This document shows positions 1 through 64,000 of a stretch of 64,000 nucleotides of DNA, piece after piece. The position numbers were made by a program, and so were the translations under genes. The stretch covers positions 1 through 64,000 of the forward strand of contig CALUHR010000005.1 of NCBI GenBank assembly GCA_944320495.1, given 5' to 3'. How positions within the stretch are numbered: position 1 is the stretch's first letter; each line of letters begins with the position of its first letter. A model generated the notes under the pieces. That model had not been told where the DNA came from and ran no database searches. It saw nothing but the letters and a program-made list of their open reading frames with translations. The DNA comes from Candidatus Methanomethylophilaceae archaeon. GTDB lineage: Archaea; Thermoplasmatota; Thermoplasmata; Methanomassiliicoccales; Methanomethylophilaceae.

Positions 1-1
1 G

Positions 2-586
2 GAGCCCGACTGCCCCATCAGGAAACTCGTCGTCCCCATCGAGGGAGCCAAGCACGGAGACCGTGTCAGGTACATCCAGTTCACCGACTCCGTCTACTTC
101 GCCCCCATCTCGCCCTACCAGAGGGCCTGGATGTACCTCTCCAGGTACAGGGGAGTCGACACCGGAACCCTCTCCGGAAGGCAGATCATCGAGGTCCGCG
201 AGCGTGACCTCGAGGTCATGGCCAAAGAGATGATCGACAACGAGACCTTCGACCCCGCCCTGACCGGAATCAGGGGAGCCACCGTCCACGGACACGCCTG
301 CCGTCTCGACGAGCACGGACTGATGTTCGACGGCTGGCAGAGGTACGTCTGGGACGACGAGAAGAAAGAGGTCGTCTACGTGAAGGACCAGGTCGCCATC
401 CCGCTCGACAGGAGGATCTCCGTCGGAAAGCCCGCCGCCATGTCCGACCTCAAGAAGAGGACCACCATCTTCAGGGCCGACGGCGTCGACATGAGGGATG
501 ACAAGGAAGTGACCATGTACGGTCTGAGGATCCACAAGCTCAGGACCCTGGGCGGATACCAGCCCTGGACCGTTAAGGGAGAGTGA
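2..586 (+). CDS. mcrG: Methyl-coenzyme M reductase gamma subunit (5' partial)
   Basis: Frame is open from window start: [10 protein letters not shown]...RYIQFTDS...[16 protein letters not shown]...[13 protein letters not shown], typical McrG motifs; ends in TGA. Confidence 0.97.
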
Positions 587-591
587 TTTTC

Positions 592-2250
592 ATGGCAGGA
601 AAAGAGAAGCTGTTCATGGAAGCATGCAAGAAGAAGTTCAAGGAAGAGCCCACCGACATGACCACCAAGTACTACTGCTACGGTGGTTGGAAGCAGTCCA
701 AGTCCAAAGTCGAGTTCCAGAAGACCGCCATGGAGATCGCCAAGAAGCGCGGAATCCCCATGATGAACGAGGACATCGGTGTGCCCCTCGGACAGAGGAG
801 CTGGATGCCTTACCAGCTCTCCCACACTGAGATCTTCGTCGAGCCCGATGACCTGCACTGTGTCAACAACTGCGCCATCCAGCAGGCCTGGGACGACATC
901 AGGAGGACCATCCTCGTCGGACTGGACTCTCCTCACCAGACCATCGAGAGGAGGCTTGGAAAAGAGGTCACCCCCGAGACCATCAACACCTACCTCGAGA
1001 CCGTCAACCACACGATGCCCGGTGGAGCCGCCGCTCAGGAGCACATGGCCGAGGTCAACCCCGCCCTCGTCTACGACTCCTACGTCAAGGTCTTCTCCGG
1101 TGACGACGAGCTCATCGACGAGATCGACCCCAGGTTCGTTATCGACATCAACAAGCTGTTCCCCGAGGAGCAGGCCAAGCAGCTGAAGAAAGCCATCGGC
1201 AAGACCCTCATGCAGGCTGTCCGCGTCCCGACCATCGTCGGAAGGCTCATGGACGGAGCTACCGTCTCCAGGCACGCCGCCATGCAGATCTCCATGGCTT
1301 TCATCTCCGCCTACAAGCTCGCAGCCGGAGAGGCCGCCATCGCCGACTTCGCTTACTCCGCGAAGCACCAGTCCCTCAACATGGGAACCATGATGCCCGC
1401 CAGGCGTGCACGTGGACCCAACGAGCCCGGTGGAATCCCGTTCGGATACATGGCCGACATCGCCCAGTCCGACAGGAAATACCCCGACGACCCCGGCCGC
1501 GCCGCCCTCGAGGCTGTCGCCCTGGGAGCCGCCGTCTTCGACCAGGTCTACCTGGGAGGATACATGTCCGGTGGAGTCGGATTCACCCAGTACGCCACCG
1601 CCGCGTACACCGACAACATCCTCGAGGACTACGTGTACTACGCCATCGACCAGATCAAATCCAGGTACGGAGGGTTCTGCAAACTGGACCCCGCCAACAT
1701 GGACGAGGTCATGAAACTCGGTGACGACATCAACGCGTACGCTCTCGAGATGTACGAGCGCTACCCCGCCGTCATGGAGACCCACTTCGGTGGATCCCAG
1801 AGGGCCACCGTCTCCGCTGCCGCCACCGGTATCGCGGGAGCCATGGCCACCGGAGTCGCCGATGTCGGACTGAACTGCTGGTACCTCTCCATGCTCCAGC
1901 ACAAAGAGAGGACCGGAAGGCTCGGATTCTACGGATTCGACCTCCAGGACCAGTGCGGTTCCGCCAACTCGTTCGCCTACAGGTCCGATGAGGGTCTCCC
2001 CATGGAGGTCCGTGGACCCAACTACCCGAACTACGCCATGAACGTCGGTCACCTCTCCGGATACACCGGTATCCCCAAGGCGGCCCACGTCGCCCGCGGA
2101 GACGCCTTCACCTGCAACCCGTTCGTCAGGGTCGCCTTCGCCGACCCCGCCCTGGTCTTCGACTTCGCCGATGTTACCAAGGAGATCGGACGCGGTGGCC
2201 TGAGGGAGTTCGTCCCCGCCGGCGAGCGCAGTGCGGTCATCAAGGGCTGA
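592..2250 (+). CDS. mcrA: Methyl-coenzyme M reductase alpha subunit
   Basis: [57 protein letters not shown] and [11 protein letters not shown] motifs; ATG at 592. Confidence 0.99.
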
Positions 2251-2531
2251 TGAAAGTGAAGGTCGGAGATCTGCTGAAGTACACCCCCACGGCGACTGTG
2301 GGGAAGGTGACCGAGATCCGCGAGAGGGACGGGAAGACCTGGGCAAGACTGGACTTCACCGACCTCTGGTACGACTCGGGCCTCCTGGTCCCCGCCGACC
2401 CGTCGGAGTACATCAAGGTCTCCTTCAAGGAGCGCAAGTCCTCCGACGGTGGCCGTCAGGCGCTGGAGGATCTCCAGAAGGAGCTCGAGGAGGTCGATAC
2501 CTCCGAGATGATGCCTTCCGGAGGTGGATGA
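2250..2531 (+). CDS. DUF2098-family protein (MCR activation complex-associated)
   Basis: TGATG-coupled to mcrA; VGDLLKY-TP-TATVGKV...W...D...Y pattern; acidic C-terminus ending SGGG. Confidence 0.75.
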   Translation: MKVKVGDLLKYTPTATVGKVTEIRERDGKTWARLDFTDLWYDSGLLVPADPSEYIKVSFKERKSSDGGRQALEDLQKELEEVDTSEMMPSGGG

Positions 2532-2552
2532 GGGCCCCTTGCCTTCACAAAA

Positions 2553-2609
2553 CCCCTTACGCAGGGGCAAAACCCTGCGGCAACCTCCCTTCCTTCTCTC
2601 TCCCTTCTC
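2553..2609 (+). terminator. Putative mcr operon terminator
   Basis: Hairpins CCCCT-tacgc-AGGGG and GCAGGG-gcaaaa-CCCTGC, followed by a long pyrimidine tract. Confidence 0.4.
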
Positions 2610-3307
2610 AACCACTCTGTCCGATACGGTCATGTCTGTCCCGATGTGTGGATAACATGCATTACAAAGATAACAGTGAAAAATCATCCTATAACCGATG
2701 CATGGGCGACCATCCGGTCAATCCGCAAGAGACGAGATGATGGGGAATGATCTGCGTAACAGAAAAGGCCGCGATTGAAGCTGCGCTGACATGGCATCGG
2801 TGAGGCTGGACATCGAAGGGCCGTACGGCCCTACGGAGGGTCATTCACAGACGCGCCGAGAAAGGCAGGGACATCAGGAACCGTCGCACAGGACGTCCGG
2901 GCCCACTTGGCAGAAGTCATGGTGGGCCGGGACGCTTACGACTGCCGGATACGGAAAAGAGACGCGACGGATTCAGATACACGAACGTCCCCGAGATTCG
3001 AGTTCCCTCGCGACGACAATGTGCCATGGAGGATCGCGGCTTCCGTGCTCCAACCCCATGCCAGCCCGGCGTCTCCATCCTCTTCAGGAGTTCCGATGCG
3101 GAATCGACCATGTGATCCATGTGCTCCTATGAGTGAGAGCCAGGTCTACGACGAATGCGGGTTTTCCTTCGGCGGACTGCAACACGGCGACACTTATGGA
3201 ATCAGATCTGGATATAGACGTGAATCCGGATGACCGCAACTTCAGTGAGAAGGCCACGGTAGTCGGGACGATAGAGTGACATCTGAATCGCCGCGCATGA
3301 GACGCCG

Positions 3308-3883
3308 TCGGTGCATCAGATCCATGTAGGCCAGTATCAGATCCACAGCACCATCTATGCCTACGGGACCTGTGTCCACGGTCAGATGATAGTTCGACGA
3401 ATCGGCCCATCTCCTCCCAGTGTATCTCAGATAGTACTCATCCCTGGACCGGTCCTTCGAGCTGATACGGGCATAGGCATCCTTCTCAGATATCCCGTTC
3501 CTTTCCGCAGACCTCCTGATTCTGTCAGACACTGGGGCCGTGATGAATACATTGAGGACGTCATTGCGACCAGAAAGGACATAATCTGCACATCTTCCGA
3601 CGAAGACGCACTGACCCTTCGATGCCAAAGAGCGGATGACATCACTCTGCACTTCGAACAAGGGATTGGCCGTCGGAATCCCGCCGAAGAAGAGATTCGA
3701 GCCTGTCCTGGCCCTCTCCTCCATCCGCTCCGCATCTTCCACCGGGATGCCCATGCGGTCTGCAGTCCCCTCTATGACCGACCTATCGTAGCACTCGACC
3801 CCGAGCCTTTCCGCGAGAGCCTTCCCGACCTCGCGGCCGCCGCTCCCGTTCTGCCTTCCGATGGTCACTGTTAGATCCCTCAT
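3308..3883 (-). CDS. Cytidylate kinase-like family protein
   Basis: TIGRQNGSGG P-loop variant, VFVGRCADYVL, YHLTVDT. First in-frame CGA is at 3308-3310 after ILAYMDLMH; the standard-code ORF runs to 3242. Confidence 0.85.
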
Positions 3884-4389
3884 GCTCTCGCCCCCGTGGA
3901 CTTCAGAACCCTGATGTGCCTTTGCTTCATCACATAGCGTGCGGCAGGCTGGGCGACAAGCATCTCGACCCAGAACGCCACACAGAAGTTGACGGGCCAG
4001 TTCCCCGGCCATGCGAATATCGGATCAGCGGTCAGCACCCCTTCCATGAGATGTCCGACGGTCGGACCGACCACCGTCATGATCATGGACATCATCAGGA
4101 CGCAGGCGATGATGTTGAACACGATCTTGGTGTAGAAACTGTCGCCCGGCATCGTGAACCTGCGGACGAACATGTCAGCGACACGACCGACGATGAATGT
4201 CATGAGCAACATGACTATCACGACGAGCAGCGGGACCGTCGCAAGTCCCATAATGATAGTCTCAACCGTCATGCCACCCATCGTCCTGCAGAGATTGAAC
4301 TCGCACATGATGGTGGCCGTGATGATTGCAATCACCCCTCCATAAAGGATGCCATCCCTGTTGTTCCATGGTAGCCTGAGCTCTTCCAT
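3880..4389 (-). CDS. DUF2798-like membrane protein
   Basis: Four hydrophobic segments, WPGNWPVNFCVAFWVEMLVAQP motif, GAGGT RBS before ATG 4389. Confidence 0.65.
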   Translation of the reverse strand: MEELRLPWNNRDGILYGGVIAIITATIMCEFNLCRTMGGMTVETIIMGLATVPLLVVIVMLLMTFIVGRVADMFVRRFTMPGDSFYTKIVFNIIACVLMMSMIMTVVGPTVGHLMEGVLTADPIFAWPGNWPVNFCVAFWVEMLVAQPAARYVMKQRHIRVLKSTGARA

Positions 4390-4608
4390 CGACAGACCTC
4401 CTACCGGACGTCTGTTTCCGGCCTCATGGCCTCCCGATTTACGACGGCTCCGATCGGCAATCACTTGCCATAAACGCCCAATGCGGATTCGTATAAAATC
4501 GAGACCCGACAGCCAAATCCGAGACGCGTCCTATAATGTCTCCATCCCGTGCTATGATGTCCGGAACGGAAACAGATGGACGATATCTTCCAACAGAGAA
4601 TGGTGAGT

Positions 4609-4643
4609 CGAGGGGCCGGAGCCCCTCGAGGCCGAAAGGCCTC
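4609..4643. terminator. Twin hairpins at the end of the upstream minus-strand operon
   Basis: CGAGGGGC-cgga-GCCCCTCG and GAGGCC-gaaa-GGCCTC. Confidence 0.45.
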
Positions 4644-5289
4644 AGTTTATCTTGTCGAGGACAGCCGCCTCCTTGGCCTTGATGGCCGCGATGGACTCGT
4701 CAAGGTCGGGGGCGGACTCCCCGGGCTTGAGCCTGTTGAATGCCACCAGCACCGAGGCGAGCTTCGGGTTGTCCTCCATCCCGTAGTACTTCCTGATCAT
4801 CAGGTCGCACGTGGGGGCGGGACTGCAGGAGATCACATCCCTGCATCCGTTGGAGGGGTTGAGCTCGGGGAACGACACAGGGGGCATGATGAACGTCTCC
4901 CCTCCGTCGGCCTTTACGGTCGGGAACAGTATGAAGCCGTCCGAGAGCCAGACGACATCCTGCTTGTCGGCGTACTTCTGCGCCGTGAACGGGAACACCT
5001 CCTCGCCGATGACCTCCCCGTTGCCGGACAGGAGGATGACGGTGGGCTCCGGCGGAGGCCTGAACCTGGGGTCCTTGACGATGCATATGACGCATTCGCG
5101 ATCGAGGGCCTGGTTGAACCCCTCGTTGTCGACGTCAATGTTCCCCATGGCGCGGACCTTTGCCTCCTCTTCCTTGACCTGGTTGAGGATGTCCGCGTCC
5201 AGATAGAACGCGTGGACGACGCCCCTGAGACCGCGGACGATCTCGAGCTGCTCGTCTCCCGGCGCATCTATGTCGATTGTCATGTTCAT
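4642..5289 (-). CDS. Conserved hypothetical protein (Cys-containing, about 215 aa)
   Basis: Host-like codon usage; last gene of a 3-gene minus-strand unit; ECVIC and GCRDVISC..PTC motifs. Confidence 0.8.
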   Translation of the reverse strand: MNMTIDIDAPGDEQLEIVRGLRGVVHAFYLDADILNQVKEEEAKVRAMGNIDVDNEGFNQALDRECVICIVKDPRFRPPPEPTVILLSGNGEVIGEEVFPFTAQKYADKQDVVWLSDGFILFPTVKADGGETFIMPPVSFPELNPSNGCRDVISCSPAPTCDLMIRKYYGMEDNPKLASVLVAFNRLKPGESAPDLDESIAAIKAKEAAVLDKIN

Positions 5290-5298
5290 CACCCTGGA

Positions 5299-5649
5299 TC
5301 ATTTGAGCTCGACTTCCTCTCCGTCCTCGACGAAGCGGATGACCGAGTCCCTCTTGAGACCGAGGTCGCCGGCCACCTCGAGCGCCTTGACGATGCCCGC
5401 GGGGACGGGACAGGCCGTGTGGGGGATGGCGTTGGCGGCGAGCTTGTAGACGGATGATTTGTCGAAGGGCGCCTCTACCTCGGCATAGGGGCTCATGGGT
5501 TCGAGCTTCCAGGACATCTTGAGGATGTTCGGGCAGTCGCTCTTGATGTCGATCTCGATGAGACCCATCCCGTTGTCCTTGGCGGTTATCAGGGTCTTCA
5601 TCTTGCAGACCCCAGCATCGACGCATACTCTGCAGTCAGTCATTGTCAT
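5299..5649 (-). CDS. DUF6951-like small Cys-rich protein
   Basis: DAGVC...KSDCP...HTACPVP motifs; GGAGTGA RBS. Confidence 0.7.
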   Translation of the reverse strand: MTMTDCRVCVDAGVCKMKTLITAKDNGMGLIEIDIKSDCPNILKMSWKLEPMSPYAEVEAPFDKSSVYKLAANAIPHTACPVPAGIVKALEVAGDLGLKRDSVIRFVEDGEEVELK

Positions 5650-6610
5650 CACTCCTCAGCCTAATCAGATTGTTAATTCCTGCCATTGTCCTGATATCCA
5701 CCACGCCGATGGCCGCGATGATGCGGTTGTCGAGCTCTATCGGCGTGACGATGACCCTTATGCCCTTGTACGGACCGGACGTCGCGATCTTGCGGATTGT
5801 CGTACCGACGTTTATGACCTCCTCCAGGACCTGTCCGGTGTAGGCGTTGTCGATGACGGCGCCGTTCTCGATCCTTATTCCGAGATTGTCCCTGCTCTTG
5901 GCGCATACGGGGAGGCCTCCGACGAGGTCGTGGATGGCGAATGCCAGGGATATCAGCTCGTTCCCCGTGTTCTTGGGGGTGAGGATGTCCTTCAGGTCGC
6001 GGTTGACCTGCATGCCACCCATGATGGCCAGACCCGCGGTGACCGCTCCGAGCTCAGCAATCTCGGCGGTGGGGCCGGTGCCGATGATGATCACATCCTC
6101 GTTCTTCAGGGCGAACAGGGCGGAGATCTTGCTCGAGAGGGCCTCCTCCACGGGATAGTCCGAACCCGGGAAGATGAGCCTCCCGTCCGTGTACACCAGG
6201 GTGGTCGCGCCTGTCGCACCGGAGCGTATCGCGGCGTCCCTCTCCTCGCAGCCGAACTTCACGCTCCCTGCCTTCTTGGGAACGCGGACGGCGCAGTCGT
6301 GGTCGCCGATGGTCAGGTCGCTTATGGAGATCGGGGCGATGTCCATGTGGTAGTTCCTCTTGATGTCGGCACCACGGTCGGTGAGCAGGATCCCGCTCTT
6401 GCCGATGGTTATCATGCCCTGGTCCTGGAGCTGCGAGAGGATCGTCCTCGTGCTGCCCTCGCCTATCCCGAGGTGCTGGGACAGCCTCTTCCTGCCGACC
6501 GGCTGGCTCTCGTCGAGGCACTGGAGGGCCTTCCAGATATGGTAATCGTTGAATTTCGGGACCGGTCCGCCCAACCGTCCGGACTTCTGCATCATCGTTG
6601 GATGCACCAT
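5636..6610 (-). CDS. Winged-HTH + DUF4443 + DUF2111 fusion, putative transcriptional regulator
   Basis: N-terminal GGPVPKF...GRKRLSQHLGIGEGSTRTIL HTH; ERDAAIRSGATGATTL central domain; C-terminal GGLPV...GPYKGIRVIVTPI...AIGVVD domain. Confidence 0.75.
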   Translation of the reverse strand: MVHPTMMQKSGRLGGPVPKFNDYHIWKALQCLDESQPVGRKRLSQHLGIGEGSTRTILSQLQDQGMITIGKSGILLTDRGADIKRNYHMDIAPISISDLTIGDHDCAVRVPKKAGSVKFGCEERDAAIRSGATGATTLVYTDGRLIFPGSDYPVEEALSSKISALFALKNEDVIIIGTGPTAEIAELGAVTAGLAIMGGMQVNRDLKDILTPKNTGNELISLAFAIHDLVGGLPVCAKSRDNLGIRIENGAVIDNAYTGQVLEEVINVGTTIRKIATSGPYKGIRVIVTPIELDNRIIAAIGVVDIRTMAGINNLIRLRSDDND

Positions 6611-6739
6611 GTATCCAATATATGAGCATTATGTTAACTAATGTATACTTGTTAGTGTATTGAACCGTTTTATCCCAATCGGGGCAGTCCGTCTAAACAA
6701 GGTTAACGCGCACTTACCGTTCGGGTTGTTCCAAGATAG

Positions 6740-6747
6740 TTTATATT
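6740..6747 (+). promoter_or_regulatory. TATA box for the atwA-mcrC-mmp operon
   Basis: TTTATATT about 22 nt upstream of ATG 6769, in an AT-rich divergent intergenic region. Confidence 0.5.
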
Positions 6748-6768
6748 GGCCCATGGGTTGGGCGGTTC

Positions 6769-8379
6769 ATGGCTCAAGAGTCGGCAGAACTTCTGGTCAT
6801 CGAGAACGTATCGAAGACCTTCGACGGAAGGCGCGTCCTCGACAACTTCAGCGCCACGCTGTCGACCGGGAAGATCCTCGGTCTGATTGGCAAGAGCGCA
6901 GCCGGTAAGAGCGTCCTGATCCACATGCTCAGGGGCAGCGAGGAATACGCCCCGGACGAGGGTCGGGTCATCTACAACGTCAACCGTTGCTGCAAGTGCG
7001 GCAACCTGGACCTCCCGATCGCGGGGAAGCCCTGCAGCAAGTGCGGAGGCGAGACGGAGAAACTCGCCGTCGACTACTGGTCCCTCAAACCGGACGACAG
7101 CCTGAGACAGGCGGTCAAGGCCCGCGTCGCCATCATGCTCCAGAGGACCTTCGCCCTGTTCGGAGACATGTCCGTGGTCGAGAACGTCATGGAAGCCATC
7201 CCCGCCGACATCACCGGCGAGGCCAGGACCAGGCGCGCCATCGAGCTGCTCGAGCTAGTCAACATGACCCACAGGACCACGCACATCGCCAGGGACCTTT
7301 CCGGAGGGGAGAAGCAGAGGGTCGTCATGGCGAGGCAGCTGGCCAAGGAACCGCTGTTCTTCCTCGCCGACGAGCCCACCGGAACGCTGGACCCCACCAC
7401 CGCCGAGATCGTCCACAAGGGTCTCGTCGACTACGTCAGGAACAACGGCATCTGCATGGTCTTCGCATCTCACTGGCCCGAGGCCATCGAGAGGATGGGG
7501 GACGACGCCGTCCTCCTCGACGGAGGGAAGACCCTGGAGCACGGGACCCCCAAGGACGTGTGCCAGACCTTCATGAAGGACTACCACTTCGACGAGAAGA
7601 AGCAGGAGGGCATCCTTGGCGACCCGCTCATCGTGCTGGAGGACGCCAAGAAGCACTACTTCTCCGTCGTCAGAGGAGTCGTCAAGGCCGTGGACGGCGT
7701 GAGCTTCGAGATCAGGGAGAGGGAGATCTTCGCCCTGGTCGGATACTCCGGAGCAGGCAAGACCACCACCTCCAGGATGATCGCCGGAATGACCCCCGCG
7801 ACCTCCGGCTCCGTCAAGATCAAGATCGGCGACGACTGGATCGACATGTCCGAGAGCGGATTCGCCGGCAAGGGAAGGGCGACCCCGTACATCGGGTTCC
7901 TCCACCAGGAGTACACCCTCTACCCGTTCGACACCATCCTCCAGAACCTGAGCACCTGCATCGGCATGAAGATGCCCGCGGAGCTCGCCAAGATCAAGGC
8001 CATCCAGGTGCTGGTGAGCGTCGGATTCGACAAGTCGAACATCGAGAACATCCTCTACGCCTACCCGGACTCCCTGTCCGTCGGCGAGCAGCAGAGGATC
8101 GCCTTCGCCCAGGTCCTGATCAAGGAACCCCGCATCATCGTGCTGGACGAGCCCACCGGAACCATGGACCCGATCACCAAGACCATCGTGGCGAAGTCCG
8201 TCATCCGCGCCAGGGAGACCCTCGGAGAGACCTTCCTGGTCGTCAGCCACGACATGGACTTCGTCATGAACTGCTGCGACCGCGCCGCCTTCATGAAGGG
8301 AGGCAGGGTCGTGTGCCTCGGGGAGCCGAAGGAGGTCCTCGAGGAGTTCAGTATGGAGCCCGTGCCGGAAGGTGAATGA
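6769..8379 (+). CDS. atwA: Methyl-coenzyme M reductase system component A2 (double ABC-ATPase)
   Basis: Two ABC domains ([32 protein letters not shown]) plus a CxxC...CxxC Zn insert; no TM segments. Confidence 0.96.
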
Positions 8380-8999
8380 GCATGAAACAGAAGATGGGGA
8401 GGTACCTCAGCTTCGTGGAATGCAGGGAATCGATGGGACTCGGCGTCGGAGGCGGCCTGGCCATGAGGGCCACCATCTCCGAGTCCGGGAGGGACGTCGT
8501 GGCCATAGCCATGGGTCCCGGCAGGAGGCACATCACCAAGCCCGTCTGCGAGATCACCTACGCCCTCAGGGAGGAGGGGATCGACACCAGCGTCCTCGTC
8601 GTGAACGCCGGGTCCGGCGTCCCGTCGGACGCCCCCGACATGACGACCGGGTCGTACTTCGGCCTCGACCCCATCGAGGCGGAGCGCATCCAGCAGTTCA
8701 AGGTCGCTCTGATCCACCTGGGCAACGTGCGCATGCACATCATCTACAAGGCGAGGCTCATCCTCAGGAACGTCGACATCCCCGCCATCATCGTGGCCCA
8801 GTGTCCGGTGGACTTCGAGGACTTCGCCGCCATCGGCGTGAAGACGTCCCGCGTCATGCCCCCGGACGACAAGATCCAGACCAAGGGCGAGATCGTGGAG
8901 ATCGTGACTGGCGTGGTCAGGGGGGTCACCACCACCCAGGACAAGCTCGACGAGATCGTGTCCAAGGTGCAGTCCATGCTGCCGGAGGGATCCAGATGA
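8376..8999 (+). CDS. mcrC: McrC, MCR operon protein C
   Basis: [16 protein letters not shown]...[12 protein letters not shown]...NAGSGVP...HLGNV motifs. Confidence 0.95.
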
Positions 9000-10510
9000 A
9001 GGTCACCGTCAACGGCGTCGAGAAGAAGCTGAGGTCCGGTGCGACCCTCAAGACGGCCATAGCGGGGGAGCCCTACGTCAAGGGGTCCCTCATCGCGATC
9101 CACCTCTCCGAGGAGCGCGTGGTCAAGGAGACCAGGGACTTCGAGATCGAGACCGATGCGGGAACCATGGTCCTCCGCCTCAACGAGACCCCCGAAGCCG
9201 AGATGTGGAGGTCCATCGCCATGGGCATGGAGGGCGTCACCGCCAGATGGGTCACGCACGACATCGCCTCCTTCGGAAGCTTCCCCACGGACCTCCCTAC
9301 GGACAGGGGCGAGTACCGCTACCGCACGTACGACTGCTTCCTGGCTCTGGGTGGATTCGACAACCACACCACCTACATGATGATCGCCAGGGACAACCAC
9401 ACCGGGTCCTACGGGGCCGGGCAGGCTGTCATCGGCAGGATCACCGTCGGAAGGCACATCCTCGACCACATCAGGGAGGGCGACGGCATCAGGTCCGTCC
9501 GCCCGATGATGTCCGAGACCAGCAGGGAGAACGTGGACGTCACGTCCGATCTGACCTACAAGCTGGAGGACGGCTACAGGATCGAGACCTACATGGGCCT
9601 CACCCTGGACCACCGCTCCCCCATATCCGCAGAGCACGCGCTCATCCTCGCGTCCCGCGGATACATGAACATCACCGAGTCGACCGGCAGCTTCGCCGCC
9701 TGCTCCGACGACCTGGACGTGGACATACCCGTCGAGGACATCGGCGTCAGGGAGGTCGGCGCGGTGACCGTCAGGAACGACGGCATCGGCAAGGGCCGCC
9801 TCTACGTCTACAGGGAGAGGCGCCAGCTCTCCGAGGTCCACAACACCGCGGGTACCGTGTCCCAGGGCCGCGCCATCATGAGGTACGCGCCGAAGGACTC
9901 CATGGTCACCGTCGTCGCCGAGCCCGCCAGGGCGCTGGCCGTCGGCATGACCATGGCCGAGGGCGAGGCGTTCCTCAGGGGCAGGGGCATCTACCCGTGC
10001 CGCACCGGGGACGTGGCCGACGACGCGATAATCGTGGAGCAGACCCCCGAGAGGACCCTCGAGGCCATCGCCAACGGCGAGGTGGAGATATTCGGAATCC
10101 CCAGGGAGAAGGTCTTCAAGATCAAGGTCAACGACAAGGACGCCGTCAGCGCCCACTACTTCAGGAAGGTCACCGGCCTCAGCCACAAGCCCATCGGCAC
10201 CCTGAAGGTGCAGTTCACCTTCGAGGGGCTCCCCATGGTCACGTTCTACGGGGACGAGGTCCGCGGGAAGAACCTGTACCCCCAGGACCCGTTCAAGCGC
10301 GTCAAGCGCGGGGACATCGGCCTGACGAACCAGGCCAGGCCCCACCACGGACTCATCGGCATCAGGCTGGAGGACAGCAAGGAGTTCGGCCCCACCGGAG
10401 AGGAGGGGTACGGTACCAACATAGTCGGGAAGTTCGACGACGACCTCGACAGGCTCATGAAGGACCTGGAGGAGGACGACGTCGTCTACATCACGGAGGA
10501 AGAGATATGA
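8996..10510 (+). CDS. mmp3: Methanogenesis marker protein 3
   Basis: ATGA-coupled to mcrC; [29 protein letters not shown]...TNIVG C-terminal motif. Confidence 0.9.
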
Positions 10511-10929
10511 GCGCAGAGAGGGAGACCAGGCTCCTCATGATTTCGCCGAGCTCCATGCTCACACCGGACCAGCTGGTCCGCATGGTCCACTCGTTCGGCC
10601 TCACCGTCACGGTGAAGGAGACCTGCTACGGATGCCTCATCGAGGCCTCCGCGGAGACCGCGCGCGAGGTGCTCTCCCGCGTCAGGGAGAGGTATCCCAA
10701 CGAGGTCTTCTCCAAGGTCAGGGCCTACAGGTGCAGCGACCCCGTGAGATGCAGGGCACAGCACGGCACCAGACCCGGTTACGCACAGCTGGAGGAGGAG
10801 TGGTCGCTCCTCCCCAGGATACAGCACGGCCTCGAGGAGGTCGAGAAGGGGGCGAAGTACGTTCCGCCCGCCGAGAAGAAACGCATTCCCGTAAACGACT
10901 TCAAGAAGATCTGCGAGGCTCAGCGATGA
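10507..10929 (+). CDS. mmp6: Methanogenesis marker protein 6
   Basis: VKETCYGCLIE, RCRAQHGTRPGYAQLEEE motifs; ends CAG CGA TGA (CGA 10924-10926). Confidence 0.9.
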   Translation: MSAERETRLLMISPSSMLTPDQLVRMVHSFGLTVTVKETCYGCLIEASAETAREVLSRVRERYPNEVFSKVRAYRCSDPVRCRAQHGTRPGYAQLEEEWSLLPRIQHGLEEVEKGAKYVPPAEKKRIPVNDFKKICEAQR

Positions 10930-11360
10930 AGGTGTTCATAGATCCGCCAAACAGCCTGGTACTCTACGACCTCGTGGAGAGGTTCGGTCACCAGCCGCTC
11001 AGCGCCATGGCGGCGATTCAGGAGAGGGTAGACAACCTGGAGGTAGACATGCCTCCGATGAACGTGTCCCTGGACGACGTCGTCAAGGGACTCAAGTACG
11101 CCGGTGTGGAGGTCCCCTCCGGCATCCGCGGGAGGCTCGCACTCTGGGGCCCCATGATCGAGGAGGCCGATGCGGCCATCATCATGGACGACTGCCCCTA
11201 CAGCTTCGGCTGCGTCGGATGCGAGAGGTCCAACCTCATGGTCAAGTACCTGATCAAGAGGCGCGGCATCCCCGCCCTCCACGTCAGCTACCCCGAGGAT
11301 GACGAGCAGGCGACCAACTTCGTCGCGCAGACGAAGGAATTCCTGGAGGGACTTCAGTGA
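10926..11360 (+). CDS. mmp5: Methanogenesis marker protein 5
   Basis: [39 protein letters not shown] motifs. Confidence 0.92.
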
Positions 11361-12580
11361 CCATCAAGATTGCACAGCTCTCGTGCGGGACCGAGTACAG
11401 CAGCGTCCAGTACGAGATCGAGAAGGCGGCCAGGTCCGTCGGGGCCAAGATCGTGTACCCCGACGTTTCCGCCGCGGACATAGACGACGCCGTCAGGAGG
11501 TTCGGATTCACCCCGCGCTCCCCGCAGCTCAAGCTCATGATCGCCCGCGCCGCCGCACTGGCCGACGAGAAGTACGACGCGGACGCGGTGTTCATCACCA
11601 CATGCTTCAGGTGCGCCGAGGCCGCCCTCATCAGGAACGAGCTCAGGAGGTTCATCCAGGAGAACACCCGTCTCCCCGTGGTCACCTACTCGTTCACGGA
11701 GAGGCTCAAGGCGTCCCAGCTCCTCACGAGGATGGAGGCCCTCGTCACCATCGTCTCCAGGAAGGAGCTCCTCGCCAGGGAGAGGCAGACCGGCATCACC
11801 GTAGGCCTGGACTCCGGGTCGTCGACCACCAAGGCCGTCGTCATGGAGAACAACAAGATCATCGGCAAGGACTGGACCCCCTCGGGCGACGTCATCCAGT
11901 CGGCCACCCAGGTGCTGAACAACGCCCTGGAGATGGCGGGCATCGAGATGAAGCAGGTCGAGGCCATCGGGACCACCGGATACGGCAGGTTCACCCTCGG
12001 GGAGCACTTCGGGGCCAAGCTGGTCCAGGAGGAGCTCACGGTCAACTCCAAGGGCGCCGTCTGGCTCGCGGACAGGCAGAGGGGCGAGGCCACCATCATC
12101 GACATCGGCGGTATGGACAACAAGGCCATCACCGTCAGGGACGGCGTCCCGGACAACTTCACAATGGGAGGCATCTGCGCCGGAGCATCCGGAAGGTTCC
12201 TCGAGATGACCGCCAGGAGGCTCAAGATCGACGTCACCGAGCTCGGTGCGCTGGCGGACAAGGGCAACTGGCGCAACGCCAAGATGAACTCCTACTGCTC
12301 CGTCTTCGGTATCCAGGACCTGGTCACCACCCTCGGAGAGGGGAAGAGCTTCGAGGACGTCGCGGCCGCCGCCTGCCACTCCGTCGCCGAGCAGGTGTAC
12401 GAGCAGCAGCTCCAGGAGATCGACGTCAGGCACCCCATCATCGAGGTCGGAGGGACCTCGCTCATCTCCGGACTGGTCACCCAGGTCGGGGAGGTCCTCG
12501 GGGAGCGCCCTATCGTCCCGCCCGACTCGCAGTACATCGGTGCCGTCGGCGGCGCCCTGCTGAGCTCCGGATTCCTGTGA
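11357..12580 (+). CDS. mmp15: Methanogenesis marker protein 15 (BadF/BadG-type ATPase)
   Basis: [42 protein letters not shown] motifs; GTG start. Confidence 0.93.
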
Positions 12581-12589
12581 GGGATACCG

Positions 12590-13156
12590 ATGGACATCGA
12601 GATTGTAGGTGAGGACCCGTACGGCAGGGACGCCTATGCCAAGCTGTTCGACGAGATCATGAGCGACCTGAACAAGGCCGTCCTCATCGACCGCGTCAGG
12701 CTCGTGCTGAGGCCGGAGACCCCGCTGTTCATCTTCACCATCGTGCTGAAGGCCGCCCCCGGCCCCAAGACCGTGGGCGACATCGCCACCGTCAGGAAGG
12801 AGGTCGGAGGGGTCCACGTCACCATCACCGAGGAGCGCTATGCCCCCGACATCCTCACCGCCCTGTTCAACAGGTACGGGAGGCAGGGAGTGACCCAGCA
12901 GAACAGGTTCGACCTCGACGTCACCGGCGCCGAGGAGGAGGCCGTCGCCGGGATCACGATCACCTCCGGCGAGGAGGACAGGAGGGAGCTCATGGGCGCC
13001 GTCTGGAGGACGATGCCCGAGGGCATCAAAAACCGCAAGACGATGATGACCGACAACGTCATCACCGTGGTGGCCACCGAGGAGATACTCACCCCGGAGA
13101 TGGTCGCGGCCGGAAGGGAGGAGCACGTGCTCATGGGAGGTTCCGCCGATGTTTGA
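12590..13156 (+). CDS. mmp17: Methanogenesis marker protein 17
   Basis: Operon position; EERYAPDIL...G...QQNRF...RTMPEG motifs. Confidence 0.85.
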   Translation: MDIEIVGEDPYGRDAYAKLFDEIMSDLNKAVLIDRVRLVLRPETPLFIFTIVLKAAPGPKTVGDIATVRKEVGGVHVTITEERYAPDILTALFNRYGRQGVTQQNRFDLDVTGAEEEAVAGITITSGEEDRRELMGAVWRTMPEGIKNRKTMMTDNVITVVATEEILTPEMVAAGREEHVLMGGSADV

Positions 13157-14081
13157 GGTCCTGATGTACGACGGAGGAGTCTACCGCTCCGACGAGCTCT
13201 ACGAGATCATCGAGGACGTCGGAGGCGTCGTGCTGCAGAAGATCCGCAGCGCGCAGATGCTCACCGTCATCATGTCCGTCCCCGAGGAGGACAGGCAGGC
13301 CGTCGAGGCCGTCTGCAGGGACATCGGAGGGGAGGTCCGCAACGTGCCCCTGGCGGGCACCGAGATCGCGGTCATCGGCCCCACCCTGGGAAGGCACCAC
13401 ATGCCCCACCCTATCTGCGACATAGCCGAGATCCTCAGGAGGAACGGCGCCGTCACAGTCGTCATGGGCATGGCCCGCGGACGCGGAAAGGCCACCTCCC
13501 AGATCTCCATGACCGAGAGGTGCATCGTCGACGAGTACGACGGCGCCATCTTCATGATGGGCAACTTCAAGAGCTGCGTCGAGACCAAGGCCGCCCTCAT
13601 GCAGGACATCCATGTGCCCACGCTCCTCGTCTCCGGGCCCATGCCCGAGGGCATCGAGGGGACATGCGACGCAGTCGTGTCCGGTGTCGGACGCAAGGCC
13701 TCAAGGATGAGATCGGTCGAGGAGAGGGACAAGCTCAACGAGATCGTCGACGCCATGGAGAGGATCCTGAGGGACAAGAGCCGCAGCCTGGAGGAGGACC
13801 CGCTCTTCGTCCACCCGGCGGAGATCAAGCAGGTGCTCGAATCGTACGAGCCGATCAACATGTGCCTGCGCCCCGCACCGATGGTGCTTCATCTCGACGG
13901 ACTGAGGATCAAGATCCCGTACGCCGAGCACAGGGAGTACCTGGAGAACGTCATGATCTACGGCAGGAGGCTCGGCGAGATAGCCGACATCACCCCGTCT
14001 AAGATCGACGACAGCAGCGTCCTGATCCGCATCAAGTCCCGCTCCCAGATCGAGGACGAGGACCGCAGGAAAGCCCAGTGA
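13149..14081 (+). CDS. mmp7: Methanogenesis marker protein 7
   Basis: YDGGVYRSDELYE, PLAGTEIAVIGPTLGRHHMPHPICDIAE, GMARGRG, QDIHVP motifs. Confidence 0.92.
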   Translation: MFEVLMYDGGVYRSDELYEIIEDVGGVVLQKIRSAQMLTVIMSVPEEDRQAVEAVCRDIGGEVRNVPLAGTEIAVIGPTLGRHHMPHPICDIAEILRRNGAVTVVMGMARGRGKATSQISMTERCIVDEYDGAIFMMGNFKSCVETKAALMQDIHVPTLLVSGPMPEGIEGTCDAVVSGVGRKASRMRSVEERDKLNEIVDAMERILRDKSRSLEEDPLFVHPAEIKQVLESYEPINMCLRPAPMVLHLDGLRIKIPYAEHREYLENVMIYGRRLGEIADITPSKIDDSSVLIRIKSRSQIEDEDRRKAQ

Positions 14082-14518
14082 TGAAACGCAAGGGGACGTA
14101 CGTCCTCGCAATTACCCTGGACTCCGACCGCGACATCGCGGTCGGGGCCCTCGGAACCCTTCATTTTCCGGCCGGGACGTACTGCTACGTGGGGAGCGCC
14201 ATGGGCGGCCTGGACCAGAGGCTCCGCCGGCATCTGACCAGGGACAAGGTCCACAGATGGCATGTCGACTATCTGGTGGCAGAGGCCGCTGACGTCCGCG
14301 CCTACGAATCGCATCCCGATTTCGTACCCGAGTGCGAGCTCGCCCGCATGGCCGCGAACAGCGGGATGACGTGCGCCGCGAAAGGTTTCGGATGCTCCGA
14401 CTGCAGTTGCGCTACACACCTGTTCCGGGCTGACCCCGGCTCCATAGCCAGACTCGTCGACGCCGCCCGTCTTATCTCATATAATCTCATTTCTTTTCCC
14501 GACGGGAAACCCTTATAA
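14078..14518 (+). CDS. GIY-YIG (DUF123/Uri-like) endonuclease family protein
   Basis: KGTYVL...YCYVGSAMGGLDQRLRRH...HRWHVDYL...ECE...GFGCSDCSCATHL. Confidence 0.85.
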   Translation: MMKRKGTYVLAITLDSDRDIAVGALGTLHFPAGTYCYVGSAMGGLDQRLRRHLTRDKVHRWHVDYLVAEAADVRAYESHPDFVPECELARMAANSGMTCAAKGFGCSDCSCATHLFRADPGSIARLVDAARLISYNLISFPDGKPL

Positions 14519-14571
14519 CGCGCGGATACGTGTCTCGCTCCGTGAATGCCGCGAGAGCGGAGGTTCGTTCA

Positions 14572-17322
14572 ATGAAGAACATCAAAAACGTCAAAATCAG
14601 CGAGGAGGGGGTCGAGCACATCGCCTCCCTCATCGGCAGCGCCAAGATCAGGGAAGAGGACGGAAGGGTCATCGTGACCCCCGTCAACAACGAGGAGCTC
14701 AGCGCCGCCGTCGCGAGCGCCTTCTCCCACGGATGCTCCGTGACCCCCCTCTCCAAGAAGGGATCCCACACCGATGACGGCGGCATCCTCGTCGACATGT
14801 CCGAGATGAACGGCATCATCGACGTCGACGCCGAGCACATGACCGTCAAGGCCCAGGCCGGATGCAAGTTCCACGCCCTCATGAAGGCCGTCGACGAGGC
14901 CGGGTTCACCATCGGCGTCGTCCCCGCCGGAGCGGACCCCACCGTCGAGGACTGGATCTACACCGAGGATGCTGGAATCGGCTCCTTCAAGTACGGCACC
15001 GTCAAGGACAGCGTCTACAACATCATCGCCGTCGACTACGAGGGCGGAGTCCTCGAGACCGGATTCGACAAGATCGGCTACTACATGAGCGGGTACAACC
15101 TCATCCAGACCCTGTGCGCCTCCTCAGGAAGGCTCGCCATCGTCTCCGAGGTCACCTTCAGGATGCACCCCAAGGGCGTCACCAAGGCCGTGGCCTACTC
15201 CCTCCCCGACTCCGGGAAGATGCAGGAGGCCTTCCAGACCATCGCCCACCACCCGTCCCTCAAGCCTCTCCAGATCTCCTTCAACGGACCCGTCTGCGTC
15301 ATGGCCTTCCAGGGCGCCGAGGAGTTCGTGGACCTCGACCTCCAGCAGGCAGACGAGATCATGACAGGCGTCGGAGCCGTGAAGGAGGACCAGTCCGTCG
15401 CGGACGACAAGTTCGGCAACATCGCGGTCGGCGCCTGCGTCAACCCCGACGCGGCCACCTTCTACGTCCCCCTCAGGAACATGGACGCCTTCGTCGCCGC
15501 CGCCAACGGCATCGCCGACTTCAACATCGCCGGAAACATCCCCGACAAGAGCACCGCCTGCGTCAAGCTGACCGGTGACGTCGGAGAGGACAAGTACGAG
15601 GCAGCCGCGGACAAGGCCGAGGAGCTCGGCGGACGCGCCAGCATCAGGTGCCCCAGCAAGTACAGGGACGAGCCCACCAAGGACTTCATCAGGAGGATCG
15701 AGAGCGGATTCCTCGGCGCCGAGGTCGAGGAGCCCAAGCTCGACAGGACCGTCGACGAGAGGATCATCTCCGCCCTGAAGGCCATCGTCGGTGACAAGAA
15801 CATCACCACCACCGGCATGGACCGCATCCTGTACAGCCACGACATGGCCCCCCTCCCGAAGGAGGCCGGCCTCGCCTTCAACAACATGCCCGACGTCGTC
15901 GTAAGGCCCAGCACCCTGGAGCAGGTCTCCAAGATCGCCAAGCTCGCCTACGAGAACGGCGTCGCGCTCACCCCCAGGGGCAACGGGTCCTGGGGTCTCG
16001 GCGGATGCATGCCCACCGCGAAGGGAATCGTCCTGGACATGCCGTCCAAGATGAACCATGTCATCAGCATCGACGAGGAGAACCTCGTCGTCAAGGTCCA
16101 GGCCGGATGCACCTGGAAGAACCTGCTGGAGGCGTGCATGAAGAAGGGCTACATCATCGGATCCTACCCGTCCTCGTTCCCCTCCGCCACCATCGGCGCC
16201 TGGTACAACACCAACGGAATGGGAATCGGCTCCTACAAGTACGGCTCAGCCAGGGAGAACGTCGTCAACGCGGAGATCGTCGTCGACGACGGATCCATCG
16301 TCACCACCGGATGGGACGACGTGGGATCCTACCGCGCCTCGTTCAACCTGAACCAGTTCTTCTCCGGATGCGAGGGGACCCTCGGATACGCCGTCACCTT
16401 CACCATGAGGCTCCACCCCATGGGACAGATCAGGTGCCTCGCATACGAGTTCGACAACCTCGCGGACATCGACGGCCCCATGCAGGCCCTCGTCAACCAC
16501 CCGTCCGTGAAGCCCCTCCACATCGCCTGGTCCGACTACCTGCACTTCCAGAACCAGCACAGGGCCGGCGTCCACGCCCCCGACGTGAAGAACCTGTGGC
16601 TCGTCACCCTCCAGGGAGACGAGGCCCACAACGACCTCGAGGAGGCCGCCGTCACCGCCATGGCCGAGGCCGCCGGCGGAAGGAAGATCGCGAACGAGAT
16701 CGCCGAGCACGAGTGGGAGGAGAGGTGCTACGAGTTCAGGGCCAGGAAGGTCGGAGTCGGAGAGATCCCCGCCGAGGTCATCGTCCCCACCATCAACTGG
16801 GGCCAGTTCGCGGGTGACTGCTACAAGGGCTTCGAGGAGATGAAGATGGAGGCCGGAGGGGTCATCGGCGTCATGGTCGACAGGAGCACCGCCCTCTGGA
16901 TGCCCTACTACTTCAAGGACGACGAGATGCTCACCGGAATGCTCTCCTTCGGATTCAACTTCTACCTGGGCGACGTCGCCGCCAGGTACGGAGGCAGGTC
17001 CACCGGATTCGGAGTGTTCTTCGCCTGGATGACCGACGTCATCCACAACCACGACACCGCCGACATGCTCAGGGAGCTCAAGACCGTGCTCGACCCGCAC
17101 GACGTCGTCAACCCCGGCCACGTCACCTGCGGAATGACTAGGTTCGGAGTGGACATGAACAAGACCCTCATGTCCATGGGCAGCATGCTCATCCAGACCG
17201 TCAAGAAGCTCTTCCCGGCCGACAAGACCTTCGAGAAGAACCTCGCCAGGTTCAGGTACGACGACCTCGAGCACATCAAGAACCTCGACAGGGTCCACAC
17301 ACTGGGAGACGGAACCCAGTGA
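14572..17322 (+). CDS. FAD-linked oxidoreductase with two tandem GlcD/D-lactate-dehydrogenase-like modules
   Basis: Two FAD_binding_4-type repeats (GIGSFKYG / GIGSYKYG; SSGRLAIVSEV / CEGTLGYAV); C-terminal DPHDVVNPG. Confidence 0.85.
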   Translation: MKNIKNVKISEEGVEHIASLIGSAKIREEDGRVIVTPVNNEELSAAVASAFSHGCSVTPLSKKGSHTDDGGILVDMSEMNGIIDVDAEHMTVKAQAGCKFHALMKAVDEAGFTIGVVPAGADPTVEDWIYTEDAGIGSFKYGTVKDSVYNIIAVDYEGGVLETGFDKIGYYMSGYNLIQTLCASSGRLAIVSEVTFRMHPKGVTKAVAYSLPDSGKMQEAFQTIAHHPSLKPLQISFNGPVCVMAFQGAEEFVDLDLQQADEIMTGVGAVKEDQSVADDKFGNIAVGACVNPDAATFYVPLRNMDAFVAAANGIADFNIAGNIPDKSTACVKLTGDVGEDKYEAAADKAEELGGRASIRCPSKYRDEPTKDFIRRIESGFLGAEVEEPKLDRTVDERIISALKAIVGDKNITTTGMDRILYSHDMAPLPKEAGLAFNNMPDVVVRPSTLEQVSKIAKLAYENGVALTPRGNGSWGLGGCMPTAKGIVLDMPSKMNHVISIDEENLVVKVQAGCTWKNLLEACMKKGYIIGSYPSSFPSATIGAWYNTNGMGIGSYKYGSARENVVNAEIVVDDGSIVTTGWDDVGSYRASFNLNQFFSGCEGTLGYAVTFTMRLHPMGQIRCLAYEFDNLADIDGPMQALVNHPSVKPLHIAWSDYLHFQNQHRAGVHAPDVKNLWLVTLQGDEAHNDLEEAAVTAMAEAAGGRKIANEIAEHEWEERCYEFRARKVGVGEIPAEVIVPTINWGQFAGDCYKGFEEMKMEAGGVIGVMVDRSTALWMPYYFKDDEMLTGMLSFGFNFYLGDVAARYGGRSTGFGVFFAWMTDVIHNHDTADMLRELKTVLDPHDVVNPGHVTCGMTRFGVDMNKTLMSMGSMLIQTVKKLFPADKTFEKNLARFRYDDLEHIKNLDRVHTLGDGTQ

Positions 17323-17326
17323 TCCC

Positions 17327-17377
17327 GTGGCGGGCGCGAGCCCGCCACAAACATCCTTACGGCCCCCTCGGGGGCCG
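17327..17377. terminator. Twin hairpins between convergent genes
   Basis: GTGGCGGGC-gcga-GCCCGCCAC and CGGCCCC-ctcg-GGGGCCG. Confidence 0.55.
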
Positions 17378-17463
17378 ATGATCATTCTATTACGCATCCG
17401 GAAGCAGTATCGCTACGACTCCGCATCGGAACATGCGCCGCCGGCGGGACGGAGGATTTGGGA

Positions 17464-18147
17464 TCGGTAACCCCTGGACCTCAGCACATCGGGGATGTCG
17501 GCGACCGAGTCCACCACGGTCATACCCGGGAAGTCGGCCAGCCAGTCCTCGCGGGTGCAGGTGCCGGTGAGAACCCCGACGTAGTCCGCCCCCGCATCGC
17601 GCGCGGAATGCCAGTCGGTCAGGTTGTCGCCGACGTACAGGATCTCCTCCGGACGGACTCCGAGGAGACCGGCGAAATCCATCATCGCCTTGGGCGACGG
17701 CTTCGCATCATCGTAGAAGGTGTGGTCCCTGCCCATCACGGCGTCGAAATCCCCGAAGAGGGGTCCCAGCGCCCTGCGCGCGTACTCGAGGCTCCCGCGG
17801 GTCAGGATGCCCGTCTTCAGGCCCATCGCGCGGATCTCCTCCAGGGCCTCGACGTTTCCCGGGAACGGCTCCGCCTCATCGACGAACTCGCACTCGCACT
17901 CGGTGGCCAGATCGTCGATCTCGGAATTGATGGCATCCCACTCGGAACCGCGACCGTTGGCCTCCAGCCAGAGGCGTATCGGCGTCCTGAGCCTCTTCGC
18001 CCTCCCACCGAAATCTATCTCGTCGAAGGGTATGCCGTGGCGCTCCAGCACCGTGCGGTCTACGTTGTTCAGCCTGTCGTAGTCCACGTGAGTCCTGAGG
18101 AAGGTGCCGTCCATGTCGAATCCGACGGCCCTGTAGCGCCCTGCCAT
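17464..18147 (-). CDS. HAD-superfamily hydrolase (phosphoglycolate phosphatase-like)
   Basis: FDMDGT, ILTRG, KPSP, YVGDN motifs. First CGA is at 17464-17466 after VLRSRGY; standard-code end is 17413. Confidence 0.9.
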
Positions 18148-18184
18148 GGATGACCCGATGACGGCATCCGATTAGATGCTATCG

Positions 18185-19399
18185 TCACTGCGGGGGCCAC
18201 ATGCCCCTGAGCCTTCCGCCCTCGCGGTCGGCGTCCATGGTCCAGACCTCCATGCCGGGTATGACCATCCTGACGACGGGGACTTCCAGCTCGGGACGGG
18301 TCAGGTCAACGGCGACGACGCGGTCGAACCCCGCGTCCACCAGCCTGCCCAGGACCACCTCTATGTCATCGAGGACGTCGTCGGTGGACCCGTCGGGGAT
18401 GTCGGACAGGCTCACAGAGCCCCTCCCCTCACCGAACCACAGGCGGTTGAGCTCCTTCACCCTCTCGTACCCCATCTGGACTGTCGCCCTCTGGAGCTGG
18501 GCGTTGATCTTCTTGCCGTCCCTGTGGGTGGCCCTGCTCTGCGCCACCTCGGTGATCGCCCTGATGGCGGCGATCTCGGGATCAAGATGGGTACCGACAC
18601 CAATGGTCAGCATCTCCGGATCCCTGGTGGCCACATCGTCGGCCGCGGCACCGATGGTGGGAATGCCTGTGTCGCATGTCAGGTCCTTAAGATGGACCTC
18701 GACCCCGTGCTCCGCGAACCTCGCAATCAGCTTCCCTGGAAGGGAATCCGGATCGGCGATCACATCGGGTACGGAGAGGTTCCTGTACTCCGCGATGGAC
18801 CATGCATCCCTCTCGACGAGCTCGAAGGTCGCGTGGAGGACCGCCTCCTCCATGTTGTTGCCCGACGCGAGGCCGTTGGTGTGGTACTTGAAGAGCTGCA
18901 GGTCCGTGTCGGGGATGTACGGGTAGAACACCGCGCATGCGGGCACCCACACGCGCTCCCCTCTGAGGATGTCCCAACCCTCGGTCCATGCGATCTCCGC
19001 ACCCTGGAGGTTGTCGAGGGCCCAGATCGGCAGGATCATGTCCGCCGGCGGGATGGTTGCCATGACGTCGCATGCCTGCTCGTAGGTGCCGAAGACGACC
19101 TCGTCGTCCTCGCGCGGTTCGGCGCTGTAGCGCTCGATCGACTCCATGACCGCGGAGGCCTCGGCCTGCTCGCGGGTCACGCCCTTCCCGTTGTAGTACT
19201 TGGGGACCCCCATCGCGGTCTCCATGCGGTCCACGGAGAACACCGGGATCCCAATCTCGTCCTTCGACGTTATGTCCTCGGGCTCGCCGAGACCGGCGGT
19301 GCCCAGAAGGGGGAGGACCCTGGCGAGGGTCTCCTCCGGAGGGACCGCGCGTATCCCCGTTTCACGTGCGTACTTGGGACGGTGCTTGAGCTCCAGCAT
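18185..19399 (-). CDS. ycaO: YcaO-family McrA glycine-thioamidation protein (methanogenesis marker 1)
   Basis: YNGKG, ASAVMESIERYS, TNGLASGNNMEEAVLHATFELVERDA, RAITEVAQSR, VVRMVIPGME motifs; Pro-rich C-terminus WPPQ. Confidence 0.93.
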   Translation of the reverse strand: MLELKHRPKYARETGIRAVPPEETLARVLPLLGTAGLGEPEDITSKDEIGIPVFSVDRMETAMGVPKYYNGKGVTREQAEASAVMESIERYSAEPREDDEVVFGTYEQACDVMATIPPADMILPIWALDNLQGAEIAWTEGWDILRGERVWVPACAVFYPYIPDTDLQLFKYHTNGLASGNNMEEAVLHATFELVERDAWSIAEYRNLSVPDVIADPDSLPGKLIARFAEHGVEVHLKDLTCDTGIPTIGAAADDVATRDPEMLTIGVGTHLDPEIAAIRAITEVAQSRATHRDGKKINAQLQRATVQMGYERVKELNRLWFGEGRGSVSLSDIPDGSTDDVLDDIEVVLGRLVDAGFDRVVAVDLTRPELEVPVVRMVIPGMEVWTMDADREGGRLRGMWPPQ

Positions 19400-19408
19400 G
19401 CTTATTCT

Positions 19409-19724
19409 CCGATGGGTGCCGGGTGGCGGTAGTAGCCCCCCTTCTGTTTCAGACGGCATTCAACTTCGCGTCCTACCCGCGGGTCCCGGGCCGGTCTGCC
19501 CCGCTGTGCGGACTTGCTCCGGTGGGGAGTCGCCGTTTCACCAAATCCCCGGGAACGTCACCATCCAATGGATCATCCTGTCTACCGGGTCTGTGTCGTT
19601 TCTGTGCCCTTGCCACGGCTCTCGCCGTATCCGATTTCCGGATCCACCTCGCCCTTGGAGGAGGGAACTTCCTCAGCTGCCTTGCGACTACCGTCGGCCG
19701 TCCTCCGTCTCCCGGCACCCCGGC
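19409..19724 (-). ncRNA. rnpB: Archaeal RNase P RNA
   Basis: Minus strand carries GAGGAAGUUC (5' half of P4) and AAACAGAAGGGGGCUACU (3' half of P4), plus ACAGAAAC and GUGAAACGG; terminal P1 helix GGGUGCCGGG/CCCGGCACCC. Confidence 0.92.
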
Positions 19725-19790
19725 TATATCAGGAGGTTAGTTAAGGGAATCGGTCGACGGATTAAAGTCATCGGGCGCTATGCCCCATCC

Positions 19791-20018
19791 ATGGATGGGA
19801 ATGCGCTGAAGCGCACGGCAGTCATAGTCATCGCCGTGCTCTTCATACTCTTGTGCGTGACGATACCCGTCATGTACTTTGTCCTCGAGGCACCGCTGGT
19901 CCTCACCATCCTCGTCGCCGTGGTCTACATCGCGCTGGCGTGCGCCATGGCGTACTACTCCGTCGAGAGGCTGAAGGAGATCAGGGAGGGATTGGACGAT
20001 GCTGTTGACGACTACTGA
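19791..20018 (+). CDS. Small two-TM membrane protein
   Basis: 75 aa, two hydrophobic helices, overlaps the next gene by 20 nt. Confidence 0.75.
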   Translation: MDGNALKRTAVIVIAVLFILLCVTIPVMYFVLEAPLVLTILVAVVYIALACAMAYYSVERLKEIREGLDDAVDDY

Positions 20019-20316
20019 GAACGTCCCCGGGAGGCAGTACGAGATCCTCGGGGTCGTGAAGGGGAACATGGTCCAGACGAAGAACATCGCCCGCGACATC
20101 GGCCAGGGACTGAAGTCCATGGTCGGCGGGGAGCTGACCACGTACACCGAGATGATGAACGAGTCCCGCGCCATCGCCACCAAGAGGATGGTGGAGGAGG
20201 CCGAGAGGATGGGAGCCGACGCCATCGTGATGATGCGCTACTCGACGTCCGCGGTCGCGGCCGGAGCGGCGGAGATCATCGCCTACGGCACAGCAGTCAG
20301 GTTCGTCCGAGCCTGA
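19999..20316 (+). CDS. YbjQ/UPF0145 family protein
   Basis: LLTTTENVPG...GVVKGN...GGELTTYTEMM...GADAIV...YGTAV; ends GTC CGA GCC TGA (CGA 20308-20310). Confidence 0.92.
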   Translation: MLLTTTENVPGRQYEILGVVKGNMVQTKNIARDIGQGLKSMVGGELTTYTEMMNESRAIATKRMVEEAERMGADAIVMMRYSTSAVAAGAAEIIAYGTAVRFVRA

Positions 20317-20369
20317 AGATTCGTCTGTTTCGTACACATTTGCCGAACCAGGCACCGAATTGTTCACAA

Positions 20370-20394
20370 ACCGCCGCCCGACGGGGGCGGCGGT
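20370..20394. terminator. GC-rich hairpin between ybjQ and the integrase
   Basis: ACCGCCGCCC-gacgg-GGGCGGCGGT, 10-bp stem. Confidence 0.5.
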
Positions 20395-20400
20395 GATTAC

Positions 20401-21297
20401 TTGTCTGGTTTGGACATCGGAATCCAGGCGGAGTCGTACCTTTCCACGCTCCGCCGCAAGGGAAGGAAGGAATCCACCATAATCTGCTACCGCAACGGCC
20501 TGAGGCAGTGCTTCGCCTGCCTCATGCGCGACCACAGGTCGACGCTCGCCGAGGACATCAGCACCGACGACGTGCACTACCTCTGGGAGAACCTGACCGT
20601 CAAGGAGGAGGTCCGCCAGGGCTACCTCCGGAACCTCGCGGGGTTCGTCCAGTTCTACACGGGCAGGGACGTGGTGAAGCAGGCGGACATCCTCAGGAAC
20701 CGCGAGGTCCGCAACCGTGTGTTCATCGACCGCCAGGACTACGCGGTGCTCATACACAACGCCACGCCGTTCCAGCGGATCATCCTCGTGCTGGGGGGGA
20801 TGATGGGGCTCCGCAGGGTGGAGATGCTCGCTCTGACGGACGAGGACGTCTGCAGCGGGCACCTGGTCATCCATGGGAAGGGTCACGGAAACGAGGGGCT
20901 CGTGATCAACGCCTACATGCCGGCCATCGTCAGGGAGGAGATCGAGAGGTACCGCAGGTGGAAGTCCACCGTGATGCCGGACTCCGGGGACGGATTCCTG
21001 ATCCAGACGAGGTCACGCCGGGGCCAATGGTCCAGGGCGACACCTCAACAGGTCTCCGACGCCGTGAAGGAGCTGGGGCGGTGCTGCGGGATAGAGGTCA
21101 CAACCCATTCCCTGAGGAGGCTGTACGCGACCACGCTGTACTATGAGATCGCGGCGGACCTCCAGACAGTGAAGTGCCTCATGAGGCATTCCAGCGTGGA
21201 CACGACCCTCAGATGCTACATCCAGGCCAACGACACGAAGGCCCGCACCGCCGCCAGGGAGGTCTCCGAGATGCTCAGGGAATGCATAGACGTGTGA
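20401..21297 (+). CDS. Tyrosine recombinase/integrase (XerC-like)
   Basis: Catalytic residues appear intact: GLRRVE, GKG, HSLRR, MRHSS, LRCY; start codon uncertain. Confidence 0.88.
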   Translation: MSGLDIGIQAESYLSTLRRKGRKESTIICYRNGLRQCFACLMRDHRSTLAEDISTDDVHYLWENLTVKEEVRQGYLRNLAGFVQFYTGRDVVKQADILRNREVRNRVFIDRQDYAVLIHNATPFQRIILVLGGMMGLRRVEMLALTDEDVCSGHLVIHGKGHGNEGLVINAYMPAIVREEIERYRRWKSTVMPDSGDGFLIQTRSRRGQWSRATPQQVSDAVKELGRCCGIEVTTHSLRRLYATTLYYEIAADLQTVKCLMRHSSVDTTLRCYIQANDTKARTAAREVSEMLRECIDV

Positions 21298-21403
21298 GGT
21301 GCGGCCCGTACCTCCCTTCAGACGATCGGATGGCGGCCGGAACATGGGGATCCCCGTCTCTTCCGACCGCCATCTTTATCCGTGCACACCCCGAGACATG
21401 CGC

Positions 21404-22084
21404 ATGTCCGACGGTATGAGCATCACGATAACCGATGGAGGTCCGTACATAGTCCGCGGTAACGTGCCCCTATTCGAGAAGAGGATCGTCCGCCGGGGCG
21501 GCCTCTACGTATGGGAGGACGTCAGGGAGATCCCTCACGGCGAGACCTATGCGCTCTGCAGATGCGGGAGGACCAAGGACGCCCCGTTCTGTGACGGGGG
21601 ATCCCACAAGAGGTTCAAGGGTAAGGAGAAGGCGGACCGCCGCCCGTACGCCGAGAGGTGCCAGCGTATCGAGGGACCGGGGATGGTCATCGGCGATGAT
21701 ATGCGCTGCTCTCTGTCCAGATTCTGCCACCGTGCGGAGGGCACGCCGTGGAAGATGCTCCCCCGCTCCGATGACCCCGAGATCAGGGACGAGATCGTCC
21801 GCGCCGTCGTCGAATGCCCCTCAGGGCGCCTCTCGGTCATAGAGGACGGGGTCCCGACCGACCATGTGCCCGAGCCCGCCATATGGGTCGTCCAGGACCC
21901 GGAGAACCGCGTGTCGGGCGGCCTGTACGTGATGGGCGGCATCCCGATCGTCGGATCAGACGGGTTCGTCTACGAATCAAGGGGACGCACGGTCCTATGC
22001 AGATGCGGCGTGTCGGGAGACATGCCGTTCTGCGACGCGTCCCACATCAACAACATGTTCAGGGACGACCGCAACAGAAGATGA
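21404..22084 (+). CDS. CDGSH iron-sulfur domain protein (two CDGSH-type motifs plus a central Cys domain)
   Basis: LCRCGRTKDAPFCDGGSH; LCRCGVSGDMPFCDASH; central CSLSRFCH...ECPSGRL. Confidence 0.9.
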   Translation: MSDGMSITITDGGPYIVRGNVPLFEKRIVRRGGLYVWEDVREIPHGETYALCRCGRTKDAPFCDGGSHKRFKGKEKADRRPYAERCQRIEGPGMVIGDDMRCSLSRFCHRAEGTPWKMLPRSDDPEIRDEIVRAVVECPSGRLSVIEDGVPTDHVPEPAIWVVQDPENRVSGGLYVMGGIPIVGSDGFVYESRGRTVLCRCGVSGDMPFCDASHINNMFRDDRNRR

Positions 22085-22086
22085 AA

Positions 22087-22103
22087 AGGGGGCCTGGCCC
22101 CCT
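22087..22103. terminator. Bidirectional hairpin between convergent genes
   Basis: AGGGGGC-ctg-GCCCCCT flanked by an A-run and a T-run. Confidence 0.5.
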
Positions 22104-22117
22104 GTTTTGATTATGCT

Positions 22118-23197
22118 TCACTCGCGGGGCTTACGGGCGATGACCTCGTCCACCCCGTCCATGTCCTCGCGGACCTGGCTGTCGACCTTCTCGGTCTCGG
22201 CCTTTATCTCGTCGGGGGACGGTATCGGGCCTAGAATCTCGTCCGCGCTCCCGACGGCCCTCTCGATGTCGCTCATGTCGGACACCGGACGGTCCGGGAT
22301 CTTGGAGGCTGTGCCGATGTAGTCAGAGATCCCATCGACGAGCTTCGTGAGCTCCATGGGGAAGAAGAACTTGGACGACTCGCCCTTTCCGACCTCCTGC
22401 AGGGTCTGCATCGACAGCACGGACATGGCCTTGGAGTCCATGGCGGCGGCTCCCACGGACATTATCCTGAGCCTCTGCGCCTCTCCCTGACCCTCCAGGA
22501 TGGTGGCAAGCCTCTTTCCCTCGGCCTCCAGGATCATGGACTGCCTGGTACCCTCGGCCTCCAGGATCATGGACTTCTTCTTTCCCTCGGCCTCCAGGAT
22601 GGCGGCCCTCTTCTGACCGTCGGCCTCCAGGATGGCCGCGCGCCTCTTCCTCTCGGCGGAGGTCTGCTCCTCCATGGAATCCTTGACCTTCCTGGCGGGA
22701 TCCACCTCGCGGATCTCCACCGCCTCGATCTTCACTCCCCACTTGTCTGTGTTCTCGTCGAGGATGTCCCTCAGGCTGACGTTGATGCGCTCCCTGGAGG
22801 AGAGGATCTGATCCAGCTCCATCTCTCCGATGATGGACCTGAGGGTGGTCTGTGCGAGGTTGACCGTCGCGAGACGATAGTTGGTGACCTCGAAGAACGC
22901 GTTCTTCGGATCGGTGACCTTGATGTAGATGACAGCGTCGACGGACACCGGCGAGTTGTCCTTGGTGATGACCTCCTGCTTGGGGACGTCGAGGACCTCG
23001 GTACGCAGGTCGAGCTTCACGACCTGGTTGATCAGCGGGCAGACGATGTTGAGTCCCTGGTTCAGGACCCTTACGAACTTCCCCAGCCTCATGTAGATCG
23101 CCTGCTCGTAGGGCTGGACGATCTTCACCCCGCTGAGGACCACTATGATTATGGCCGCGAGGACCACAATGGCCAATCCTATTATCGATGCATCCAT
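22118..23197 (-). CDS. SPFH/band-7 (stomatin/QmcA-like) membrane protein
   Basis: N-terminal TM, QEVITKDN, AQTTLRSIIG, AILEAEG repeats. Confidence 0.93.
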   Translation of the reverse strand: MDASIIGLAIVVLAAIIIVVLSGVKIVQPYEQAIYMRLGKFVRVLNQGLNIVCPLINQVVKLDLRTEVLDVPKQEVITKDNSPVSVDAVIYIKVTDPKNAFFEVTNYRLATVNLAQTTLRSIIGEMELDQILSSRERINVSLRDILDENTDKWGVKIEAVEIREVDPARKVKDSMEEQTSAERKRRAAILEADGQKRAAILEAEGKKKSMILEAEGTRQSMILEAEGKRLATILEGQGEAQRLRIMSVGAAAMDSKAMSVLSMQTLQEVGKGESSKFFFPMELTKLVDGISDYIGTASKIPDRPVSDMSDIERAVGSADEILGPIPSPDEIKAETEKVDSQVREDMDGVDEVIARKPRE

Positions 23198-23211
23198 GGA
23201 CAGCTCCCTCC

Positions 23212-23655
23212 TCGCAGCCTGCTGACGTGGACGTGCACGCCCTCGCTGCTGTCTACCGTCACCCTGGCGCCCTCCTCTATCGGCTCGTCCGATGTGGCGG
23301 ACCAGATGTCGTTGTCTATGCGCACCTTGCCCCTCATCGTCCCCGGGACGGTCGCGGTGACCACGACGCCCGTCCTGCCGACCAGGGAGTCCATCACCGT
23401 CGTGGACGGGGGAGCCGGCTCGGCCAGCCTCTGGTACCCCTTGACGGTGATGAGCGTGACCGGGACTGCGACGACCACGACGATCGCCAGCGCCCACCAG
23501 GAGAGCAGGATGTCGGGGAACGCGGCCCCGACCACCCCGAGGATGACGAGGACCAGTCCGGGGATTACCATGAACGCGCCTGGGCTGAATGCCTCGATTA
23601 TGAGGAACACTGCGCCGAGCGCTATCAGAATGATCGCTACGGTGAACGGGTCCAT
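23212..23655 (-). CDS. NfeD-family protein
   Basis: TM segments plus an OB-fold (GKVRIDNDIWSA). CGA at 23212-23214 after HVSRL is followed by the GGAGG RBS of the SPFH gene; standard-code end 23182 overlaps SPFH. Confidence 0.9.
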
Positions 23656-24019
23656 GGTGGGGTATCATATCCTGGATATTTAATGGTCCGTGAAGTCCCA
23701 ATCGAATAACACAACGACAATCATATACGATGGCGGACGGGGACCTCCCGCCCGCGATGGTTTTAAATCCGCGGCCAGGGAGTCCCATCCGCCGGACCGG
23801 CGAAGGGGCGCGATCCATGAACGCCATGTGCACGGTGCGGCGAACAGCGGTCCGCGACCCTTTTCAGGGGCCCCTGCGGGAGCGTCCGGCGCGTCGTCGG
23901 AGCGATGACCGGAGGACAAACGCGGGCACGACACACACCCCCTGCGCAAGTCAGCGCCCCGAGGCCGGCGTCACCGTCGGACGATGACCGGGCGTGTTAG
24001 CGCAGTGGGGACACCTCCC

Positions 24020-24718
24020 TCGCACGTGCAGCCCCAGCCTCCTGAGCGCCGATTCCATCTCCGACCTCCTCGGGAACTGCGAGAGGACCTCGTCGTACTC
24101 CTTGCCGCGCCTGCCCACGCCCGGGTTGAACCCCATGCCCACATGGGCCAGCTGAGAGAACAGGCAGTAGTCCAGCAACCTCTCCGGGACATCCTCGGAG
24201 TCCAGGCTCCCCGACATGGACACGACCTTCATCAGGACGCTCGCGTGGCCCACGTCCCTGCTCCTCGAGGGGACCGTCCATCCCACGAACACGTCGGGAT
24301 CCCTCTCCACCAGACCGTCGTCGACGAGCCTCCCGTAGCTGTCGGCCAGGTCCCAGACCTTGCCACGGGTGGTCCTGCTGAGCCCCACGTACCTGTTCAC
24401 GTATAGCGGCTGCATACGCCTGGAGAACGATGGGTCGCTCAACCATGAGACGACCTCCTCCGGATAGTCCACCCTCTCCCCGAACATCCTCGCGTATATC
24501 GTGTCGGCTAGCGGGCGCATCACGCGCTCCGGCGCATCCGACAGATAGTCGGAGACCTCGAAGTCCGCCCATCTGTAGTTCCTGGTCCATCTGACCTTGA
24601 ACTCCCTGAACGCGGCGAACTTCGCGCTCACCTCGTCGAATCCGCGCATCCTCCCGGCCGACCCGAAGCATCTCGTCAGCTCCATATCTTCCAATTCGTA
24701 GTCTCCTGCGGAATCCAC
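24020..24718 (-). CDS. SprT/M48-like protein with a degenerate zinc motif
   Basis: LDSEDVPERLLDYCLFSQLAH aligns with the xLDxxxVPxxxLDYVxxHExxH pattern; CGA at 24020-24022 after RRLGLHV; start uncertain. Confidence 0.7.
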
Positions 24719-24835
24719 CGCGGAACTCGTCCAATCGGCTTCGTGTCTTAAGGGGTCACGTCACTGTCACACTGACACATGAGGGGTTGCACCAATCCTC
24801 GGAGCCGTTTTCTATCCGGATCGGCATCCTGTCGC

Positions 24836-25231
24836 ATGGAACAGGATCCTGAGATGATCGAGAGAAGGGATGCGATCCTGGAAGCGATCCGCAGGGAGTT
24901 CGGCTTCGTGCCCGTCGTCAACCAGGTCGTCTCCGAGAGGCCGGACGTCTTCGTGCCCCTGTCCGGGGCGGCGAGGTCAATCCTCGAGAACGGAGACCTG
25001 GACAGGAAGACGAGGTGCCTCTGCGCCGTCTCAGCGGCCACCGCGATAGGTGGGGAATACTGCGTCGACGTCCAGATGCGCCATGCGAAGGAGGCGGGCG
25101 CCACCAAGGACGAGGTGTTCGAGGCCATCATGATCGGGTCGTACATGGCCATGACCCGCGCCCAATCGTACGCGCTGAGGAGGTTCGCCGCCAACTACGG
25201 CGTGGAGCTGGACGATCCCGTGGCCAAATGA
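24836..25231 (+). CDS. Carboxymuconolactone decarboxylase/AhpD-like protein
   Basis: LDRKTRCL...EYCV...HAKEAGATKDEVFEAI. Confidence 0.85.
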   Translation: MEQDPEMIERRDAILEAIRREFGFVPVVNQVVSERPDVFVPLSGAARSILENGDLDRKTRCLCAVSAATAIGGEYCVDVQMRHAKEAGATKDEVFEAIMIGSYMAMTRAQSYALRRFAANYGVELDDPVAK

Positions 25232-25286
25232 TGTAACGCCGTTAAATCAGTTTAAATAGTAAATCATCGAATAAGGGACGATTAAA

Positions 25287-25613
25287 ATGGTATCCATCAC
25301 CGCCGATGCCGAGAAGTTCATCAACGACCTGCTCGAGAAGAACCAGAAGGTCGGATACGGAATCAAGATCTACCTCTCCGGATTCGCCTGCTCCGGACCC
25401 CAGTTCGGGATGTCCTTCCAGGAGAAGGCCGCCGACGGGGACAACATCGACAAGTCCGCCGCCGGATTCGAGATGTACTACGACGACGAGACCAAGAAGG
25501 AGCTCGAGGAGTGCGTCATCGAGTTCATCGACGACCCCAACTTCGGGACCGGCCTGACCATCAGGAACCCCAACTTCAACGGCTGCGCCTCCTGCGGCGG
25601 CGGTTGCCACTGA
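25287..25613 (+). CDS. HesB/IscA-like A-type Fe-S carrier
   Basis: ITADA...IKIYLSGFACSGPQFG...GLTIRNPN...GCASCGGGCH. Confidence 0.88.
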   Translation: MVSITADAEKFINDLLEKNQKVGYGIKIYLSGFACSGPQFGMSFQEKAADGDNIDKSAAGFEMYYDDETKKELEECVIEFIDDPNFGTGLTIRNPNFNGCASCGGGCH

Positions 25614-25670
25614 TTCTCAAGCGGGGGAGACCCCGCAACCTTTCTTCTATCATCAGCAGTTGTCGGTCCC

Positions 25671-27218
25671 ATGTCCTTCGTCTCTCACCCGCGCATCGCC
25701 CCCGACAGGGTCGAGGAGAGGGGATACCAGACCCGCATGGTGGAGCAGTGCGTCCGCGCGAACACGCTCCTGATCCTCCCGACGGGGCTGGGCAAGACCG
25801 TCATCGCCGTCCGCGTGGCGGCGGAGTTCCTGGACAGGGGCAGGGTCCTCATGATGGCGCCCACCAAGCCGCTGGTGGAGCAGCACATGGAGGCGTTCTC
25901 GTCCCTCCTGAAGGATGCCAGGGTCTCCATGCTGAGCGGCATGACCCGCGACACGAAGCGCGCGGAGATAGTGGAGTCGTCGGACGTCGTCGTATCGACG
26001 CCGCAGACCGTCCAGAACGACCTGGAGGCCGGCAGGTACGACCTGTCCGGGTTCTCGCTTGTGATCTACGACGAGGCGCACCGCGGACGCGGTGATTACG
26101 CCTACGTGGGCGTCGCCGGGTTCGTCAGGAGAGGCACGAGATGCGTCGGCATGACCGCCTCGCCGGGGAGCAGCATCGACCGCATCGAGGAGGTGTGCGT
26201 GAACCTCAACCTCAGACGGATCGACATGCGCACGGAGTACGATCCCGACGTCTCACCCTTCGTCCACGACACGTACATCAACAGGATCGAGGTGGACCTG
26301 CCACAGGACATCAGGGACGTCTCCGCCCTCCTCAAGGTTATGCTGGATCACTACTACTCGGAGCTCTGCAGCCTGGGTGCGGCGAGCCCCCGCGTCCAGC
26401 CGTCCAAGGGCTATCTCCTGAACGTGGGCAGGGACCTGCAGGCGCAGGCCGAGAGACCTGGTTCCAGCGGGGTCGTCTTCCGCTCCCTCAGCGTCAACAA
26501 GACCTGCATCCAGCTCCTGGAGGCCGTGAACAAGGTGGAGTCCGAGGGCATGACGGTCCTGAGGAGCTACCTGGACCGCCTCGAGGCGGAGGCGGCGCAG
26601 GAGCGCGGCGGGAAGGCGGCACAGGCGATCGTCCGCAGGCAGGAGTACGCCGCCGTGAGGACCATACTGTCGAAGACCAACGTGGAGCATCCCAAGGTCT
26701 CCCGCGTGATGTCCCTGGTGAGCAGGGCCATCTCCGCCGACCCCCGGTCCAAGGTCCTCGTGTTCGCGCAGTTCAGGGACACGTGCGAGATGCTGGTGTC
26801 CAAGATATCGGGAATCCCCGGCGCGAGGGTCAGCATGCTCATAGGGCAGTCCAAGGGCGGTCTGAAGCAGAGGGAGCAGGTCTCCCTCCTCGACGGATTC
26901 AGGCGCGGGGACTCGAACGTCCTGGTGTCCACGTCGGTGGGCGAGGAGGGGCTGGACATATCCAACACGGACGCGGTCGTATTCTACGAGCCGGTCCCGT
27001 CCGAGATCCGCACCATACAGCGCCGCGGGAGGACGGGGAGGAAGAGCGACGGCGAGGTCTACATGCTCATAGCCAGGGGCACCGTGGACGAGGCCTTCGA
27101 GAGGTCCAGCCTGCGCAAGGAGCAGGAGATGCGCGAGAACCTGGAGATGCTGAGCGAGAGGCTGAGCCGCGGGGAGTCCCTCGGCGACGGCGGACAGACC
27201 AGGCTCGACGGGTACCGA
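25671..27218 (+). CDS. Hef/FANCM-type SF2 helicase (no ERCC4 nuclease domain)
   Basis: LPTGLGKT, DEAHR, TASPG, STSVGEEGLDI, QRRGRTGR motifs; ends QTRLDGY then CGA 27216-27218; standard-code end 27326 overlaps lig. Confidence 0.9.
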
Positions 27219-27259
27219 CGGACCGATTCCCTTAAGATTGCCCCGACGATGGACGGCGC

Positions 27260-29038
27260 ATGCTCTACTCCGACCTGGCGGAGACCTTCGACAGACTCGA
27301 ATCGACCAGCAGCAGGCTCGAGATGACGGACATCCTGGCGTCGTTCCTCGCCGGTGCCGACAAATCAGAGCTCAGGAGCATCGTCTACCTGAGCCAGGGC
27401 AAGCTGCATCCCGATTTCGTTCCCGGGGTCCTCGGGATGGCCGACAGGCTCGTCCTCAAGGCGATATCGTTCACCTCCGGGACGTCCGAGACCGATACCG
27501 AGAGGCTGTGGATCGAGACCGGGGACCCAGGCAAGGTCGCGGAGACCCTGATCTCCAAGAAGAAGCAGATGACGCTGTTCTCCGAGGAGCTCACCGTCGA
27601 GAGGGTCGTGAAGGGCCTCACCGCCATACAGGACGCGGACGGCAAGGACTCCCAGGACAGGAAGATGAAGACCCTGGCCAACCTGCTCCACGACTCGGGG
27701 CCCCTGGAGGCCAGATACCTGTGCAGGACCGTCACCGGCAGGATGCGCGTGGGCGCCGCCGACATGACGATCCTGGACGCGCTGGCGCTGGCGTTCGCCA
27801 CCAAGGAGGACCGCCCGGAGATCGAGCGCGCGTTCAACGTCACCTGCGACATCGGACTGGTGGCGGAGACAATAGCCGAGGGCGGGATGGACGCCGTCAG
27901 GGGGATCCGTGTATCCGTGGACAGCCCCGTGAAGGTCATGCTCGCCGAGCGCCTTCCGTCGGTGTCCCAGATAGTCGAGAGGATGGGCGGGCGCTGCGCC
28001 ATCGAGTACAAGTACGACGGCATCCGCGTGCAGGCGCACATAGGGAAGGACTCGGTCAGGCTCTACTCCAGGAGGCTGGAGGACCTCACATCGAACTTCC
28101 CCGACATCGCGGACTCCCTGAGGAAGGCCTGTGGCTACGGGGAGGCCATAGTCGAGGGGGAGTGCGTGGCGGTGGACCCGGAGACCGGCTTCATGCTGCC
28201 GTTCCAGAACGTGACCCATCGCAGGAAGAAGCACGGTATGGAGGAGGCCGTCAGGGACGTCCCCGTCCGCATGTTCATGTTCGACTGCCTCTACCGCGAC
28301 GGGGAGGACATGACACCGCGCCCGTACCTGGAGAGGCGCGGGGCCCTCGAGTCCGGATTCAGGCTCGGGGGGCAGATCCAGATGACCACAATGCGCATCG
28401 TGGAGAGCGAGGAGGAGGGCGAGGAGTTCTTCGCCTCCGCCATAGGGCACAGGTGCGAGGGGATCATGGCAAAATCCGTCGCCGAGGACTCCGTGTACCG
28501 CGCCGGGTCCCGCGGGTTCCTCTGGATCAAGTACAAGAAGGACTACCAGCAGGCGCTGACCGACTCCTTCGACCTCGCGGTCGTCGGGGCGTTCTACGGC
28601 ATGGGCAAGAGGGCCGGCAGGTACGGCGCCCTCCTGATGGCGGCCTATGACCAGGAGACCGGGAGGTTCGAGACCGTCTGCAAGCTCGGCACCGGGTTCG
28701 ACGACGCGTTCCTGGACGGCATGCCGGCCCTGCTCGACGGCACCAGAATGGAGGAGAAGCCCAGGGACGTCGACGCGGAGATGGTCCCCGACGTGTGGTT
28801 CGATCCCGCGGTCGTGCTGGAGGTCGTCGCGGCCGAGATCACGCTGAGCCCCATCCACACCGCGGCCCGTGACATGATCAAGGAGGGCTCGGGCCTGGGC
28901 ATAAGATTCCCCAGGTTCACAGGCAGGGTGAGGGACGACAAGACCCCTGAGCAGTGCACCACGGTCGAGGAGATCGCGGAGATGTACTCCATGCAGGCCC
29001 ACGATTCCGACGGTCTGTCCGATACGGGACCTGAGTGA
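27260..29038 (+). CDS. lig: ATP-dependent DNA ligase
   Basis: EYKYDGIR, EGECV, FDCLY, EGIMAK, WIKYK, RFPRF motifs. Confidence 0.97.
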   Translation: MLYSDLAETFDRLESTSSRLEMTDILASFLAGADKSELRSIVYLSQGKLHPDFVPGVLGMADRLVLKAISFTSGTSETDTERLWIETGDPGKVAETLISKKKQMTLFSEELTVERVVKGLTAIQDADGKDSQDRKMKTLANLLHDSGPLEARYLCRTVTGRMRVGAADMTILDALALAFATKEDRPEIERAFNVTCDIGLVAETIAEGGMDAVRGIRVSVDSPVKVMLAERLPSVSQIVERMGGRCAIEYKYDGIRVQAHIGKDSVRLYSRRLEDLTSNFPDIADSLRKACGYGEAIVEGECVAVDPETGFMLPFQNVTHRRKKHGMEEAVRDVPVRMFMFDCLYRDGEDMTPRPYLERRGALESGFRLGGQIQMTTMRIVESEEEGEEFFASAIGHRCEGIMAKSVAEDSVYRAGSRGFLWIKYKKDYQQALTDSFDLAVVGAFYGMGKRAGRYGALLMAAYDQETGRFETVCKLGTGFDDAFLDGMPALLDGTRMEEKPRDVDAEMVPDVWFDPAVVLEVVAAEITLSPIHTAARDMIKEGSGLGIRFPRFTGRVRDDKTPEQCTTVEEIAEMYSMQAHDSDGLSDTGPE

Positions 29039-29329
29039 GCGTACGTAGCACATTTAAATATAGAACTCGAATCCGAGGTTGCCGGAGACGGCACAGGATG
29101 GGAAAAAGATGGAGAGCGAAGAGATGAACCCCTGCACAGCGGCTGAGACCCCCGTGAGGGACGGGGAACCCTCCCAGTCATCCGAGACTCACTGGGACGG
29201 CAGCGGAGACTGAGCGCCCGCGGCCATGCCGCGGAAACCCAGCGAGCCGGCGTGCCATCACCGGGAGCCGCTCCTGGGGCCAAAACCCGATTCGTAGGTT
29301 TTTATATCAATTGGTGTTAGCCATCGCCC

Positions 29330-29584
29330 ATGGAAACATACCTTGTCGAGAAGACCGACGACACCGTCACCATCGGATTCAAGGAGGCCAACCTGACTCT
29401 CATCACGCCTCTTATGAAGAAGCTTGACGAGGACGAGGCAGTCGACATCGTCAGGTACATCGACACCCACCCCGAGCTCGACGACAGGAAGCTCTACGTC
29501 AAGGTCAACAGCGGAGACCCGCTAGAGGCCATCGCCAGGGCCTCCAGGGCCATGTCCGAGTACTTCTCCGGGATCAAAGAGTGA
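29330..29584 (+). CDS. rpoL: RNA polymerase subunit L (Rpo11)
   Basis: 84 aa; TL...L......V....Y...HP pattern. Confidence 0.85.
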   Translation: METYLVEKTDDTVTIGFKEANLTLITPLMKKLDEDEAVDIVRYIDTHPELDDRKLYVKVNSGDPLEAIARASRAMSEYFSGIKE

Positions 29585-30888
29585 TCACCCTGTACCGCGA
29601 GTGCCTCACCGCAGAGGCCGGCATCGGCATGCACAGATACCTGTGCGACACCGACGGGACCGGCGGACACCTCAAGACGCTTCCAGAGGACTTCATCGTC
29701 AGGGAGATCTCCGATCCCCCTCGCGAGAAGGAGGGCGGCGAGTTCACCATCGCCACCGTCACCAGCCGCAACTGGGAGACCAACCGCCTCGTGCGCATGC
29801 TGTCCCGCTCCATCGGGATGTCCCGCACCAGGATCGGGTTCGCGGGGACCAAGGACAAGCGCGCCGTCACGACGCAGCTCATGTCCTTCAGATGCCCGCC
29901 CGAGGACCTGGCCAAGATCAGCCTGAAGGATGTGGAGATCTCCGGGATCTACACCGGAAGCCGCGCCATACAGCTCGGCGACCTGATCGGCAACTCGTTC
30001 GAGATCACAGTCAGGGACTGCGCCATGCCCATGGCCGAGATCGAGGAGACCGTCAACGCGGACATCGACATCATCCGGAGGACCAAGGGCTTCCCCAACT
30101 ACTTCGGCGTGCAGAGGTTCGGGTCCGTCAGGCCCGTGACGCATCTGGTCGGCGAGAGGCTCGTCCGCGGCGACATAGAGGGCGCCGTCAGGACGTACAT
30201 CTGCCATACCACCCCCGAGGAGGATCCGGATCTCCAGGAGCTGCGCGGATCCCTCGAGGGATGCACCGATTGGGCCTCCGCCGCTTCCTCCATGCCAGAG
30301 AGCATGTCCTTCGAGCGGGTCCTCGCCCAGGCCCTCGCCGGCGGGGAGGACTGGAAGGGAGCGATCTCGGCCCTGCCGACGAACCTCCAGATGATGTTCG
30401 TCCATGCCTATCAGTCATACCTGTTCAACGAGATGCTGAGCGAGAGGATGGCCCGCGGGCTCCCATTGGACCGCCCGGTCGAGGGCGATGTCGTCATCCC
30501 GCTCTCCCAGGACGGCACCCCCAACCACGATGAGACGATCCTTACCACGTCCAGGAACATCGATCTGGTGGCGAGACAGGTCCGCGCGGGGAGGGCGTTC
30601 GTCACCATCGCCCTGTACGGATCGGAGAACATGCTCGCCGAGGGCGAACCCGGCGAGATCGAGAGGTCCATGGCAGAGCGCGAGAGGCTGAGCCCCGAGG
30701 ACTTCGTCATACCCGGACTGCCCAAGTGCTCCTCGAAGGGCGGCAGGAGGGAGATTCTCTGTCCCGTCGACGACCTCAAGGCATCCTTCGCCGAGGACAC
30801 CTATTCGATGAGCTTCTCCCTGCCCAAGGGGAACTACGCCACCTGCCTGATGCGCGAGTTCATGAAGTCCGAGATGCGGGACTACCGA
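29581..30888 (+). CDS. truD: tRNA pseudouridine(13) synthase
   Basis: PEDFIVRE, GFAGTKDKRAVT, GNSF, FPNYFGVQRFG, FSLPKGNYATCLMREFMK; CGA at 30886-30888 after EMRDY. Confidence 0.95.
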
Positions 30889-33800
30889 TCGGACGATCAT
30901 CGACTTCACGGAAGCGGCCTCGTAGACGCCGAGACCGCACTGGCTGATTATCTCGTAGACGGTCATCCCCTTGGGGAGACCCATTGCGATCCGGGACAGA
31001 TGGCCGTCCTCATCCGCCGCCGGCGAGGACATCGCCGCGCGAATGTACGCCACCATCCCCTTGGCGGAGTCCGCGTCCCTGAAACCACCTGCAACGAACA
31101 CCTTCTCCAGCGGGAGCACGGGCTTGCCCTCGAGGTCCTTCCATCCGATCTTGATGACGATCTCGCCCGACTTGGCCTCCATCGCTTCGAAGTCCGGATA
31201 CGAGGGCCCTACGGGCCCGATGTCCTGTAGCTCCGAGAGATATCCGGAGACCTGCTCCGCGGTCTCCTTGTCGAGGCCCAGGGCGTCCAGTATGTCCGGG
31301 TCGTCGCAGGAGGTCCTTGTCGTATACGCCCTGCGGAGGGCCTTCTCCGCGTAGCGCTTGACCGCATCGCTGTATCCCCTCCTCCGCCCGCTGATGAGCT
31401 CCTCCGCCTCTTCCCGATGGCCCGCGGCCTCGAGGATCCGAGCCAGCGGGACCTTGCAGTCGTCCGGGGCACCTCCGCGGTCGGACATCGCATGGAATGC
31501 GGACATGATCATCTCGTCGTCACCGCGGTCCCTGCCGATCTGGGCCTTCAGCAGCATGGCCGAGTACCTTCCTGGATCCCTGCGCAGGATGCGCGAGACC
31601 GTGCCGGTGGCGCCTGTGAGGTTACCGGACGCCATCTGCTGCCTCGCCAGGGCCTCGGCGGTGCCGAGATCCTCCGGATCGAGGGACACCGCACGGGAGT
31701 AGCTGGTGGCGGCCCTGCCGGATTCCCCCATGGCCTCCAGCACGCGCCCCTTGAGGATGTGGACCTCCGGCGTGTCGAGCCCGGCGGCGATCGCCGCATC
31801 GGCTTCGTGTAACGCGCCACCGAGATTCCCCTTGGCCTCCCTCGACAGCCCCATGACCAGATGGAGCCCGGGATGACCTGGGTTCCGCCTCATGGCGTTC
31901 TCCACTAGGAACCCGGCGCCGTCGGGATCCCCGGTGGCCAGGGCGACCCTTGCCTTCTGGCAGTTGATATCCGGATCGTTCGGCATCACAGCGAGGGCGC
32001 GGTCTGCCATCCTCATGGCCCCCTTGAGATCACCCGCCTCCAGCAGCGAGGCGGACATCGCCATCAGGGCGCCCACGTCCTCCTTAGGCCTCTCGGGCTC
32101 CGGCTCCGGGACCTCCTCCCGAGGGCCGACGGCCCCGGAGGCCATCCTCTCCCTCTCCTCTGATATCATCCTGGAATCCGGGAGCCTCGCGGCGGCCTCG
32201 TCGAGCGATGCGATCGCCGCCTCCCTGTCCCCCTTGGACAGGAGCATGCGCGCGAGCCTCACAGCCGCGGTCTCGGAGGCCTCCACGGCCTGACGGGCCC
32301 TGAGCACCTCGGCCGCGACCGCGGTGTCACCGGATGCGGCGAGTATGTCAGCCTCGATGTCCATGATGCGCACCTCGGCCGGCAAGGCTATCCTGGCCTG
32401 ATCGATGAAATACAGCGCCTCGGCGTTCCTGCCCGCCGATGCAAGTATCTTCGACTTGCGGACGAGGGCCGCGGTGCACGACGGGTCCAGCTCCAGCGCC
32501 CTGTTGAGCGACTCTATGGCCCCGTAACGGTCCCCCATCCTCTCCTGAACGGCGGATTTCGATATCCAGAACTGGGACTCCCCCTGATCCAGGAGGAGGG
32601 CCCTGTTGTAGGCCGCCTCCGCCGACTCCAGGTCCTCGCGGGCCTCGTCCGCCATCCCCTTGGAATGCCAGAGAACGGGGTTGTGCGGGTCCATCGCGGC
32701 CGCCTCGGAGAACGTCACGGACGCCCTCAGGTACTCGCCTGTCTGATATTCGGCGTTGCCCCTCAGCCTCCTGAGCATCGGATCCCTCGGATACTGCCTG
32801 CAGATGGGGTCCGCCATGGACACCGCCTCGCGGGACATCCCGCAGGACAGCATCTCGGACAGGACCACGATGGCCCTCTCGCGGGAGCCGTCGTCCCTCA
32901 GGACGCCCGCGAACATGTCCGCCGCTTTCTGGCGGTCCCCCTGCCCGCAGGTGGCGACGGCCAGGACCGTCCTCGTCGCCAGGTCCGACGGATCGGCCTG
33001 CAGGAGCGAGCGGCACGCGTCGGCCGCCCCGGCGTAGTCCCCAGTTGACATGTGCAGGTCGCGCATCAGCCCCAGGGCGTCCGAGTTGGTCGGATCGGCC
33101 TGCAGGATGCGGGAGCATTCGCGCTCCGCCGACTCCGGACGGTCCATCAGGTACAGGACACGGGCCAGCTGGGCACGGGCGGTATTGCTCTCCCCGTCCC
33201 TGCGGACTGCCCTGACGGCCGCGCTGCGCGCAGAGAGGTAGTCCCCGGAGCGCATCAGCATGATCGATCTCATCGTCAGGGTGACCGAGTCGTCGCCCAC
33301 GTACATCGAGTATCTGTCGAGTATCGTCTCGGCCTCCCCGTCCATGCCCCTCTGGAGCAGGAACCTGACGGCCGACACGTGATCCTCCGAATCGCTGAAC
33401 TCGCTGTCGAGCATCGCGCGGAGCGCGTTCATCATCTCGATGCGGTCCCCGGCGAGCGTCCTGGCCTTCACCGTGTCCGACAGGACGCGCCTGGAATGCC
33501 CGTCCGCCCTGGACAGCAGGTCGAGCGCACGGGTCGGGTCTCCCAGGCCGATGGCGGCCTCCGCGGCCTCTACGAACACGAATGGCGGTGGCTCCATGGA
33601 GGCCAGCTCCGAGTACACCATGGAGGCCGAGTGCCAGTCCTTCTCGTCCATGGATATGCGCGCCGATGCCAGCAGGAACTCGGGATCCCTCTCCTCGTAC
33701 CACCTGCTGCCCACCAGGGTGCGGGTGGCGGAGTCCCTCCTGCCGGAGAACCAGTCGCGGTAGATCCCGAACAGCTCCTGTACCCTGCCATCCCCCGGCG

Positions 33801-34332
33801 GGTTGGACGGGCGCTCGCCCTCCAGCACCGCCTGGATGTTCTCGCGTATCGACCAGTCGCCCTCTGGATCGGCCTCCCTCAGTATGGCATAGGCATCCCT
33901 GCACTCCGGCCCGTATCCGTACGCACGGCCGGCGGCGACGGCGGCACCCTTGGTGTCCCCGCGGGCCATGCATATCGTGGCCTCCGCCAGGGATCTCATG
34001 ACCATCTCCCCCGAGTCGGCCGACATGGCGAGGACCTCCTCCGCCCCGTCTGGATCGCCGGCCTCGAGGAGCACCTCCGATGCGCGAACAGACGGCATGC
34101 AGTCCGTGGCGCGGGAGCGGGAGACAATCCCCTTCATGATCTCCTTGTCGGTGATGCCCTCCTCCGCCAGCGCATCGATGAGCATGACCAGGACCTGTGA
34201 GTTGACCGTGTCCTCGTAGTTCGCCACCTCCGCCGCGAGGGCCGCCGGCCCGCCCTTCGAGAACGTCCTGCCCTCCAGGGACTTCCAGACGCGATAATCG
34301 AACGGGCTCTGTAGGACGGGGTGGCCTGACAT
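30889..34332 (-). CDS. Large tetratricopeptide-repeat protein (1147 aa)
   Basis: Many TPR motifs (AYNRALLLD, SLNRALELDP, YSRAVSLDP); first CGA at 30889-30891; the standard-code ORF reads 474 nt into truD. Confidence 0.88.
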
Positions 34333-34426
34333 GATGGCCGTATGCTGGTGTGTCTATGTAAAAGGTTTCAAGTGGTCTCCGGAGGACCACTATTGTTATA
34401 TATGACGACTAAATTGGGGATTTCAG

Positions 34427-34499
34427 GCAGCTGTGATCTAGCTGGTTAGGATCTGAGCCTTCCAAGCTCATTGCCCGGGTTCGAATCCCGGCGGCTGCA
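34427..34499 (+). tRNA. tRNA-Gly(TCC)
   Basis: Acceptor stem GCAGCTG/CGGCTGC, anticodon arm TGAGC-cTTCCaa-GCTCA, T-loop GGTTCGAATCC, no encoded CCA; TATA box TTATATAT at 34396. Confidence 0.96.
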
Positions 34500-34827
34500 C
34501 TCATCCCTTCTATCATCGATTTCTTGAAAACGCAAGCTCCGAATCCCCTCGCGTATCATCGGATCTTCATAGCTTTCGCCACCGCAACCCGAATTTCCGG
34601 ACGTTTCCGGCACCGTTCCTTGATCTTCGTTATCGTTGCCAATGAGGGATACATAGAGACAATCCGGAATCATCCGATCCTCTTCATGAAGAGGATGATG
34701 AAGAGGATTAGGACCTGACGGCATACGGTTACAGACATTCGCCCCGAAGGCTATTGAAGGCAGAATCAGCCGTTCCTCTGATGCTCACCCATCTGGATGG
34801 GAGAGGTTCAATGAAATTTCGACTTAT

Positions 34828-34872
34828 CCTGAATTCCCGGCATGTGGAAGTAAAACATGCCGGGAATTCAGG
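34828..34872. repeat. Perfect 18-bp inverted repeat
   Basis: CCTGAATTCCCGGCATGT-ggaagtaaa-ACATGCCGGGAATTCAGG. Confidence 0.9.
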
Positions 34873-35156
34873 TTAAGTTAATTCAGAAACCTTGTACTAG
34901 GATGGATCGGACCACCAGGATCCTTATCCACGGGAGGGGGTGGGATGCAGCATCAGACGATCCCGAACATCATGGCGTTCGATGCCCGTATCGGGATGTA
35001 TTATTAGATTGCTATCTCCCGACACCCCGATTACAAACCGATTGTTCTGCCATTATTCCGTCTTTCTTTCCGTTACGGTACGGGACGGAGGCGTTCTGGC
35101 CTCCTCCTTAACCATCCTTAAATAATCACCAATCGTGGAAATCACGGTGACCGACT

Positions 35157-37916
35157 GTGTCCGCCCCCACGCCGAAGCGCATTGCTTTACTCGTTACCGC
35201 ACTCATGGTCGTCTCAGCCGTCGCTCTGATCCTATCTGCCTCCGACTACGAGGGACAGGACGGAGCGGAGACCACGGAAGATCCGGTGACTGAGGTATGG
35301 ACGGATGCCAAAGCCGTGATATTCGATTCCTCGAACTCTTCAGCTACCAAGACATACTATACCTCGATACAGGGGGCAATCGACACAGTCATCGAAGCCG
35401 TCGAAACGGATGCCGAGACGACCTGGAAATGGACGATCTACGTCAAGGCCCAGACCATCGATACGACCGTCAATGTGCCTTACCAAAGCAGCACCTCATC
35501 ACACCCTGCCAACAGCCCCGGCCTCGTGGAGATCACTCTGAAGGGGATATCGGGCGATATCGAACCTGCAGAGGAACCGACAAACTCTGAAACTGTAACA
35601 TTGTCCAAATCGCAGCATCTCGAAAGCCCGATGTTCCATGTCGAAGGCAGATTGATAATAGAGGGCATCGAGATAGTAGGTGATGATCAATCCACCGATT
35701 CTAGCTGCGCCATAGAGGTCGTCGGCACCAATCCGCATATTCGCAACGCCGAACTCTTCCTTGCAGGGACATCGATCACCGGATACAACGGAGTGGCTAT
35801 CGATGTCAGTGGCGGCAACGTGACCGTGGATGCATCCAGCACCCTGGATTCCACCATTTCGTCTGAGGGCGAGGGCATCATCACCGCCAGGACCTCCAGC
35901 GTCAGTGTGTATGGAAGCGTCTTTGATCCAAAAGACGGAGACGGATATCACATCCTCGCAAAGTATGATGATGTGATTGGAAGCAACGGCGGAGCCGGAC
36001 TGATGGTGTATGTCAACGGTATGGAGCAGGCGGATCGGATCAACATCTGCCTCGAGGATCGGACGGACTTGAAGGAATACACGCATCTGACCATCGAATA
36101 CGAGGGCGACGTGCCCCAGGACTATGCTGGATCCGAACTCATCGACATCACATTGAACAATGATGATCTGGAAAGCGGATTCACACTGGGTCAACGGATA
36201 ATAGACGCCTCCGATCTGGGGATGGACGTCGTCAGTCCTCACGACAGCCTGGGTATGGATGGCCGTTATCAGTACTATCTAGTCACACCGATCGTAGGGG
36301 ATCTATCCACCTTCGTCGTCAAGAGTGATGGGGAGCCCGTCGCCAATGAGCTCGTAATCCTCTCAAGAACCACACAAGGCCCCGTCTTCGCCGGGATAAC
36401 CGATGAGAACGGCATCCTTGCCCATGACGTTCTGGACGGGATGTACAATCTGCAGATAGGGTATAGGTCGCGCGGTTCCATCGCGGTGTCCAGTGCTACC
36501 ACGGAGATAGAATCCGACAATAATGGTACACCACCCGTCACGGGAGACGTGAACCTGTATATCTGGAGCATAGATGCGACGGCCCTGATTGAGGAGGTTA
36601 ACATCTCTGCAAATGGAGTACACTCATCAGATAACCAGATAGAACAGTTCTACAGCCATCTGTCGACCGAACAGGACCTTCTCAGGTTTATTGACATAAC
36701 GGGGCTACCGGGTGGAACCTCCATGGTCTTCTCCCTGGAGTTCCCCTCGACAGACCTCGATGACAATCATATCATCGTATTCCGCGAGCACGATGGTCAG
36801 ATAACCCAGCTGCAGAACGGTGACCCGCACTCGTCCAGCGGGGAATGCTTCGTGGTAGAGACCGTCGGTGAGAATGTCTATGTCACGATAAGGGCCGAGC
36901 AGTTCTCCATATTCGCCCTGGGATCCGAATCGCCTGCACCGGAGCCCGAACCGGAACCAGAATACACGACGGTCACCGCCGCCCTCGAGAACAGGATGGT
37001 CCGTATATCCGTGGGCCCGGAGAGCTACAAGGAGTACTGCATCCGTGACACCGACGGGAACATCCTCCTGGGATGGGCGTCCGGCGCTTCCGGCCTCATC
37101 ATACGGTTCGACCCCCTCCCACCCGGTGCGGAGTACAGGGTCATGGGACGCCACATCGGCACGACCGCCGAGATACTCGAGGCGACGATTGTAGCGCCGA
37201 AGGATCCTGCGATTGATGTGGTCTCGGCCGGCGTGGACAGTGTCACGCTCGCATCGGAGGAGATGGTCGAGTACAGACTGCTCCTGGGGGACGGCACCCC
37301 GGTAGGGGACTGGATCTCCGGCGACGGGGCCGCCAAGACATGGGCGGACCTCGACCCCACACTGGACTACTACGCCGAGGCCACCTCCACGTCGGACGGC
37401 ATGACGCTGTCCGCCGGACCCGTGCTCGTCAAGAACGGGACCATCGGCGAGATATCCGGCCTCATTAGGCACGGCGGCATGTATCTGGTCGTGACGGGCC
37501 TGGAGCAGGGATGGATCTGCGAGACGGACGCCACCATATACTGCTCCACAGGGTCGTCCCTGACCATCGGACCGCTCTCCCCCGGCACCGTGACCGTCAC
37601 GTTCGTCAGCCCGGACGGGGAGGAGGGGCGCAGCGTGGAGGTCATCGTCCCGTCGATCCCGCAGGACGCGACGGACGATGCAGACACAGTCACCATCGCA
37701 GCCGAGGACGGCGTGATGTACATGCTGCGGGACCACACGGGCGCGACCGTGTCCGAGGGATGGATCGACGGCGAAGGGGAGCTCTCCTGGTCCGTGGACC
37801 CGTCCAGGGGGTACTTCGTCACAATGATCACCGGGAACAAGGACGGGACCGTGATGTTCCCGATGACCGAGATCAAGCGTCCGGCGGAGATGATCCCGCC
37901 GTCGGAGGGGACATGA
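35157..37916 (+). CDS. Large secreted/surface (adhesin- or S-layer-like) protein
   Basis: N-terminal hydrophobic signal/anchor, acidic beta-rich body, EQFSIFALG motif, PAPEPEPEPE linker; lower GC3 in the 5' half. Confidence 0.8.
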   Translation: MSAPTPKRIALLVTALMVVSAVALILSASDYEGQDGAETTEDPVTEVWTDAKAVIFDSSNSSATKTYYTSIQGAIDTVIEAVETDAETTWKWTIYVKAQTIDTTVNVPYQSSTSSHPANSPGLVEITLKGISGDIEPAEEPTNSETVTLSKSQHLESPMFHVEGRLIIEGIEIVGDDQSTDSSCAIEVVGTNPHIRNAELFLAGTSITGYNGVAIDVSGGNVTVDASSTLDSTISSEGEGIITARTSSVSVYGSVFDPKDGDGYHILAKYDDVIGSNGGAGLMVYVNGMEQADRINICLEDRTDLKEYTHLTIEYEGDVPQDYAGSELIDITLNNDDLESGFTLGQRIIDASDLGMDVVSPHDSLGMDGRYQYYLVTPIVGDLSTFVVKSDGEPVANELVILSRTTQGPVFAGITDENGILAHDVLDGMYNLQIGYRSRGSIAVSSATTEIESDNNGTPPVTGDVNLYIWSIDATALIEEVNISANGVHSSDNQIEQFYSHLSTEQDLLRFIDITGLPGGTSMVFSLEFPSTDLDDNHIIVFREHDGQITQLQNGDPHSSSGECFVVETVGENVYVTIRAEQFSIFALGSESPAPEPEPEPEYTTVTAALENRMVRISVGPESYKEYCIRDTDGNILLGWASGASGLIIRFDPLPPGAEYRVMGRHIGTTAEILEATIVAPKDPAIDVVSAGVDSVTLASEEMVEYRLLLGDGTPVGDWISGDGAAKTWADLDPTLDYYAEATSTSDGMTLSAGPVLVKNGTIGEISGLIRHGGMYLVVTGLEQGWICETDATIYCSTGSSLTIGPLSPGTVTVTFVSPDGEEGRSVEVIVPSIPQDATDDADTVTIAAEDGVMYMLRDHTGATVSEGWIDGEGELSWSVDPSRGYFVTMITGNKDGTVMFPMTEIKRPAEMIPPSEGT

Positions 37917-38839
37917 GGATCAAGGACGGCATCAACCCCATCGACCGTGTGAACACCGTCGCGGCCGAGAGCGAGTCCAGTTCCGAGGAGAACGAGACCG
38001 CGGAGGAGATCCAGCAGACGACCGAGATGCAGAGGTTCGAGGAGTTCAACAGAGGGTCCGGGGGCGGGACCTCCTTCAAGCGGGAGAAGAAGTCCTCCAA
38101 GAACGCCCAGAAGGCCGTGCTCAGGACCATGATGGCGGTATCCGCCGTGGTCGTGCTGACGGTTTCGCCGATCTCCATCTTCGAACCTATATTCGGACCG
38201 GTACTCGACCCCGTCTTCGACCCCATCTTCGAATCGGACGCGGAATCGTCCGACGGAGACTTGGGGGAGCCGCCCTACGAAGGGGGCCTGACGGGGAGCT
38301 TCTCCGAGGTCGTCGCATCGGAGGACACGATATGGTACACCGTCAGCGTCGACGGTCTCCAGGGGGACGAGACGCTGACCGTGGACCTGACGAACAAGTT
38401 CACGGACCGGTCGTCGACGATCGGAGGGGACGGCTCCTCCGGCTCGCAGACCGGCCTCAAACCGGGGATGACCTACACGCTCACGCTCAGGGACGGCGGA
38501 CACACACTGGCGTCCGTCACCGTGAAGACGGAGCGCGAGATCGTCACGTTCTTCCACCTGGAGGATGCGGGATGCACCTGCCTCCTCGACGGGATGTTCC
38601 ACTTCTCCGCCGAGATAATCGACGGAGGGGTGCAGCACGACTTCACCGCGACGCTCACCGACTGGTACGGCAACGTCTCGACGGTCTCGATCGATCCGGA
38701 GGCCGGGGAATACTCCATACCGGTCACCGGGACCGCCCTCCTAGGGGACTCCGCGATACTCACCATATCCTGCATACGGGACCTCGAGGACGGCGGCACT
38801 GAGCTCGTGGTGCTCCACGAGTCGGAGTACATGATATGA
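37913..38839 (+). CDS. Membrane-anchored protein with Ig/FN3-like extracellular region
   Basis: ATGA-coupled; single TM (AVLRTMMAVSAVVVLTV); GLKPGMTYTLTL FN3-like motif. Confidence 0.7.
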   Translation: MRIKDGINPIDRVNTVAAESESSSEENETAEEIQQTTEMQRFEEFNRGSGGGTSFKREKKSSKNAQKAVLRTMMAVSAVVVLTVSPISIFEPIFGPVLDPVFDPIFESDAESSDGDLGEPPYEGGLTGSFSEVVASEDTIWYTVSVDGLQGDETLTVDLTNKFTDRSSTIGGDGSSGSQTGLKPGMTYTLTLRDGGHTLASVTVKTEREIVTFFHLEDAGCTCLLDGMFHFSAEIIDGGVQHDFTATLTDWYGNVSTVSIDPEAGEYSIPVTGTALLGDSAILTISCIRDLEDGGTELVVLHESEYMI

Positions 38840-38856
38840 TAGGAGGGGATTGAAGG

Positions 38857-39882
38857 ATGCAAAATAACGGAAGGAAGAGGTTCCCGATTGTCAAGGCGAT
38901 CGTGCTGGTGTTCATGCTGGCGGTCACCCTGGTCTCGTGGTTCCTCGCCGACAGGATCTACGGGGAGGGGTCGGTCTTCAACGCCGCCCCCACGGGGGTG
39001 GACAGCGTCGACGCAATCTACCAGTCCATGCCCGAGGCCATCGACTGCATAAGGCTGGTCTTCCTGCTCTATGTGTTCACGAAGGTCGTCCAGTTCATCG
39101 TGACCAGGACGATGAGCAGCAACAAGAAGAGCATGACCGCCGCCAAGATGATCTGCAGCTTCGTCAAGTACGTCGTGGCGATCCTCGCCATACTGTCCGT
39201 GCTCTCGGTGCTCGGCGTAGACACTGCGACGCTGGTCGCCAGCGCCGGACTCGTCACGCTGGTGGTCGGTCTCGGCGCCCAGAGCCTCATAGCGGACGTG
39301 GTGGCGGGGCTGTTCACCGTGTTCGAGGGCGAGTACGGCGTCGGGGACATCGTCGTCATCGACGGATGGAGGGGCGAGATCGAGGAGATCGGCATCCGCT
39401 CCACCAGACTGGTGGATGCCGGAGGTAACGTGAAGATAATCAACAACAGCGAGATCGTCTCCGTGGTCAACCAGACCCAGAACTACTCCGTCGTCACCAC
39501 GATCGTGCCCATAGAGTACGAGGAGTCCCTCATCAGGGTCGAGGGCGTCATCGAAGCGAACCTCGACCGCATCAAGGCGGCCATCCCCGAGATCGTCAAC
39601 GGCCCGTACTACAAGGGCGTCAACGCGCTGGGCCCGTCCAGCGTCGACCTCATGTTCATAAGCGACTGCGACGAGAACGACTACTTCATCGTCCAGAGGG
39701 CGATGAACAGGGAGCTGAAGCTACTCTTCGACGAGAACGGCATCAACATCCCCTACCAGCAGGTGGTCGTCCACCAGGCGGTTCCGCAGGACGCCTCCTC
39801 GGGGCCGGTGGACCGCTCCTCAGACGGGTTCGTGGCGGAGCAGAGCAGGATCTCCAAGGACCTGGAGGCCAACCAGACCTGA
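38857..39882 (+). CDS. mscS: Small-conductance mechanosensitive channel
   Basis: GLGAQSLIADVVAG...EGEYGVGDIV...GEIEEIGIRSTRL...INNSEI. Confidence 0.92.
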   Translation: MQNNGRKRFPIVKAIVLVFMLAVTLVSWFLADRIYGEGSVFNAAPTGVDSVDAIYQSMPEAIDCIRLVFLLYVFTKVVQFIVTRTMSSNKKSMTAAKMICSFVKYVVAILAILSVLSVLGVDTATLVASAGLVTLVVGLGAQSLIADVVAGLFTVFEGEYGVGDIVVIDGWRGEIEEIGIRSTRLVDAGGNVKIINNSEIVSVVNQTQNYSVVTTIVPIEYEESLIRVEGVIEANLDRIKAAIPEIVNGPYYKGVNALGPSSVDLMFISDCDENDYFIVQRAMNRELKLLFDENGINIPYQQVVVHQAVPQDASSGPVDRSSDGFVAEQSRISKDLEANQT

Positions 39883-40051
39883 CGGGATGCCTCCGCATCC
39901 CTCGAAACCCTTCCGCCCTGATCCAGGGGACCGTCCGCACGGTCTCCCGGATGGGGCGCCACACATCCTCCGGGAATCACCCCGATGACGGTCGATGCCC
40001 GACCGCACACCGTGAGACCCTCCGGATGCGGAGTGCACGATACAGTGATAG

Positions 40052-40644
40052 TCACAGAAAGAGCCAGAGAATCAGGCCCGTGGCGACGACCCCGCAGACT
40101 GCGCCGCCCACGAGCTGGCGGGGGTGTGCTTGCGCCTGACGTAGCGGCTCCATATCACCGGCGGGAGAAGCAGGAACGCCACCGTCCCCCATGGCCAGAA
40201 CGCCAGCGACAGGGGCATGGAGGGACCCGTCACGCCGGTCGCATGGATAATGATCTTCCACCTTGTGCTTATGAGCGCGACAAGCGCGGTGCTGATCGCG
40301 TAGCTGAGCATCATAACGGTCATGATGTGCGGGGCGTCGACGACCGAAAGCAGCGCCATGCCGAGGATGTATGAGAGTATCCCTACGACGAAGATCTGGC
40401 ACGGTCCTCTCTCTCCTGACCGCGTCGCCGTCGGTGTTGCCGAACTTGACCGAGTGGTGATGGACGGCGGCCACCGGGATCACCGTCGCTGTGAGGAGGA
40501 ATATGACGACCGGGACGAAGGCATCCTCGGCGCCCAGACCCAGCAGGACGAACATCATCGCCGAGAGAAACGGGACAGGAGTCGCCGCCGAAATCAGGCG
40601 GGACAGCCTGTCCGCCCCCCCCCCCGGCGATAGCTCCCCTTCAT
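40052..40644 (-). pseudogene. Frameshifted PAP2-like membrane protein
   Basis: Membrane-protein segments are split across frames (GNTDGDAVRR / IFVVGILSY...WKIIIHATG...RKHTP / QLVGGAVCG); indels near 40400 and 40117; G11 run at 40615-40625. Confidence 0.7.
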
Positions 40645-40668
40645 AAAGACTGGTCAAATCGCGGACCC

Positions 40669-41244
40669 TCAATCCCCGGCCTCCAGCACCTTTCCTATCA
40701 TGTCCTTCAGCTCCGAGGTGCCAGACGTGTTCTCGATGACGATCCATCCCTCCGACAGCCCCAGCATCCTCCTGCGGACCATCTCCAGCCTCTCGCGGGT
40801 CTCGAATACCTCATGTTCCTCCCCGCGGCCCTCTATGCGTGCGAGCGCGATACCGGGATCGACGTCCACCAGGATCGCAGTGTCCGGTGTGGGGAGCACC
40901 GCGACTATGATGCGATAGGCGACACTGCACAGGCGATCTGGCAGGTACGCCGCGGCCATGCTGTACCTCACGAAGACGAAGTCGTCGTATCCGCGCCCCC
41001 TCCTGCCGCGCATGACGCGGATGGAGCGCAGGATGTCGAGGATGAACAGCGATGTCGAGCACAGCATCGCGGCCTTCCCCTCCCTCTGCAGGAAGCGGAG
41101 CTCCAACCTCCCCATGCGGGTTTCCCTGCTCGGATGCGTCAGCACCAGGACCCTGCGGCCGCGGGACTCCAGCCCCGAGCGGAGCATCTCCGCAACGGTG
41201 CTCTTGCCGGAGCCGTCCATCCCGTCCACGACGTACCATGCCAT
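40669..41244 (-). CDS. tmk: Thymidylate kinase
   Basis: VVDGMDGSGKST P-loop, VLTHP, FVRYS, LVDVDP. Confidence 0.85.
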   Translation of the reverse strand: MAWYVVDGMDGSGKSTVAEMLRSGLESRGRRVLVLTHPSRETRMGRLELRFLQREGKAAMLCSTSLFILDILRSIRVMRGRRGRGYDDFVFVRYSMAAAYLPDRLCSVAYRIIVAVLPTPDTAILVDVDPGIALARIEGRGEEHEVFETRERLEMVRRRMLGLSEGWIVIENTSGTSELKDMIGKVLEAGD

Positions 41245-41249
41245 CGATA

Positions 41250-41951
41250 TCACAGCCCCAGGGCGACCATCGCGAGCGCCACGACCAGAGGGGTGACGAT
41301 GTTGTCGTACTGACCGGGGCACACGGCCTCCAGCACCATGGCGATCAGGCCGGCGATCACGGCCGCCGCCCAGAACGGGACGATCGCGGCGCTGTCCCCG
41401 GCGGGATAGAATCCCGAGGATGTGAGCCATCCGTAGTACAGGATGATGAACGCAGCCGCCAGAGCTGTGGCGGCGAACACCGCCAGGGATCCCTCCAGCG
41501 ACTTGCCGTTGAGGATGCGGTGCCTCCCGTACCTCCTGCCGACGATGCTGCCGAACCCGTCCCCGAAGGTCATCGCCACCACTCCGATGGTGGCCGCCGT
41601 CCAGTGGTCCCAGAAGAACGCCACCAGGATGGTTATCGTCACGGTGTATAGGAACAGGCCGGTCCGGTGGCCCTTGTTGTTGGCGAGGTCCCCCAGCTTC
41701 GATTCGGAGACGGCGTTCCCCCGGAACATCGCTATGAAGAGCAACACGGCGAACGGGACCGTGAAGAACACCAGCATGATCCAGTTCTCGGAGAACATCC
41801 ACCACACGAGGACGAAGAACCCGACCCCCACGTGGACGACCTTGCGCGCGTCCCCGCCGGTGCCCCGCCTCTCCATGACCAGCGCGACGGCTAGGGACGA
41901 GGCGATGATGGCGTACACGAGTGCCAGACCGACGAGATCCTGAGGGGTCAC
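41250..41951 (-). CDS. Phytol/dolichol kinase-like membrane protein
   Basis: ARKVVHVG, FGDGFGSIVGRRYG, KSLEGS, DNIVTP motifs. Confidence 0.85.
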   Translation of the reverse strand: MTPQDLVGLALVYAIIASSLAVALVMERRGTGGDARKVVHVGVGFFVLVWWMFSENWIMLVFFTVPFAVLLFIAMFRGNAVSESKLGDLANNKGHRTGLFLYTVTITILVAFFWDHWTAATIGVVAMTFGDGFGSIVGRRYGRHRILNGKSLEGSLAVFAATALAAAFIILYYGWLTSSGFYPAGDSAAIVPFWAAAVIAGLIAMVLEAVCPGQYDNIVTPLVVALAMVALGL

Positions 41952-42047
41952 CGGATATCGTCATGGGTCACGTGTTCCATTTCAAAAAACCCTGCGCGTC
42001 CCGGGACCGGTCTAAAGGTCAAATACACCCTGGTACATGGTCGGGGC

Positions 42048-42866
42048 GTGAACAGATTCCTCCAGCTCTTCAGGACCGGGAACGCGGTGATGGGGATCGT
42101 CGGCGTCGTGGTCGCATCGTTCATGGCGGCCGGACTGGACATAGTCGACGGATGGGTGAATCTGATCATATCGACCGTCGTCGTGTTCATGTTCATCTGC
42201 GGCGGCAACGCGCTGAACGACTACATCGACCACGACATAGACAGGACCGCCCATCCCGAGCGTCCGATCCCCTCGGGCAGGATGGAGAGGAGGACCGCGC
42301 TGCACGCGGCCATAGTCATGCTCGGAGGAGCAGTGGTGGTATCGTTCCTGACCTTCGACCTCGAATGCATCGCCATAGTCGTTATCGCCGCGGTCCTGAT
42401 GGTCGCCTACGAGGTCGCCCTGAAGCAGAGGGGATTCGTCGGCAACGTGACCATCGCCGTGCTCACTGGCATGATGTTCCTGCTCGGAGGGGCCGTGGTC
42501 GGCGATGCGCAGGACAACGTCGTCGTCGCGCTGATGGCCCTGCTCGTATCGGTCGGCAGGGAGATCTCCAAGGACATCGAGGACATGGACTCCGACGAGG
42601 GCAGGCTCACGCTGCCGATGAGGATCGGCACCCGCAACGCCGCGGCACTGGCCTGCGTGTTCTTCGTGGCCGGCCCGGTCCTGAGCGTGCTCCCGATGGT
42701 CTGGCACAGCTACGGCCCCCTGTACTACACCGTGGTCGTCGCCGATGCGATATTCCTGTACTGCGCAGCCGTGGTCTTCAACGACCCCCACAGGGCGCAG
42801 AAGTCCGCGAAGATCGCCATGGTCGTGGCGCTCGTCTCGTTCATCCTCGGCGTGTTCAGGTTCTGA
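42048..42866 (+). CDS. UbiA-family digeranylgeranylglyceryl-phosphate synthase
   Basis: NDYIDHDIDRTAHPERPIPSG, REISKDIEDMDSD, TLPMRIG. Confidence 0.88.
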   Translation: MNRFLQLFRTGNAVMGIVGVVVASFMAAGLDIVDGWVNLIISTVVVFMFICGGNALNDYIDHDIDRTAHPERPIPSGRMERRTALHAAIVMLGGAVVVSFLTFDLECIAIVVIAAVLMVAYEVALKQRGFVGNVTIAVLTGMMFLLGGAVVGDAQDNVVVALMALLVSVGREISKDIEDMDSDEGRLTLPMRIGTRNAAALACVFFVAGPVLSVLPMVWHSYGPLYYTVVVADAIFLYCAAVVFNDPHRAQKSAKIAMVVALVSFILGVFRF

Positions 42867-42912
42867 ACCCGGTTGGGAGATGTCTCTGTACCCTTGGGTA
42901 CCGCATCGTACA

Positions 42913-42960
42913 TAGTTTCCGAAATTCAATTGATGAAAATCAATTAATAAACGGAAACTA
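42913..42960. promoter_or_regulatory. Nested palindrome, candidate MarR operator
   Basis: Outer arms TAGTTTCCG/CGGAAACTA and inner AATTGAT-gaaa-ATCAATT share one centre, 11 nt before the MFS ATG. Confidence 0.6.
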
Positions 42961-42971
42961 TCGCGCCGGAC

Positions 42972-44375
42972 ATGGCAGAGGACGCCAACTTCGGATACAA
43001 GGGCCACATGCTGCTCCTGGCAACCATCGCGCTGGGGATGTTCCTGGACGGACTGGACGGGACCATCGTCAACGTCGCGCTGCCGGACATATCGGAATCG
43101 TTCGGCATCGATTCCAGCGTGTCGTCCTGGATAGTCACCATCTACTTCCTGGTCCTGGCCGGACTGGTCCTGATATTCGGGAAGCTGTGCGACAGCGGTG
43201 CGATCAAGAAAATCGTCATCGCGGGATTCGTCGTGTTCAGCCTGGCGTCCCTCGCATGCGGGCTGTCCGACAGCATCACGCTGCTGCTGGCGTTCAGGGC
43301 GGTGCAGGGTGTCGGAGCATCGATGCTCGCCGCGTCGTCCATCATGCTGAGCGTGAAGTTCCTGCCGTCCAACATGACCAGCTTCGGGCTCGGCGTGGGA
43401 CTGCTCGGATCCTCCGTCGGAGCGGCCATCGGACCCGCCCTCGGAGGCGTCCTCGCAGAGACGATCTCCTGGCACTGGATATTCTTCATCAACGTCCCGA
43501 TCGGCCTCGTCGCCGCGTTCATCGCCTTGAAGGCCCTGCCCAGGGACTCCGGGTTCGACAGGAGCGCCTTCGACTACAAGGGCTCCGTCCTGCTGTTCCT
43601 CTCCCTGATATTCGGGCTCTACGCGCTGGAGTCCATGCCCTCCCACGGCGTGACGACCATGACGGTCGCATCCCTCGCGCTGTTCGCGGTCCTGTTCTCG
43701 GCGTTCCTGCTCTACGAGCGCAGGCAGACCGTACAGGTCCTCAGGCTGAGGCTGTTCAGGAGCGGCAGGTTCGTAGCCGTGTCGGTATCGTTCCTGATCC
43801 TGAACGCCTGCTACATGGGATGCCTGTACCTGCTGCCGTACTTCATGAGGGTGGAGCTGGGATTCGACACGATCATGTGCGGCATCATGCTGCTCATCGC
43901 TGCCGTAATGACCCTGATCTTCTGCCTCAAGGTGGGCAGGATGGCGGACCTCAGGGGCAACAGGCCCTTCGTCATAGCCGGATGCTTCCTGATGGTCGTC
44001 GCCATGACGATATTCGCGATGATGAGCGCGGACGTGCCGCTGTGGGTCCTGGTCGTCGGCGTGGCCGTGCTCGGTACCGTTTGGGGGGTCGCCGGAGGAC
44101 CCGTCGGGAGCAGGCTCATCGAGAACGTGCCCTCCGACGAGAGGGGATCCGGATCCTCCGTGCTGTCGTTCTTCATCTACTTCGGGAGCGCGCTGGGCAC
44201 TGCTCTGTTCTCCGGTCTGTTCGGATTCGGCTCCGCGTCCGCGGGACAGCCGATAGCCGACCTCGACCCCGCCGTGTTCATGGACGGGTTCGCCTTCGCC
44301 ATGGCGTTCGGAGTAGCATTGGCGGTGATCGGGCTCATAACGGCGGTGGCCGTCAACGAGAGGCGGTCCGCATGA
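42972..44375 (+). CDS. MFS transporter, DHA2 (EmrB/QacA) type
   Basis: LDGTIVNVALP, GKLCD, RAVQGVGA, WHWIFFINVPIG; about 14 TM. Confidence 0.92.
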   Translation: MAEDANFGYKGHMLLLATIALGMFLDGLDGTIVNVALPDISESFGIDSSVSSWIVTIYFLVLAGLVLIFGKLCDSGAIKKIVIAGFVVFSLASLACGLSDSITLLLAFRAVQGVGASMLAASSIMLSVKFLPSNMTSFGLGVGLLGSSVGAAIGPALGGVLAETISWHWIFFINVPIGLVAAFIALKALPRDSGFDRSAFDYKGSVLLFLSLIFGLYALESMPSHGVTTMTVASLALFAVLFSAFLLYERRQTVQVLRLRLFRSGRFVAVSVSFLILNACYMGCLYLLPYFMRVELGFDTIMCGIMLLIAAVMTLIFCLKVGRMADLRGNRPFVIAGCFLMVVAMTIFAMMSADVPLWVLVVGVAVLGTVWGVAGGPVGSRLIENVPSDERGSGSSVLSFFIYFGSALGTALFSGLFGFGSASAGQPIADLDPAVFMDGFAFAMAFGVALAVIGLITAVAVNERRSA

Positions 44376-44821
44376 ACGCCAGGGACGAGTTCAGGAACCT
44401 CATGCTCTCCATGAAGATGCTCGAGGGAGGGTTCACCGAGGGCGACGGCATCTCCGAGATGTCGTACAAGAGCTCGATCTACCTCGACCTCATCGCCCTC
44501 GGGGGCGAGATGAACGTCTCGTCCCTCGCCGGGATCATGAGGGTGTCCCCGTCGGCGGTGACCAGGAGGCTGAACATCCTCGAGGATCTGGGACTTGTGG
44601 TCCGCAGGAGGAGCGAGGGCGATTCCAGGTTCAAGACCGTGTCCCTCTCGGAGCGCGGGGAGGAGGTCCTGGGGGAGTGGAACGACGCCATAGACTCGCC
44701 CTGGGGCGACCTGCGCGACGAGTTCTCCGACGAGGAGATCGACCTCTTCTGCAGGATGCTCAGAAGAGCGTCCGAGAGATACGCCGGATACTGGGACTCC
44801 CGCTCCGGAGAGGAAGACCGA
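44372..44821 (+). CDS. MarR-family regulator
   Basis: VSPSAVTRRLNILEDLGLVVR...DSR...VSLSERG; CGA 44819-44821 overlaps the next ATG (CGATG). Confidence 0.88.
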
Positions 44822-46227
44822 TGGCGGACGACGTGCTGACGGACAGGAGGAGCCAGATACTGCTCCTCTCGGTGGCCGCCGTCGCCCTCTTCCTCGACGG
44901 TCTGGACGGGACCATCGTCAACGTGGTCCTGCCGGACATGGCGGGGGACTTCGGCACCGACACCTCCGCGACCTCGTGGGTGGTGACCGCCTACTACGTG
45001 ATGATGGCCGGGCTGATCCTGATATTCGGGAAGGTCTGCGACGCGGGCGCCCTGAAGAGGGTGTTCACGGTCGGACTGGTGGTGTTCGCCGTCGGCTCGC
45101 TCGCCTGCGGGCTCTCCGCGACCCTGCCGGTCATGCTCGTGTCCAGGGTGGTCCAGGGGATCGGCGCCGCCATGCTGGCGTCCTCGGCGTTCATGGTCGG
45201 GATAAGGTACCTGCCGAAGTCCATGTCGGGATTCGTGCTCTCGGTGAGCGTCCTCGGCATAGCCGTCGGGTCCGCCGCAGGCCCGCTCCTGGGAGCGGTC
45301 CTTGCCGAGTTCAGCTCCTGGCACATGGTGTTCCTCATCAACGTGCCCATAGCCGCCGTCGCTGCGGTCGTCGCCGTGAGGGTCGTGCCTCCGGACGCCG
45401 GATTCTCCGGGAGGGGGTTCGACATCAGGGGCGCGGCGCTGCTGTTCGTCGCCCTGGTCTGCGGCCTCTATGTGCTGGAATCGTCGCCCTCCCACGGGTT
45501 AGACACGGTGTCCGCGGTCTGCACCGCGCTGTTCTTGGTCTGCATATCGCTCTTCGTGGTGACCGAGAGGAGAGCCGCCGACCCCGTGATCAAGCTCCGT
45601 CTCTTCAGGAGCCGCGGGCTGCTGTCCGCCATGTTCCTGCTCACGATCGTGAACATGTGCTACCTGGGCTGCCTCTACCTGCTCCCGTACTACATGTCCA
45701 CCGTCATGGGCCTGGACTCCCTGGGGACCGGGCTGTACCTCGCCATCCCCGCCGTCGCGACGCTCCTGCTGTGCGTCTGGGTGGGCAGGGCGGCGGACAG
45801 GATCGGCAACCGCCCGTTCACCATCGCCGCCTCGGCGCTCATGGTCGCATCCATGGTGGCCTACGTGTTCGCCGACGCCGACCATGTGATGCCGCTGATC
45901 GCCGGCCTCGTGCTCATGGGCGTCATGTGGGGGCTCGGCGGAGGGACGATCTCCAACAGGATGCTGGACAACATGCCGGACGAGGACAGGCCCGCGGGGG
46001 CGTCGATGTCCTCGTTCCTGATCTACCTCGGATGCGCCGCCGGGACCGCCATGTTCGCGGGGCTGTTCGGATTCGGGTCCGGATCCTCCGGGACGGCGAT
46101 CGGGGACTTTGACGCGGCGACCTTCCTGGACGGGTTCGCCCTGGCCTGCATCGCAGGGGCGGTGCTCTCCGCGATAGGTCTGATCCTGTCCGTATCGAGG
46201 GACGAGAGACGCGGCGAATGTGAATAA
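44821..46227 (+). CDS. MFS transporter, DHA2 type (paralogue of 42972-44375)
   Basis: Same motifs as the first MFS gene; ends in TAA. Confidence 0.92.
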   Translation: MADDVLTDRRSQILLLSVAAVALFLDGLDGTIVNVVLPDMAGDFGTDTSATSWVVTAYYVMMAGLILIFGKVCDAGALKRVFTVGLVVFAVGSLACGLSATLPVMLVSRVVQGIGAAMLASSAFMVGIRYLPKSMSGFVLSVSVLGIAVGSAAGPLLGAVLAEFSSWHMVFLINVPIAAVAAVVAVRVVPPDAGFSGRGFDIRGAALLFVALVCGLYVLESSPSHGLDTVSAVCTALFLVCISLFVVTERRAADPVIKLRLFRSRGLLSAMFLLTIVNMCYLGCLYLLPYYMSTVMGLDSLGTGLYLAIPAVATLLLCVWVGRAADRIGNRPFTIAASALMVASMVAYVFADADHVMPLIAGLVLMGVMWGLGGGTISNRMLDNMPDEDRPAGASMSSFLIYLGCAAGTAMFAGLFGFGSGSSGTAIGDFDAATFLDGFALACIAGAVLSAIGLILSVSRDERRGECE

Positions 46228-46250
46228 GCGAAGGATGCCATCAGGGTCGC

Positions 46251-46664
46251 ATGAGGATGGAGAACGACCCCGGACTGAGGGGTATGTACCAGGCCCTGAG
46301 GAGATACGATGTCGGCGTGCTGAGGACGGTCTCGGCCAGGAAGGCCCTGAAGATCGCCGCCCTGGACGCGTCCCTGGCAGGATCCGAGCCGGACAGGAAC
46401 AAGAGGCTGCTGCGCACGTACCTGGACGAGGACCGCATCGCCTACGAGACGGTGGCGTACGTCCTGTCCCTGCCCGAGGAGGGGTTCGAGGAGGCGATAG
46501 CCGAGATCGGACCCGCCATGAGGCCGGAGTACACAGACATACCGCGCTCGGTAATGGACTCCTACAGGCGCGGGCTCACGGACCTCGAGCTCAGGATGGA
46601 GCAGAAGGCCGCCGAGTATGCCGACGACGTGATAGGCATCGTGAGCGGCCACTGCGAGTACCGA
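46251..46664 (+). CDS. Hypothetical helical protein (137 aa)
   Basis: Host-like codon usage up to GHCEY, then CGA 46662-46664, 4 nt before the convergent cbiO stop. Confidence 0.65.
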
Positions 46665-46668
46665 CGGC

Positions 46669-47811
46669 TCACAGGACCTTCGTCTCGACGACGGTCCCGA
46701 AGTCCTCCAGCCTGCGGATCTTGGACGCCACGATGTCGACGCAGCCCTCGTCGCACAGCAGCACGACGTCGCGGCCCATCAGACACTGGGACATGCACGA
46801 TTCGAACCCGTCGAACACGTAGTCCACGGGGACGCCGCTGTCCGGCAGGAGACGGCGGCAGGTGGTCCCGTAGAGCCCCAGCCTTATCTCGGTCCCTCCG
46901 AGCCATGAGACGGCGGAGTCGACCATGGAGGGGGACATGGCGTCCCTGACGGGAAGTATGACAAACCTCCCCTTGGGGCCGGACGCCATCTTCGACACGA
47001 GCTGCGTCTCGGTCCTCGGGAAGGGCACCTCCGGCAGCCCGCGCATGTCGCACAGGCTCTTGTTGATCAGGAACATCGACGGCTGGATCAGCCCGGTGAG
47101 GTAGACCTGCACCGGGTCGGAGTAGAAGCCCTCGGACTCGCCCGAGTAGATCAGACGGCCCTTCCTGAGTACATGTATCTCGTCCGCCCACGCGTACGCG
47201 AGGTCGACGTCGTGTGTGGAGATCACCACGGTGGTGCCCGAGTGGTGCAGCTGCTCGGCGAGCTCCATGAGTTCCAGGGACATCTGCGGGTCCAGACCGG
47301 CGGTGGGCTCGTCCATAACTAGGACCTCCGGCTCCATGGCGATGGCGCCGGCTATCGAGAGCCTCTTCCTCTGACCGTAGGAGAGCTTCATGGTGTTCCT
47401 GTCCCTCATGCCGGACATGCCGACCAGGGCCAGGGCGCGCTCCACCCTCGCCTCGACCTCCCTCTCGTCCAGACCGAGGTTGCGGGGCCCGTAGGCGACG
47501 TCGTCTTCCACGGTCTGCCCGAAGATCTGGTCGTCGGGGTTCTGAAGGACCACGGCGACCCTGGACCTCAGCTCCCTGAGGCCTCTGCGCCTGTACCCGA
47601 CCGGCTGCCCGTCGAAGAGGACGCGGCCGGAGCTCGGCCTGAACAGGCCGTTGAAATGGTAGAACAGCGTGGACTTCCCGGCACCGTTGGCTCCGAGGAT
47701 GACAGTCCTGACGCCCCTGCCTATCCTGAGGGAAACGCCGTCAAGCGAGGGGCTGTCGTTGCCCGAGTATCTGAATGTCAGGTCCTGCGTCTCTATGATC
47801 GGATCGCCCAT
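46669..47811 (-). CDS. cbiO: ECF transporter ATPase CbiO (copy 2) with C-terminal extension
   Basis: GANGAGKST, QNPDDQIF, LSYGQRKR, DEPTAGLDP; TGATG-coupled to copy 1. Confidence 0.9.
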   Translation of the reverse strand: MGDPIIETQDLTFRYSGNDSPSLDGVSLRIGRGVRTVILGANGAGKSTLFYHFNGLFRPSSGRVLFDGQPVGYRRRGLRELRSRVAVVLQNPDDQIFGQTVEDDVAYGPRNLGLDEREVEARVERALALVGMSGMRDRNTMKLSYGQRKRLSIAGAIAMEPEVLVMDEPTAGLDPQMSLELMELAEQLHHSGTTVVISTHDVDLAYAWADEIHVLRKGRLIYSGESEGFYSDPVQVYLTGLIQPSMFLINKSLCDMRGLPEVPFPRTETQLVSKMASGPKGRFVILPVRDAMSPSMVDSAVSWLGGTEIRLGLYGTTCRRLLPDSGVPVDYVFDGFESCMSQCLMGRDVVLLCDEGCVDIVASKIRRLEDFGTVVETKVL

Positions 47812-48929
47812 CAGACCACCTCCGGCGCCCTTCCGAATGCCGAGAGGCCTCTGATGCGCTCCCTGACGACATCCACGAGCTCGGGGTCGCAGTAGAGTAC
47901 GGCATCGCGGCCCTGCATCGCCCCGAGACAGCATCCCTCTATCGCGTCGAAGTAGACGTCCGCCCTGGACCCGGTCTCGTCGAAGAGCCTCCTGGTGCGG
48001 AACCCGTAGATGCCCACCAGCTCGCCGCCGTCATCGGGGACCGCACCGTCCTCTGGCACCGCCCTTACGGATATCCTCCCGAACCTCGCCTCCGGGGGCG
48101 ACATCTTCGCCAGCAGCTGGCTCTCCGTCCTCGGGTAGGGGGACTCGGACCTGCCGCGGATGCCCTCGACGGAGCGGTTCACGGAGAACGTGTGGGGGAC
48201 GGTCAGCCCGGCGAGCGACACGGCGTCGCGGTCGCCGAAGAAGGGCTCCGGCGGTCCGGAGTAGACCAGACGGCCCATCCTGAGGACATGTATCTCCTCG
48301 GCCCAGGAGTACGCCAGGTCGACGTCGTGGGTGGATATCACCACGGTGGTGCCCGCCAGGCACATCTGGTCGACCAGCTCCATGACCTCCTGGGACATCT
48401 GGGGATCGAGACCGGCCGTCGGCTCGTCGAGGATCAGAACCTTCGGCTCCATGGCCAGCGCCCCGGCGATGGCGACCCTCTTCTTCTGCCCGTAGGACAG
48501 CTGGGTTGTCGGGCGGTACCTGTACTCCTCCATGCCGACCTTGAACAGCGAGTCCCTGATCCTGCCCTCGACGATGTCCGGGTGCAGGTTCATGTTCATC
48601 GGGCCGAAGGCCACGTCCTCCTCCACGGTGGAGGAGAATATCTGCTCGTCGGGATTCTGGACGACGACCGCCACATCCTCCCTCAGCTGGTAGAGGTGCT
48701 CCCTCTCGTAGCTCATGGGGATGTCCCTGTAGAACATCTCCCCCTCGCTGGGACGGTAGACGCCGTTGAAATGGTAGAACAGTGTGGACTTCCCGGCCCC
48801 GTTGGCGCCGAGGATCACCGTGCGGACCCCCTCGCGTATCCCCACCGATACATGGTGGAGCGAATACGGGGAGTCCTCCCCCCTGCCGTACCTGTGGGAC
48901 ACGTCCCTGGCCTCGAGTATGTATTCCAT
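47811..48929 (-). CDS. cbiO: ECF transporter ATPase CbiO (copy 1) with C-terminal extension
   Basis: GANGAGKST, QNPDEQIF, LSYGQKKR, DEPTAGLDP. Confidence 0.9.
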   Translation of the reverse strand: MEYILEARDVSHRYGRGEDSPYSLHHVSVGIREGVRTVILGANGAGKSTLFYHFNGVYRPSEGEMFYRDIPMSYEREHLYQLREDVAVVVQNPDEQIFSSTVEEDVAFGPMNMNLHPDIVEGRIRDSLFKVGMEEYRYRPTTQLSYGQKKRVAIAGALAMEPKVLILDEPTAGLDPQMSQEVMELVDQMCLAGTTVVISTHDVDLAYSWAEEIHVLRMGRLVYSGPPEPFFGDRDAVSLAGLTVPHTFSVNRSVEGIRGRSESPYPRTESQLLAKMSPPEARFGRISVRAVPEDGAVPDDGGELVGIYGFRTRRLFDETGSRADVYFDAIEGCCLGAMQGRDAVLYCDPELVDVVRERIRGLSAFGRAPEVV

Positions 48930-48933
48930 GATC

Positions 48934-49779
48934 TCACGCTCCGAACGCCAGTCCGGCGAAGTCCACGACGCCCTCGGTGTGGATCCCGAGGATGTAGAGC
49001 AGTGCGAACGCTATGACCGCCACCGAGATCCAGCCGATGCCGGCCCTCTGCGGACGGTTGTATATCGGGAAGTAGCCGCGATATCCCCTGCACTCCAGGG
49101 AGACCTGCGCCTTGTCGGCGAGGTTCATCGACGATGTGAAGATGCCCACGGCGATGGATGCGACCGTGCTGATGGACCTCCTGATCCCGGAGAATCCCAG
49201 CCTGCTGCCCGCCGCGCTCCACATGGTGTCCATCCTCTCCAGGAGGAGGAACGCGTAGCGGTAGATCAGCACGACGATCTCGCAGATCTCGTCGGGTATG
49301 CGGATCTGCCTCAGCGCCTGTGCGAGATGCGGGATGGGGGTGGACGTGGCGAAGGCCATCATCATCGTGATGCCGGCCACCGACCTCAGCAGTACGAGCC
49401 ACGCCTGGTTGAAGCTGTCCGCGGTCATGTAGAAGTCGAGCCACAGGAAGTCCGCGGACCAGATGCAGGGCTGCGAGTGGTCCCCGTTGATGGAGATGAT
49501 CCCGCAAGCCACTATGAGTATGAGGAGGGCCTCGGCGATGGCCACCCCGAGCATGAAGGGTATCCTCATGTTCGTGGAGTAGGCCATCAGGGCGAGGCCC
49601 AGGGCGAGGACCGCGAAGGCGGTGATCACCGAGTCGGTCATCACGTTGACGACCAGCACGGCGATGACGAGGATCAGCTTCCCCAGCGGCGCCCAGATCA
49701 GCATGCGCGAGCTGTACGCCAGCGCGTCCATCCTGATGTGCTCCGACGTCCCGGAGTCGCTGGTCCTCCCCCCGCCCAT
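48934..49779 (-). CDS. cbiQ: Cobalt ECF transporter T component
   Basis: STPIPHL...LIYRYAFLL...RLG...SLECRGY motifs. Confidence 0.9.
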   Translation of the reverse strand: MGGGRTSDSGTSEHIRMDALAYSSRMLIWAPLGKLILVIAVLVVNVMTDSVITAFAVLALGLALMAYSTNMRIPFMLGVAIAEALLILIVACGIISINGDHSQPCIWSADFLWLDFYMTADSFNQAWLVLLRSVAGITMMMAFATSTPIPHLAQALRQIRIPDEICEIVVLIYRYAFLLLERMDTMWSAAGSRLGFSGIRRSISTVASIAVGIFTSSMNLADKAQVSLECRGYRGYFPIYNRPQRAGIGWISVAVIAFALLYILGIHTEGVVDFAGLAFGA

Positions 49780-49785
49780 CCGAGA

Positions 49786-50829
49786 TCACCTGTAGTAGTA
49801 CCTCTCGGTGCTGCCGGCGGACTCGGAGGACGCTCCGGCGACGGGCTTGGGGCCGTCCCCGCCGGACTGCTGCCTCTCCTCCTTGTTCTTGGTGTACCTT
49901 CCGATGAAGAAGCCGATGATGATCGCTCCGATGGCGGCCTGCAGGGCGAAGAGCATGCTCTCGGTCTCGCCGGGCAGCTCGTAGTCGCCGAAGATGCCGG
50001 TGAACCACGGGACGTAGTCGTCGCCGATCACGCTGCCGGCGGCGTCGTCTGCTCCTCCGAACCCGAATCCGTTGACGGACCCGTACCAGAGGATGGCGAT
50101 GACGGCGGCCGCGATTATGACGAACCCGGCGATGTAGATGCTCCTGGACCTGCCGGAGCCGGTCTCCTCGACCTTCTGGGCGTTCTTGCTGGGGAACAGG
50201 ATGCCCCCGGCGGTCTCGAACACCTCGGGCTTGTTGTTGAGCAGGTAGTTGGCGAACATGTAGAACAGGATACCCTCCATGATGGACAGGGGGATCTGCG
50301 TGATGGCGAATGTGGTGAGGAACTCGGAGTACCCTCCCCAGTTGAGGCCCATCTGGACCGAGGTGCAGACATAGGTGCAGAGATCCGCGAAGACGGCGGC
50401 ACCGAGCATGCTGACGGCGATGCCCGCCCCGGCCCTCCTCATGACGTTCCAAACGAGGATCCCGCAGAGGGGTCCGAAGATACCCATGGAGAACACATTG
50501 GCTCCGAGGGTGGTGATTCCGCCGTGGGCGAGGAGGATCGCCTGGAAGATCAGGACGATGAGCGCCAGGAAAGAGGTGGCGCTGACCCCGTAGAGGACGG
50601 CGGAGAGCCCCGTACCCGTGGGGTGGGAGCTCGAACCCGTCATGGACGGGAGCTTCATCGACGAGAGCAGGAATATGAACGCCCCGGAAAGGGCGACGGT
50701 CATCTTCTGTTCGGGATGCTCGCGCATCAGCTTCACTACCGCCCTCGCTCCCAATACCACGAACGGGATGGCCAGTATGAACCAGACGGCGCACCATATA
50801 GGATCCAGATATCCTTCCATTATGTGCAT
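49786..50829 (-). CDS. cbiM: Cobalt ECF S component CbiM fused to CbiN
   Basis: MHIMEGYL N-terminus, SSSHPTG, AHGGITTLGAN; C-terminal GGADD...PWF...ETESMLFALQAAIG (CbiN). Confidence 0.92.
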   Translation of the reverse strand: MHIMEGYLDPIWCAVWFILAIPFVVLGARAVVKLMREHPEQKMTVALSGAFIFLLSSMKLPSMTGSSSHPTGTGLSAVLYGVSATSFLALIVLIFQAILLAHGGITTLGANVFSMGIFGPLCGILVWNVMRRAGAGIAVSMLGAAVFADLCTYVCTSVQMGLNWGGYSEFLTTFAITQIPLSIMEGILFYMFANYLLNNKPEVFETAGGILFPSKNAQKVEETGSGRSRSIYIAGFVIIAAAVIAILWYGSVNGFGFGGADDAAGSVIGDDYVPWFTGIFGDYELPGETESMLFALQAAIGAIIIGFFIGRYTKNKEERQQSGGDGPKPVAGASSESAGSTERYYYR

Positions 50830-51309
50830 GTTGGATCACCAGTGTGATTGGACCCCTCCCGGTCCCGGGACAGGTCGGACCGCGGTCATACCGCTACCAA
50901 TAGGAATTGGATGATGTAACCAACTCGTTCTATTTAGATTGAACCATACATCCAACTCGTTATCTGGTAGATATTGTCAATCCTACCAATCGGAGAAAGT
51001 ATCCCGCGAGCGGAGCCAGAATCCGGTTCGGATGCGTCGGAAACCCGTCGATCATGACGATTTCCGGCATCATCAGACCTACCCATACCCTACCGGAGTA
51101 TGGTTATATGGATGTTTTTTGATAGCGACCGCGGGCATCCGCCATCACCCCGCGGATCCCCCGCCAGGGTGCCGAGGACGTCTGGCTCCCGTCCCGAACG
51201 ATGTCTGAATATTCATATACGAATTTTTTAGTGGACAACTATTATCTATCAATAGTCGCAGTACACGCAGTTAACCCCGTTGACATCGGGGCGATAGAGG
51301 GGCTTCGAC

Positions 51310-52461
51310 GTGACAAAGACCTACGAAGAGATCAACGAGAGGATCCGTTCAGGCAAAGCTGTCGTGATGACCGCCGAGGAGGTCGTGGACCTCGTCAGGG
51401 AGAAAGGCGCTGAGCGCGCCGCCGAGGAGGTCGACGTCGTCACCACCGGCACCTTCGGGGCCATGTGCTCATCCGGCGCGTTCGTCAACTTCGGCCATGC
51501 CGACCCGCCCATCAGGATGACGGACATCCGCCTCAACGGGGTCGAGGCCTACGGAGGCCTCGCTGCCGTCGACACCTACATCGGCGCGACCTCCCTCATC
51601 GACCCGCCCGGCACCGGTTACGGCGGGGCGCACGTCATCGAGGACCTCATCGCGGGCAAGAAGGTCCACCTCCAGGCATGGGGGCCCGGCACCGACTGCT
51701 ATGTCCGCAAGAGCATCGACACCTACATCACGCTCGACGACGTGAACGAAGCCTACCTCTACAACCCCCGCAACATGTACCAGAACTACGGCGTCGCCAC
51801 CAACACGTCGGACAGGACGCTGTACACCTACATGGGCAAGCTCATGCCCCGCATGAAGAACGCCACGTACAGCTCCGCGGGCGAGCTCTCGCCCCTGCTG
51901 AACGACCCCCACCTGGACACCATCGGCATGGGCACCAGGATCTTCCTCGCCGGCGGCGAGGGATACGTGGCGTGGCAGGGCACCCAGTTCAGCACCACGG
52001 CCCCGGAGGTCAACGGAGTCCCCACGCAGGGATCCAGGACCCTGGCCGTCATCGGCGACATGAAGCAGATGGACGCGAAGTACGTCAGGGGGCTGGACAT
52101 CACCGGTTACGGGATATCCCTCGCCATAGGCATCGGCGTCCCGATACCCGTGCTGAACAAGGACGTCATGCAGAGGTGCGCCATCTCCAACGAGGAGATC
52201 TTCGCGGAGATGGTGGACTACAGCATCCCGTCCAAGAGGCCCTGCATGCAGCGCTACTCCTACGCCCAGCTCCGCTCCGGGCAGATCGAGTACCAGGGCA
52301 AGACGGTCAGGACCTCGGCAATGTCCTCCCTGCACGGGGCCAGGGACGTGGCGAACACCCTGAAGGACTGGATCGAGCACGGGGAGTTACTGCTCAACGA
52401 GCCCTGCCTGCCGATGCCGCGCGAAGGCAAGCTCAAATCCCTGATGGAGAGAGGTGTCTGA
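51310..52461 (+). CDS. Homocysteine biosynthesis protein (MA1821/DUF39 family), no CBS domains
   Basis: KTYEEINERI...DVVTTGTFGAMCSSGA...YGGLAAVD...RTLYTYMG...GELSPLLND. Confidence 0.9.
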   Translation: MTKTYEEINERIRSGKAVVMTAEEVVDLVREKGAERAAEEVDVVTTGTFGAMCSSGAFVNFGHADPPIRMTDIRLNGVEAYGGLAAVDTYIGATSLIDPPGTGYGGAHVIEDLIAGKKVHLQAWGPGTDCYVRKSIDTYITLDDVNEAYLYNPRNMYQNYGVATNTSDRTLYTYMGKLMPRMKNATYSSAGELSPLLNDPHLDTIGMGTRIFLAGGEGYVAWQGTQFSTTAPEVNGVPTQGSRTLAVIGDMKQMDAKYVRGLDITGYGISLAIGIGVPIPVLNKDVMQRCAISNEEIFAEMVDYSIPSKRPCMQRYSYAQLRSGQIEYQGKTVRTSAMSSLHGARDVANTLKDWIEHGELLLNEPCLPMPREGKLKSLMERGV

Positions 52462-52462
52462 G

Positions 52463-52864
52463 ATGGAGAAGAAGTTCAGGATCGACTTCAACGAGAGCAA
52501 CGTCCTCGAGTCCGTCACCTACACGCTGGTCTCGGAGTTCGACCTCAAGCCCAACGTACTGAGGGCCGACATCGGAGGGGACGGCCACGGGTTCATGCTC
52601 GTGAGCATCGTCGGCGAGAAGGAGAACATGGTCAAGGGGATGACCCACCTCCGCGACCTCGGATACGGGGTCAGGGAGCTCAGCGGCCACATCTTCCACG
52701 ACTACGACAGGTGCTGGAACTGCGGCGCCTGCGTGTCGCTCTGCCCGACCAGGTCCATCTACTACACCGAGGACGACGAGATCAAGCTGAACACGGACAC
52801 CTGCATCGCCTGCGGGTCCTGCATCAACGCCTGCTCGGTGAAGGCCATCCAGCTCGAGCTATGA
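52463..52864 (+). CDS. NIL-domain 4Fe-4S ferredoxin (MA1822-like)
   Basis: NIL (PNVLRADI) plus CWNCGAC..LCP and CIACGSC..AC; GAGGTG RBS. Confidence 0.9.
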   Translation: MEKKFRIDFNESNVLESVTYTLVSEFDLKPNVLRADIGGDGHGFMLVSIVGEKENMVKGMTHLRDLGYGVRELSGHIFHDYDRCWNCGACVSLCPTRSIYYTEDDEIKLNTDTCIACGSCINACSVKAIQLEL

Positions 52865-53565
52865 GGTTCCGCCTCGAATACAGGGAGAGCATCCTGTCGG
52901 TCCTCTGCGACGACGGCCTGGAGGGCGTCGCCTACGACGCCATGTTCGAGGCCAGGTCGGCCATAGAGTCGAAGATCGCGGAGGACCCGTTCTTCGGGAT
53001 GACCTACGACCCCTATCCGGCATCCCCCCGGGATCCGGAGATAGTCAGGCGCATGTGCGACGCGTCCGTCATCGCGGGCGTGGGACCGATGGCCGGCGTC
53101 GCCGGCGCGGTGGCCGTGAGCATCGCCGAGAGGCTCGTGCGGGAAGGCTCGTCATTCGCGATAGCCGAGAACGGCGGGGACATAGCGTTCTACTCGAGGG
53201 AGCCGAGACTCATCGGCATCTACGCCGCGCACCCTGTGCTCAGAGACATGGCGTTCTCAGTCTCTTCGGACCATATCATCGGGATATGCTCGTCGTCGAG
53301 GGTGGTGGGACCGTCCGTCTCACTGGGGAACAGCAGCATCAGCACCGTGTTCGCGGACGATGTGATACTAGCGGACTGTTGCGCCACCGCGTTAGGGAAC
53401 CTCGTGAAGGACGAAGGGTCCCTCCAATCCGCCGTGGAGACGGTGGGTTCGATGGAGGGCGTCTCCGGATGCCTCGCGTGCTGCGGGGACAAGGTCGCGA
53501 TGTACGGGGACCTGCCGGAGATCGTGCCGGCAGACTGCTCGGACGTCGCTCCGATGGATGGGTGA
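52861..53565 (+). CDS. UPF0280 (ApbE-like) protein
   Basis: GVGPMAGVAGAVA, ENGGDI, GICSSS..VGPSVSLG...ADCCATALGN. Confidence 0.88.
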   Translation: MRFRLEYRESILSVLCDDGLEGVAYDAMFEARSAIESKIAEDPFFGMTYDPYPASPRDPEIVRRMCDASVIAGVGPMAGVAGAVAVSIAERLVREGSSFAIAENGGDIAFYSREPRLIGIYAAHPVLRDMAFSVSSDHIIGICSSSRVVGPSVSLGNSSISTVFADDVILADCCATALGNLVKDEGSLQSAVETVGSMEGVSGCLACCGDKVAMYGDLPEIVPADCSDVAPMDG

Positions 53566-53584
53566 ATCAGAAGGATGGGAAGGC

Positions 53585-53608
53585 CCGTGCCGCGATGATA
53601 CGGCACGG
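53585..53608. terminator. Hairpin between convergent genes
   Basis: CCGTGCCG-cgatgata-CGGCACGG. Confidence 0.5.
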
Positions 53609-53616
53609 TGGTTTGC

Positions 53617-55344
53617 TCATGCGGTTCCTGTGGACCCGCTGTCGTCCTCTTCCCCGTCCTCGGTCGGGTCGGCAGGCGTCTCCGGTTCATCCGACGTGTC
53701 GGGTTCCTCGGTCACAGGCTCGTATTCGTGCTCGACGCCATCGGCATCGGTGAACGTCACGACGAGCTTTCCTGCTCCGAGCTTGGAGATTATCCCGTTG
53801 ACATCCATGCTGACCTTCTGGTTGAAGAAGCTGTGAGAAGAACCGGTCATGGTGATGGCATCCTGTCCCTCGCCCCAGGTGAACGTGTAGACGATCGTAC
53901 CGGGCTCGGTGGTGCTGAAGGTGATGTTCGAACCGTCCTCTGGAATGATCTCCTTAACATCAGCTGCGGCCCCATAGGATACGGAGACCTGCTCGGGGGA
54001 TTCGACCGTGATCTTGGCGGTGTCGGCGGAACCCAGCTCGTAGACGGGGATGATGCTGATGGTCGCATCTCCCTTGCCCCAGGCAAGGCCATTGATGGTC
54101 GTGCTGAACGTTCCTGACAGGGAGGACCCTATGTTCACGGCGTAGATCGTAGATGGTGCGTACTCCCAGGATACATAGATGTATAGCGCCTTGAGGATCC
54201 CGTCCTCAGCGGTGGTTATGTTCAGGGTCAGATCAGTAGACTTGTTGAAGGGTTTGGTCAGATCGGCCTCCGCGCCCCCCACATAATACTTCACGTCCAC
54301 ATTGCTGGAAGCATCCGTCACCAAGAACTCGGGCATATCCGCGTTCTCGGCCACCTTGCCGACATACAGGGTTCCCAGGTTGGTGTCGTCCGGGATCGTG
54401 ATCTGAACTGTGGTGCCCTCTGTGACCTTTCCGGCCACGGATCCCCAAGACAGGACGTACTGGGTCTCTACGCCCTCTCCGGCATCGATGGTGAGTGTTG
54501 CTCCGTCCTCGGGGGTGATGATGGCACCATCTCCGAACTGGGCCTCGCCGTAGGTCACCTTGACGCCCTCGTCCGCGATTATTCCTATGTATGCTTTAGG
54601 CTCGGAACTCCCCTTGTCAACCACAGGGGTGACGCCCAGGGTGACATCCTGTCCGGCCTTGACGTTCACAGTGATTGTGGCCTCAAAATCGGTATCGCCC
54701 TTGGTGAGAACGATATCGCCGACCTGGGATACGGAACCAGCAGGGGTCGCATTAATCTTTACATCCTCAATGAAGTCCTTGCAGGTAACCTTCACGACAA
54801 CTGTGACGTCCTCGGTGAGCTCCAACTCCCCGGTTACGGGATCCTCTCCGATGATATACTCGACCTTCGCCCCGGTCTTGTCAGGGTCGGCGAAGGGCGT
54901 GAGCGTCAGGGTGTTCTTCTTCGCGACCTCGCCGAAGGTTATGTTGAATCCCACGGTCACGTCCTTCCCGTCGGAGACGGAGAACTTGGCCTCGTAGACG
55001 AGACCGTCATCGGTCTCGCCGGTCCTCTCCAGGCTGATCAGCTTGGCGCGATCCGCTGGGGACATGGTGAATCCCGTGATCTCGTGGCTTGTGGTGATCT
55101 TGGCTCCGAACTCGACATCGCCGTCGACGGCGGCCTTGCCGTCAGCGATGGCTTTGCCCTCGGAGTCCGTTATCTCTATCTTCACATCGGGGTGCGCCGC
55201 GTCCTCGAAGTCCTCGAACGTGACTGCATACCCCTGGGCTTCGTCGCCCCCATCCCTTGTTAGGAGGTAAGCTGCGGCCGCCGCGACGATCACCACGATC
55301 GCGACGATCAGGACCAGCATCCTCCTGTCCATCTGTAGAGCCAT
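53617..55344 (-). CDS. Membrane-anchored acidic surface protein
   Basis: N-terminal TM (MLVLIVAIVVIVAAAAAYLL), beta-rich T/V/D/E body, Asp/Glu/Pro-rich tail, atypical codon usage. Confidence 0.8.
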   Translation of the reverse strand: MALQMDRRMLVLIVAIVVIVAAAAAYLLTRDGGDEAQGYAVTFEDFEDAAHPDVKIEITDSEGKAIADGKAAVDGDVEFGAKITTSHEITGFTMSPADRAKLISLERTGETDDGLVYEAKFSVSDGKDVTVGFNITFGEVAKKNTLTLTPFADPDKTGAKVEYIIGEDPVTGELELTEDVTVVVKVTCKDFIEDVKINATPAGSVSQVGDIVLTKGDTDFEATITVNVKAGQDVTLGVTPVVDKGSSEPKAYIGIIADEGVKVTYGEAQFGDGAIITPEDGATLTIDAGEGVETQYVLSWGSVAGKVTEGTTVQITIPDDTNLGTLYVGKVAENADMPEFLVTDASSNVDVKYYVGGAEADLTKPFNKSTDLTLNITTAEDGILKALYIYVSWEYAPSTIYAVNIGSSLSGTFSTTINGLAWGKGDATISIIPVYELGSADTAKITVESPEQVSVSYGAAADVKEIIPEDGSNITFSTTEPGTIVYTFTWGEGQDAITMTGSSHSFFNQKVSMDVNGIISKLGAGKLVVTFTDADGVEHEYEPVTEEPDTSDEPETPADPTEDGEEDDSGSTGTA

Positions 55345-55383
55345 ATCGGTCGGCTACGTATCGTAATGACGGATATATACCGG

Positions 55384-56139
55384 TCAGCACCGGTTGGTCT
55401 TGATCATCCACCAGCAGGCCGCGAAGAAGACAGCGAGATACACAGCCAGGATGGCCACCGAGTCCATCGGGATGCATGTGTCCAGCATTATGCCCCTCAT
55501 GAGCTCGCTCACATGGGTGAGCGGGAGCGCGTAGACGACCCATGACGCCACCGACGGAAGGGCTTCGACGTTGAACAGCGTCCCGCACAGGAACGTCATG
55601 GGTATTATCACCAGCGACGTGAACAGGTTCAGATGCTGGCTCTTCTCCATGAACATGCCCACGAGCATCCCCATCAGCGAGAACGTCAGGGCGGCCATGA
55701 CGACCACCAGGATCGCCAGAGGCTGGAGGCTGACCTCCGGGGATATCAGATGCCCGACGACGATGAGCAGCGTGCAGCTCAGCAGCGCGCGGACGATCCC
55801 GGTGGCGCACTTCCCCAGGACGATGGCGGAGATGTGCACAGGGCAGAGCAGCAGCTCGTCGAAGCTCATGTAGAACAGACGCTGTACCAGCACCTTCATC
55901 GCCACCGTCGAGAATGTGGCGGACAGCGTGGTCAGAGCTACTATGCCGGGCACGATGAACGCCAGGTACGCATCGGGGTCGCTGGAGACGCTCCCACCTA
56001 TGCCGAACCCGAACGCCAGCAGATAGAGCAGAGGTCCCACCAGGGATGTGATCAGCACCTCCGCGATGTTGTCCCTGATGTACACGAGGTCGCCCCAGGC
56101 GACCCTGTAGGCCTCGTCGATTATCGAGAGGAGCCTCAT
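55384..56139 (-). CDS. ABC-2 type permease
   Basis: Six TM; FIVPGI, PMTFLCG..F...LP...VYALPLTH. Confidence 0.9.
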   Translation of the reverse strand: MRLLSIIDEAYRVAWGDLVYIRDNIAEVLITSLVGPLLYLLAFGFGIGGSVSSDPDAYLAFIVPGIVALTTLSATFSTVAMKVLVQRLFYMSFDELLLCPVHISAIVLGKCATGIVRALLSCTLLIVVGHLISPEVSLQPLAILVVVMAALTFSLMGMLVGMFMEKSQHLNLFTSLVIIPMTFLCGTLFNVEALPSVASWVVYALPLTHVSELMRGIMLDTCIPMDSVAILAVYLAVFFAACWWMIKTNRC

Positions 56140-57044
56140 TCGAACCGCCCCCTGCCCTCGCCTGTCAACTCCAGGAAGACGTCCTCCAGGGTGGTCCTGC
56201 GGATGCTGACGTACGCGTCCCCCAGGGAGGAGGCGTACGCCCTGGCGTCATCCATTCCGCGGAAGTACCTCGTCTCGGTCCTCCCGTCCGGGTTCGAGTC
56301 CACCGCGACGCCGCCGATCATGTCCCTGAGCTCGTCCACTGTTCCGATGGCCACCATCCTGCCGTGGTCGATGATCGCGACCCTGTCGCACAGGGACTCG
56401 GCCTCCTCGATGTAGTGGGTGGTGAGGAATATCGTGGTCCCGCGGGCGTTGAGGTCGCGGACCAGGTCCCAGAGTATGTGCCTGGACCTCGTGTCGAGGC
56501 CGGCGGTCGGCTCGTCCAGGAGCAGGAGCTCCGGCTCGTGGACTATCGCGCAGACTATCGCCGCACGGCGCTTCCATCCGCCGGAGAGACTGCCCACGGT
56601 GCGGTCCATGTAGTCCTCCAGTCCGAGGAGGTGCGCGGCCGAGTCGATGCGGGAGTCCAACTCGGACCTGGGTATCTTGTGCAGGATGGCGCGGTGCCTG
56701 ATGTTCTGGCGCACCGTGAGGTCCTTGTCCAGTGAGATGTGCTGCTGCGCTATGCCGATGCGCTTGCGGGCCTCGATGTAGTCGGACGATGCATCGTGAC
56801 CGTCGATCAGCACCGTCCCGGACGTCGGGCGCTGGATGGTCGTTATGGCGCGCATAGTTGTCGTCTTCCCGGCGCCGTTAGGGCCCAGGAAGCCGAATAT
56901 CTCGCCTCTGCGGACCTCGAAGGTCAGGCCGTCGACGGCGGTGAAATCGCCGAACCTGATAACGAGGCCCCTCACATCGGCGATGGTGGCGTCGGAGCAT
57001 CCTCCGGAGGCCGCTGAGAACTGGTTTTCCGTATCCCGGCACAT
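56136..57044 (-). CDS. ABC transporter ATPase (NodI/DrrA-like)
   Basis: GPNGAGKTT, LSGGWKRR, LLDEPT, TTHYIEEAE, TLEDVFL; start uncertain. Confidence 0.92.
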   Translation of the reverse strand: MCRDTENQFSAASGGCSDATIADVRGLVIRFGDFTAVDGLTFEVRRGEIFGFLGPNGAGKTTTMRAITTIQRPTSGTVLIDGHDASSDYIEARKRIGIAQQHISLDKDLTVRQNIRHRAILHKIPRSELDSRIDSAAHLLGLEDYMDRTVGSLSGGWKRRAAIVCAIVHEPELLLLDEPTAGLDTRSRHILWDLVRDLNARGTTIFLTTHYIEEAESLCDRVAIIDHGRMVAIGTVDELRDMIGGVAVDSNPDGRTETRYFRGMDDARAYASSLGDAYVSIRRTTLEDVFLELTGEGRGRFE

Positions 57045-57339
57045 CTCTTGATCGAACCGTGGAGGTTGTTCCTAGTATATTGGATGATAGGTCCATCTCA
57101 TGCGGGCCCTCTGTGTTCGGGCACGGAAGACGGACATTCCGCATCGCAGAACGATGGAATCCGAGACTGTCGTCGGTCTCTTGCCGTCGAAGGCCACACT
57201 GCAAAGCAGCGCCTCCCCTTATCATGGCATCCATCGGTTGGAACGGATGGGACCTATTCGGGACAAACGACCGAACGGACCTATAACGTTGCGGAAACAA
57301 CGGAACCAATCATAATCTCCTCCGACCCTCTCCATCCCC

Positions 57340-57963
57340 ATGCTGGGAAAGGACATCGTCATCGACCGCGAGAAGTGCGACGGGTGCGGACTGTGCGTCC
57401 AGGCGTGCCACGAGGGCGCCCTGGCCATCGTCGACGGCAAGGCCGCTCTCGTCAGGAAGGACTTCTGCGACGGGCTGGGGGACTGCCTGCCGGCCTGCCC
57501 CCAGGGTGCGATATCCTTCGCCGACCGCCGGTCATCGAGCACCGAGTGCGGATCCGGGTTCGACTCCGGATACCAGTGGCCCATCCAGCTCGCCCTCGTG
57601 CCCCCGAGATGGGACTTCTACCGCGGCACGATCGTCATCGCGGCGGACTGCACCGCGTTCGTCATGGACCGCTTCAGGTCGGTGATGGCCAGGGGCGACC
57701 CCGTGATCATCGGATGCCCCAAGCTGGACGACCGCGCCAGGTTCGACAAGGTCCTGGCCATCCTGAGGGACAACCCCGTCGACGAGGTCCGCGTCATACG
57801 CATGGAGGTCCCCTGCTGCCGCGCGCTCACAAACATCGTCAGGGCCGCGGCGGAGCAGTGCGGCAGGGATGTTCGCGTGACCGAGACCATAGTCTCCCGC
57901 GGCGGGTCAGTGCTGTCCGCGGAGCCTCCGCAGGCGCCCGCCGGGTTCGTCGGGCTGAGGCGA
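57340..57963 (+). CDS. 4Fe-4S dicluster domain protein
   Basis: CDGCGLC..ACHEGA, CDGLGDCLPACP, QWPIQL, GCPKLD, MEVPCC; CGA 57961-57963. Confidence 0.88.
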
Positions 57964-57966
57964 TCG

Positions 57967-58587
57967 TCGCCTCTTTACCGCCAGGTACAGGACCCCGGGC
58001 TCCCCCGGGATCGCCCTCGCGTCCATGCCGACGGAATCGAGGAGCGAGAGGATCTCATCGTCGGGGATCATCCTCGCCCCGTAGTCCCTGTTGATCTTCT
58101 CGACGATCTCGTCCCTTCCGGCGCCGAACCTCTCCTCGGCGCCGATGGCGAGGATGCCCCCGGGTGCGAGGACCCTGGCGATCTCGACCAGACCGGCCCT
58201 CAGGTCGGGCCAGAAGAAGTAGGTCTCGATGGCCGTGACCATCGCGAAGGACCCGTCGCCGAAGGGGAGGTCGTCCACCGAAGCCAGTTGGAGGTCGAAC
58301 CTTCTGGAACCCATGAGATTCTCGTTCATCTCGCGGGTGACCGCGAGCGAGTCCTCGGAGATGTCCACGCCCGCAAATCCAGCGTCGGGATACCTTGCGG
58401 AGAGCCTTCTGAGGAATCCGCCCCCGCCGCATCCGACGTCGAGGATGCGGCCGTCGACCGTCGCGGGGAGCCTCTCGAGGCAGAACTCCCAGAGGGGGAC
58501 GTGGTGCTCGTTCATCCTGGCGAGGACCTTCCTGCCGTCCTCGCCGATGGGCTTCCTGCACTGGGATCTGAGATGCTCTTCGGCCAT
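57967..58587 (-). CDS. Class I SAM-dependent methyltransferase
   Basis: ILDVGCGGG, GVDIS, LPFGDGSF, ETYFFWPD; tandem CGA CGA (57967-69, 57964-66) after LAVKR. Confidence 0.9.
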
Positions 58588-58629
58588 GGAAGAAGGGATG
58601 GCCTGCTGGGATAAGGATTCGATGATTGG

Positions 58630-59568
58630 TCAGACTCGCTGATCGGCGTCCGGTCCGACGTACCTGGAGCGGAACGACGCCTTCCCGACCTCGTACAGCA
58701 TGAGGTCGTCGGCGACGTACGATTCGGGGAAGATCCCCCTGGCCTCGGCCTCGAGGACGCTCCTGTCGTCGTAGCGGTGGCTCACATGCGTCATGATGAG
58801 ATGCCCGACCCCGGCCTCCCTCGCGAGGCGCGCGGCCTGTGCCGCAGTGGTGTGGTTGTGCTTTCCGGCGTTCTCCGCCTCGGCGTCCATGTAGGTGGCC
58901 TCGTGGATCAGCACGTCCACCCCATGGGCGGCCTCGACGGTGCTGTCCGCCGGTTTCGTATCCCCGGTGTACGCGACGCTGATGCCCGGAACGGGAGGTC
59001 CTATGACCATGTCCGGCGTGATGTCCCTCACCGGCTCACCGCGCTTCAGCCTCGCCATGTCCGGGCCGTCCCTGGCGCCCAGTGCGAGCGCCCTCTCATG
59101 ATCGAGCTTCCCGGGCCTGTCCGGTCCGCGGAGGACGTAGCCTATCGAGAACATGCCATGGTCCGTCCTGAAGCAGGACGCCCCGAAGCCGCAGGCCTGG
59201 AACGTCTCGCCTCCGGACAGCTCCCTCACGTCTATCGGATAGCTCAGCTCGCCCCCGGTGGCCTCCATGGCCGTGTCGATGAGCGCGCGTATGCCGGGCG
59301 GGCCGCATATCAGAAGGGGATCCCTGCGGTCCGACAGGCTCATGGTCTGGAGCAGACCGGGCAGACCGAACACGTGGTCCCCGTGCAGGTGCGTGACGAG
59401 GATCGCGCCTATCTTCATGAACGAATAGGGGGACTCCATCAGCCTGCGCTGGGTCCCCTCGCCGCAGTCGAGGAGGACTATCCCGCGGCCCTCCTTCACT
59501 GCGATGCAGGAAGTCGAACGGTCCTTGGAGGGGACGGCCGCGGACGTCCCCAGGAACAGGATCTCCAT
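58630..59568 (-). CDS. rnz: Ribonuclease Z
   Basis: LGTSAAVP, DCGEGTQ, THLHGDH, GDT, HEATY, HTTA, THVSHRY; ends CAG CGA GTC TGA. Confidence 0.95.
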   Translation of the reverse strand: MEILFLGTSAAVPSKDRSTSCIAVKEGRGIVLLDCGEGTQRRLMESPYSFMKIGAILVTHLHGDHVFGLPGLLQTMSLSDRRDPLLICGPPGIRALIDTAMEATGGELSYPIDVRELSGGETFQACGFGASCFRTDHGMFSIGYVLRGPDRPGKLDHERALALGARDGPDMARLKRGEPVRDITPDMVIGPPVPGISVAYTGDTKPADSTVEAAHGVDVLIHEATYMDAEAENAGKHNHTTAAQAARLAREAGVGHLIMTHVSHRYDDRSVLEAEARGIFPESYVADDLMLYEVGKASFRSRYVGPDADQRV

Positions 59569-59780
59569 CGGTAGACCTGGTCGATCTCCCTGTCCTGCTT
59601 GGTCTGCTTCTTGTACTCCTTGTAGTGCTCCTTGCAGAGGTGGACGCTGCGGAGCCCCTGGGACTTGTAGGAGAGACCGCATCTGGAGGCCTGCTTGATG
59701 TTGATCGAGCGCTCCGCGGGCTTGTCGCAGCCAGCGACGTCGCAGACTTCCTCGGCGGTTCCATGCTTTGCCAGTGCCAT
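59568..59780 (-). CDS. Small Zn-finger-like protein (CxxxxC...HxCxxH)
   Basis: CDVAGC...HLCKEHYKEYKK; CGA 59568-59570 overlaps the rnz ATG (CGATG). Confidence 0.75.
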
Positions 59781-60056
59781 GCCACCCGGATAGACCTAAT
59801 CAATAGATAAGGGTGCCAGACGGAACGACGATCTGGCGATGCTTCCGGCTCGAGCCACCATACCGCGTCCCTTCCCCGAGCAGGACCCGACGGGGCCCCG
59901 GAGAAGTGGGGATGGGATGGCTTGGGACTCCGCCATCGCCGCGGTCGCGAAGGCCCCGGCCTGCACGGTCTCGCGCAGGCGAACGGTCTGAAACGGGGGC
60001 ATCCAGGACCCCCTTTCCCCACCGGTGCCTACGAATCCATTTAATCGGACACGCCG

Positions 60057-60725
60057 ATGGCCCCCACCATGACTCTCGTATCCCCGTCCATCCTCTCCGC
60101 AGACTTCTCCAGACTCGGCGACGAGGTCGCCCGTGTGGACCGCTCTGGCGCGGACTGGGTCCATCTGGACGTCATGGACGGGATGTTCGTCCCGAACATC
60201 ACATTCGGACCGCCAGTCATCAAGGCTGTCAGGCCCTGCTCCGACAGGCCCTTCGACGCCCATCTCATGATACAGGACCCGGCGAGGTACATCGACGCCT
60301 TCGCCGACGCGGGATGCGATTCGATCACCGTCCACGTGGAGGCCGACGGGGACGTCAGGGACGCCGTCAGGCGCATCTCCGACCATGGGCTGGGCGTGGG
60401 GATCTCCATCAACCCCGAGACCCCCTTCGAGAGGATCGAGCCGTTCCTCCCCGATGCGGACATCGTCCTCGTCATGACCGTCCATCCCGGGTTCGGGGGC
60501 CAGTCGTTCATCGGGGACTGCGTGCCCAAGATCTCCATGGCAAGGCAGTGGGCCGAGGACCACAACCCCGGGCTGCACGTCTCCGTGGACGGCGGCATCA
60601 ATGACGTCACCGCGCGCACCTGCGTCGAGGCGGGCGCGGACGTGCTCGTGGCCGGATCCTTCCTCTTCAAGAAGGAGGACATGGCGCCCACCATCGAGGC
60701 GTGGCACGGCATGAGGGTGAGGCGA
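60057..60725 (+). CDS. rpe: Ribulose-phosphate 3-epimerase
   Basis: SPSILSADF, HLDVMDG.FVPNITFG, DAHLM, VMTVHPGFGGQ, VDGGIN, LVAGS; 222 aa to CGA 60723-60725. Confidence 0.95.
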
Positions 60726-60726
60726 G

Positions 60727-61755
60727 ATGGGAGTAAACCTCTCGCCCATCGTGGAGTCGGCGCCGATAGAGCTGTCCGACCTCCGCGGGAAGACCGTCGC
60801 CATCGACGCGTACAACACCATCTTCCAGTTCCTCTCGATCATCAGGCAGCCCGACGGGAAGCCGCTCATGGACGACGACGGAATGGTCACGTCCCATCTC
60901 TCGGGACTGCTGTATAGGACCGCGAATCTGATCGAGAACGGCATCGAGCCGGCGTTCGTCTTCGACGGGAAGCCCAGCGAGCTCAAGGCCGGGACCATCG
61001 AGGAGCGCATCGCCAGGCGCGAGAAGGCCAGGGAGGAGTACGAGCAGGCGCTGAGGGAGGGCGACATGCAGAAGGCGTTCTCCAAGGCGCAGCAGACCTC
61101 CAGGATCACGCCGGACATCCTGTCCACCTCGAAGGAGCTGCTGACGCTGATGGGCATACCCGTGATCCAGGCGCCGAGCGACGGGGAGGCCCAGGGGGCG
61201 TACATGTGCCTCAAGGGCGACGTCCATGCCGCCGCCTCCCAGGACTTCGATTCGATTCTCTTCGGCGCGCCCACGCTGGTGCGCAACATCACCATCTCCG
61301 GCAGGCGCAAGGTCCCCGGCAAGAACCTCTACAAGACCGTCCAGCCCGAGATCATAGACACCGGGAGGATGCTCTCGGACCTCGGGGTCACGAGGGAGCA
61401 GCTGGTGGACGTCTGCATCATGATCGGCACCGACTTCAACCCCGGGGTGTCCGGCATCGGGCCGAAGAAGGGATTGAAGCTGATCCAGCAGTACGGCGAC
61501 CTGGAGCACGTGATCGCCGCCAAGGGCTACGACATCCCCGGCTACGAGGAGGTCCGCGAGATCTTCCTGGACGGGCCCAAATCGGACGATTACTCGGTGA
61601 AGCCCGGCCAGGTGGACGCCGACGGAGTGCTGGCCATGATGTCCTCCCACGGGTTCTCGGAGGATCGCGTCAGGACGGTGCTAGGCAAAATGACTGCCGC
61701 CCGCAAGGCGGAGTCTGACAGAAGGAAGCAGAGGTCTCTGGACAGCTGGTTCCGA
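60727..61755 (+). CDS. fen: Flap endonuclease 1
   Basis: MGVNL, AIDAYN, APSDGEAQ, SQDFDS, GTDFN.GVSGIGPK; C-terminal PIP box QRSLDSWF then CGA, giving 342 aa. Confidence 0.97.
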
Positions 61756-62427
61756 TCGCGCCCTCACGGCCAGCCTCACCAGGTCATGCCCCTGGGAGAA
61801 CAGCCTGCAGTAGACGTCCCTGCACCTCTTGTAAGACCGGAAGGTCCTCTCGGCGGCCTCTACGTCGCCGTACACCTTCCAGCATCCGATGCAGCGGCAG
61901 CACCTGCCCTCGTTCTCGATGTACCCGCGGACGTCCTCCATGGGATAGTCCAGGAACACGCCGACCTCAGGGGGCATCCTGGGACAGAGCACGAACCTGC
62001 GGCAGAGCTGGTCCACCATGTGCTCCGCGTTCCCGCTGTCGTAGCCGTAGTCCTCGAGGAAGGACATGACCTCGCGGTCTGCGATCCTCGCGCAGAGCAT
62101 CGACGGGCGGTACACGTACACGAGCGAGCCCTCGCCGTCGAAGCTTATGATGCGCACGCGGACGCCGCGGTCGCGGAGCATGCCCTCGATCTCCCTGGTC
62201 TGATGGAGAATACCATGGGGGTCGGACTCCACCCTGAACATGCTTCCGCACTTCAGGCCCGCCAAGGTCGGCGAACAGTGGCGGACGACGCGCTCGCGCA
62301 GGTCGGGAACGGAGGTTCCCACCCGTCCGGGGCATGTCTCTAATATTGGACGGGCTGGCTCATGGATCTCTGCTATGTCGGAAAGTCCCTTCCCGCAGAC
62401 CGAGTCGCCGTGTATGTCCGACCTCAT
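61756..62427 (-). CDS. DUF3793-family protein
   Basis: HCSPTLAGLK, LVYVYRP, PPEVGVFLDYPMEDV, GCWKVYGD; CGA at 61756-61758. Confidence 0.85.
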
Positions 62428-62432
62428 GGTGA

Positions 62433-62497
62433 TTAGGACATCCTAAACTGCGTATATAAGATTTAGGCTCAACTAATAAAATCAAATCGAGCCTAAA
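62433..62497. promoter_or_regulatory. DtxR/IdeR-like operator array over a divergent promoter
   Basis: TTAGGAcaTCCTAA (62433-46), TTAGGctcaACTAA (62463-76) and GAGCCTAAA (62489-97) flank TATATAA (62453-59). Confidence 0.6.
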
Positions 62498-62511
62498 ACA
62501 TCGCAAAGGAA

Positions 62512-63237
62512 ATGTCCGGGACGATGCATGCGGGTGCCATGGGATTCGCCGACGCGCACCTCCACCCGCTCGAGATCGCGGACAGCGGAGCGTATCCGGA
62601 CCTCGGGGAGGCGGAGGTCCTCTTCGGGTGCGTGTCATCGTCATCGCAGTGGGACGCCATGTCCTCCTTCGAGGACAGCAGGATCAGGCGCTTCTACGGC
62701 GTGCATCCGTGGAACGCGTCGGAATGGTCCGCGGACGCGTGCGCGAGGCTGGAATCCATCCTCGAGGATGATGAGAGAGCGGGTATCGGCGAGATAGGTC
62801 TCGACTCGAAGCACGGGACGACGGAAGAGCAGGCGGAGGCCTTCGACGCCCAGCTCGCGCTGGCCGAGAGGTTCGGAAGGCTGGTGAACATCCACTGCGT
62901 CGGATGCGAGAGGGAGGTCCTGGAGCATCTGGAGCGCCACAGACGCATACCCGGAATCGTGATCCATTCCTTCTCGAACGAGAGCTACACGGTCCCGTTC
63001 GTCAGGCTGGGATGCCATCTGTCGGTGAACCCGCGCATATTGGCGCGGTCCGAGGTACGCATCAGGAAGCTGATGGATTCCATCCCAGGGGACAGGCTCC
63101 TCCTGGAGTCGGATGCTCCTTTCACCCCGCGCTTCACCGGAATGATGGATTTCGCCGAGAGACTAGCCGGAGCAATCGGAAGCGACGCGGGGACCCTTCT
63201 GGGCGCGGCGCTGGACAACGCGAGGTCGATTTCATGA
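62512..63237 (+). CDS. tatD: TatD-family nuclease
   Basis: DAHLH, GVHPW, IGEIGLD, NIHC, IHSF, LLESDAP. Confidence 0.92.
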   Translation: MSGTMHAGAMGFADAHLHPLEIADSGAYPDLGEAEVLFGCVSSSSQWDAMSSFEDSRIRRFYGVHPWNASEWSADACARLESILEDDERAGIGEIGLDSKHGTTEEQAEAFDAQLALAERFGRLVNIHCVGCEREVLEHLERHRRIPGIVIHSFSNESYTVPFVRLGCHLSVNPRILARSEVRIRKLMDSIPGDRLLLESDAPFTPRFTGMMDFAERLAGAIGSDAGTLLGAALDNARSIS

Positions 63238-63938
63238 ACGGGATGAACGACAGGACCGGGCTGATACTCGGAGAGGATGGACTCGAGAGGCTGAGGGACG
63301 CGCATGTCGTCCTCGCGGGTGCCGGAGCCGTCGGAGGATACGCGCTGGAGGGGCTCGTCAGGGCCGGCGTCGGGCACATCCGCGTGGTGGACGCCGACGT
63401 GTTCTCTGAGAGCAACCTCAACCGCCAGATCCTCGCCACCGTTGACACCATCGGGAGGCCCAAGTCGGAGGTGGCCTGCGAGCGCGCCAGGTCGATCAAT
63501 CCCGATGTGGACATCGAGGGGCTCCCGCTACTGGTCTCCGAGGAGACGATCCCCGAGATCCTGGATGGCTGCGAGGTCCTCGTGGACGCCATCGACACCG
63601 TCCGCCACAAGACGGCGCTCATACGCGCCGCGGTGGAGATGGGGATCCACGTCTACTCGTCGATGGGCGCGGCGCTGCACACCGACCCGCTGGCGGTGCG
63701 CATCGACACGCTGAAGAGGACGTCCGTGTGCCCGGTGGCCTCCGCGGTCAGGAAGGCACTGAGGGACATGGACACGTCCGACGTGACGTGCGTGTACTCG
63801 GTGGAGCCGCCGGTGACAGTCCCCACGGAGAGGGACGGGCACGGGAAGAGCGTGCTCGGCTCCCTGCCCACAATCCCGGCGGTGTTCGGGATGACGCTGG
63901 CGAACTGCGCCGTGATGAGGATCGCCATCGACAGTCGA
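63234..63938 (+). CDS. ThiF/TcdA-like (tRNA threonylcarbamoyladenosine dehydratase family) protein
   Basis: GAGAVGG, DADVFSESNLNRQ, DAIDT, SSMGAA, TSVCPVA; CGA 63936-63938 after RIAIDS; standard-code end 63965. Confidence 0.9.
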
Positions 63939-64000
63939 ACGATATCTTTCGCTCCAAAGTCATGAGTCCGTCTCACGGACATATTCATCAAAGGTCATCC

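What the first reader, a model, noticed from the sequence alone, without database searches (positions are those of the whole stretch)
3308..63938. CGA appears to act as a stop codon: candidate new genetic-code variant in a methanogen
Seen in sequence: in 19 genes the first in-frame CGA falls at the expected C-terminus. These are cmk-like 3308, mmp6 10924, HAD 17464, ybjQ 20308, nfeD 23212, SprT-like 24020, hef 27216, truD 30886, TPR 30889, marR 44819, hypothetical 46662, 4Fe-4S 57961, methyltransferase 57967, rnz 58636, Zn-finger 59568, rpe 60723, fen 61753, DUF3793 61756 and thiF 63936. In a manual pass over the Arg codons of the roughly 64 genes I found no internal in-frame CGA, while AGG, CGC, AGA, CGT and CGG are all used internally. 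Read as Arg, these CGAs give non-homologous tails and overlaps of up to several hundred nt; read as stop, the overlaps vanish. Flanking bases vary (only 6 of 19 are in a GATC context) and out-of-frame TGA is abundant, which argues against a motif-specific base-calling error. Established: CGA is a rare Arg codon in many genomes, so the lack of internal CGA alone is weak and the positional coincidence is the signal. Inference: possible mechanisms are (a) true reassignment with loss of tRNA-Arg(UCG) and an altered aRF1, (b) C-to-U mRNA editing of CGA to UGA as in plant organelles, or (c) an unassigned codon where ribosomes stall and are rescued. I know of no organism described as using CGA as stop, but I could not search.
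Basis: partly seen in the sequence, partly recalled or inferred. Interest (0 to 1): 0.98.

Follow-up and report, generated by a model that had tools for sequence, protein, structure and literature searches.

The report
CGA used as leaky stop codon
In this chicken-gut methanogen and its genus, the arginine codon CGA is almost absent inside genes and instead ends about a quarter of them where relatives have TGA, which would be the first sense-to-stop change of the genetic code outside organelles.

Summary
All 19 CGA codons are present. My own gene calls find 41 TGA, 19 CGA and 1 TAA gene ends in the window, and no internal CGA in 18,796 codons.

Genome-wide, 344 of 395 in-frame CGAs that follow strongly coding sequence are followed by non-coding sequence, the same profile as TGA. 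Orthologues in 16 relatives end in TGA or TAA (64) or CGA (21) at the matching place. The genome is a Methanomethylophilaceae MAG of the genus that holds Ca. Methanoprimaticola.

CGA looks like a weak, leaky stop:
- It is rare in codon-biased genes (7.5% against 37%).
- TGA is protected against T>C change.
- Backup stops are enriched after it.

A tRNA-Arg(UCG) is kept, but with an abnormal anticodon arm. The release-factor gene aRF1 carries one in-frame CGA at codon 78 in 43 of 43 species of the genus, which suggests self-regulation. I could not test RNA editing or ribosome stalling; both look unlikely.

I found no publication describing this. One 2026 preprint only speculates about CGA as a stop in two Njordarchaeales MAGs. 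The scan has reported the same thing before on other pieces of this genome and on another genome; I re-derived it independently.

The parts
3308..3310 (-). CGA ending a 191-codon Cytidylate_kin2 gene (3311-3883)
   Evidence: Pfam match ends at aa 171. The next standard stop is 22 codons on.
10924..10926 (+). CGA ending a 139-codon DUF2102 gene (methanogenesis marker 6 type)
   Evidence: CGATG: the next gene's ATG overlaps by 1 nt. Pfam profile 2-103/103 ends at aa 110.
17464..17466 (-). CGA ending a 227-codon HAD hydrolase gene
   Evidence: Pfam match ends at aa 217. The tail is 17 codons.
20308..20310 (+). CGA ending a 103-codon YbjQ_1 gene
   Evidence: Pfam profile 1-102/103 ends at aa 101.
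23212..23214 (-). CGA ending a 147-codon NfeD gene
   Evidence: Pfam match ends at aa 145. The next gene starts 15 nt downstream.
24020..24022 (-). CGA ending a 232-codon gene with no Pfam family
   Evidence: Supported by coding score only. The tail is 23 codons.
27216..27218 (+). CGA ending a 515-codon DEAD/Helicase_C (Hef-like) gene
   Evidence: Last Pfam match ends at aa 458. The tail is 36 codons.
30886..30888 (+). CGA ending the 435-codon truD gene
   Evidence: TruD profile 2-412/412 ends at aa 427. The 114-codon tail would overlap the convergent TPR gene.
30889..30891 (-). CGA ending a TPR-repeat gene of about 1,150 codons
   Evidence: Shares the palindrome CGATCG with the truD stop. The tail of 158 codons has no family.
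44819..44821 (+). CGA ending a 149-codon MarR gene
   Evidence: CGATG overlap with the next gene's start.
46662..46664 (+). CGA ending a 137-codon gene with no Pfam family
   Evidence: Supported by coding score. The tail is 95 codons.
57961..57963 (+). CGA ending a 207-codon 4Fe-4S protein gene
   Evidence: The 217-codon tail would cover the whole convergent methyltransferase gene.
57967..57969 (-). CGA ending a 206-codon methyltransferase gene
   Evidence: Pfam matches end at aa 149. The tail is 20 codons.
58636..58638 (-). CGA ending a 310-codon metallo-beta-lactamase / tRNase Z-like gene
   Evidence: The tail is 2 codons.
59568..59570 (-). CGA ending a 70-codon gene
   Evidence: CGATG overlap with the start of the tRNase Z-like gene.
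60723..60725 (+). CGA ending the 222-codon rpe gene
   Evidence: Ribul_P_3_epim profile 2-198/198 ends at aa 204. The tail is 64 codons.
61753..61755 (+). CGA ending the 342-codon fen (FEN1) gene
   Evidence: Ten congeners have TGA and one (G010) has CGA directly after the same ..SLD.WF end. The 538-aa read-through form is what public gene calls hold.
61756..61758 (-). CGA ending the 223-codon DUF3793 gene
   Evidence: Pfam profile 2-166/167 ends 4 residues before the CGA. Shares CGATCG with the fen stop.
63936..63938 (+). CGA ending a 234-codon ThiF-family gene
   Evidence: Pfam match ends at aa 227. The tail is 9 codons.

Best explanation
In this genome, and in much of its genus (Methanomethylophilaceae, the genus holding Ca. 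Methanoprimaticola), CGA has lost its role as an ordinary arginine codon. It works as a fourth, weaker and leaky end-of-translation signal beside TGA and the rare TAA.

Shown: selection treats CGA as the end of the coding region in about 25% of genes.

Inferred: termination at CGA is carried out by the single aRF1. A retained tRNA-Arg(UCG) with an altered anticodon arm still inserts arginine at low frequency. The one CGA kept inside the aRF1 gene (codon 78) makes aRF1 synthesis depend on the balance between the two, a feedback like the in-frame UGA of bacterial prfB.

Proposed history: CGA first disappeared from genes in the genus and in neighbouring genera. T>C pressure in the GC-rich species then converted TGA stops to CGA wherever selection was weak.

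My odds: CGA is effectively a stop, about 0.85. aRF1 is the agent, about 0.5. The aRF1 CGA is autoregulatory, about 0.5.
For: (1) Genome-wide, 395 in-frame CGAs follow 40 strongly coding codons. Of these, 344 are followed by non-coding sequence and 12 by coding sequence. TGA gives 961/50 of 1,100 and TAA 47/6 of 60, whereas CGC, CGT and AGG are followed by coding sequence in about 80% of cases.

(2) My gene calls give 1,145 TGA, 391 CGA (24.6%) and 53 TAA ends.

(3) Orthologue ends: G000 genes ending in CGA correspond to TGA (57), TAA (7) or CGA (21) in 16 relatives. Inside aligned genes, CGA is as rare as TGA/TAA in eight congeners (0-4 per 6,000-23,000 codons). It is an ordinary Arg codon in G070, G102, G013 and G019 (13-23 per 7,000-19,000 codons, mostly aligned to R).

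(4) CGA ends occur in independent assemblies of other species (G026, G021 = Ca. Methanoprimaticola sp. MG2, G004, G039, G041 = UBA480, G010). The read-through FEN1 of 538 aa occurs in at least 7 other public assemblies.

(5) CGA is not depleted by mutation: 44,295 out-of-frame CGAs lie inside genes.

(6) Signs of a weak, leaky stop:
- The CGA share falls from 37% to 7.5% across quintiles of codon bias (p = 1e-22).
- Between G000 and G026, 0 of 68 TGA stops became CGA although 27% of four-fold T sites became C (p = 3e-9), and 2 of 10 CGA stops are TGA against 1.4% C>T.
- An in-frame TGA/TAA lies within 10 codons after 28.5% of CGA ends against 18% of TGA ends (p = 2e-5).

(7) aRF1 codon 78 is CGA in 43 of 43 distinct genes of the genus, while none of 18 other conserved Arg columns ever uses CGA. 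The flanks GCU/UCU-CGA-CUN are fixed, although the neighbouring Ala codon varies freely.

(8) A second conserved in-frame CGA joins gmhA to gmhB in 23 of 30 species and is replaced by TAG (3) or AGA/AAG (3) in others.

(9) A G000-only CGA in a flavodoxin-like gene aligns to AGG (Arg) in the two nearest orthologues.

(10) tRNA-Arg(UCG) is present in all 17 genomes of the genus examined but is abnormal. Fifteen have a 31-39 mismatch (A.A in G000, G026, G041, G009 and G010; G000 and G026 also have U32 and C38). G008 and G023 have C33. All 14 tRNAs from other genera pair 31-39 normally, as do the four other tRNA-Arg genes of G000.

(11) There is only one aRF1 plus Pelota. Genus-specific aRF1 N-domain changes are A17D, D/E51N (next to the residue matching human E55) and S142C. 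G28S, in the position of the G of the human GTS motif, occurs only in G000 and G026.
Against: There is no protein, Ribo-seq or RNA evidence; everything is inferred from DNA.

The NIKS and YxCxxxF motifs of aRF1 are unchanged. From textbook structures, NIKS reads the first-position U, so it is unclear how aRF1 could accept C.

The tRNA-Arg(UCG) gene is retained, so CGA can in principle still be read as Arg everywhere.

G008 and G023 keep the aRF1 CGA but showed no CGA gene ends in 80 kb each. Other genera have a single CGA at other aRF1 codons (11, 25, 123). The aRF1 CGA therefore may predate, or be independent of, use of CGA as a stop.

One other Arg codon of aRF1 (186, CGT) is also invariant, so codon conservation alone is not proof of function.

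The lowest codon-bias quintiles may contain false genes that inflate the CGA share.
Confidence: 0.8

Rival explanations
1. CGA is an unassigned or 'hungry' codon. The crippled or scarce tRNA-Arg(UCG) makes ribosomes stall at CGA, and the chain is freed by a codon-independent route (Pelota/ABCE1-type rescue, or slow non-cognate action of aRF1) rather than by true recognition of CGA as a stop.
For: - CGA is absent from genes also in genomes that show no CGA ends (G008, G023, G158, G075), as expected for an unassigned stage.
- The tRNA has an abnormal anticodon arm.
- The aRF1 first-base motif NIKS is unchanged.
- CGA ends are avoided in codon-biased genes and followed by extra backup stops.
- A Pelota gene is present.
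Against: An unassigned codon should be avoided everywhere, not placed at the exact orthologous stop position of a quarter of all genes, including 87 CGATG stop/start overlaps typical of coupled translation. Rescue pathways normally release peptidyl-tRNA or trigger decay, a costly way to finish about 390 proteins (my own knowledge). The conserved CGA inside aRF1 is easier to explain if aRF1 itself reads CGA.
Confidence: 0.13
2. CGA is converted to UGA in the mRNA by C-to-U editing, so the ribosome sees a standard stop.
For: It would explain stop behaviour with an unchanged aRF1. It could not be tested: the metatranscriptome contigs laid on the window did not bridge the sites I could inspect.
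Against: An editing enzyme cannot know the reading frame. Genes hold 35,053 CGAs in frame +2 and 9,242 in frame +1 (NCG-A), where editing would change the amino acid. About 390 sites would therefore need individual recognition in a 1.77-Mb genome. The flanks of terminal CGAs are variable. The conserved CGAs in aRF1 and at the gmhA-gmhB junction, and the retained tRNA-Arg(UCG), have no role in this model.
Confidence: 0.03
3. CGA is still an ordinary, very rare arginine codon; the C-terminal tails are real and the pattern is a by-product of codon bias.
For: A tRNA-Arg(UCG) gene exists. The few internal CGAs align to Arg.
Against: - Coding potential collapses after CGA exactly as after TGA.
- Tails have no Pfam match and overlap neighbouring genes by up to about 650 nt.
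- Orthologues stop at that position.
- A rare codon would be scattered in genes, not concentrated at ends: 344 terminal against at most about 5 credible internal cases.
Confidence: 0.03
4. Sequencing or assembly artefact that turns TGA into CGA.
For: None found. TGA>CGA is a single transition.
Against: - The effect is specific to the reading frame.
- It recurs at partly the same and partly different gene ends in independent assemblies of several species.
- Contigs of the best-holding chicken-gut DNA run cover all bins of window 44001-64000 with only 4 differing letters, none C>T. That run may be the source sample.
Confidence: 0.01

Closest known systems
Sense-to-stop codes of organelles (NCBI tables 2, 22, 23: AGA/AGG in vertebrate mitochondria, UCA in Scenedesmus mitochondria, UUA in Thraustochytrium mitochondria; from my own knowledge)
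   Same: A sense codon, in table 2 also an arginine codon, disappears from inside genes and stands at gene ends.
   Different: Here it happens in a free-living cellular genome of 1.77 Mb with about 1,600 genes. The cognate tRNA gene is kept. The codon is still read as Arg at a few conserved sites. It coexists with TGA as the preferred stop.
Unassigned codons (CGG in Mycoplasma capricolum, AGA/AUA in Micrococcus luteus; codon-capture theory of Osawa and Jukes; from my own knowledge)
   Same: Disappearance of a codon under compositional pressure. Congeners G008 and G023 and genus g16 look like this stage, with no CGA in genes and none at ends.
   Different: In G000 and at least six congeners the codon has reappeared, at the stop position of 3-25% of genes.
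Autoregulation of bacterial release factor 2 by an in-frame UGA in prfB (from my own knowledge)
   Same: The release-factor gene itself carries a conserved in-frame copy of a codon that otherwise ends genes (43 of 43 species).
   Different: No frameshift is involved; full-length aRF1 needs read-through as Arg. It is archaeal, and the feedback is inferred, not shown.
CGA possibly a stop in two Njordarchaeales MAGs (KACI preprint, 10.64898/2026.04.02.715157)
   Same: An archaeon with no CGA in recognisable domains; the author raises the possibility of a stop.
   Different: That case comes with CGG=Trp and no tRNA(UCG), is in another phylum, and the author states that the method cannot infer stops. 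Methanomassiliicoccales are not mentioned.
Ambiguous or complete UAG=pyrrolysine decoding in Pyl-using archaea (10.1101/2024.09.30.615893; PMC12626013)
   Same: One triplet serves both as stop and as sense codon, through competition between a tRNA and aRF1. This genome has PylS and TAG often lies inside coding sequence.
   Different: The direction is opposite (sense to stop). The Pyl-code preprint does not mention CGA.
tRNA-Trp(CCA) with a 4-bp anticodon stem that reads UGA in trypanosomatids and ciliates (as summarised in PMC13092985)
   Same: A lost 31-39 pair at the base of the anticodon stem, in a tRNA that competes with the release factor for a codon.
   Different: There the change helps a near-cognate tRNA to read a stop. 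Here the tRNA is cognate, and the direction of the effect is unknown.

Membership tests
Sense-to-stop codon reassignment | The codon is absent from conserved internal positions of genes | tested here: met
   0 in 18,796 window codons. 12 of 395 genome-wide are followed by coding sequence, about 5 of them credible. 0-4 per 6,000-23,000 aligned codons in eight congeners.
Sense-to-stop codon reassignment | The codon stands where orthologues have standard stops | tested here: met
   57 TGA, 7 TAA and 21 CGA at the ends matching G000 CGA ends. FEN1: 10 TGA and 2 CGA at the identical position.
Sense-to-stop codon reassignment | Loss of the cognate tRNA | tested here: not met
   tRNA-Arg(UCG) is present in all 17 genomes of the genus examined, with an abnormal anticodon arm.
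Sense-to-stop codon reassignment | A release factor recognises the codon and releases the peptide | not testable with these tools
   Only correlative aRF1 substitutions were found (A17D, D/E51N, S142C; G28S in G000 and G026). NIKS and YxCxxxF are unchanged.
Unassigned codon | The codon is avoided at all in-frame positions, including gene ends | tested here: not met
   About 390 gene ends (24.6%) are CGA. The feature is met in G008, G023 and G158 within the 80 kb sampled from each.
Release-factor autoregulation by an in-frame stop (prfB type) | A conserved in-frame copy of the stop codon inside the release-factor gene | tested here: met
   Codon 78 is CGA in 43 of 43 distinct aRF1 genes, with fixed flanks U-CGA-CU.
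Release-factor autoregulation by an in-frame stop (prfB type) | Factor level controls passage of that codon | not testable with these tools
   Needs a reporter or Ribo-seq.
Programmed read-through with a cis RNA element (SECIS/PYLIS type) | A conserved RNA structure next to the recoded codon | tested here: inconclusive
   RNAalifold on 21 aRF1 genes (120 nt around the CGA) found no pair with compensatory change and a covariation term of -0.31 kcal/mol. The sequence is too conserved to decide.
C-to-U mRNA editing creating stops | RNA differs from DNA at the site | tested here: inconclusive
   The RNA runs are kept as contigs only and were too fragmentary, and the difference table was truncated.

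The most novel reading that the evidence does not exclude
CGA is a genuine fourth stop codon read by the archaeal release factor aRF1, in competition with a deliberately weakened tRNA-Arg(UCG). The conserved in-frame CGA in aRF1 is a self-measuring feedback loop. This would be the first sense-to-stop reassignment in a free-living organism and the first release-factor autoregulation known in archaea, caught at several evolutionary stages within one genus.
Probability: 0.45. Interest if true: 0.95.

Novelty: new variant of a known kind. Interest (0 to 1): 0.9.

Why it matters
Sense-to-stop changes of the code are known only from mitochondria. A cellular example, with intermediate stages in sister species, would make the codon-capture and ambiguous-intermediate theories directly testable. 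The stages seen are: codon absent, then codon at 3-12% of ends, then codon at 25% of ends.

It would also show that aRF1, or some other route, can end translation on a codon beginning with C.

Practically, standard gene callers read through CGA. The public protein for this FEN1 is the 538-aa read-through form, not the 342-aa protein. About a quarter of the proteins predicted for this genome therefore carry false tails and false overlaps, as will a smaller share in many gut and rumen Methanomethylophilaceae genomes.

One congener is listed as Ca. Methanoprimaticola sp. MG2 with a 420x assembly. Whether it is in culture I could not check, but if so it would offer a route to experiments.

Tried and rejected
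- **RNA evidence.** One search found 4-6 chicken-gut RNA runs holding 5-21% of the words. Laying two of them (X16, X15) gave only short contigs. None that I could inspect bridged a CGA site, and 563 differences were not listed, so this gives no verdict on editing. Independent DNA run X5 is a diverged strain, and its letters at the sites were not shown.
- **Self-training of the codon model on 20-80 kb of G026 and G010.** It converged on a wrong frame, because TGA did not behave as a stop. I used orthologue ends instead for those genomes.
- **tblastn of all long ORFs of relatives against G000 to count internal CGA.** Invalid, because out-of-frame shadow ORFs of conserved DNA also align. Ignored.
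- **First RNA model R1.** It used a wrong consensus fold and was replaced by R2 with a cloverleaf.
- **Search for an RNA structure beside the aRF1 CGA.** No covariation.
- **blastn for tRNA-Arg(UCG).** It missed several genomes. The covariance model found a UCG tRNA in each of the 10 genomes probed.
- **Other CGAs followed by coding sequence.** Most are a CGA end followed by an in-frame next gene, for example C1:9791 and C8:98213.
- **Literature.** There are no hits for CGA as stop in Methanomassiliicoccales.

Full report
**What the window is.** The window is identical to contig C5:1-64000 of a 1.77-Mb, 14-contig genome with 61.6% G+C. Its aRF1 gene finds named relatives that are all Methanomassiliicoccales, family Methanomethylophilaceae. 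The genus includes Ca. Methanoprimaticola sp. MG2 and MAG UBA480. Runs that hold the window are almost all chicken or bird gut metagenomes from several studies. The genome has a PylS gene.

**The observation.** All 19 places carry CGA on the coding strand. I trained a codon model on the genome itself and called genes with TAA, TGA and CGA as stops.
- The window then holds 41 TGA, 18 CGA and 1 TAA ends, with 88% coverage. The 19th (3308) ends a Cytidylate_kin2 ORF.
- No window gene ends in TAG.
- Pfam matches stop a few residues before each CGA, and no tail matches any family.
- Read through, the frames overlap neighbours by up to about 650 nt. Read as stop, they give tidy junctions, including three CGATG stop/start overlaps and two CGATCG back-to-back ends.
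- Window genes hold no in-frame CGA in 18,796 codons but 1,597 CGAs out of frame. At outgroup usage, 19-58 would be expected.

**Genome-wide test without assuming the answer.** For every in-frame codon preceded by 40 strongly coding, stop-free codons, I scored the 40 codons after it.

| Codon | Cases | Followed by non-coding | Followed by coding |
|---|---|---|---|
| CGA | 395 | 344 | 12 |
| TGA | 1,100 | 961 | 50 |
| TAA | 60 | 47 | 6 |

CGC, CGT and AGG are followed by coding sequence in about 80% of cases. Most of the CGAs with coding sequence downstream are a gene end followed by an in-frame next gene. Gene calls give 1,145 TGA, 391 CGA (24.6%) and 53 TAA ends.

**Relatives.**
- FEN1 ends ..SLD.WF in 12 congeners. 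The next codon is TGA in ten and CGA in G000 and G010.
- I fetched 20-80 kb from 16 genomes. Ends matching G000 CGA ends are TGA 57, TAA 7 and CGA 21.
- Inside aligned genes, CGA is as rare as TGA/TAA in all eight congeners, and also in G158 (another genus, 1 in 17,378) and G075 (0 in 6,167).
- CGA is a normal Arg codon in G070, G102 and two other families.
- CGA ends were seen in G026, G021, G004, G039, G041 and G010. None was seen in G008 and G023 (53-57% G+C) or in G158.
- The genus therefore shows stages: codon gone, then codon back at a few ends, then codon at a quarter of ends.

**Not an artefact.** The signal is frame-specific and recurs in independent assemblies of several species. The 538-aa read-through FEN1 is present in at least seven other public assemblies, and the 342-aa form in none. 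Contigs of the best DNA run cover window 44001-64000 with four differing letters, none C>T. That run may be the source sample.

**CGA is a second-rate stop.**
- Its share falls from 37% in the least to 7.5% in the most codon-biased fifth of genes, and is 6 of the top 100. The lowest fifths may contain false genes.
- Between G000 and its near twin G026, 27% of four-fold T sites are C, but 0 of 68 TGA stops are CGA. Two of 10 CGA stops are TGA, against 1.4% C>T. TGA is thus held by selection against a strong T>C drive.
- Backup TGA/TAA codons within 10 codons follow 28.5% of CGA ends against 18% of TGA ends.
- Terminal CGAs prefer U at +4 (54% against 29%) and are three times as often part of a CGAUG overlap. 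I have no explanation for this.

**CGA is still sometimes arginine.**
- aRF1 (G000:C2:85936-87165, 410 aa, ends in TGA) has one in-frame CGA at codon 78, a conserved Arg that aligns to Arg81 of human eRF1.
- In 43 distinct aRF1 genes of the genus, codon 78 is always CGA, including G008 and G023. The 18 other Arg columns never use CGA. The flanks GCU/UCU-CGA-CUN are fixed while the preceding Ala codon varies. No RNA structure with covariation lies nearby.
- Other genera of the family tend to have a single CGA at aRF1 codon 11, 25 or 123.
- A second conserved CGA joins gmhA to gmhB, which has no conserved start codon of its own. The junction codon is CGA in 23 of 30 species, TAG in 3, AGA/AAG in 3, and one differs; several more species have separate genes.
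- A CGA private to G000 in a flavodoxin-like gene aligns to AGG (Arg) in the nearest orthologues.

**The machinery.**
- G000 has tRNA-Arg with UCU, CCU, CCG, GCG and UCG anticodons.
- The UCG tRNA has an A31.A39 mismatch and a UUUCGGC loop. The same gene is in G026.
- G041, G009 and G010 have A.A, nine congeners have C.A, G021 has U.C, and G008 and G023 have a different UCG tRNA with C33.
- All 14 UCG tRNAs from other genera pair 31-39.
- A 4-bp anticodon stem is known to change how tRNA-Trp competes at UGA (PMC13092985). What it does here is unknown.
- There is one aRF1 and one Pelota.
- NIKS and YxCxxxF are standard. Genus-specific N-domain changes are A17D, D/E51N (beside the residue matching human E55) and S142C. 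G000 and G026 alone have G28S at the position of human G31 of the GTS motif. These are correlations only.

**Mechanism.** I think the most likely reading is termination at CGA by aRF1 in competition with a weakened tRNA-Arg(UCG), with the aRF1 CGA acting as a feedback sensor. Stalling at a near-unassigned codon with rescue is the main rival. Editing is unlikely because about 44,000 out-of-frame CGAs lie in genes.

**Literature.** I found no description of CGA as a stop in Methanomassiliicoccales. The KACI preprint notes missing CGA in two Njordarchaeales MAGs and says it might be a stop. Earlier notes of this scan report the same phenomenon on other pieces of this genome and on another genome. 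My aRF1, tRNA and genome-wide results were obtained before reading them, and they agree.

Noticed in passing
whole genome G000; window: no gene ends in TAG: TAG behaves partly as a sense codon. Of 223 in-frame TAGs after strongly coding sequence, 73 are followed by coding and 44 by non-coding sequence. PylS is present at G000:C9:67854-68522. With TAG largely freed and TAA rare (3%), TGA would otherwise be almost the only stop.
   Followed up: partly
G000:C13:193672-194700 (minus strand), CGA at 194143: gmhA (SIS) and gmhB (HAD phosphatase) are joined in frame by a single CGA, and gmhB has no conserved start codon. The junction codon is CGA in 23 of 30 congeners, TAG in 3 and AGA/AAG in 3. This is a candidate programmed read-through fusion.
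   Followed up: yes
window 30886-30891, 61753-61758, 57961-57969: Convergent genes share or nearly share the palindrome CGATCG, so one hexamer supplies the stop of both strands. CGA followed by TCG occurs at 54 of 391 CGA ends genome-wide.
   Followed up: partly
genome-wide, terminal CGAs: There is a strong +4 U preference (54% against 29% after TGA) and a three-fold excess of CGAUG stop/start overlaps (87 of 391 against 85 of 1,145). The cause is unknown: termination context, coupling or mutational history.
   Followed up: partly
aRF1, codon 186 (G000:C2, minus strand): Arg186 near the GGQ loop is CGT in 43 of 43 genes of the genus, although CGT is a minor codon. Unexplained codon conservation.
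   Followed up: no
window 35157-37916 (+): A 919-codon ORF has a very low codon-model score (56 against about 250-500 for its size). It is possibly foreign DNA or a miscalled frame.
   Followed up: no
window 34427-34500 (+): tRNA-Gly(UCC), the only tRNA in the window.
   Followed up: no
aRF1 loci L016, L018, L019, L028, L032, L035, L036, L063: Several contigs carrying this archaeal aRF1 are filed in public records under bacterial names (Ruminococcus, Bifidobacteriaceae, Lachnospiraceae, Prevotella, Dialister, Bacteroidaceae bins). They are probably binning errors.
   Followed up: no

Follow-up and report, generated by a model that had tools for sequence, protein, structure and literature searches.

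The window, i.e., the whole stretch of 64,000 nucleotides of Methanomethylophilaceae DNA analysed here, carries towards its end three adjacent genes, the last two of which converge. The first one encodes a ribulose-phosphate 3-epimerase (222 codons, 60057..60722, plus strand) and matches Pfam PF00834 over profile positions 2-198 of 198 (1.7e-70). It is followed by a CGA codon (60723..60725, +), which orthologous terminators mark as the end of the gene and which lies one base before the start codon of its neighbour (CGA-G-ATG). This neighbour (342 codons, 60727..61752, +) codes for the flap endonuclease Fen1: it exhibits the XPG_N and XPG_I domains, carries the C-terminal PIP box QRSLDSWF (61729..61752, +; read directly and conserved in relatives), and aligns end to end with a solved archaeal protein, the FEN-1 of P. 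horikoshii (1mc8, 1e-99). The third gene is located on the minus strand (223 codons, 62427..61759) and encodes a DUF3793 protein. Its match to PF12672 (2e-50; 171.5 bits vs. a Pfam cut-off of 25.1) covers the whole domain, i.e., profile positions 2-166 of 167, and ends at residue 219, four residues short of a CGA.

Between 61729 and 61758, the plus strand reads CAG AGG TCT CTG GAC AGC TGG TTC CGA TCG. In the Fen1 frame, which starts with the ATG at 60727, QRSLDSWF is thus followed by CGA at 61753-55 and by TCG at 61756-58, the latter being, on the opposite strand, a CGA in frame with the convergent DUF3793 gene. A first-pass annotation had described the two CGA codons as standing back to back, and the direct reading confirms this. 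With both of them taken as terminators, the genes abut in the palindrome CGATCG, with zero overlap. We assign the Fen1 terminator (61753..61755, +) from the TGA or CGA found at the same position throughout the genus, and the DUF3793 terminator (61756..61758, -) from relatives that carry TCA (= TGA) or TCG there with zero spacing. Under translation table 11, in contrast, the Fen1 frame remains open to 62343 (538 aa) and the DUF3793 frame to 61681 (248 aa). The 196 codons that table 11 adds to Fen1 (61756..62343, +) run antisense to DUF3793 and are regarded as false from GC pattern, substitutions and poor conservation; the 25 codons added to DUF3793 (61681..61755, -) run antisense to the Fen1 C-terminus, are closed by a TAG, and are regarded as false from frame reading. 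No back-up terminator occurs in the Fen1 frame for 116 codons past the CGA. Frameshifting at the CGA was considered and rejected, as neither shifted frame meets a stop soon past the junction. Within the three coding regions, CGA is used for none of 63 arginines (0/14 in the epimerase, 0/21 in Fen1, 0/28 in DUF3793).

Most reading frames in the last part of the window (57316-63938) are closed by CGA. Beside the genes above, these are the frames at 57316-57963 (+), 57967-58629 (-), 58636-59580 (-, RNase Z-like), 59568-59849 (-) and 63186-63938 (+). In the window as a whole, CGA accounts for 20 out of 58 confident frame ends.

Archaeal Fen1 proteins had been expected to end at the PIP box, and the solved ones (326-363 aa; PDB) indeed end 0-3 residues past it. 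When the 538-aa frame is aligned with solved archaeal FEN-1, the alignment is limited to residues 1-344; the 196-codon extension has no match to the solved proteins and no homologue. GC3 is 0.93 in the Fen1 core, while the extension shows a GC1 of 0.89 and a GC3 of 0.60, which is the antisense pattern of another gene. Frames and GC pattern agree with the proposal that Fen1 has 342 aa with CGA as stop and that the 538 aa of the standard code run antisense through DUF3793. A comparison with the nearest relative (99% Fen1 identity) leads to the same boundary. The Fen1 core differs at 53 nucleotides, distributed 47/3/3 over codon positions 3, 1 and 2, whereas beyond the junction 18 of the 26 substitutions fall on position 1 of the Fen1 frame, i.e., position 3 of DUF3793. 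The codon position that takes most substitutions thus changes right at the junction, from the third of Fen1 to the third of DUF3793. Residue changes amount to 18 out of 195 in the extension, 4 out of 342 in Fen1 and 5 out of 224 in DUF3793.

The exact 538-aa frame is present in public NCBI collections, and near-identical frames occur in independent ENA and Logan assemblies, which shows that the DNA is genuine. An in-silico recoding of the window was rejected on the same ground. Close homologues carrying the same extension had been named as the observation that would speak against a Fen1 of 342 aa. Such frames of 538 aa do exist in close strains, but they are table-11 gene calls: in the public strain variants, 7-10% of the residues differ in the extension compared with 0.6-2.3% in the core, its substitutions follow the DUF3793 frame, and in other strains it is cut by a standard stop at 356 or 369 aa. 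Members of the DUF3793 cluster with 223 aa likewise end at the junction position, with a standard stop. An extension that is variable, poorly conserved and truncated in strains is best understood as a product of gene calling under table 11, not as a conserved part of the protein.

For the comparison of gene ends, genomes with a Fen1 at least 74% identical to ours were counted as the same genus, Ca. Methanoprimaticola (GTDB UBA71; 36 genomes, each a species), and were set beside 25 genomes of other genera. In all 61 the PIP box is kept as Q[RK]SLDxWF with the terminator directly after it. The codon in this position is TGA in 27 and CGA in 9 members of the genus, the latter including the MG2 and Mx06 lineages, with neither TAA nor TAG, while the other genera show TGA in 15, TAA in 8 and TAG in 2 cases and never CGA. 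Since all 36 species of the genus have either TGA or CGA at this point and the coding signal stops there, the CGA at the Fen1 end is not a matter of chance. The junction had been interpreted as the analogue of a convergent TGA|TCA junction, with TGATCA or similar predicted for relatives. Junctions with zero spacing in the relatives bear this out: TGATCA is found in G011, G002, G006 and others, and the mixed forms TGATCG (G014, UBA71) and CGATCA (L153, L158) occur as well. CGATCG is shared by the window, G018, Ca. M. hominis Mx06, UBA480 and UBA537.

The epimerase gives a second comparison. Its terminator is TGA in 19, CGA in 9 and TAA in 1 genome of the genus, and TGA in 15 and TAA in 4 of 19 genomes of other genera, again with no CGA. 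Orthologues of all three genes, Fen1, DUF3793 and the epimerase, thus carry standard stops where the source genome has CGA, and TGA and CGA replace each other in both directions at other gene ends within the genus, too. In the Fen1 tree, CGA is found in a well-supported clade of 11 species (8 CGA, 3 TGA) with one further appearance elsewhere, and at least three to four changes between TGA and CGA are needed. CGA terminators are frequent in the source genome and its near relatives and much rarer in other members of the genus. Small samples of other species in the genus contain 0-4 of them, and samples of 80 kb from G008 and G015 had no CGA at orthologous gene ends except for the release-factor site described below. 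As a sense codon, CGA is rare across most of the Methanomethylophilaceae (approximately 0-3% of arginine codons in neighbouring genera), and depletion alone is therefore no marker of a code change.

The source assembly (1.77 Mb, 62% GC, about 1,800 genes) allows a statistical view. Coding frames were marked by GC3 >= 0.8 together with GC1 > GC2, and frames of at least 100 codons were considered confident. Coding signal flanks in-frame CGA on both sides in 10 cases and lies upstream only in 664, a ratio of 0.015, which is to be compared with 0.031 for TGA, 0.024 for TAA and 0.17-0.63 for sense codons. Coding signal continues past CGA in 2% of the cases vs. 39-59% for eight control sense codons. 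The 1231 confident frame ends comprise 888 TGA, 296 CGA, 32 TAA and 15 TAG. Most of the ten apparently internal CGAs are terminators with a same-frame gene downstream. Out of frame, CGA is among the commonest trinucleotides, with 97,784 occurrences on both strands; its depletion is thus aware of the reading frame and points to the ribosome. The following base differs as well: T stands at +4 in 56% of CGA terminators vs. 29% of TGA terminators, and A is avoided after CGA. Among the 19 abutting convergent pairs of confident genes in the whole genome, 9 are CGA|CGA, 10 are mixed and none is TGA|TGA, although TGA outnumbers CGA threefold among all terminators; the preference of CGA for T at +4 explains this in part only. 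False extensions past CGA under table 11 have a median length of 27 codons, and 83 of them reach at least 100 codons. A scan in which each codon in turn was added as a stop and the loss of long ORFs was measured proved uninformative in this GC-rich genome.

One of the in-frame CGAs, on the minus strand of C13 at about 357786 (reverse-strand coordinates), has 191 coding codons before and 157 after it. The region behind it opens with a DRDD-type phosphatase-like motif, and no start codon lies nearby; the CGA in question may represent a read-through fusion or the junction of two enzymes. A screen by GC3 only had suggested TAG as a common sense codon, which was rejected because the signal came from antisense "shadow" frames, whose GC3 is high. 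With GC1 > GC2 added, TAG behaves as a rare, partly read-through stop. The genome encodes PylS (C9:67854-68522, -), and coding signal continues after 40% of the 15 TAG-closed frames, as is expected where the amber codon is also read as pyrrolysine.

A tRNA-Arg(UCG) gene, cognate to CGA, is present at C13:413317-413390 (+; locus L063:1501-1574). In this tRNA, A31 and A39 form a mismatch, the D loop is short, and no other of the 45 tRNAs is without a 31-39 pair. Its counterparts in the remaining genus members and in outgroup genomes were collected with a cloverleaf covariance model, as BLAST missed diverged copies. Genus-wide, positions 31-39 are occupied by A.A, C.A or U.C, and four species have a C33 in the loop instead, while eight genomes of other genera and families show the canonical C31-G39 pair and loop. 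The retention of this tRNA indicates that CGA is not a pure stop and that some read-through must occur.

The release factor aRF1 is encoded by a single-copy gene (C2:85936-87165, -; locus L031:1087-2316) that itself contains one in-frame CGA. Counted from the likely start, it specifies the conserved Arg78, 20 residues past the NIKS motif, and it has C at +4. Arg78 is encoded by CGA in 28 out of 29 genomes of the genus; only G005 deviates, a bin for which contamination amounts to 8%. In other families this site is CGC, CGT, CGG or AGA, and 2-4 CGAs are scattered elsewhere in the gene. Neighbouring genera of the family tend to have a single CGA in aRF1, at Arg25 (g11, g12, g13, g15, g17) or at Arg11 (g16, g23), and CGA in the release-factor gene thus appears to predate the spread of CGA terminators. 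As synthesis of aRF1 needs read-through of its own CGA, the codon should be leaky to some degree. A search for genus-specific substitutions in the codon-recognition motifs of aRF1 revealed none that is convincing: only D17 and C142 are specific to the genus, and the substitutions next to NIKS and YxCxxxF that set it apart from other families are common to other genera of the Methanomethylophilaceae.

Judged by the comparison of gene ends and the codon statistics, CGA is a stop codon in this genome beside TGA, TAA and rare TAG. We hold it to be highly probable that Fen1 and DUF3793 end at their CGA codons and that CGA serves as a fourth stop here and in part of the genus; the mechanism by which aRF1 and tRNA act is one that we infer. 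The single aRF1 would recognise CGA in the ribosomal A site and outcompete a presumably weakened tRNA-Arg(UCG). This tRNA would be kept because the aRF1 gene has an in-frame CGA at a conserved arginine, and full-length aRF1 would arise only when CGA is read as arginine, resulting in a negative feedback on the release-factor level. The genomic data suggest such a competition between aRF1 and tRNA at CGA, with the release-factor gene as a putative sensor of the balance. For the broadest version we see roughly an even chance: a four-stop code of Ca. Methanoprimaticola, in which aRF1 reads CGA and a weakened tRNA together with read-through of the CGA in the aRF1 gene acts as balance. Its first step, a conserved in-frame CGA in aRF1, would already exist in neighbouring genera of the family. 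Such a code would represent the earliest known case of a sense codon turned into a stop in a free-living cell, visible in several stages.

The competitor with the best, though still small, prospects treats CGA as a hungry or unassigned codon. Poor reading by tRNA-Arg(UCG) would stall the ribosome, which would be released by aPelota/ABCE1 and peptidyl-tRNA hydrolase and not through recognition by aRF1. The genus-wide abnormal anticodon arm, the fact that no change specific to the genus was found in the decoding motifs of aRF1, and the near absence of sense CGA across the family are in agreement with this idea. However, approximately a quarter of all genes would then rely on slow rescue, and neither the conserved CGA in the release-factor gene nor the T preference at +4 would be explained. 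Context effects at +4 are typical of release-factor recognition. Alternatively, C-to-U editing may turn CGA into UGA in the messenger, so that the ribosome meets a standard stop. We consider this quite improbable. CGA and TGA do differ by a single C/T transition and alternate at orthologous sites, but a deaminase would hit out-of-frame CGA too, and it is solely in frame that the codon is missing (10 cases with signal on both sides, compared with the total number of CGAs given above). The frame is known only to the decoding ribosome, and editing would moreover destroy aRF1 at Arg78. We know of no C-to-U editing of archaeal messengers.

Hardly any weight is left for the standard code, with CGA as arginine, a Fen1 of 538 aa and a DUF3793 protein of 248 aa. 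In its favour, table 11 leaves the frames open, they were deposited as such, and the genome has a gene for tRNA-Arg(UCG). Yet the extension has the composition of an antisense strand and is unconserved, of varying length among strains and without homologue; its substitutions track the DUF3793 frame, and TGA replaces CGA in 27 sister species. This reading would need 296 tolerated stop-loss events and is already contradicted. Just as poor are the chances that an error in sequencing, in assembly or in methylation-linked base calling has put C in place of T. Many CGA terminators do lie in CGAT or CGATCG contexts, yet independent assemblies, made in different studies and with different assemblers, agree on the CGA at this site, the effect is frame-specific, and the epimerase terminator (CGA-G) lies outside any GATC motif.

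Changes from sense to stop are known for AGA/AGG in vertebrate mitochondria and for UUA in Thraustochytrium (NCBI tables 2, 22, 23). UCA and UCG were reassigned to stop in the mitochondria of sphaeroplealean green algae (PMC6821328). A change in this direction is one that we found previously reported only for organelles (PMC6821328). Our case resembles the organelle cases in that the sense codon no longer occurs within genes and occupies gene ends at which relatives use standard stops, a pattern that fits disappearance of the codon followed by its capture. It differs in scale, a cellular genome of 1.77 Mb compared with a dozen genes, as well as in the cognate tRNA gene, which is kept though altered, and in the codon standing in frame in the release-factor gene.

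The latter situation recalls bacterial release factor 2, whose gene prfB is autoregulated through an in-frame UGA that is rescued by a +1 frameshift. In both cases the gene contains an in-frame codon that its own factor would read as stop, so that synthesis would rise when the factor is scarce. Unlike the frameshift in prfB, the likely rescue in aRF1 is plain decoding by tRNA-Arg(UCG), and the feedback is deduced from conservation only. Within the same lineage, UAG is ambiguous between stop and pyrrolysine in Pyl-using methanogens including the Methanomethylophilaceae (PMC12626013). There a tRNA competes with aRF1, as we propose for CGA, and our source genome has PylS and almost no TAG terminators; the direction is reversed, however, as with UAG a stop gains a sense reading and with CGA a sense codon gains a stop reading.

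A shortened anticodon stem that changes stop-codon reading is found in the tRNA-Trp of Blastocrithidia. More generally, tRNAs with 4-bp anticodon stems alter the reading of stop codons (PMC13092985). As in those systems, the shortened stem reported here would accompany a changed balance between tRNA and release factor. There the short stem lets a near-cognate tRNA read a stop, whereas here it is found in the cognate tRNA of the reassigned codon itself.

Our literature searches turned up no description of CGA as a stop for either Methanomassiliicoccales or Methanomethylophilaceae; a study from 2025 tabulates stop usage in the Methanomethylophilaceae and leaves CGA unmentioned (PMC12626013). CGA is absent from recognisable domains in two archaeal assemblies from hydrothermal vents, for which the author raises CGA as a possible stop and notes that the method cannot infer stops (bioRxiv 10.64898/2026.04.02.715157). 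Those archaea belong to another lineage with approximately 50% GC, have CGG reassigned to Trp, and no tRNA-UCG was found in them. Their description reports no comparison of gene ends, which the Fen1 and epimerase terminators supply here.

If our reading is true, this gut methanogen, an archaeon with about 1,800 genes, shows that capture of a sense codon as stop is possible in a large genome. The genus and the family would offer the stages of such a process: near-loss of the codon, a conserved CGA in aRF1, an altered tRNA, and then the spread of CGA terminators. Annotation under table 11 would be wrong for approximately a quarter of the genes in the source genome, including the public Fen1 of 538 aa. 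Codetta and KACI cannot infer stops, as their authors state, and such codes therefore escape current screens.

Public records also require some care with respect to their titles. Several of those titled as bacteria carry an archaeal Fen1 at 64-83% identity, namely the loci L151, L153, L158, L170, L172, L174-L176, L181, L186, L190 and L204. Their titles include Lachnospiraceae, Bifidobacteriaceae, Bacteroides ovatus, Prevotella hominis and Dialister hominis, and the underlying bins look mislabelled.
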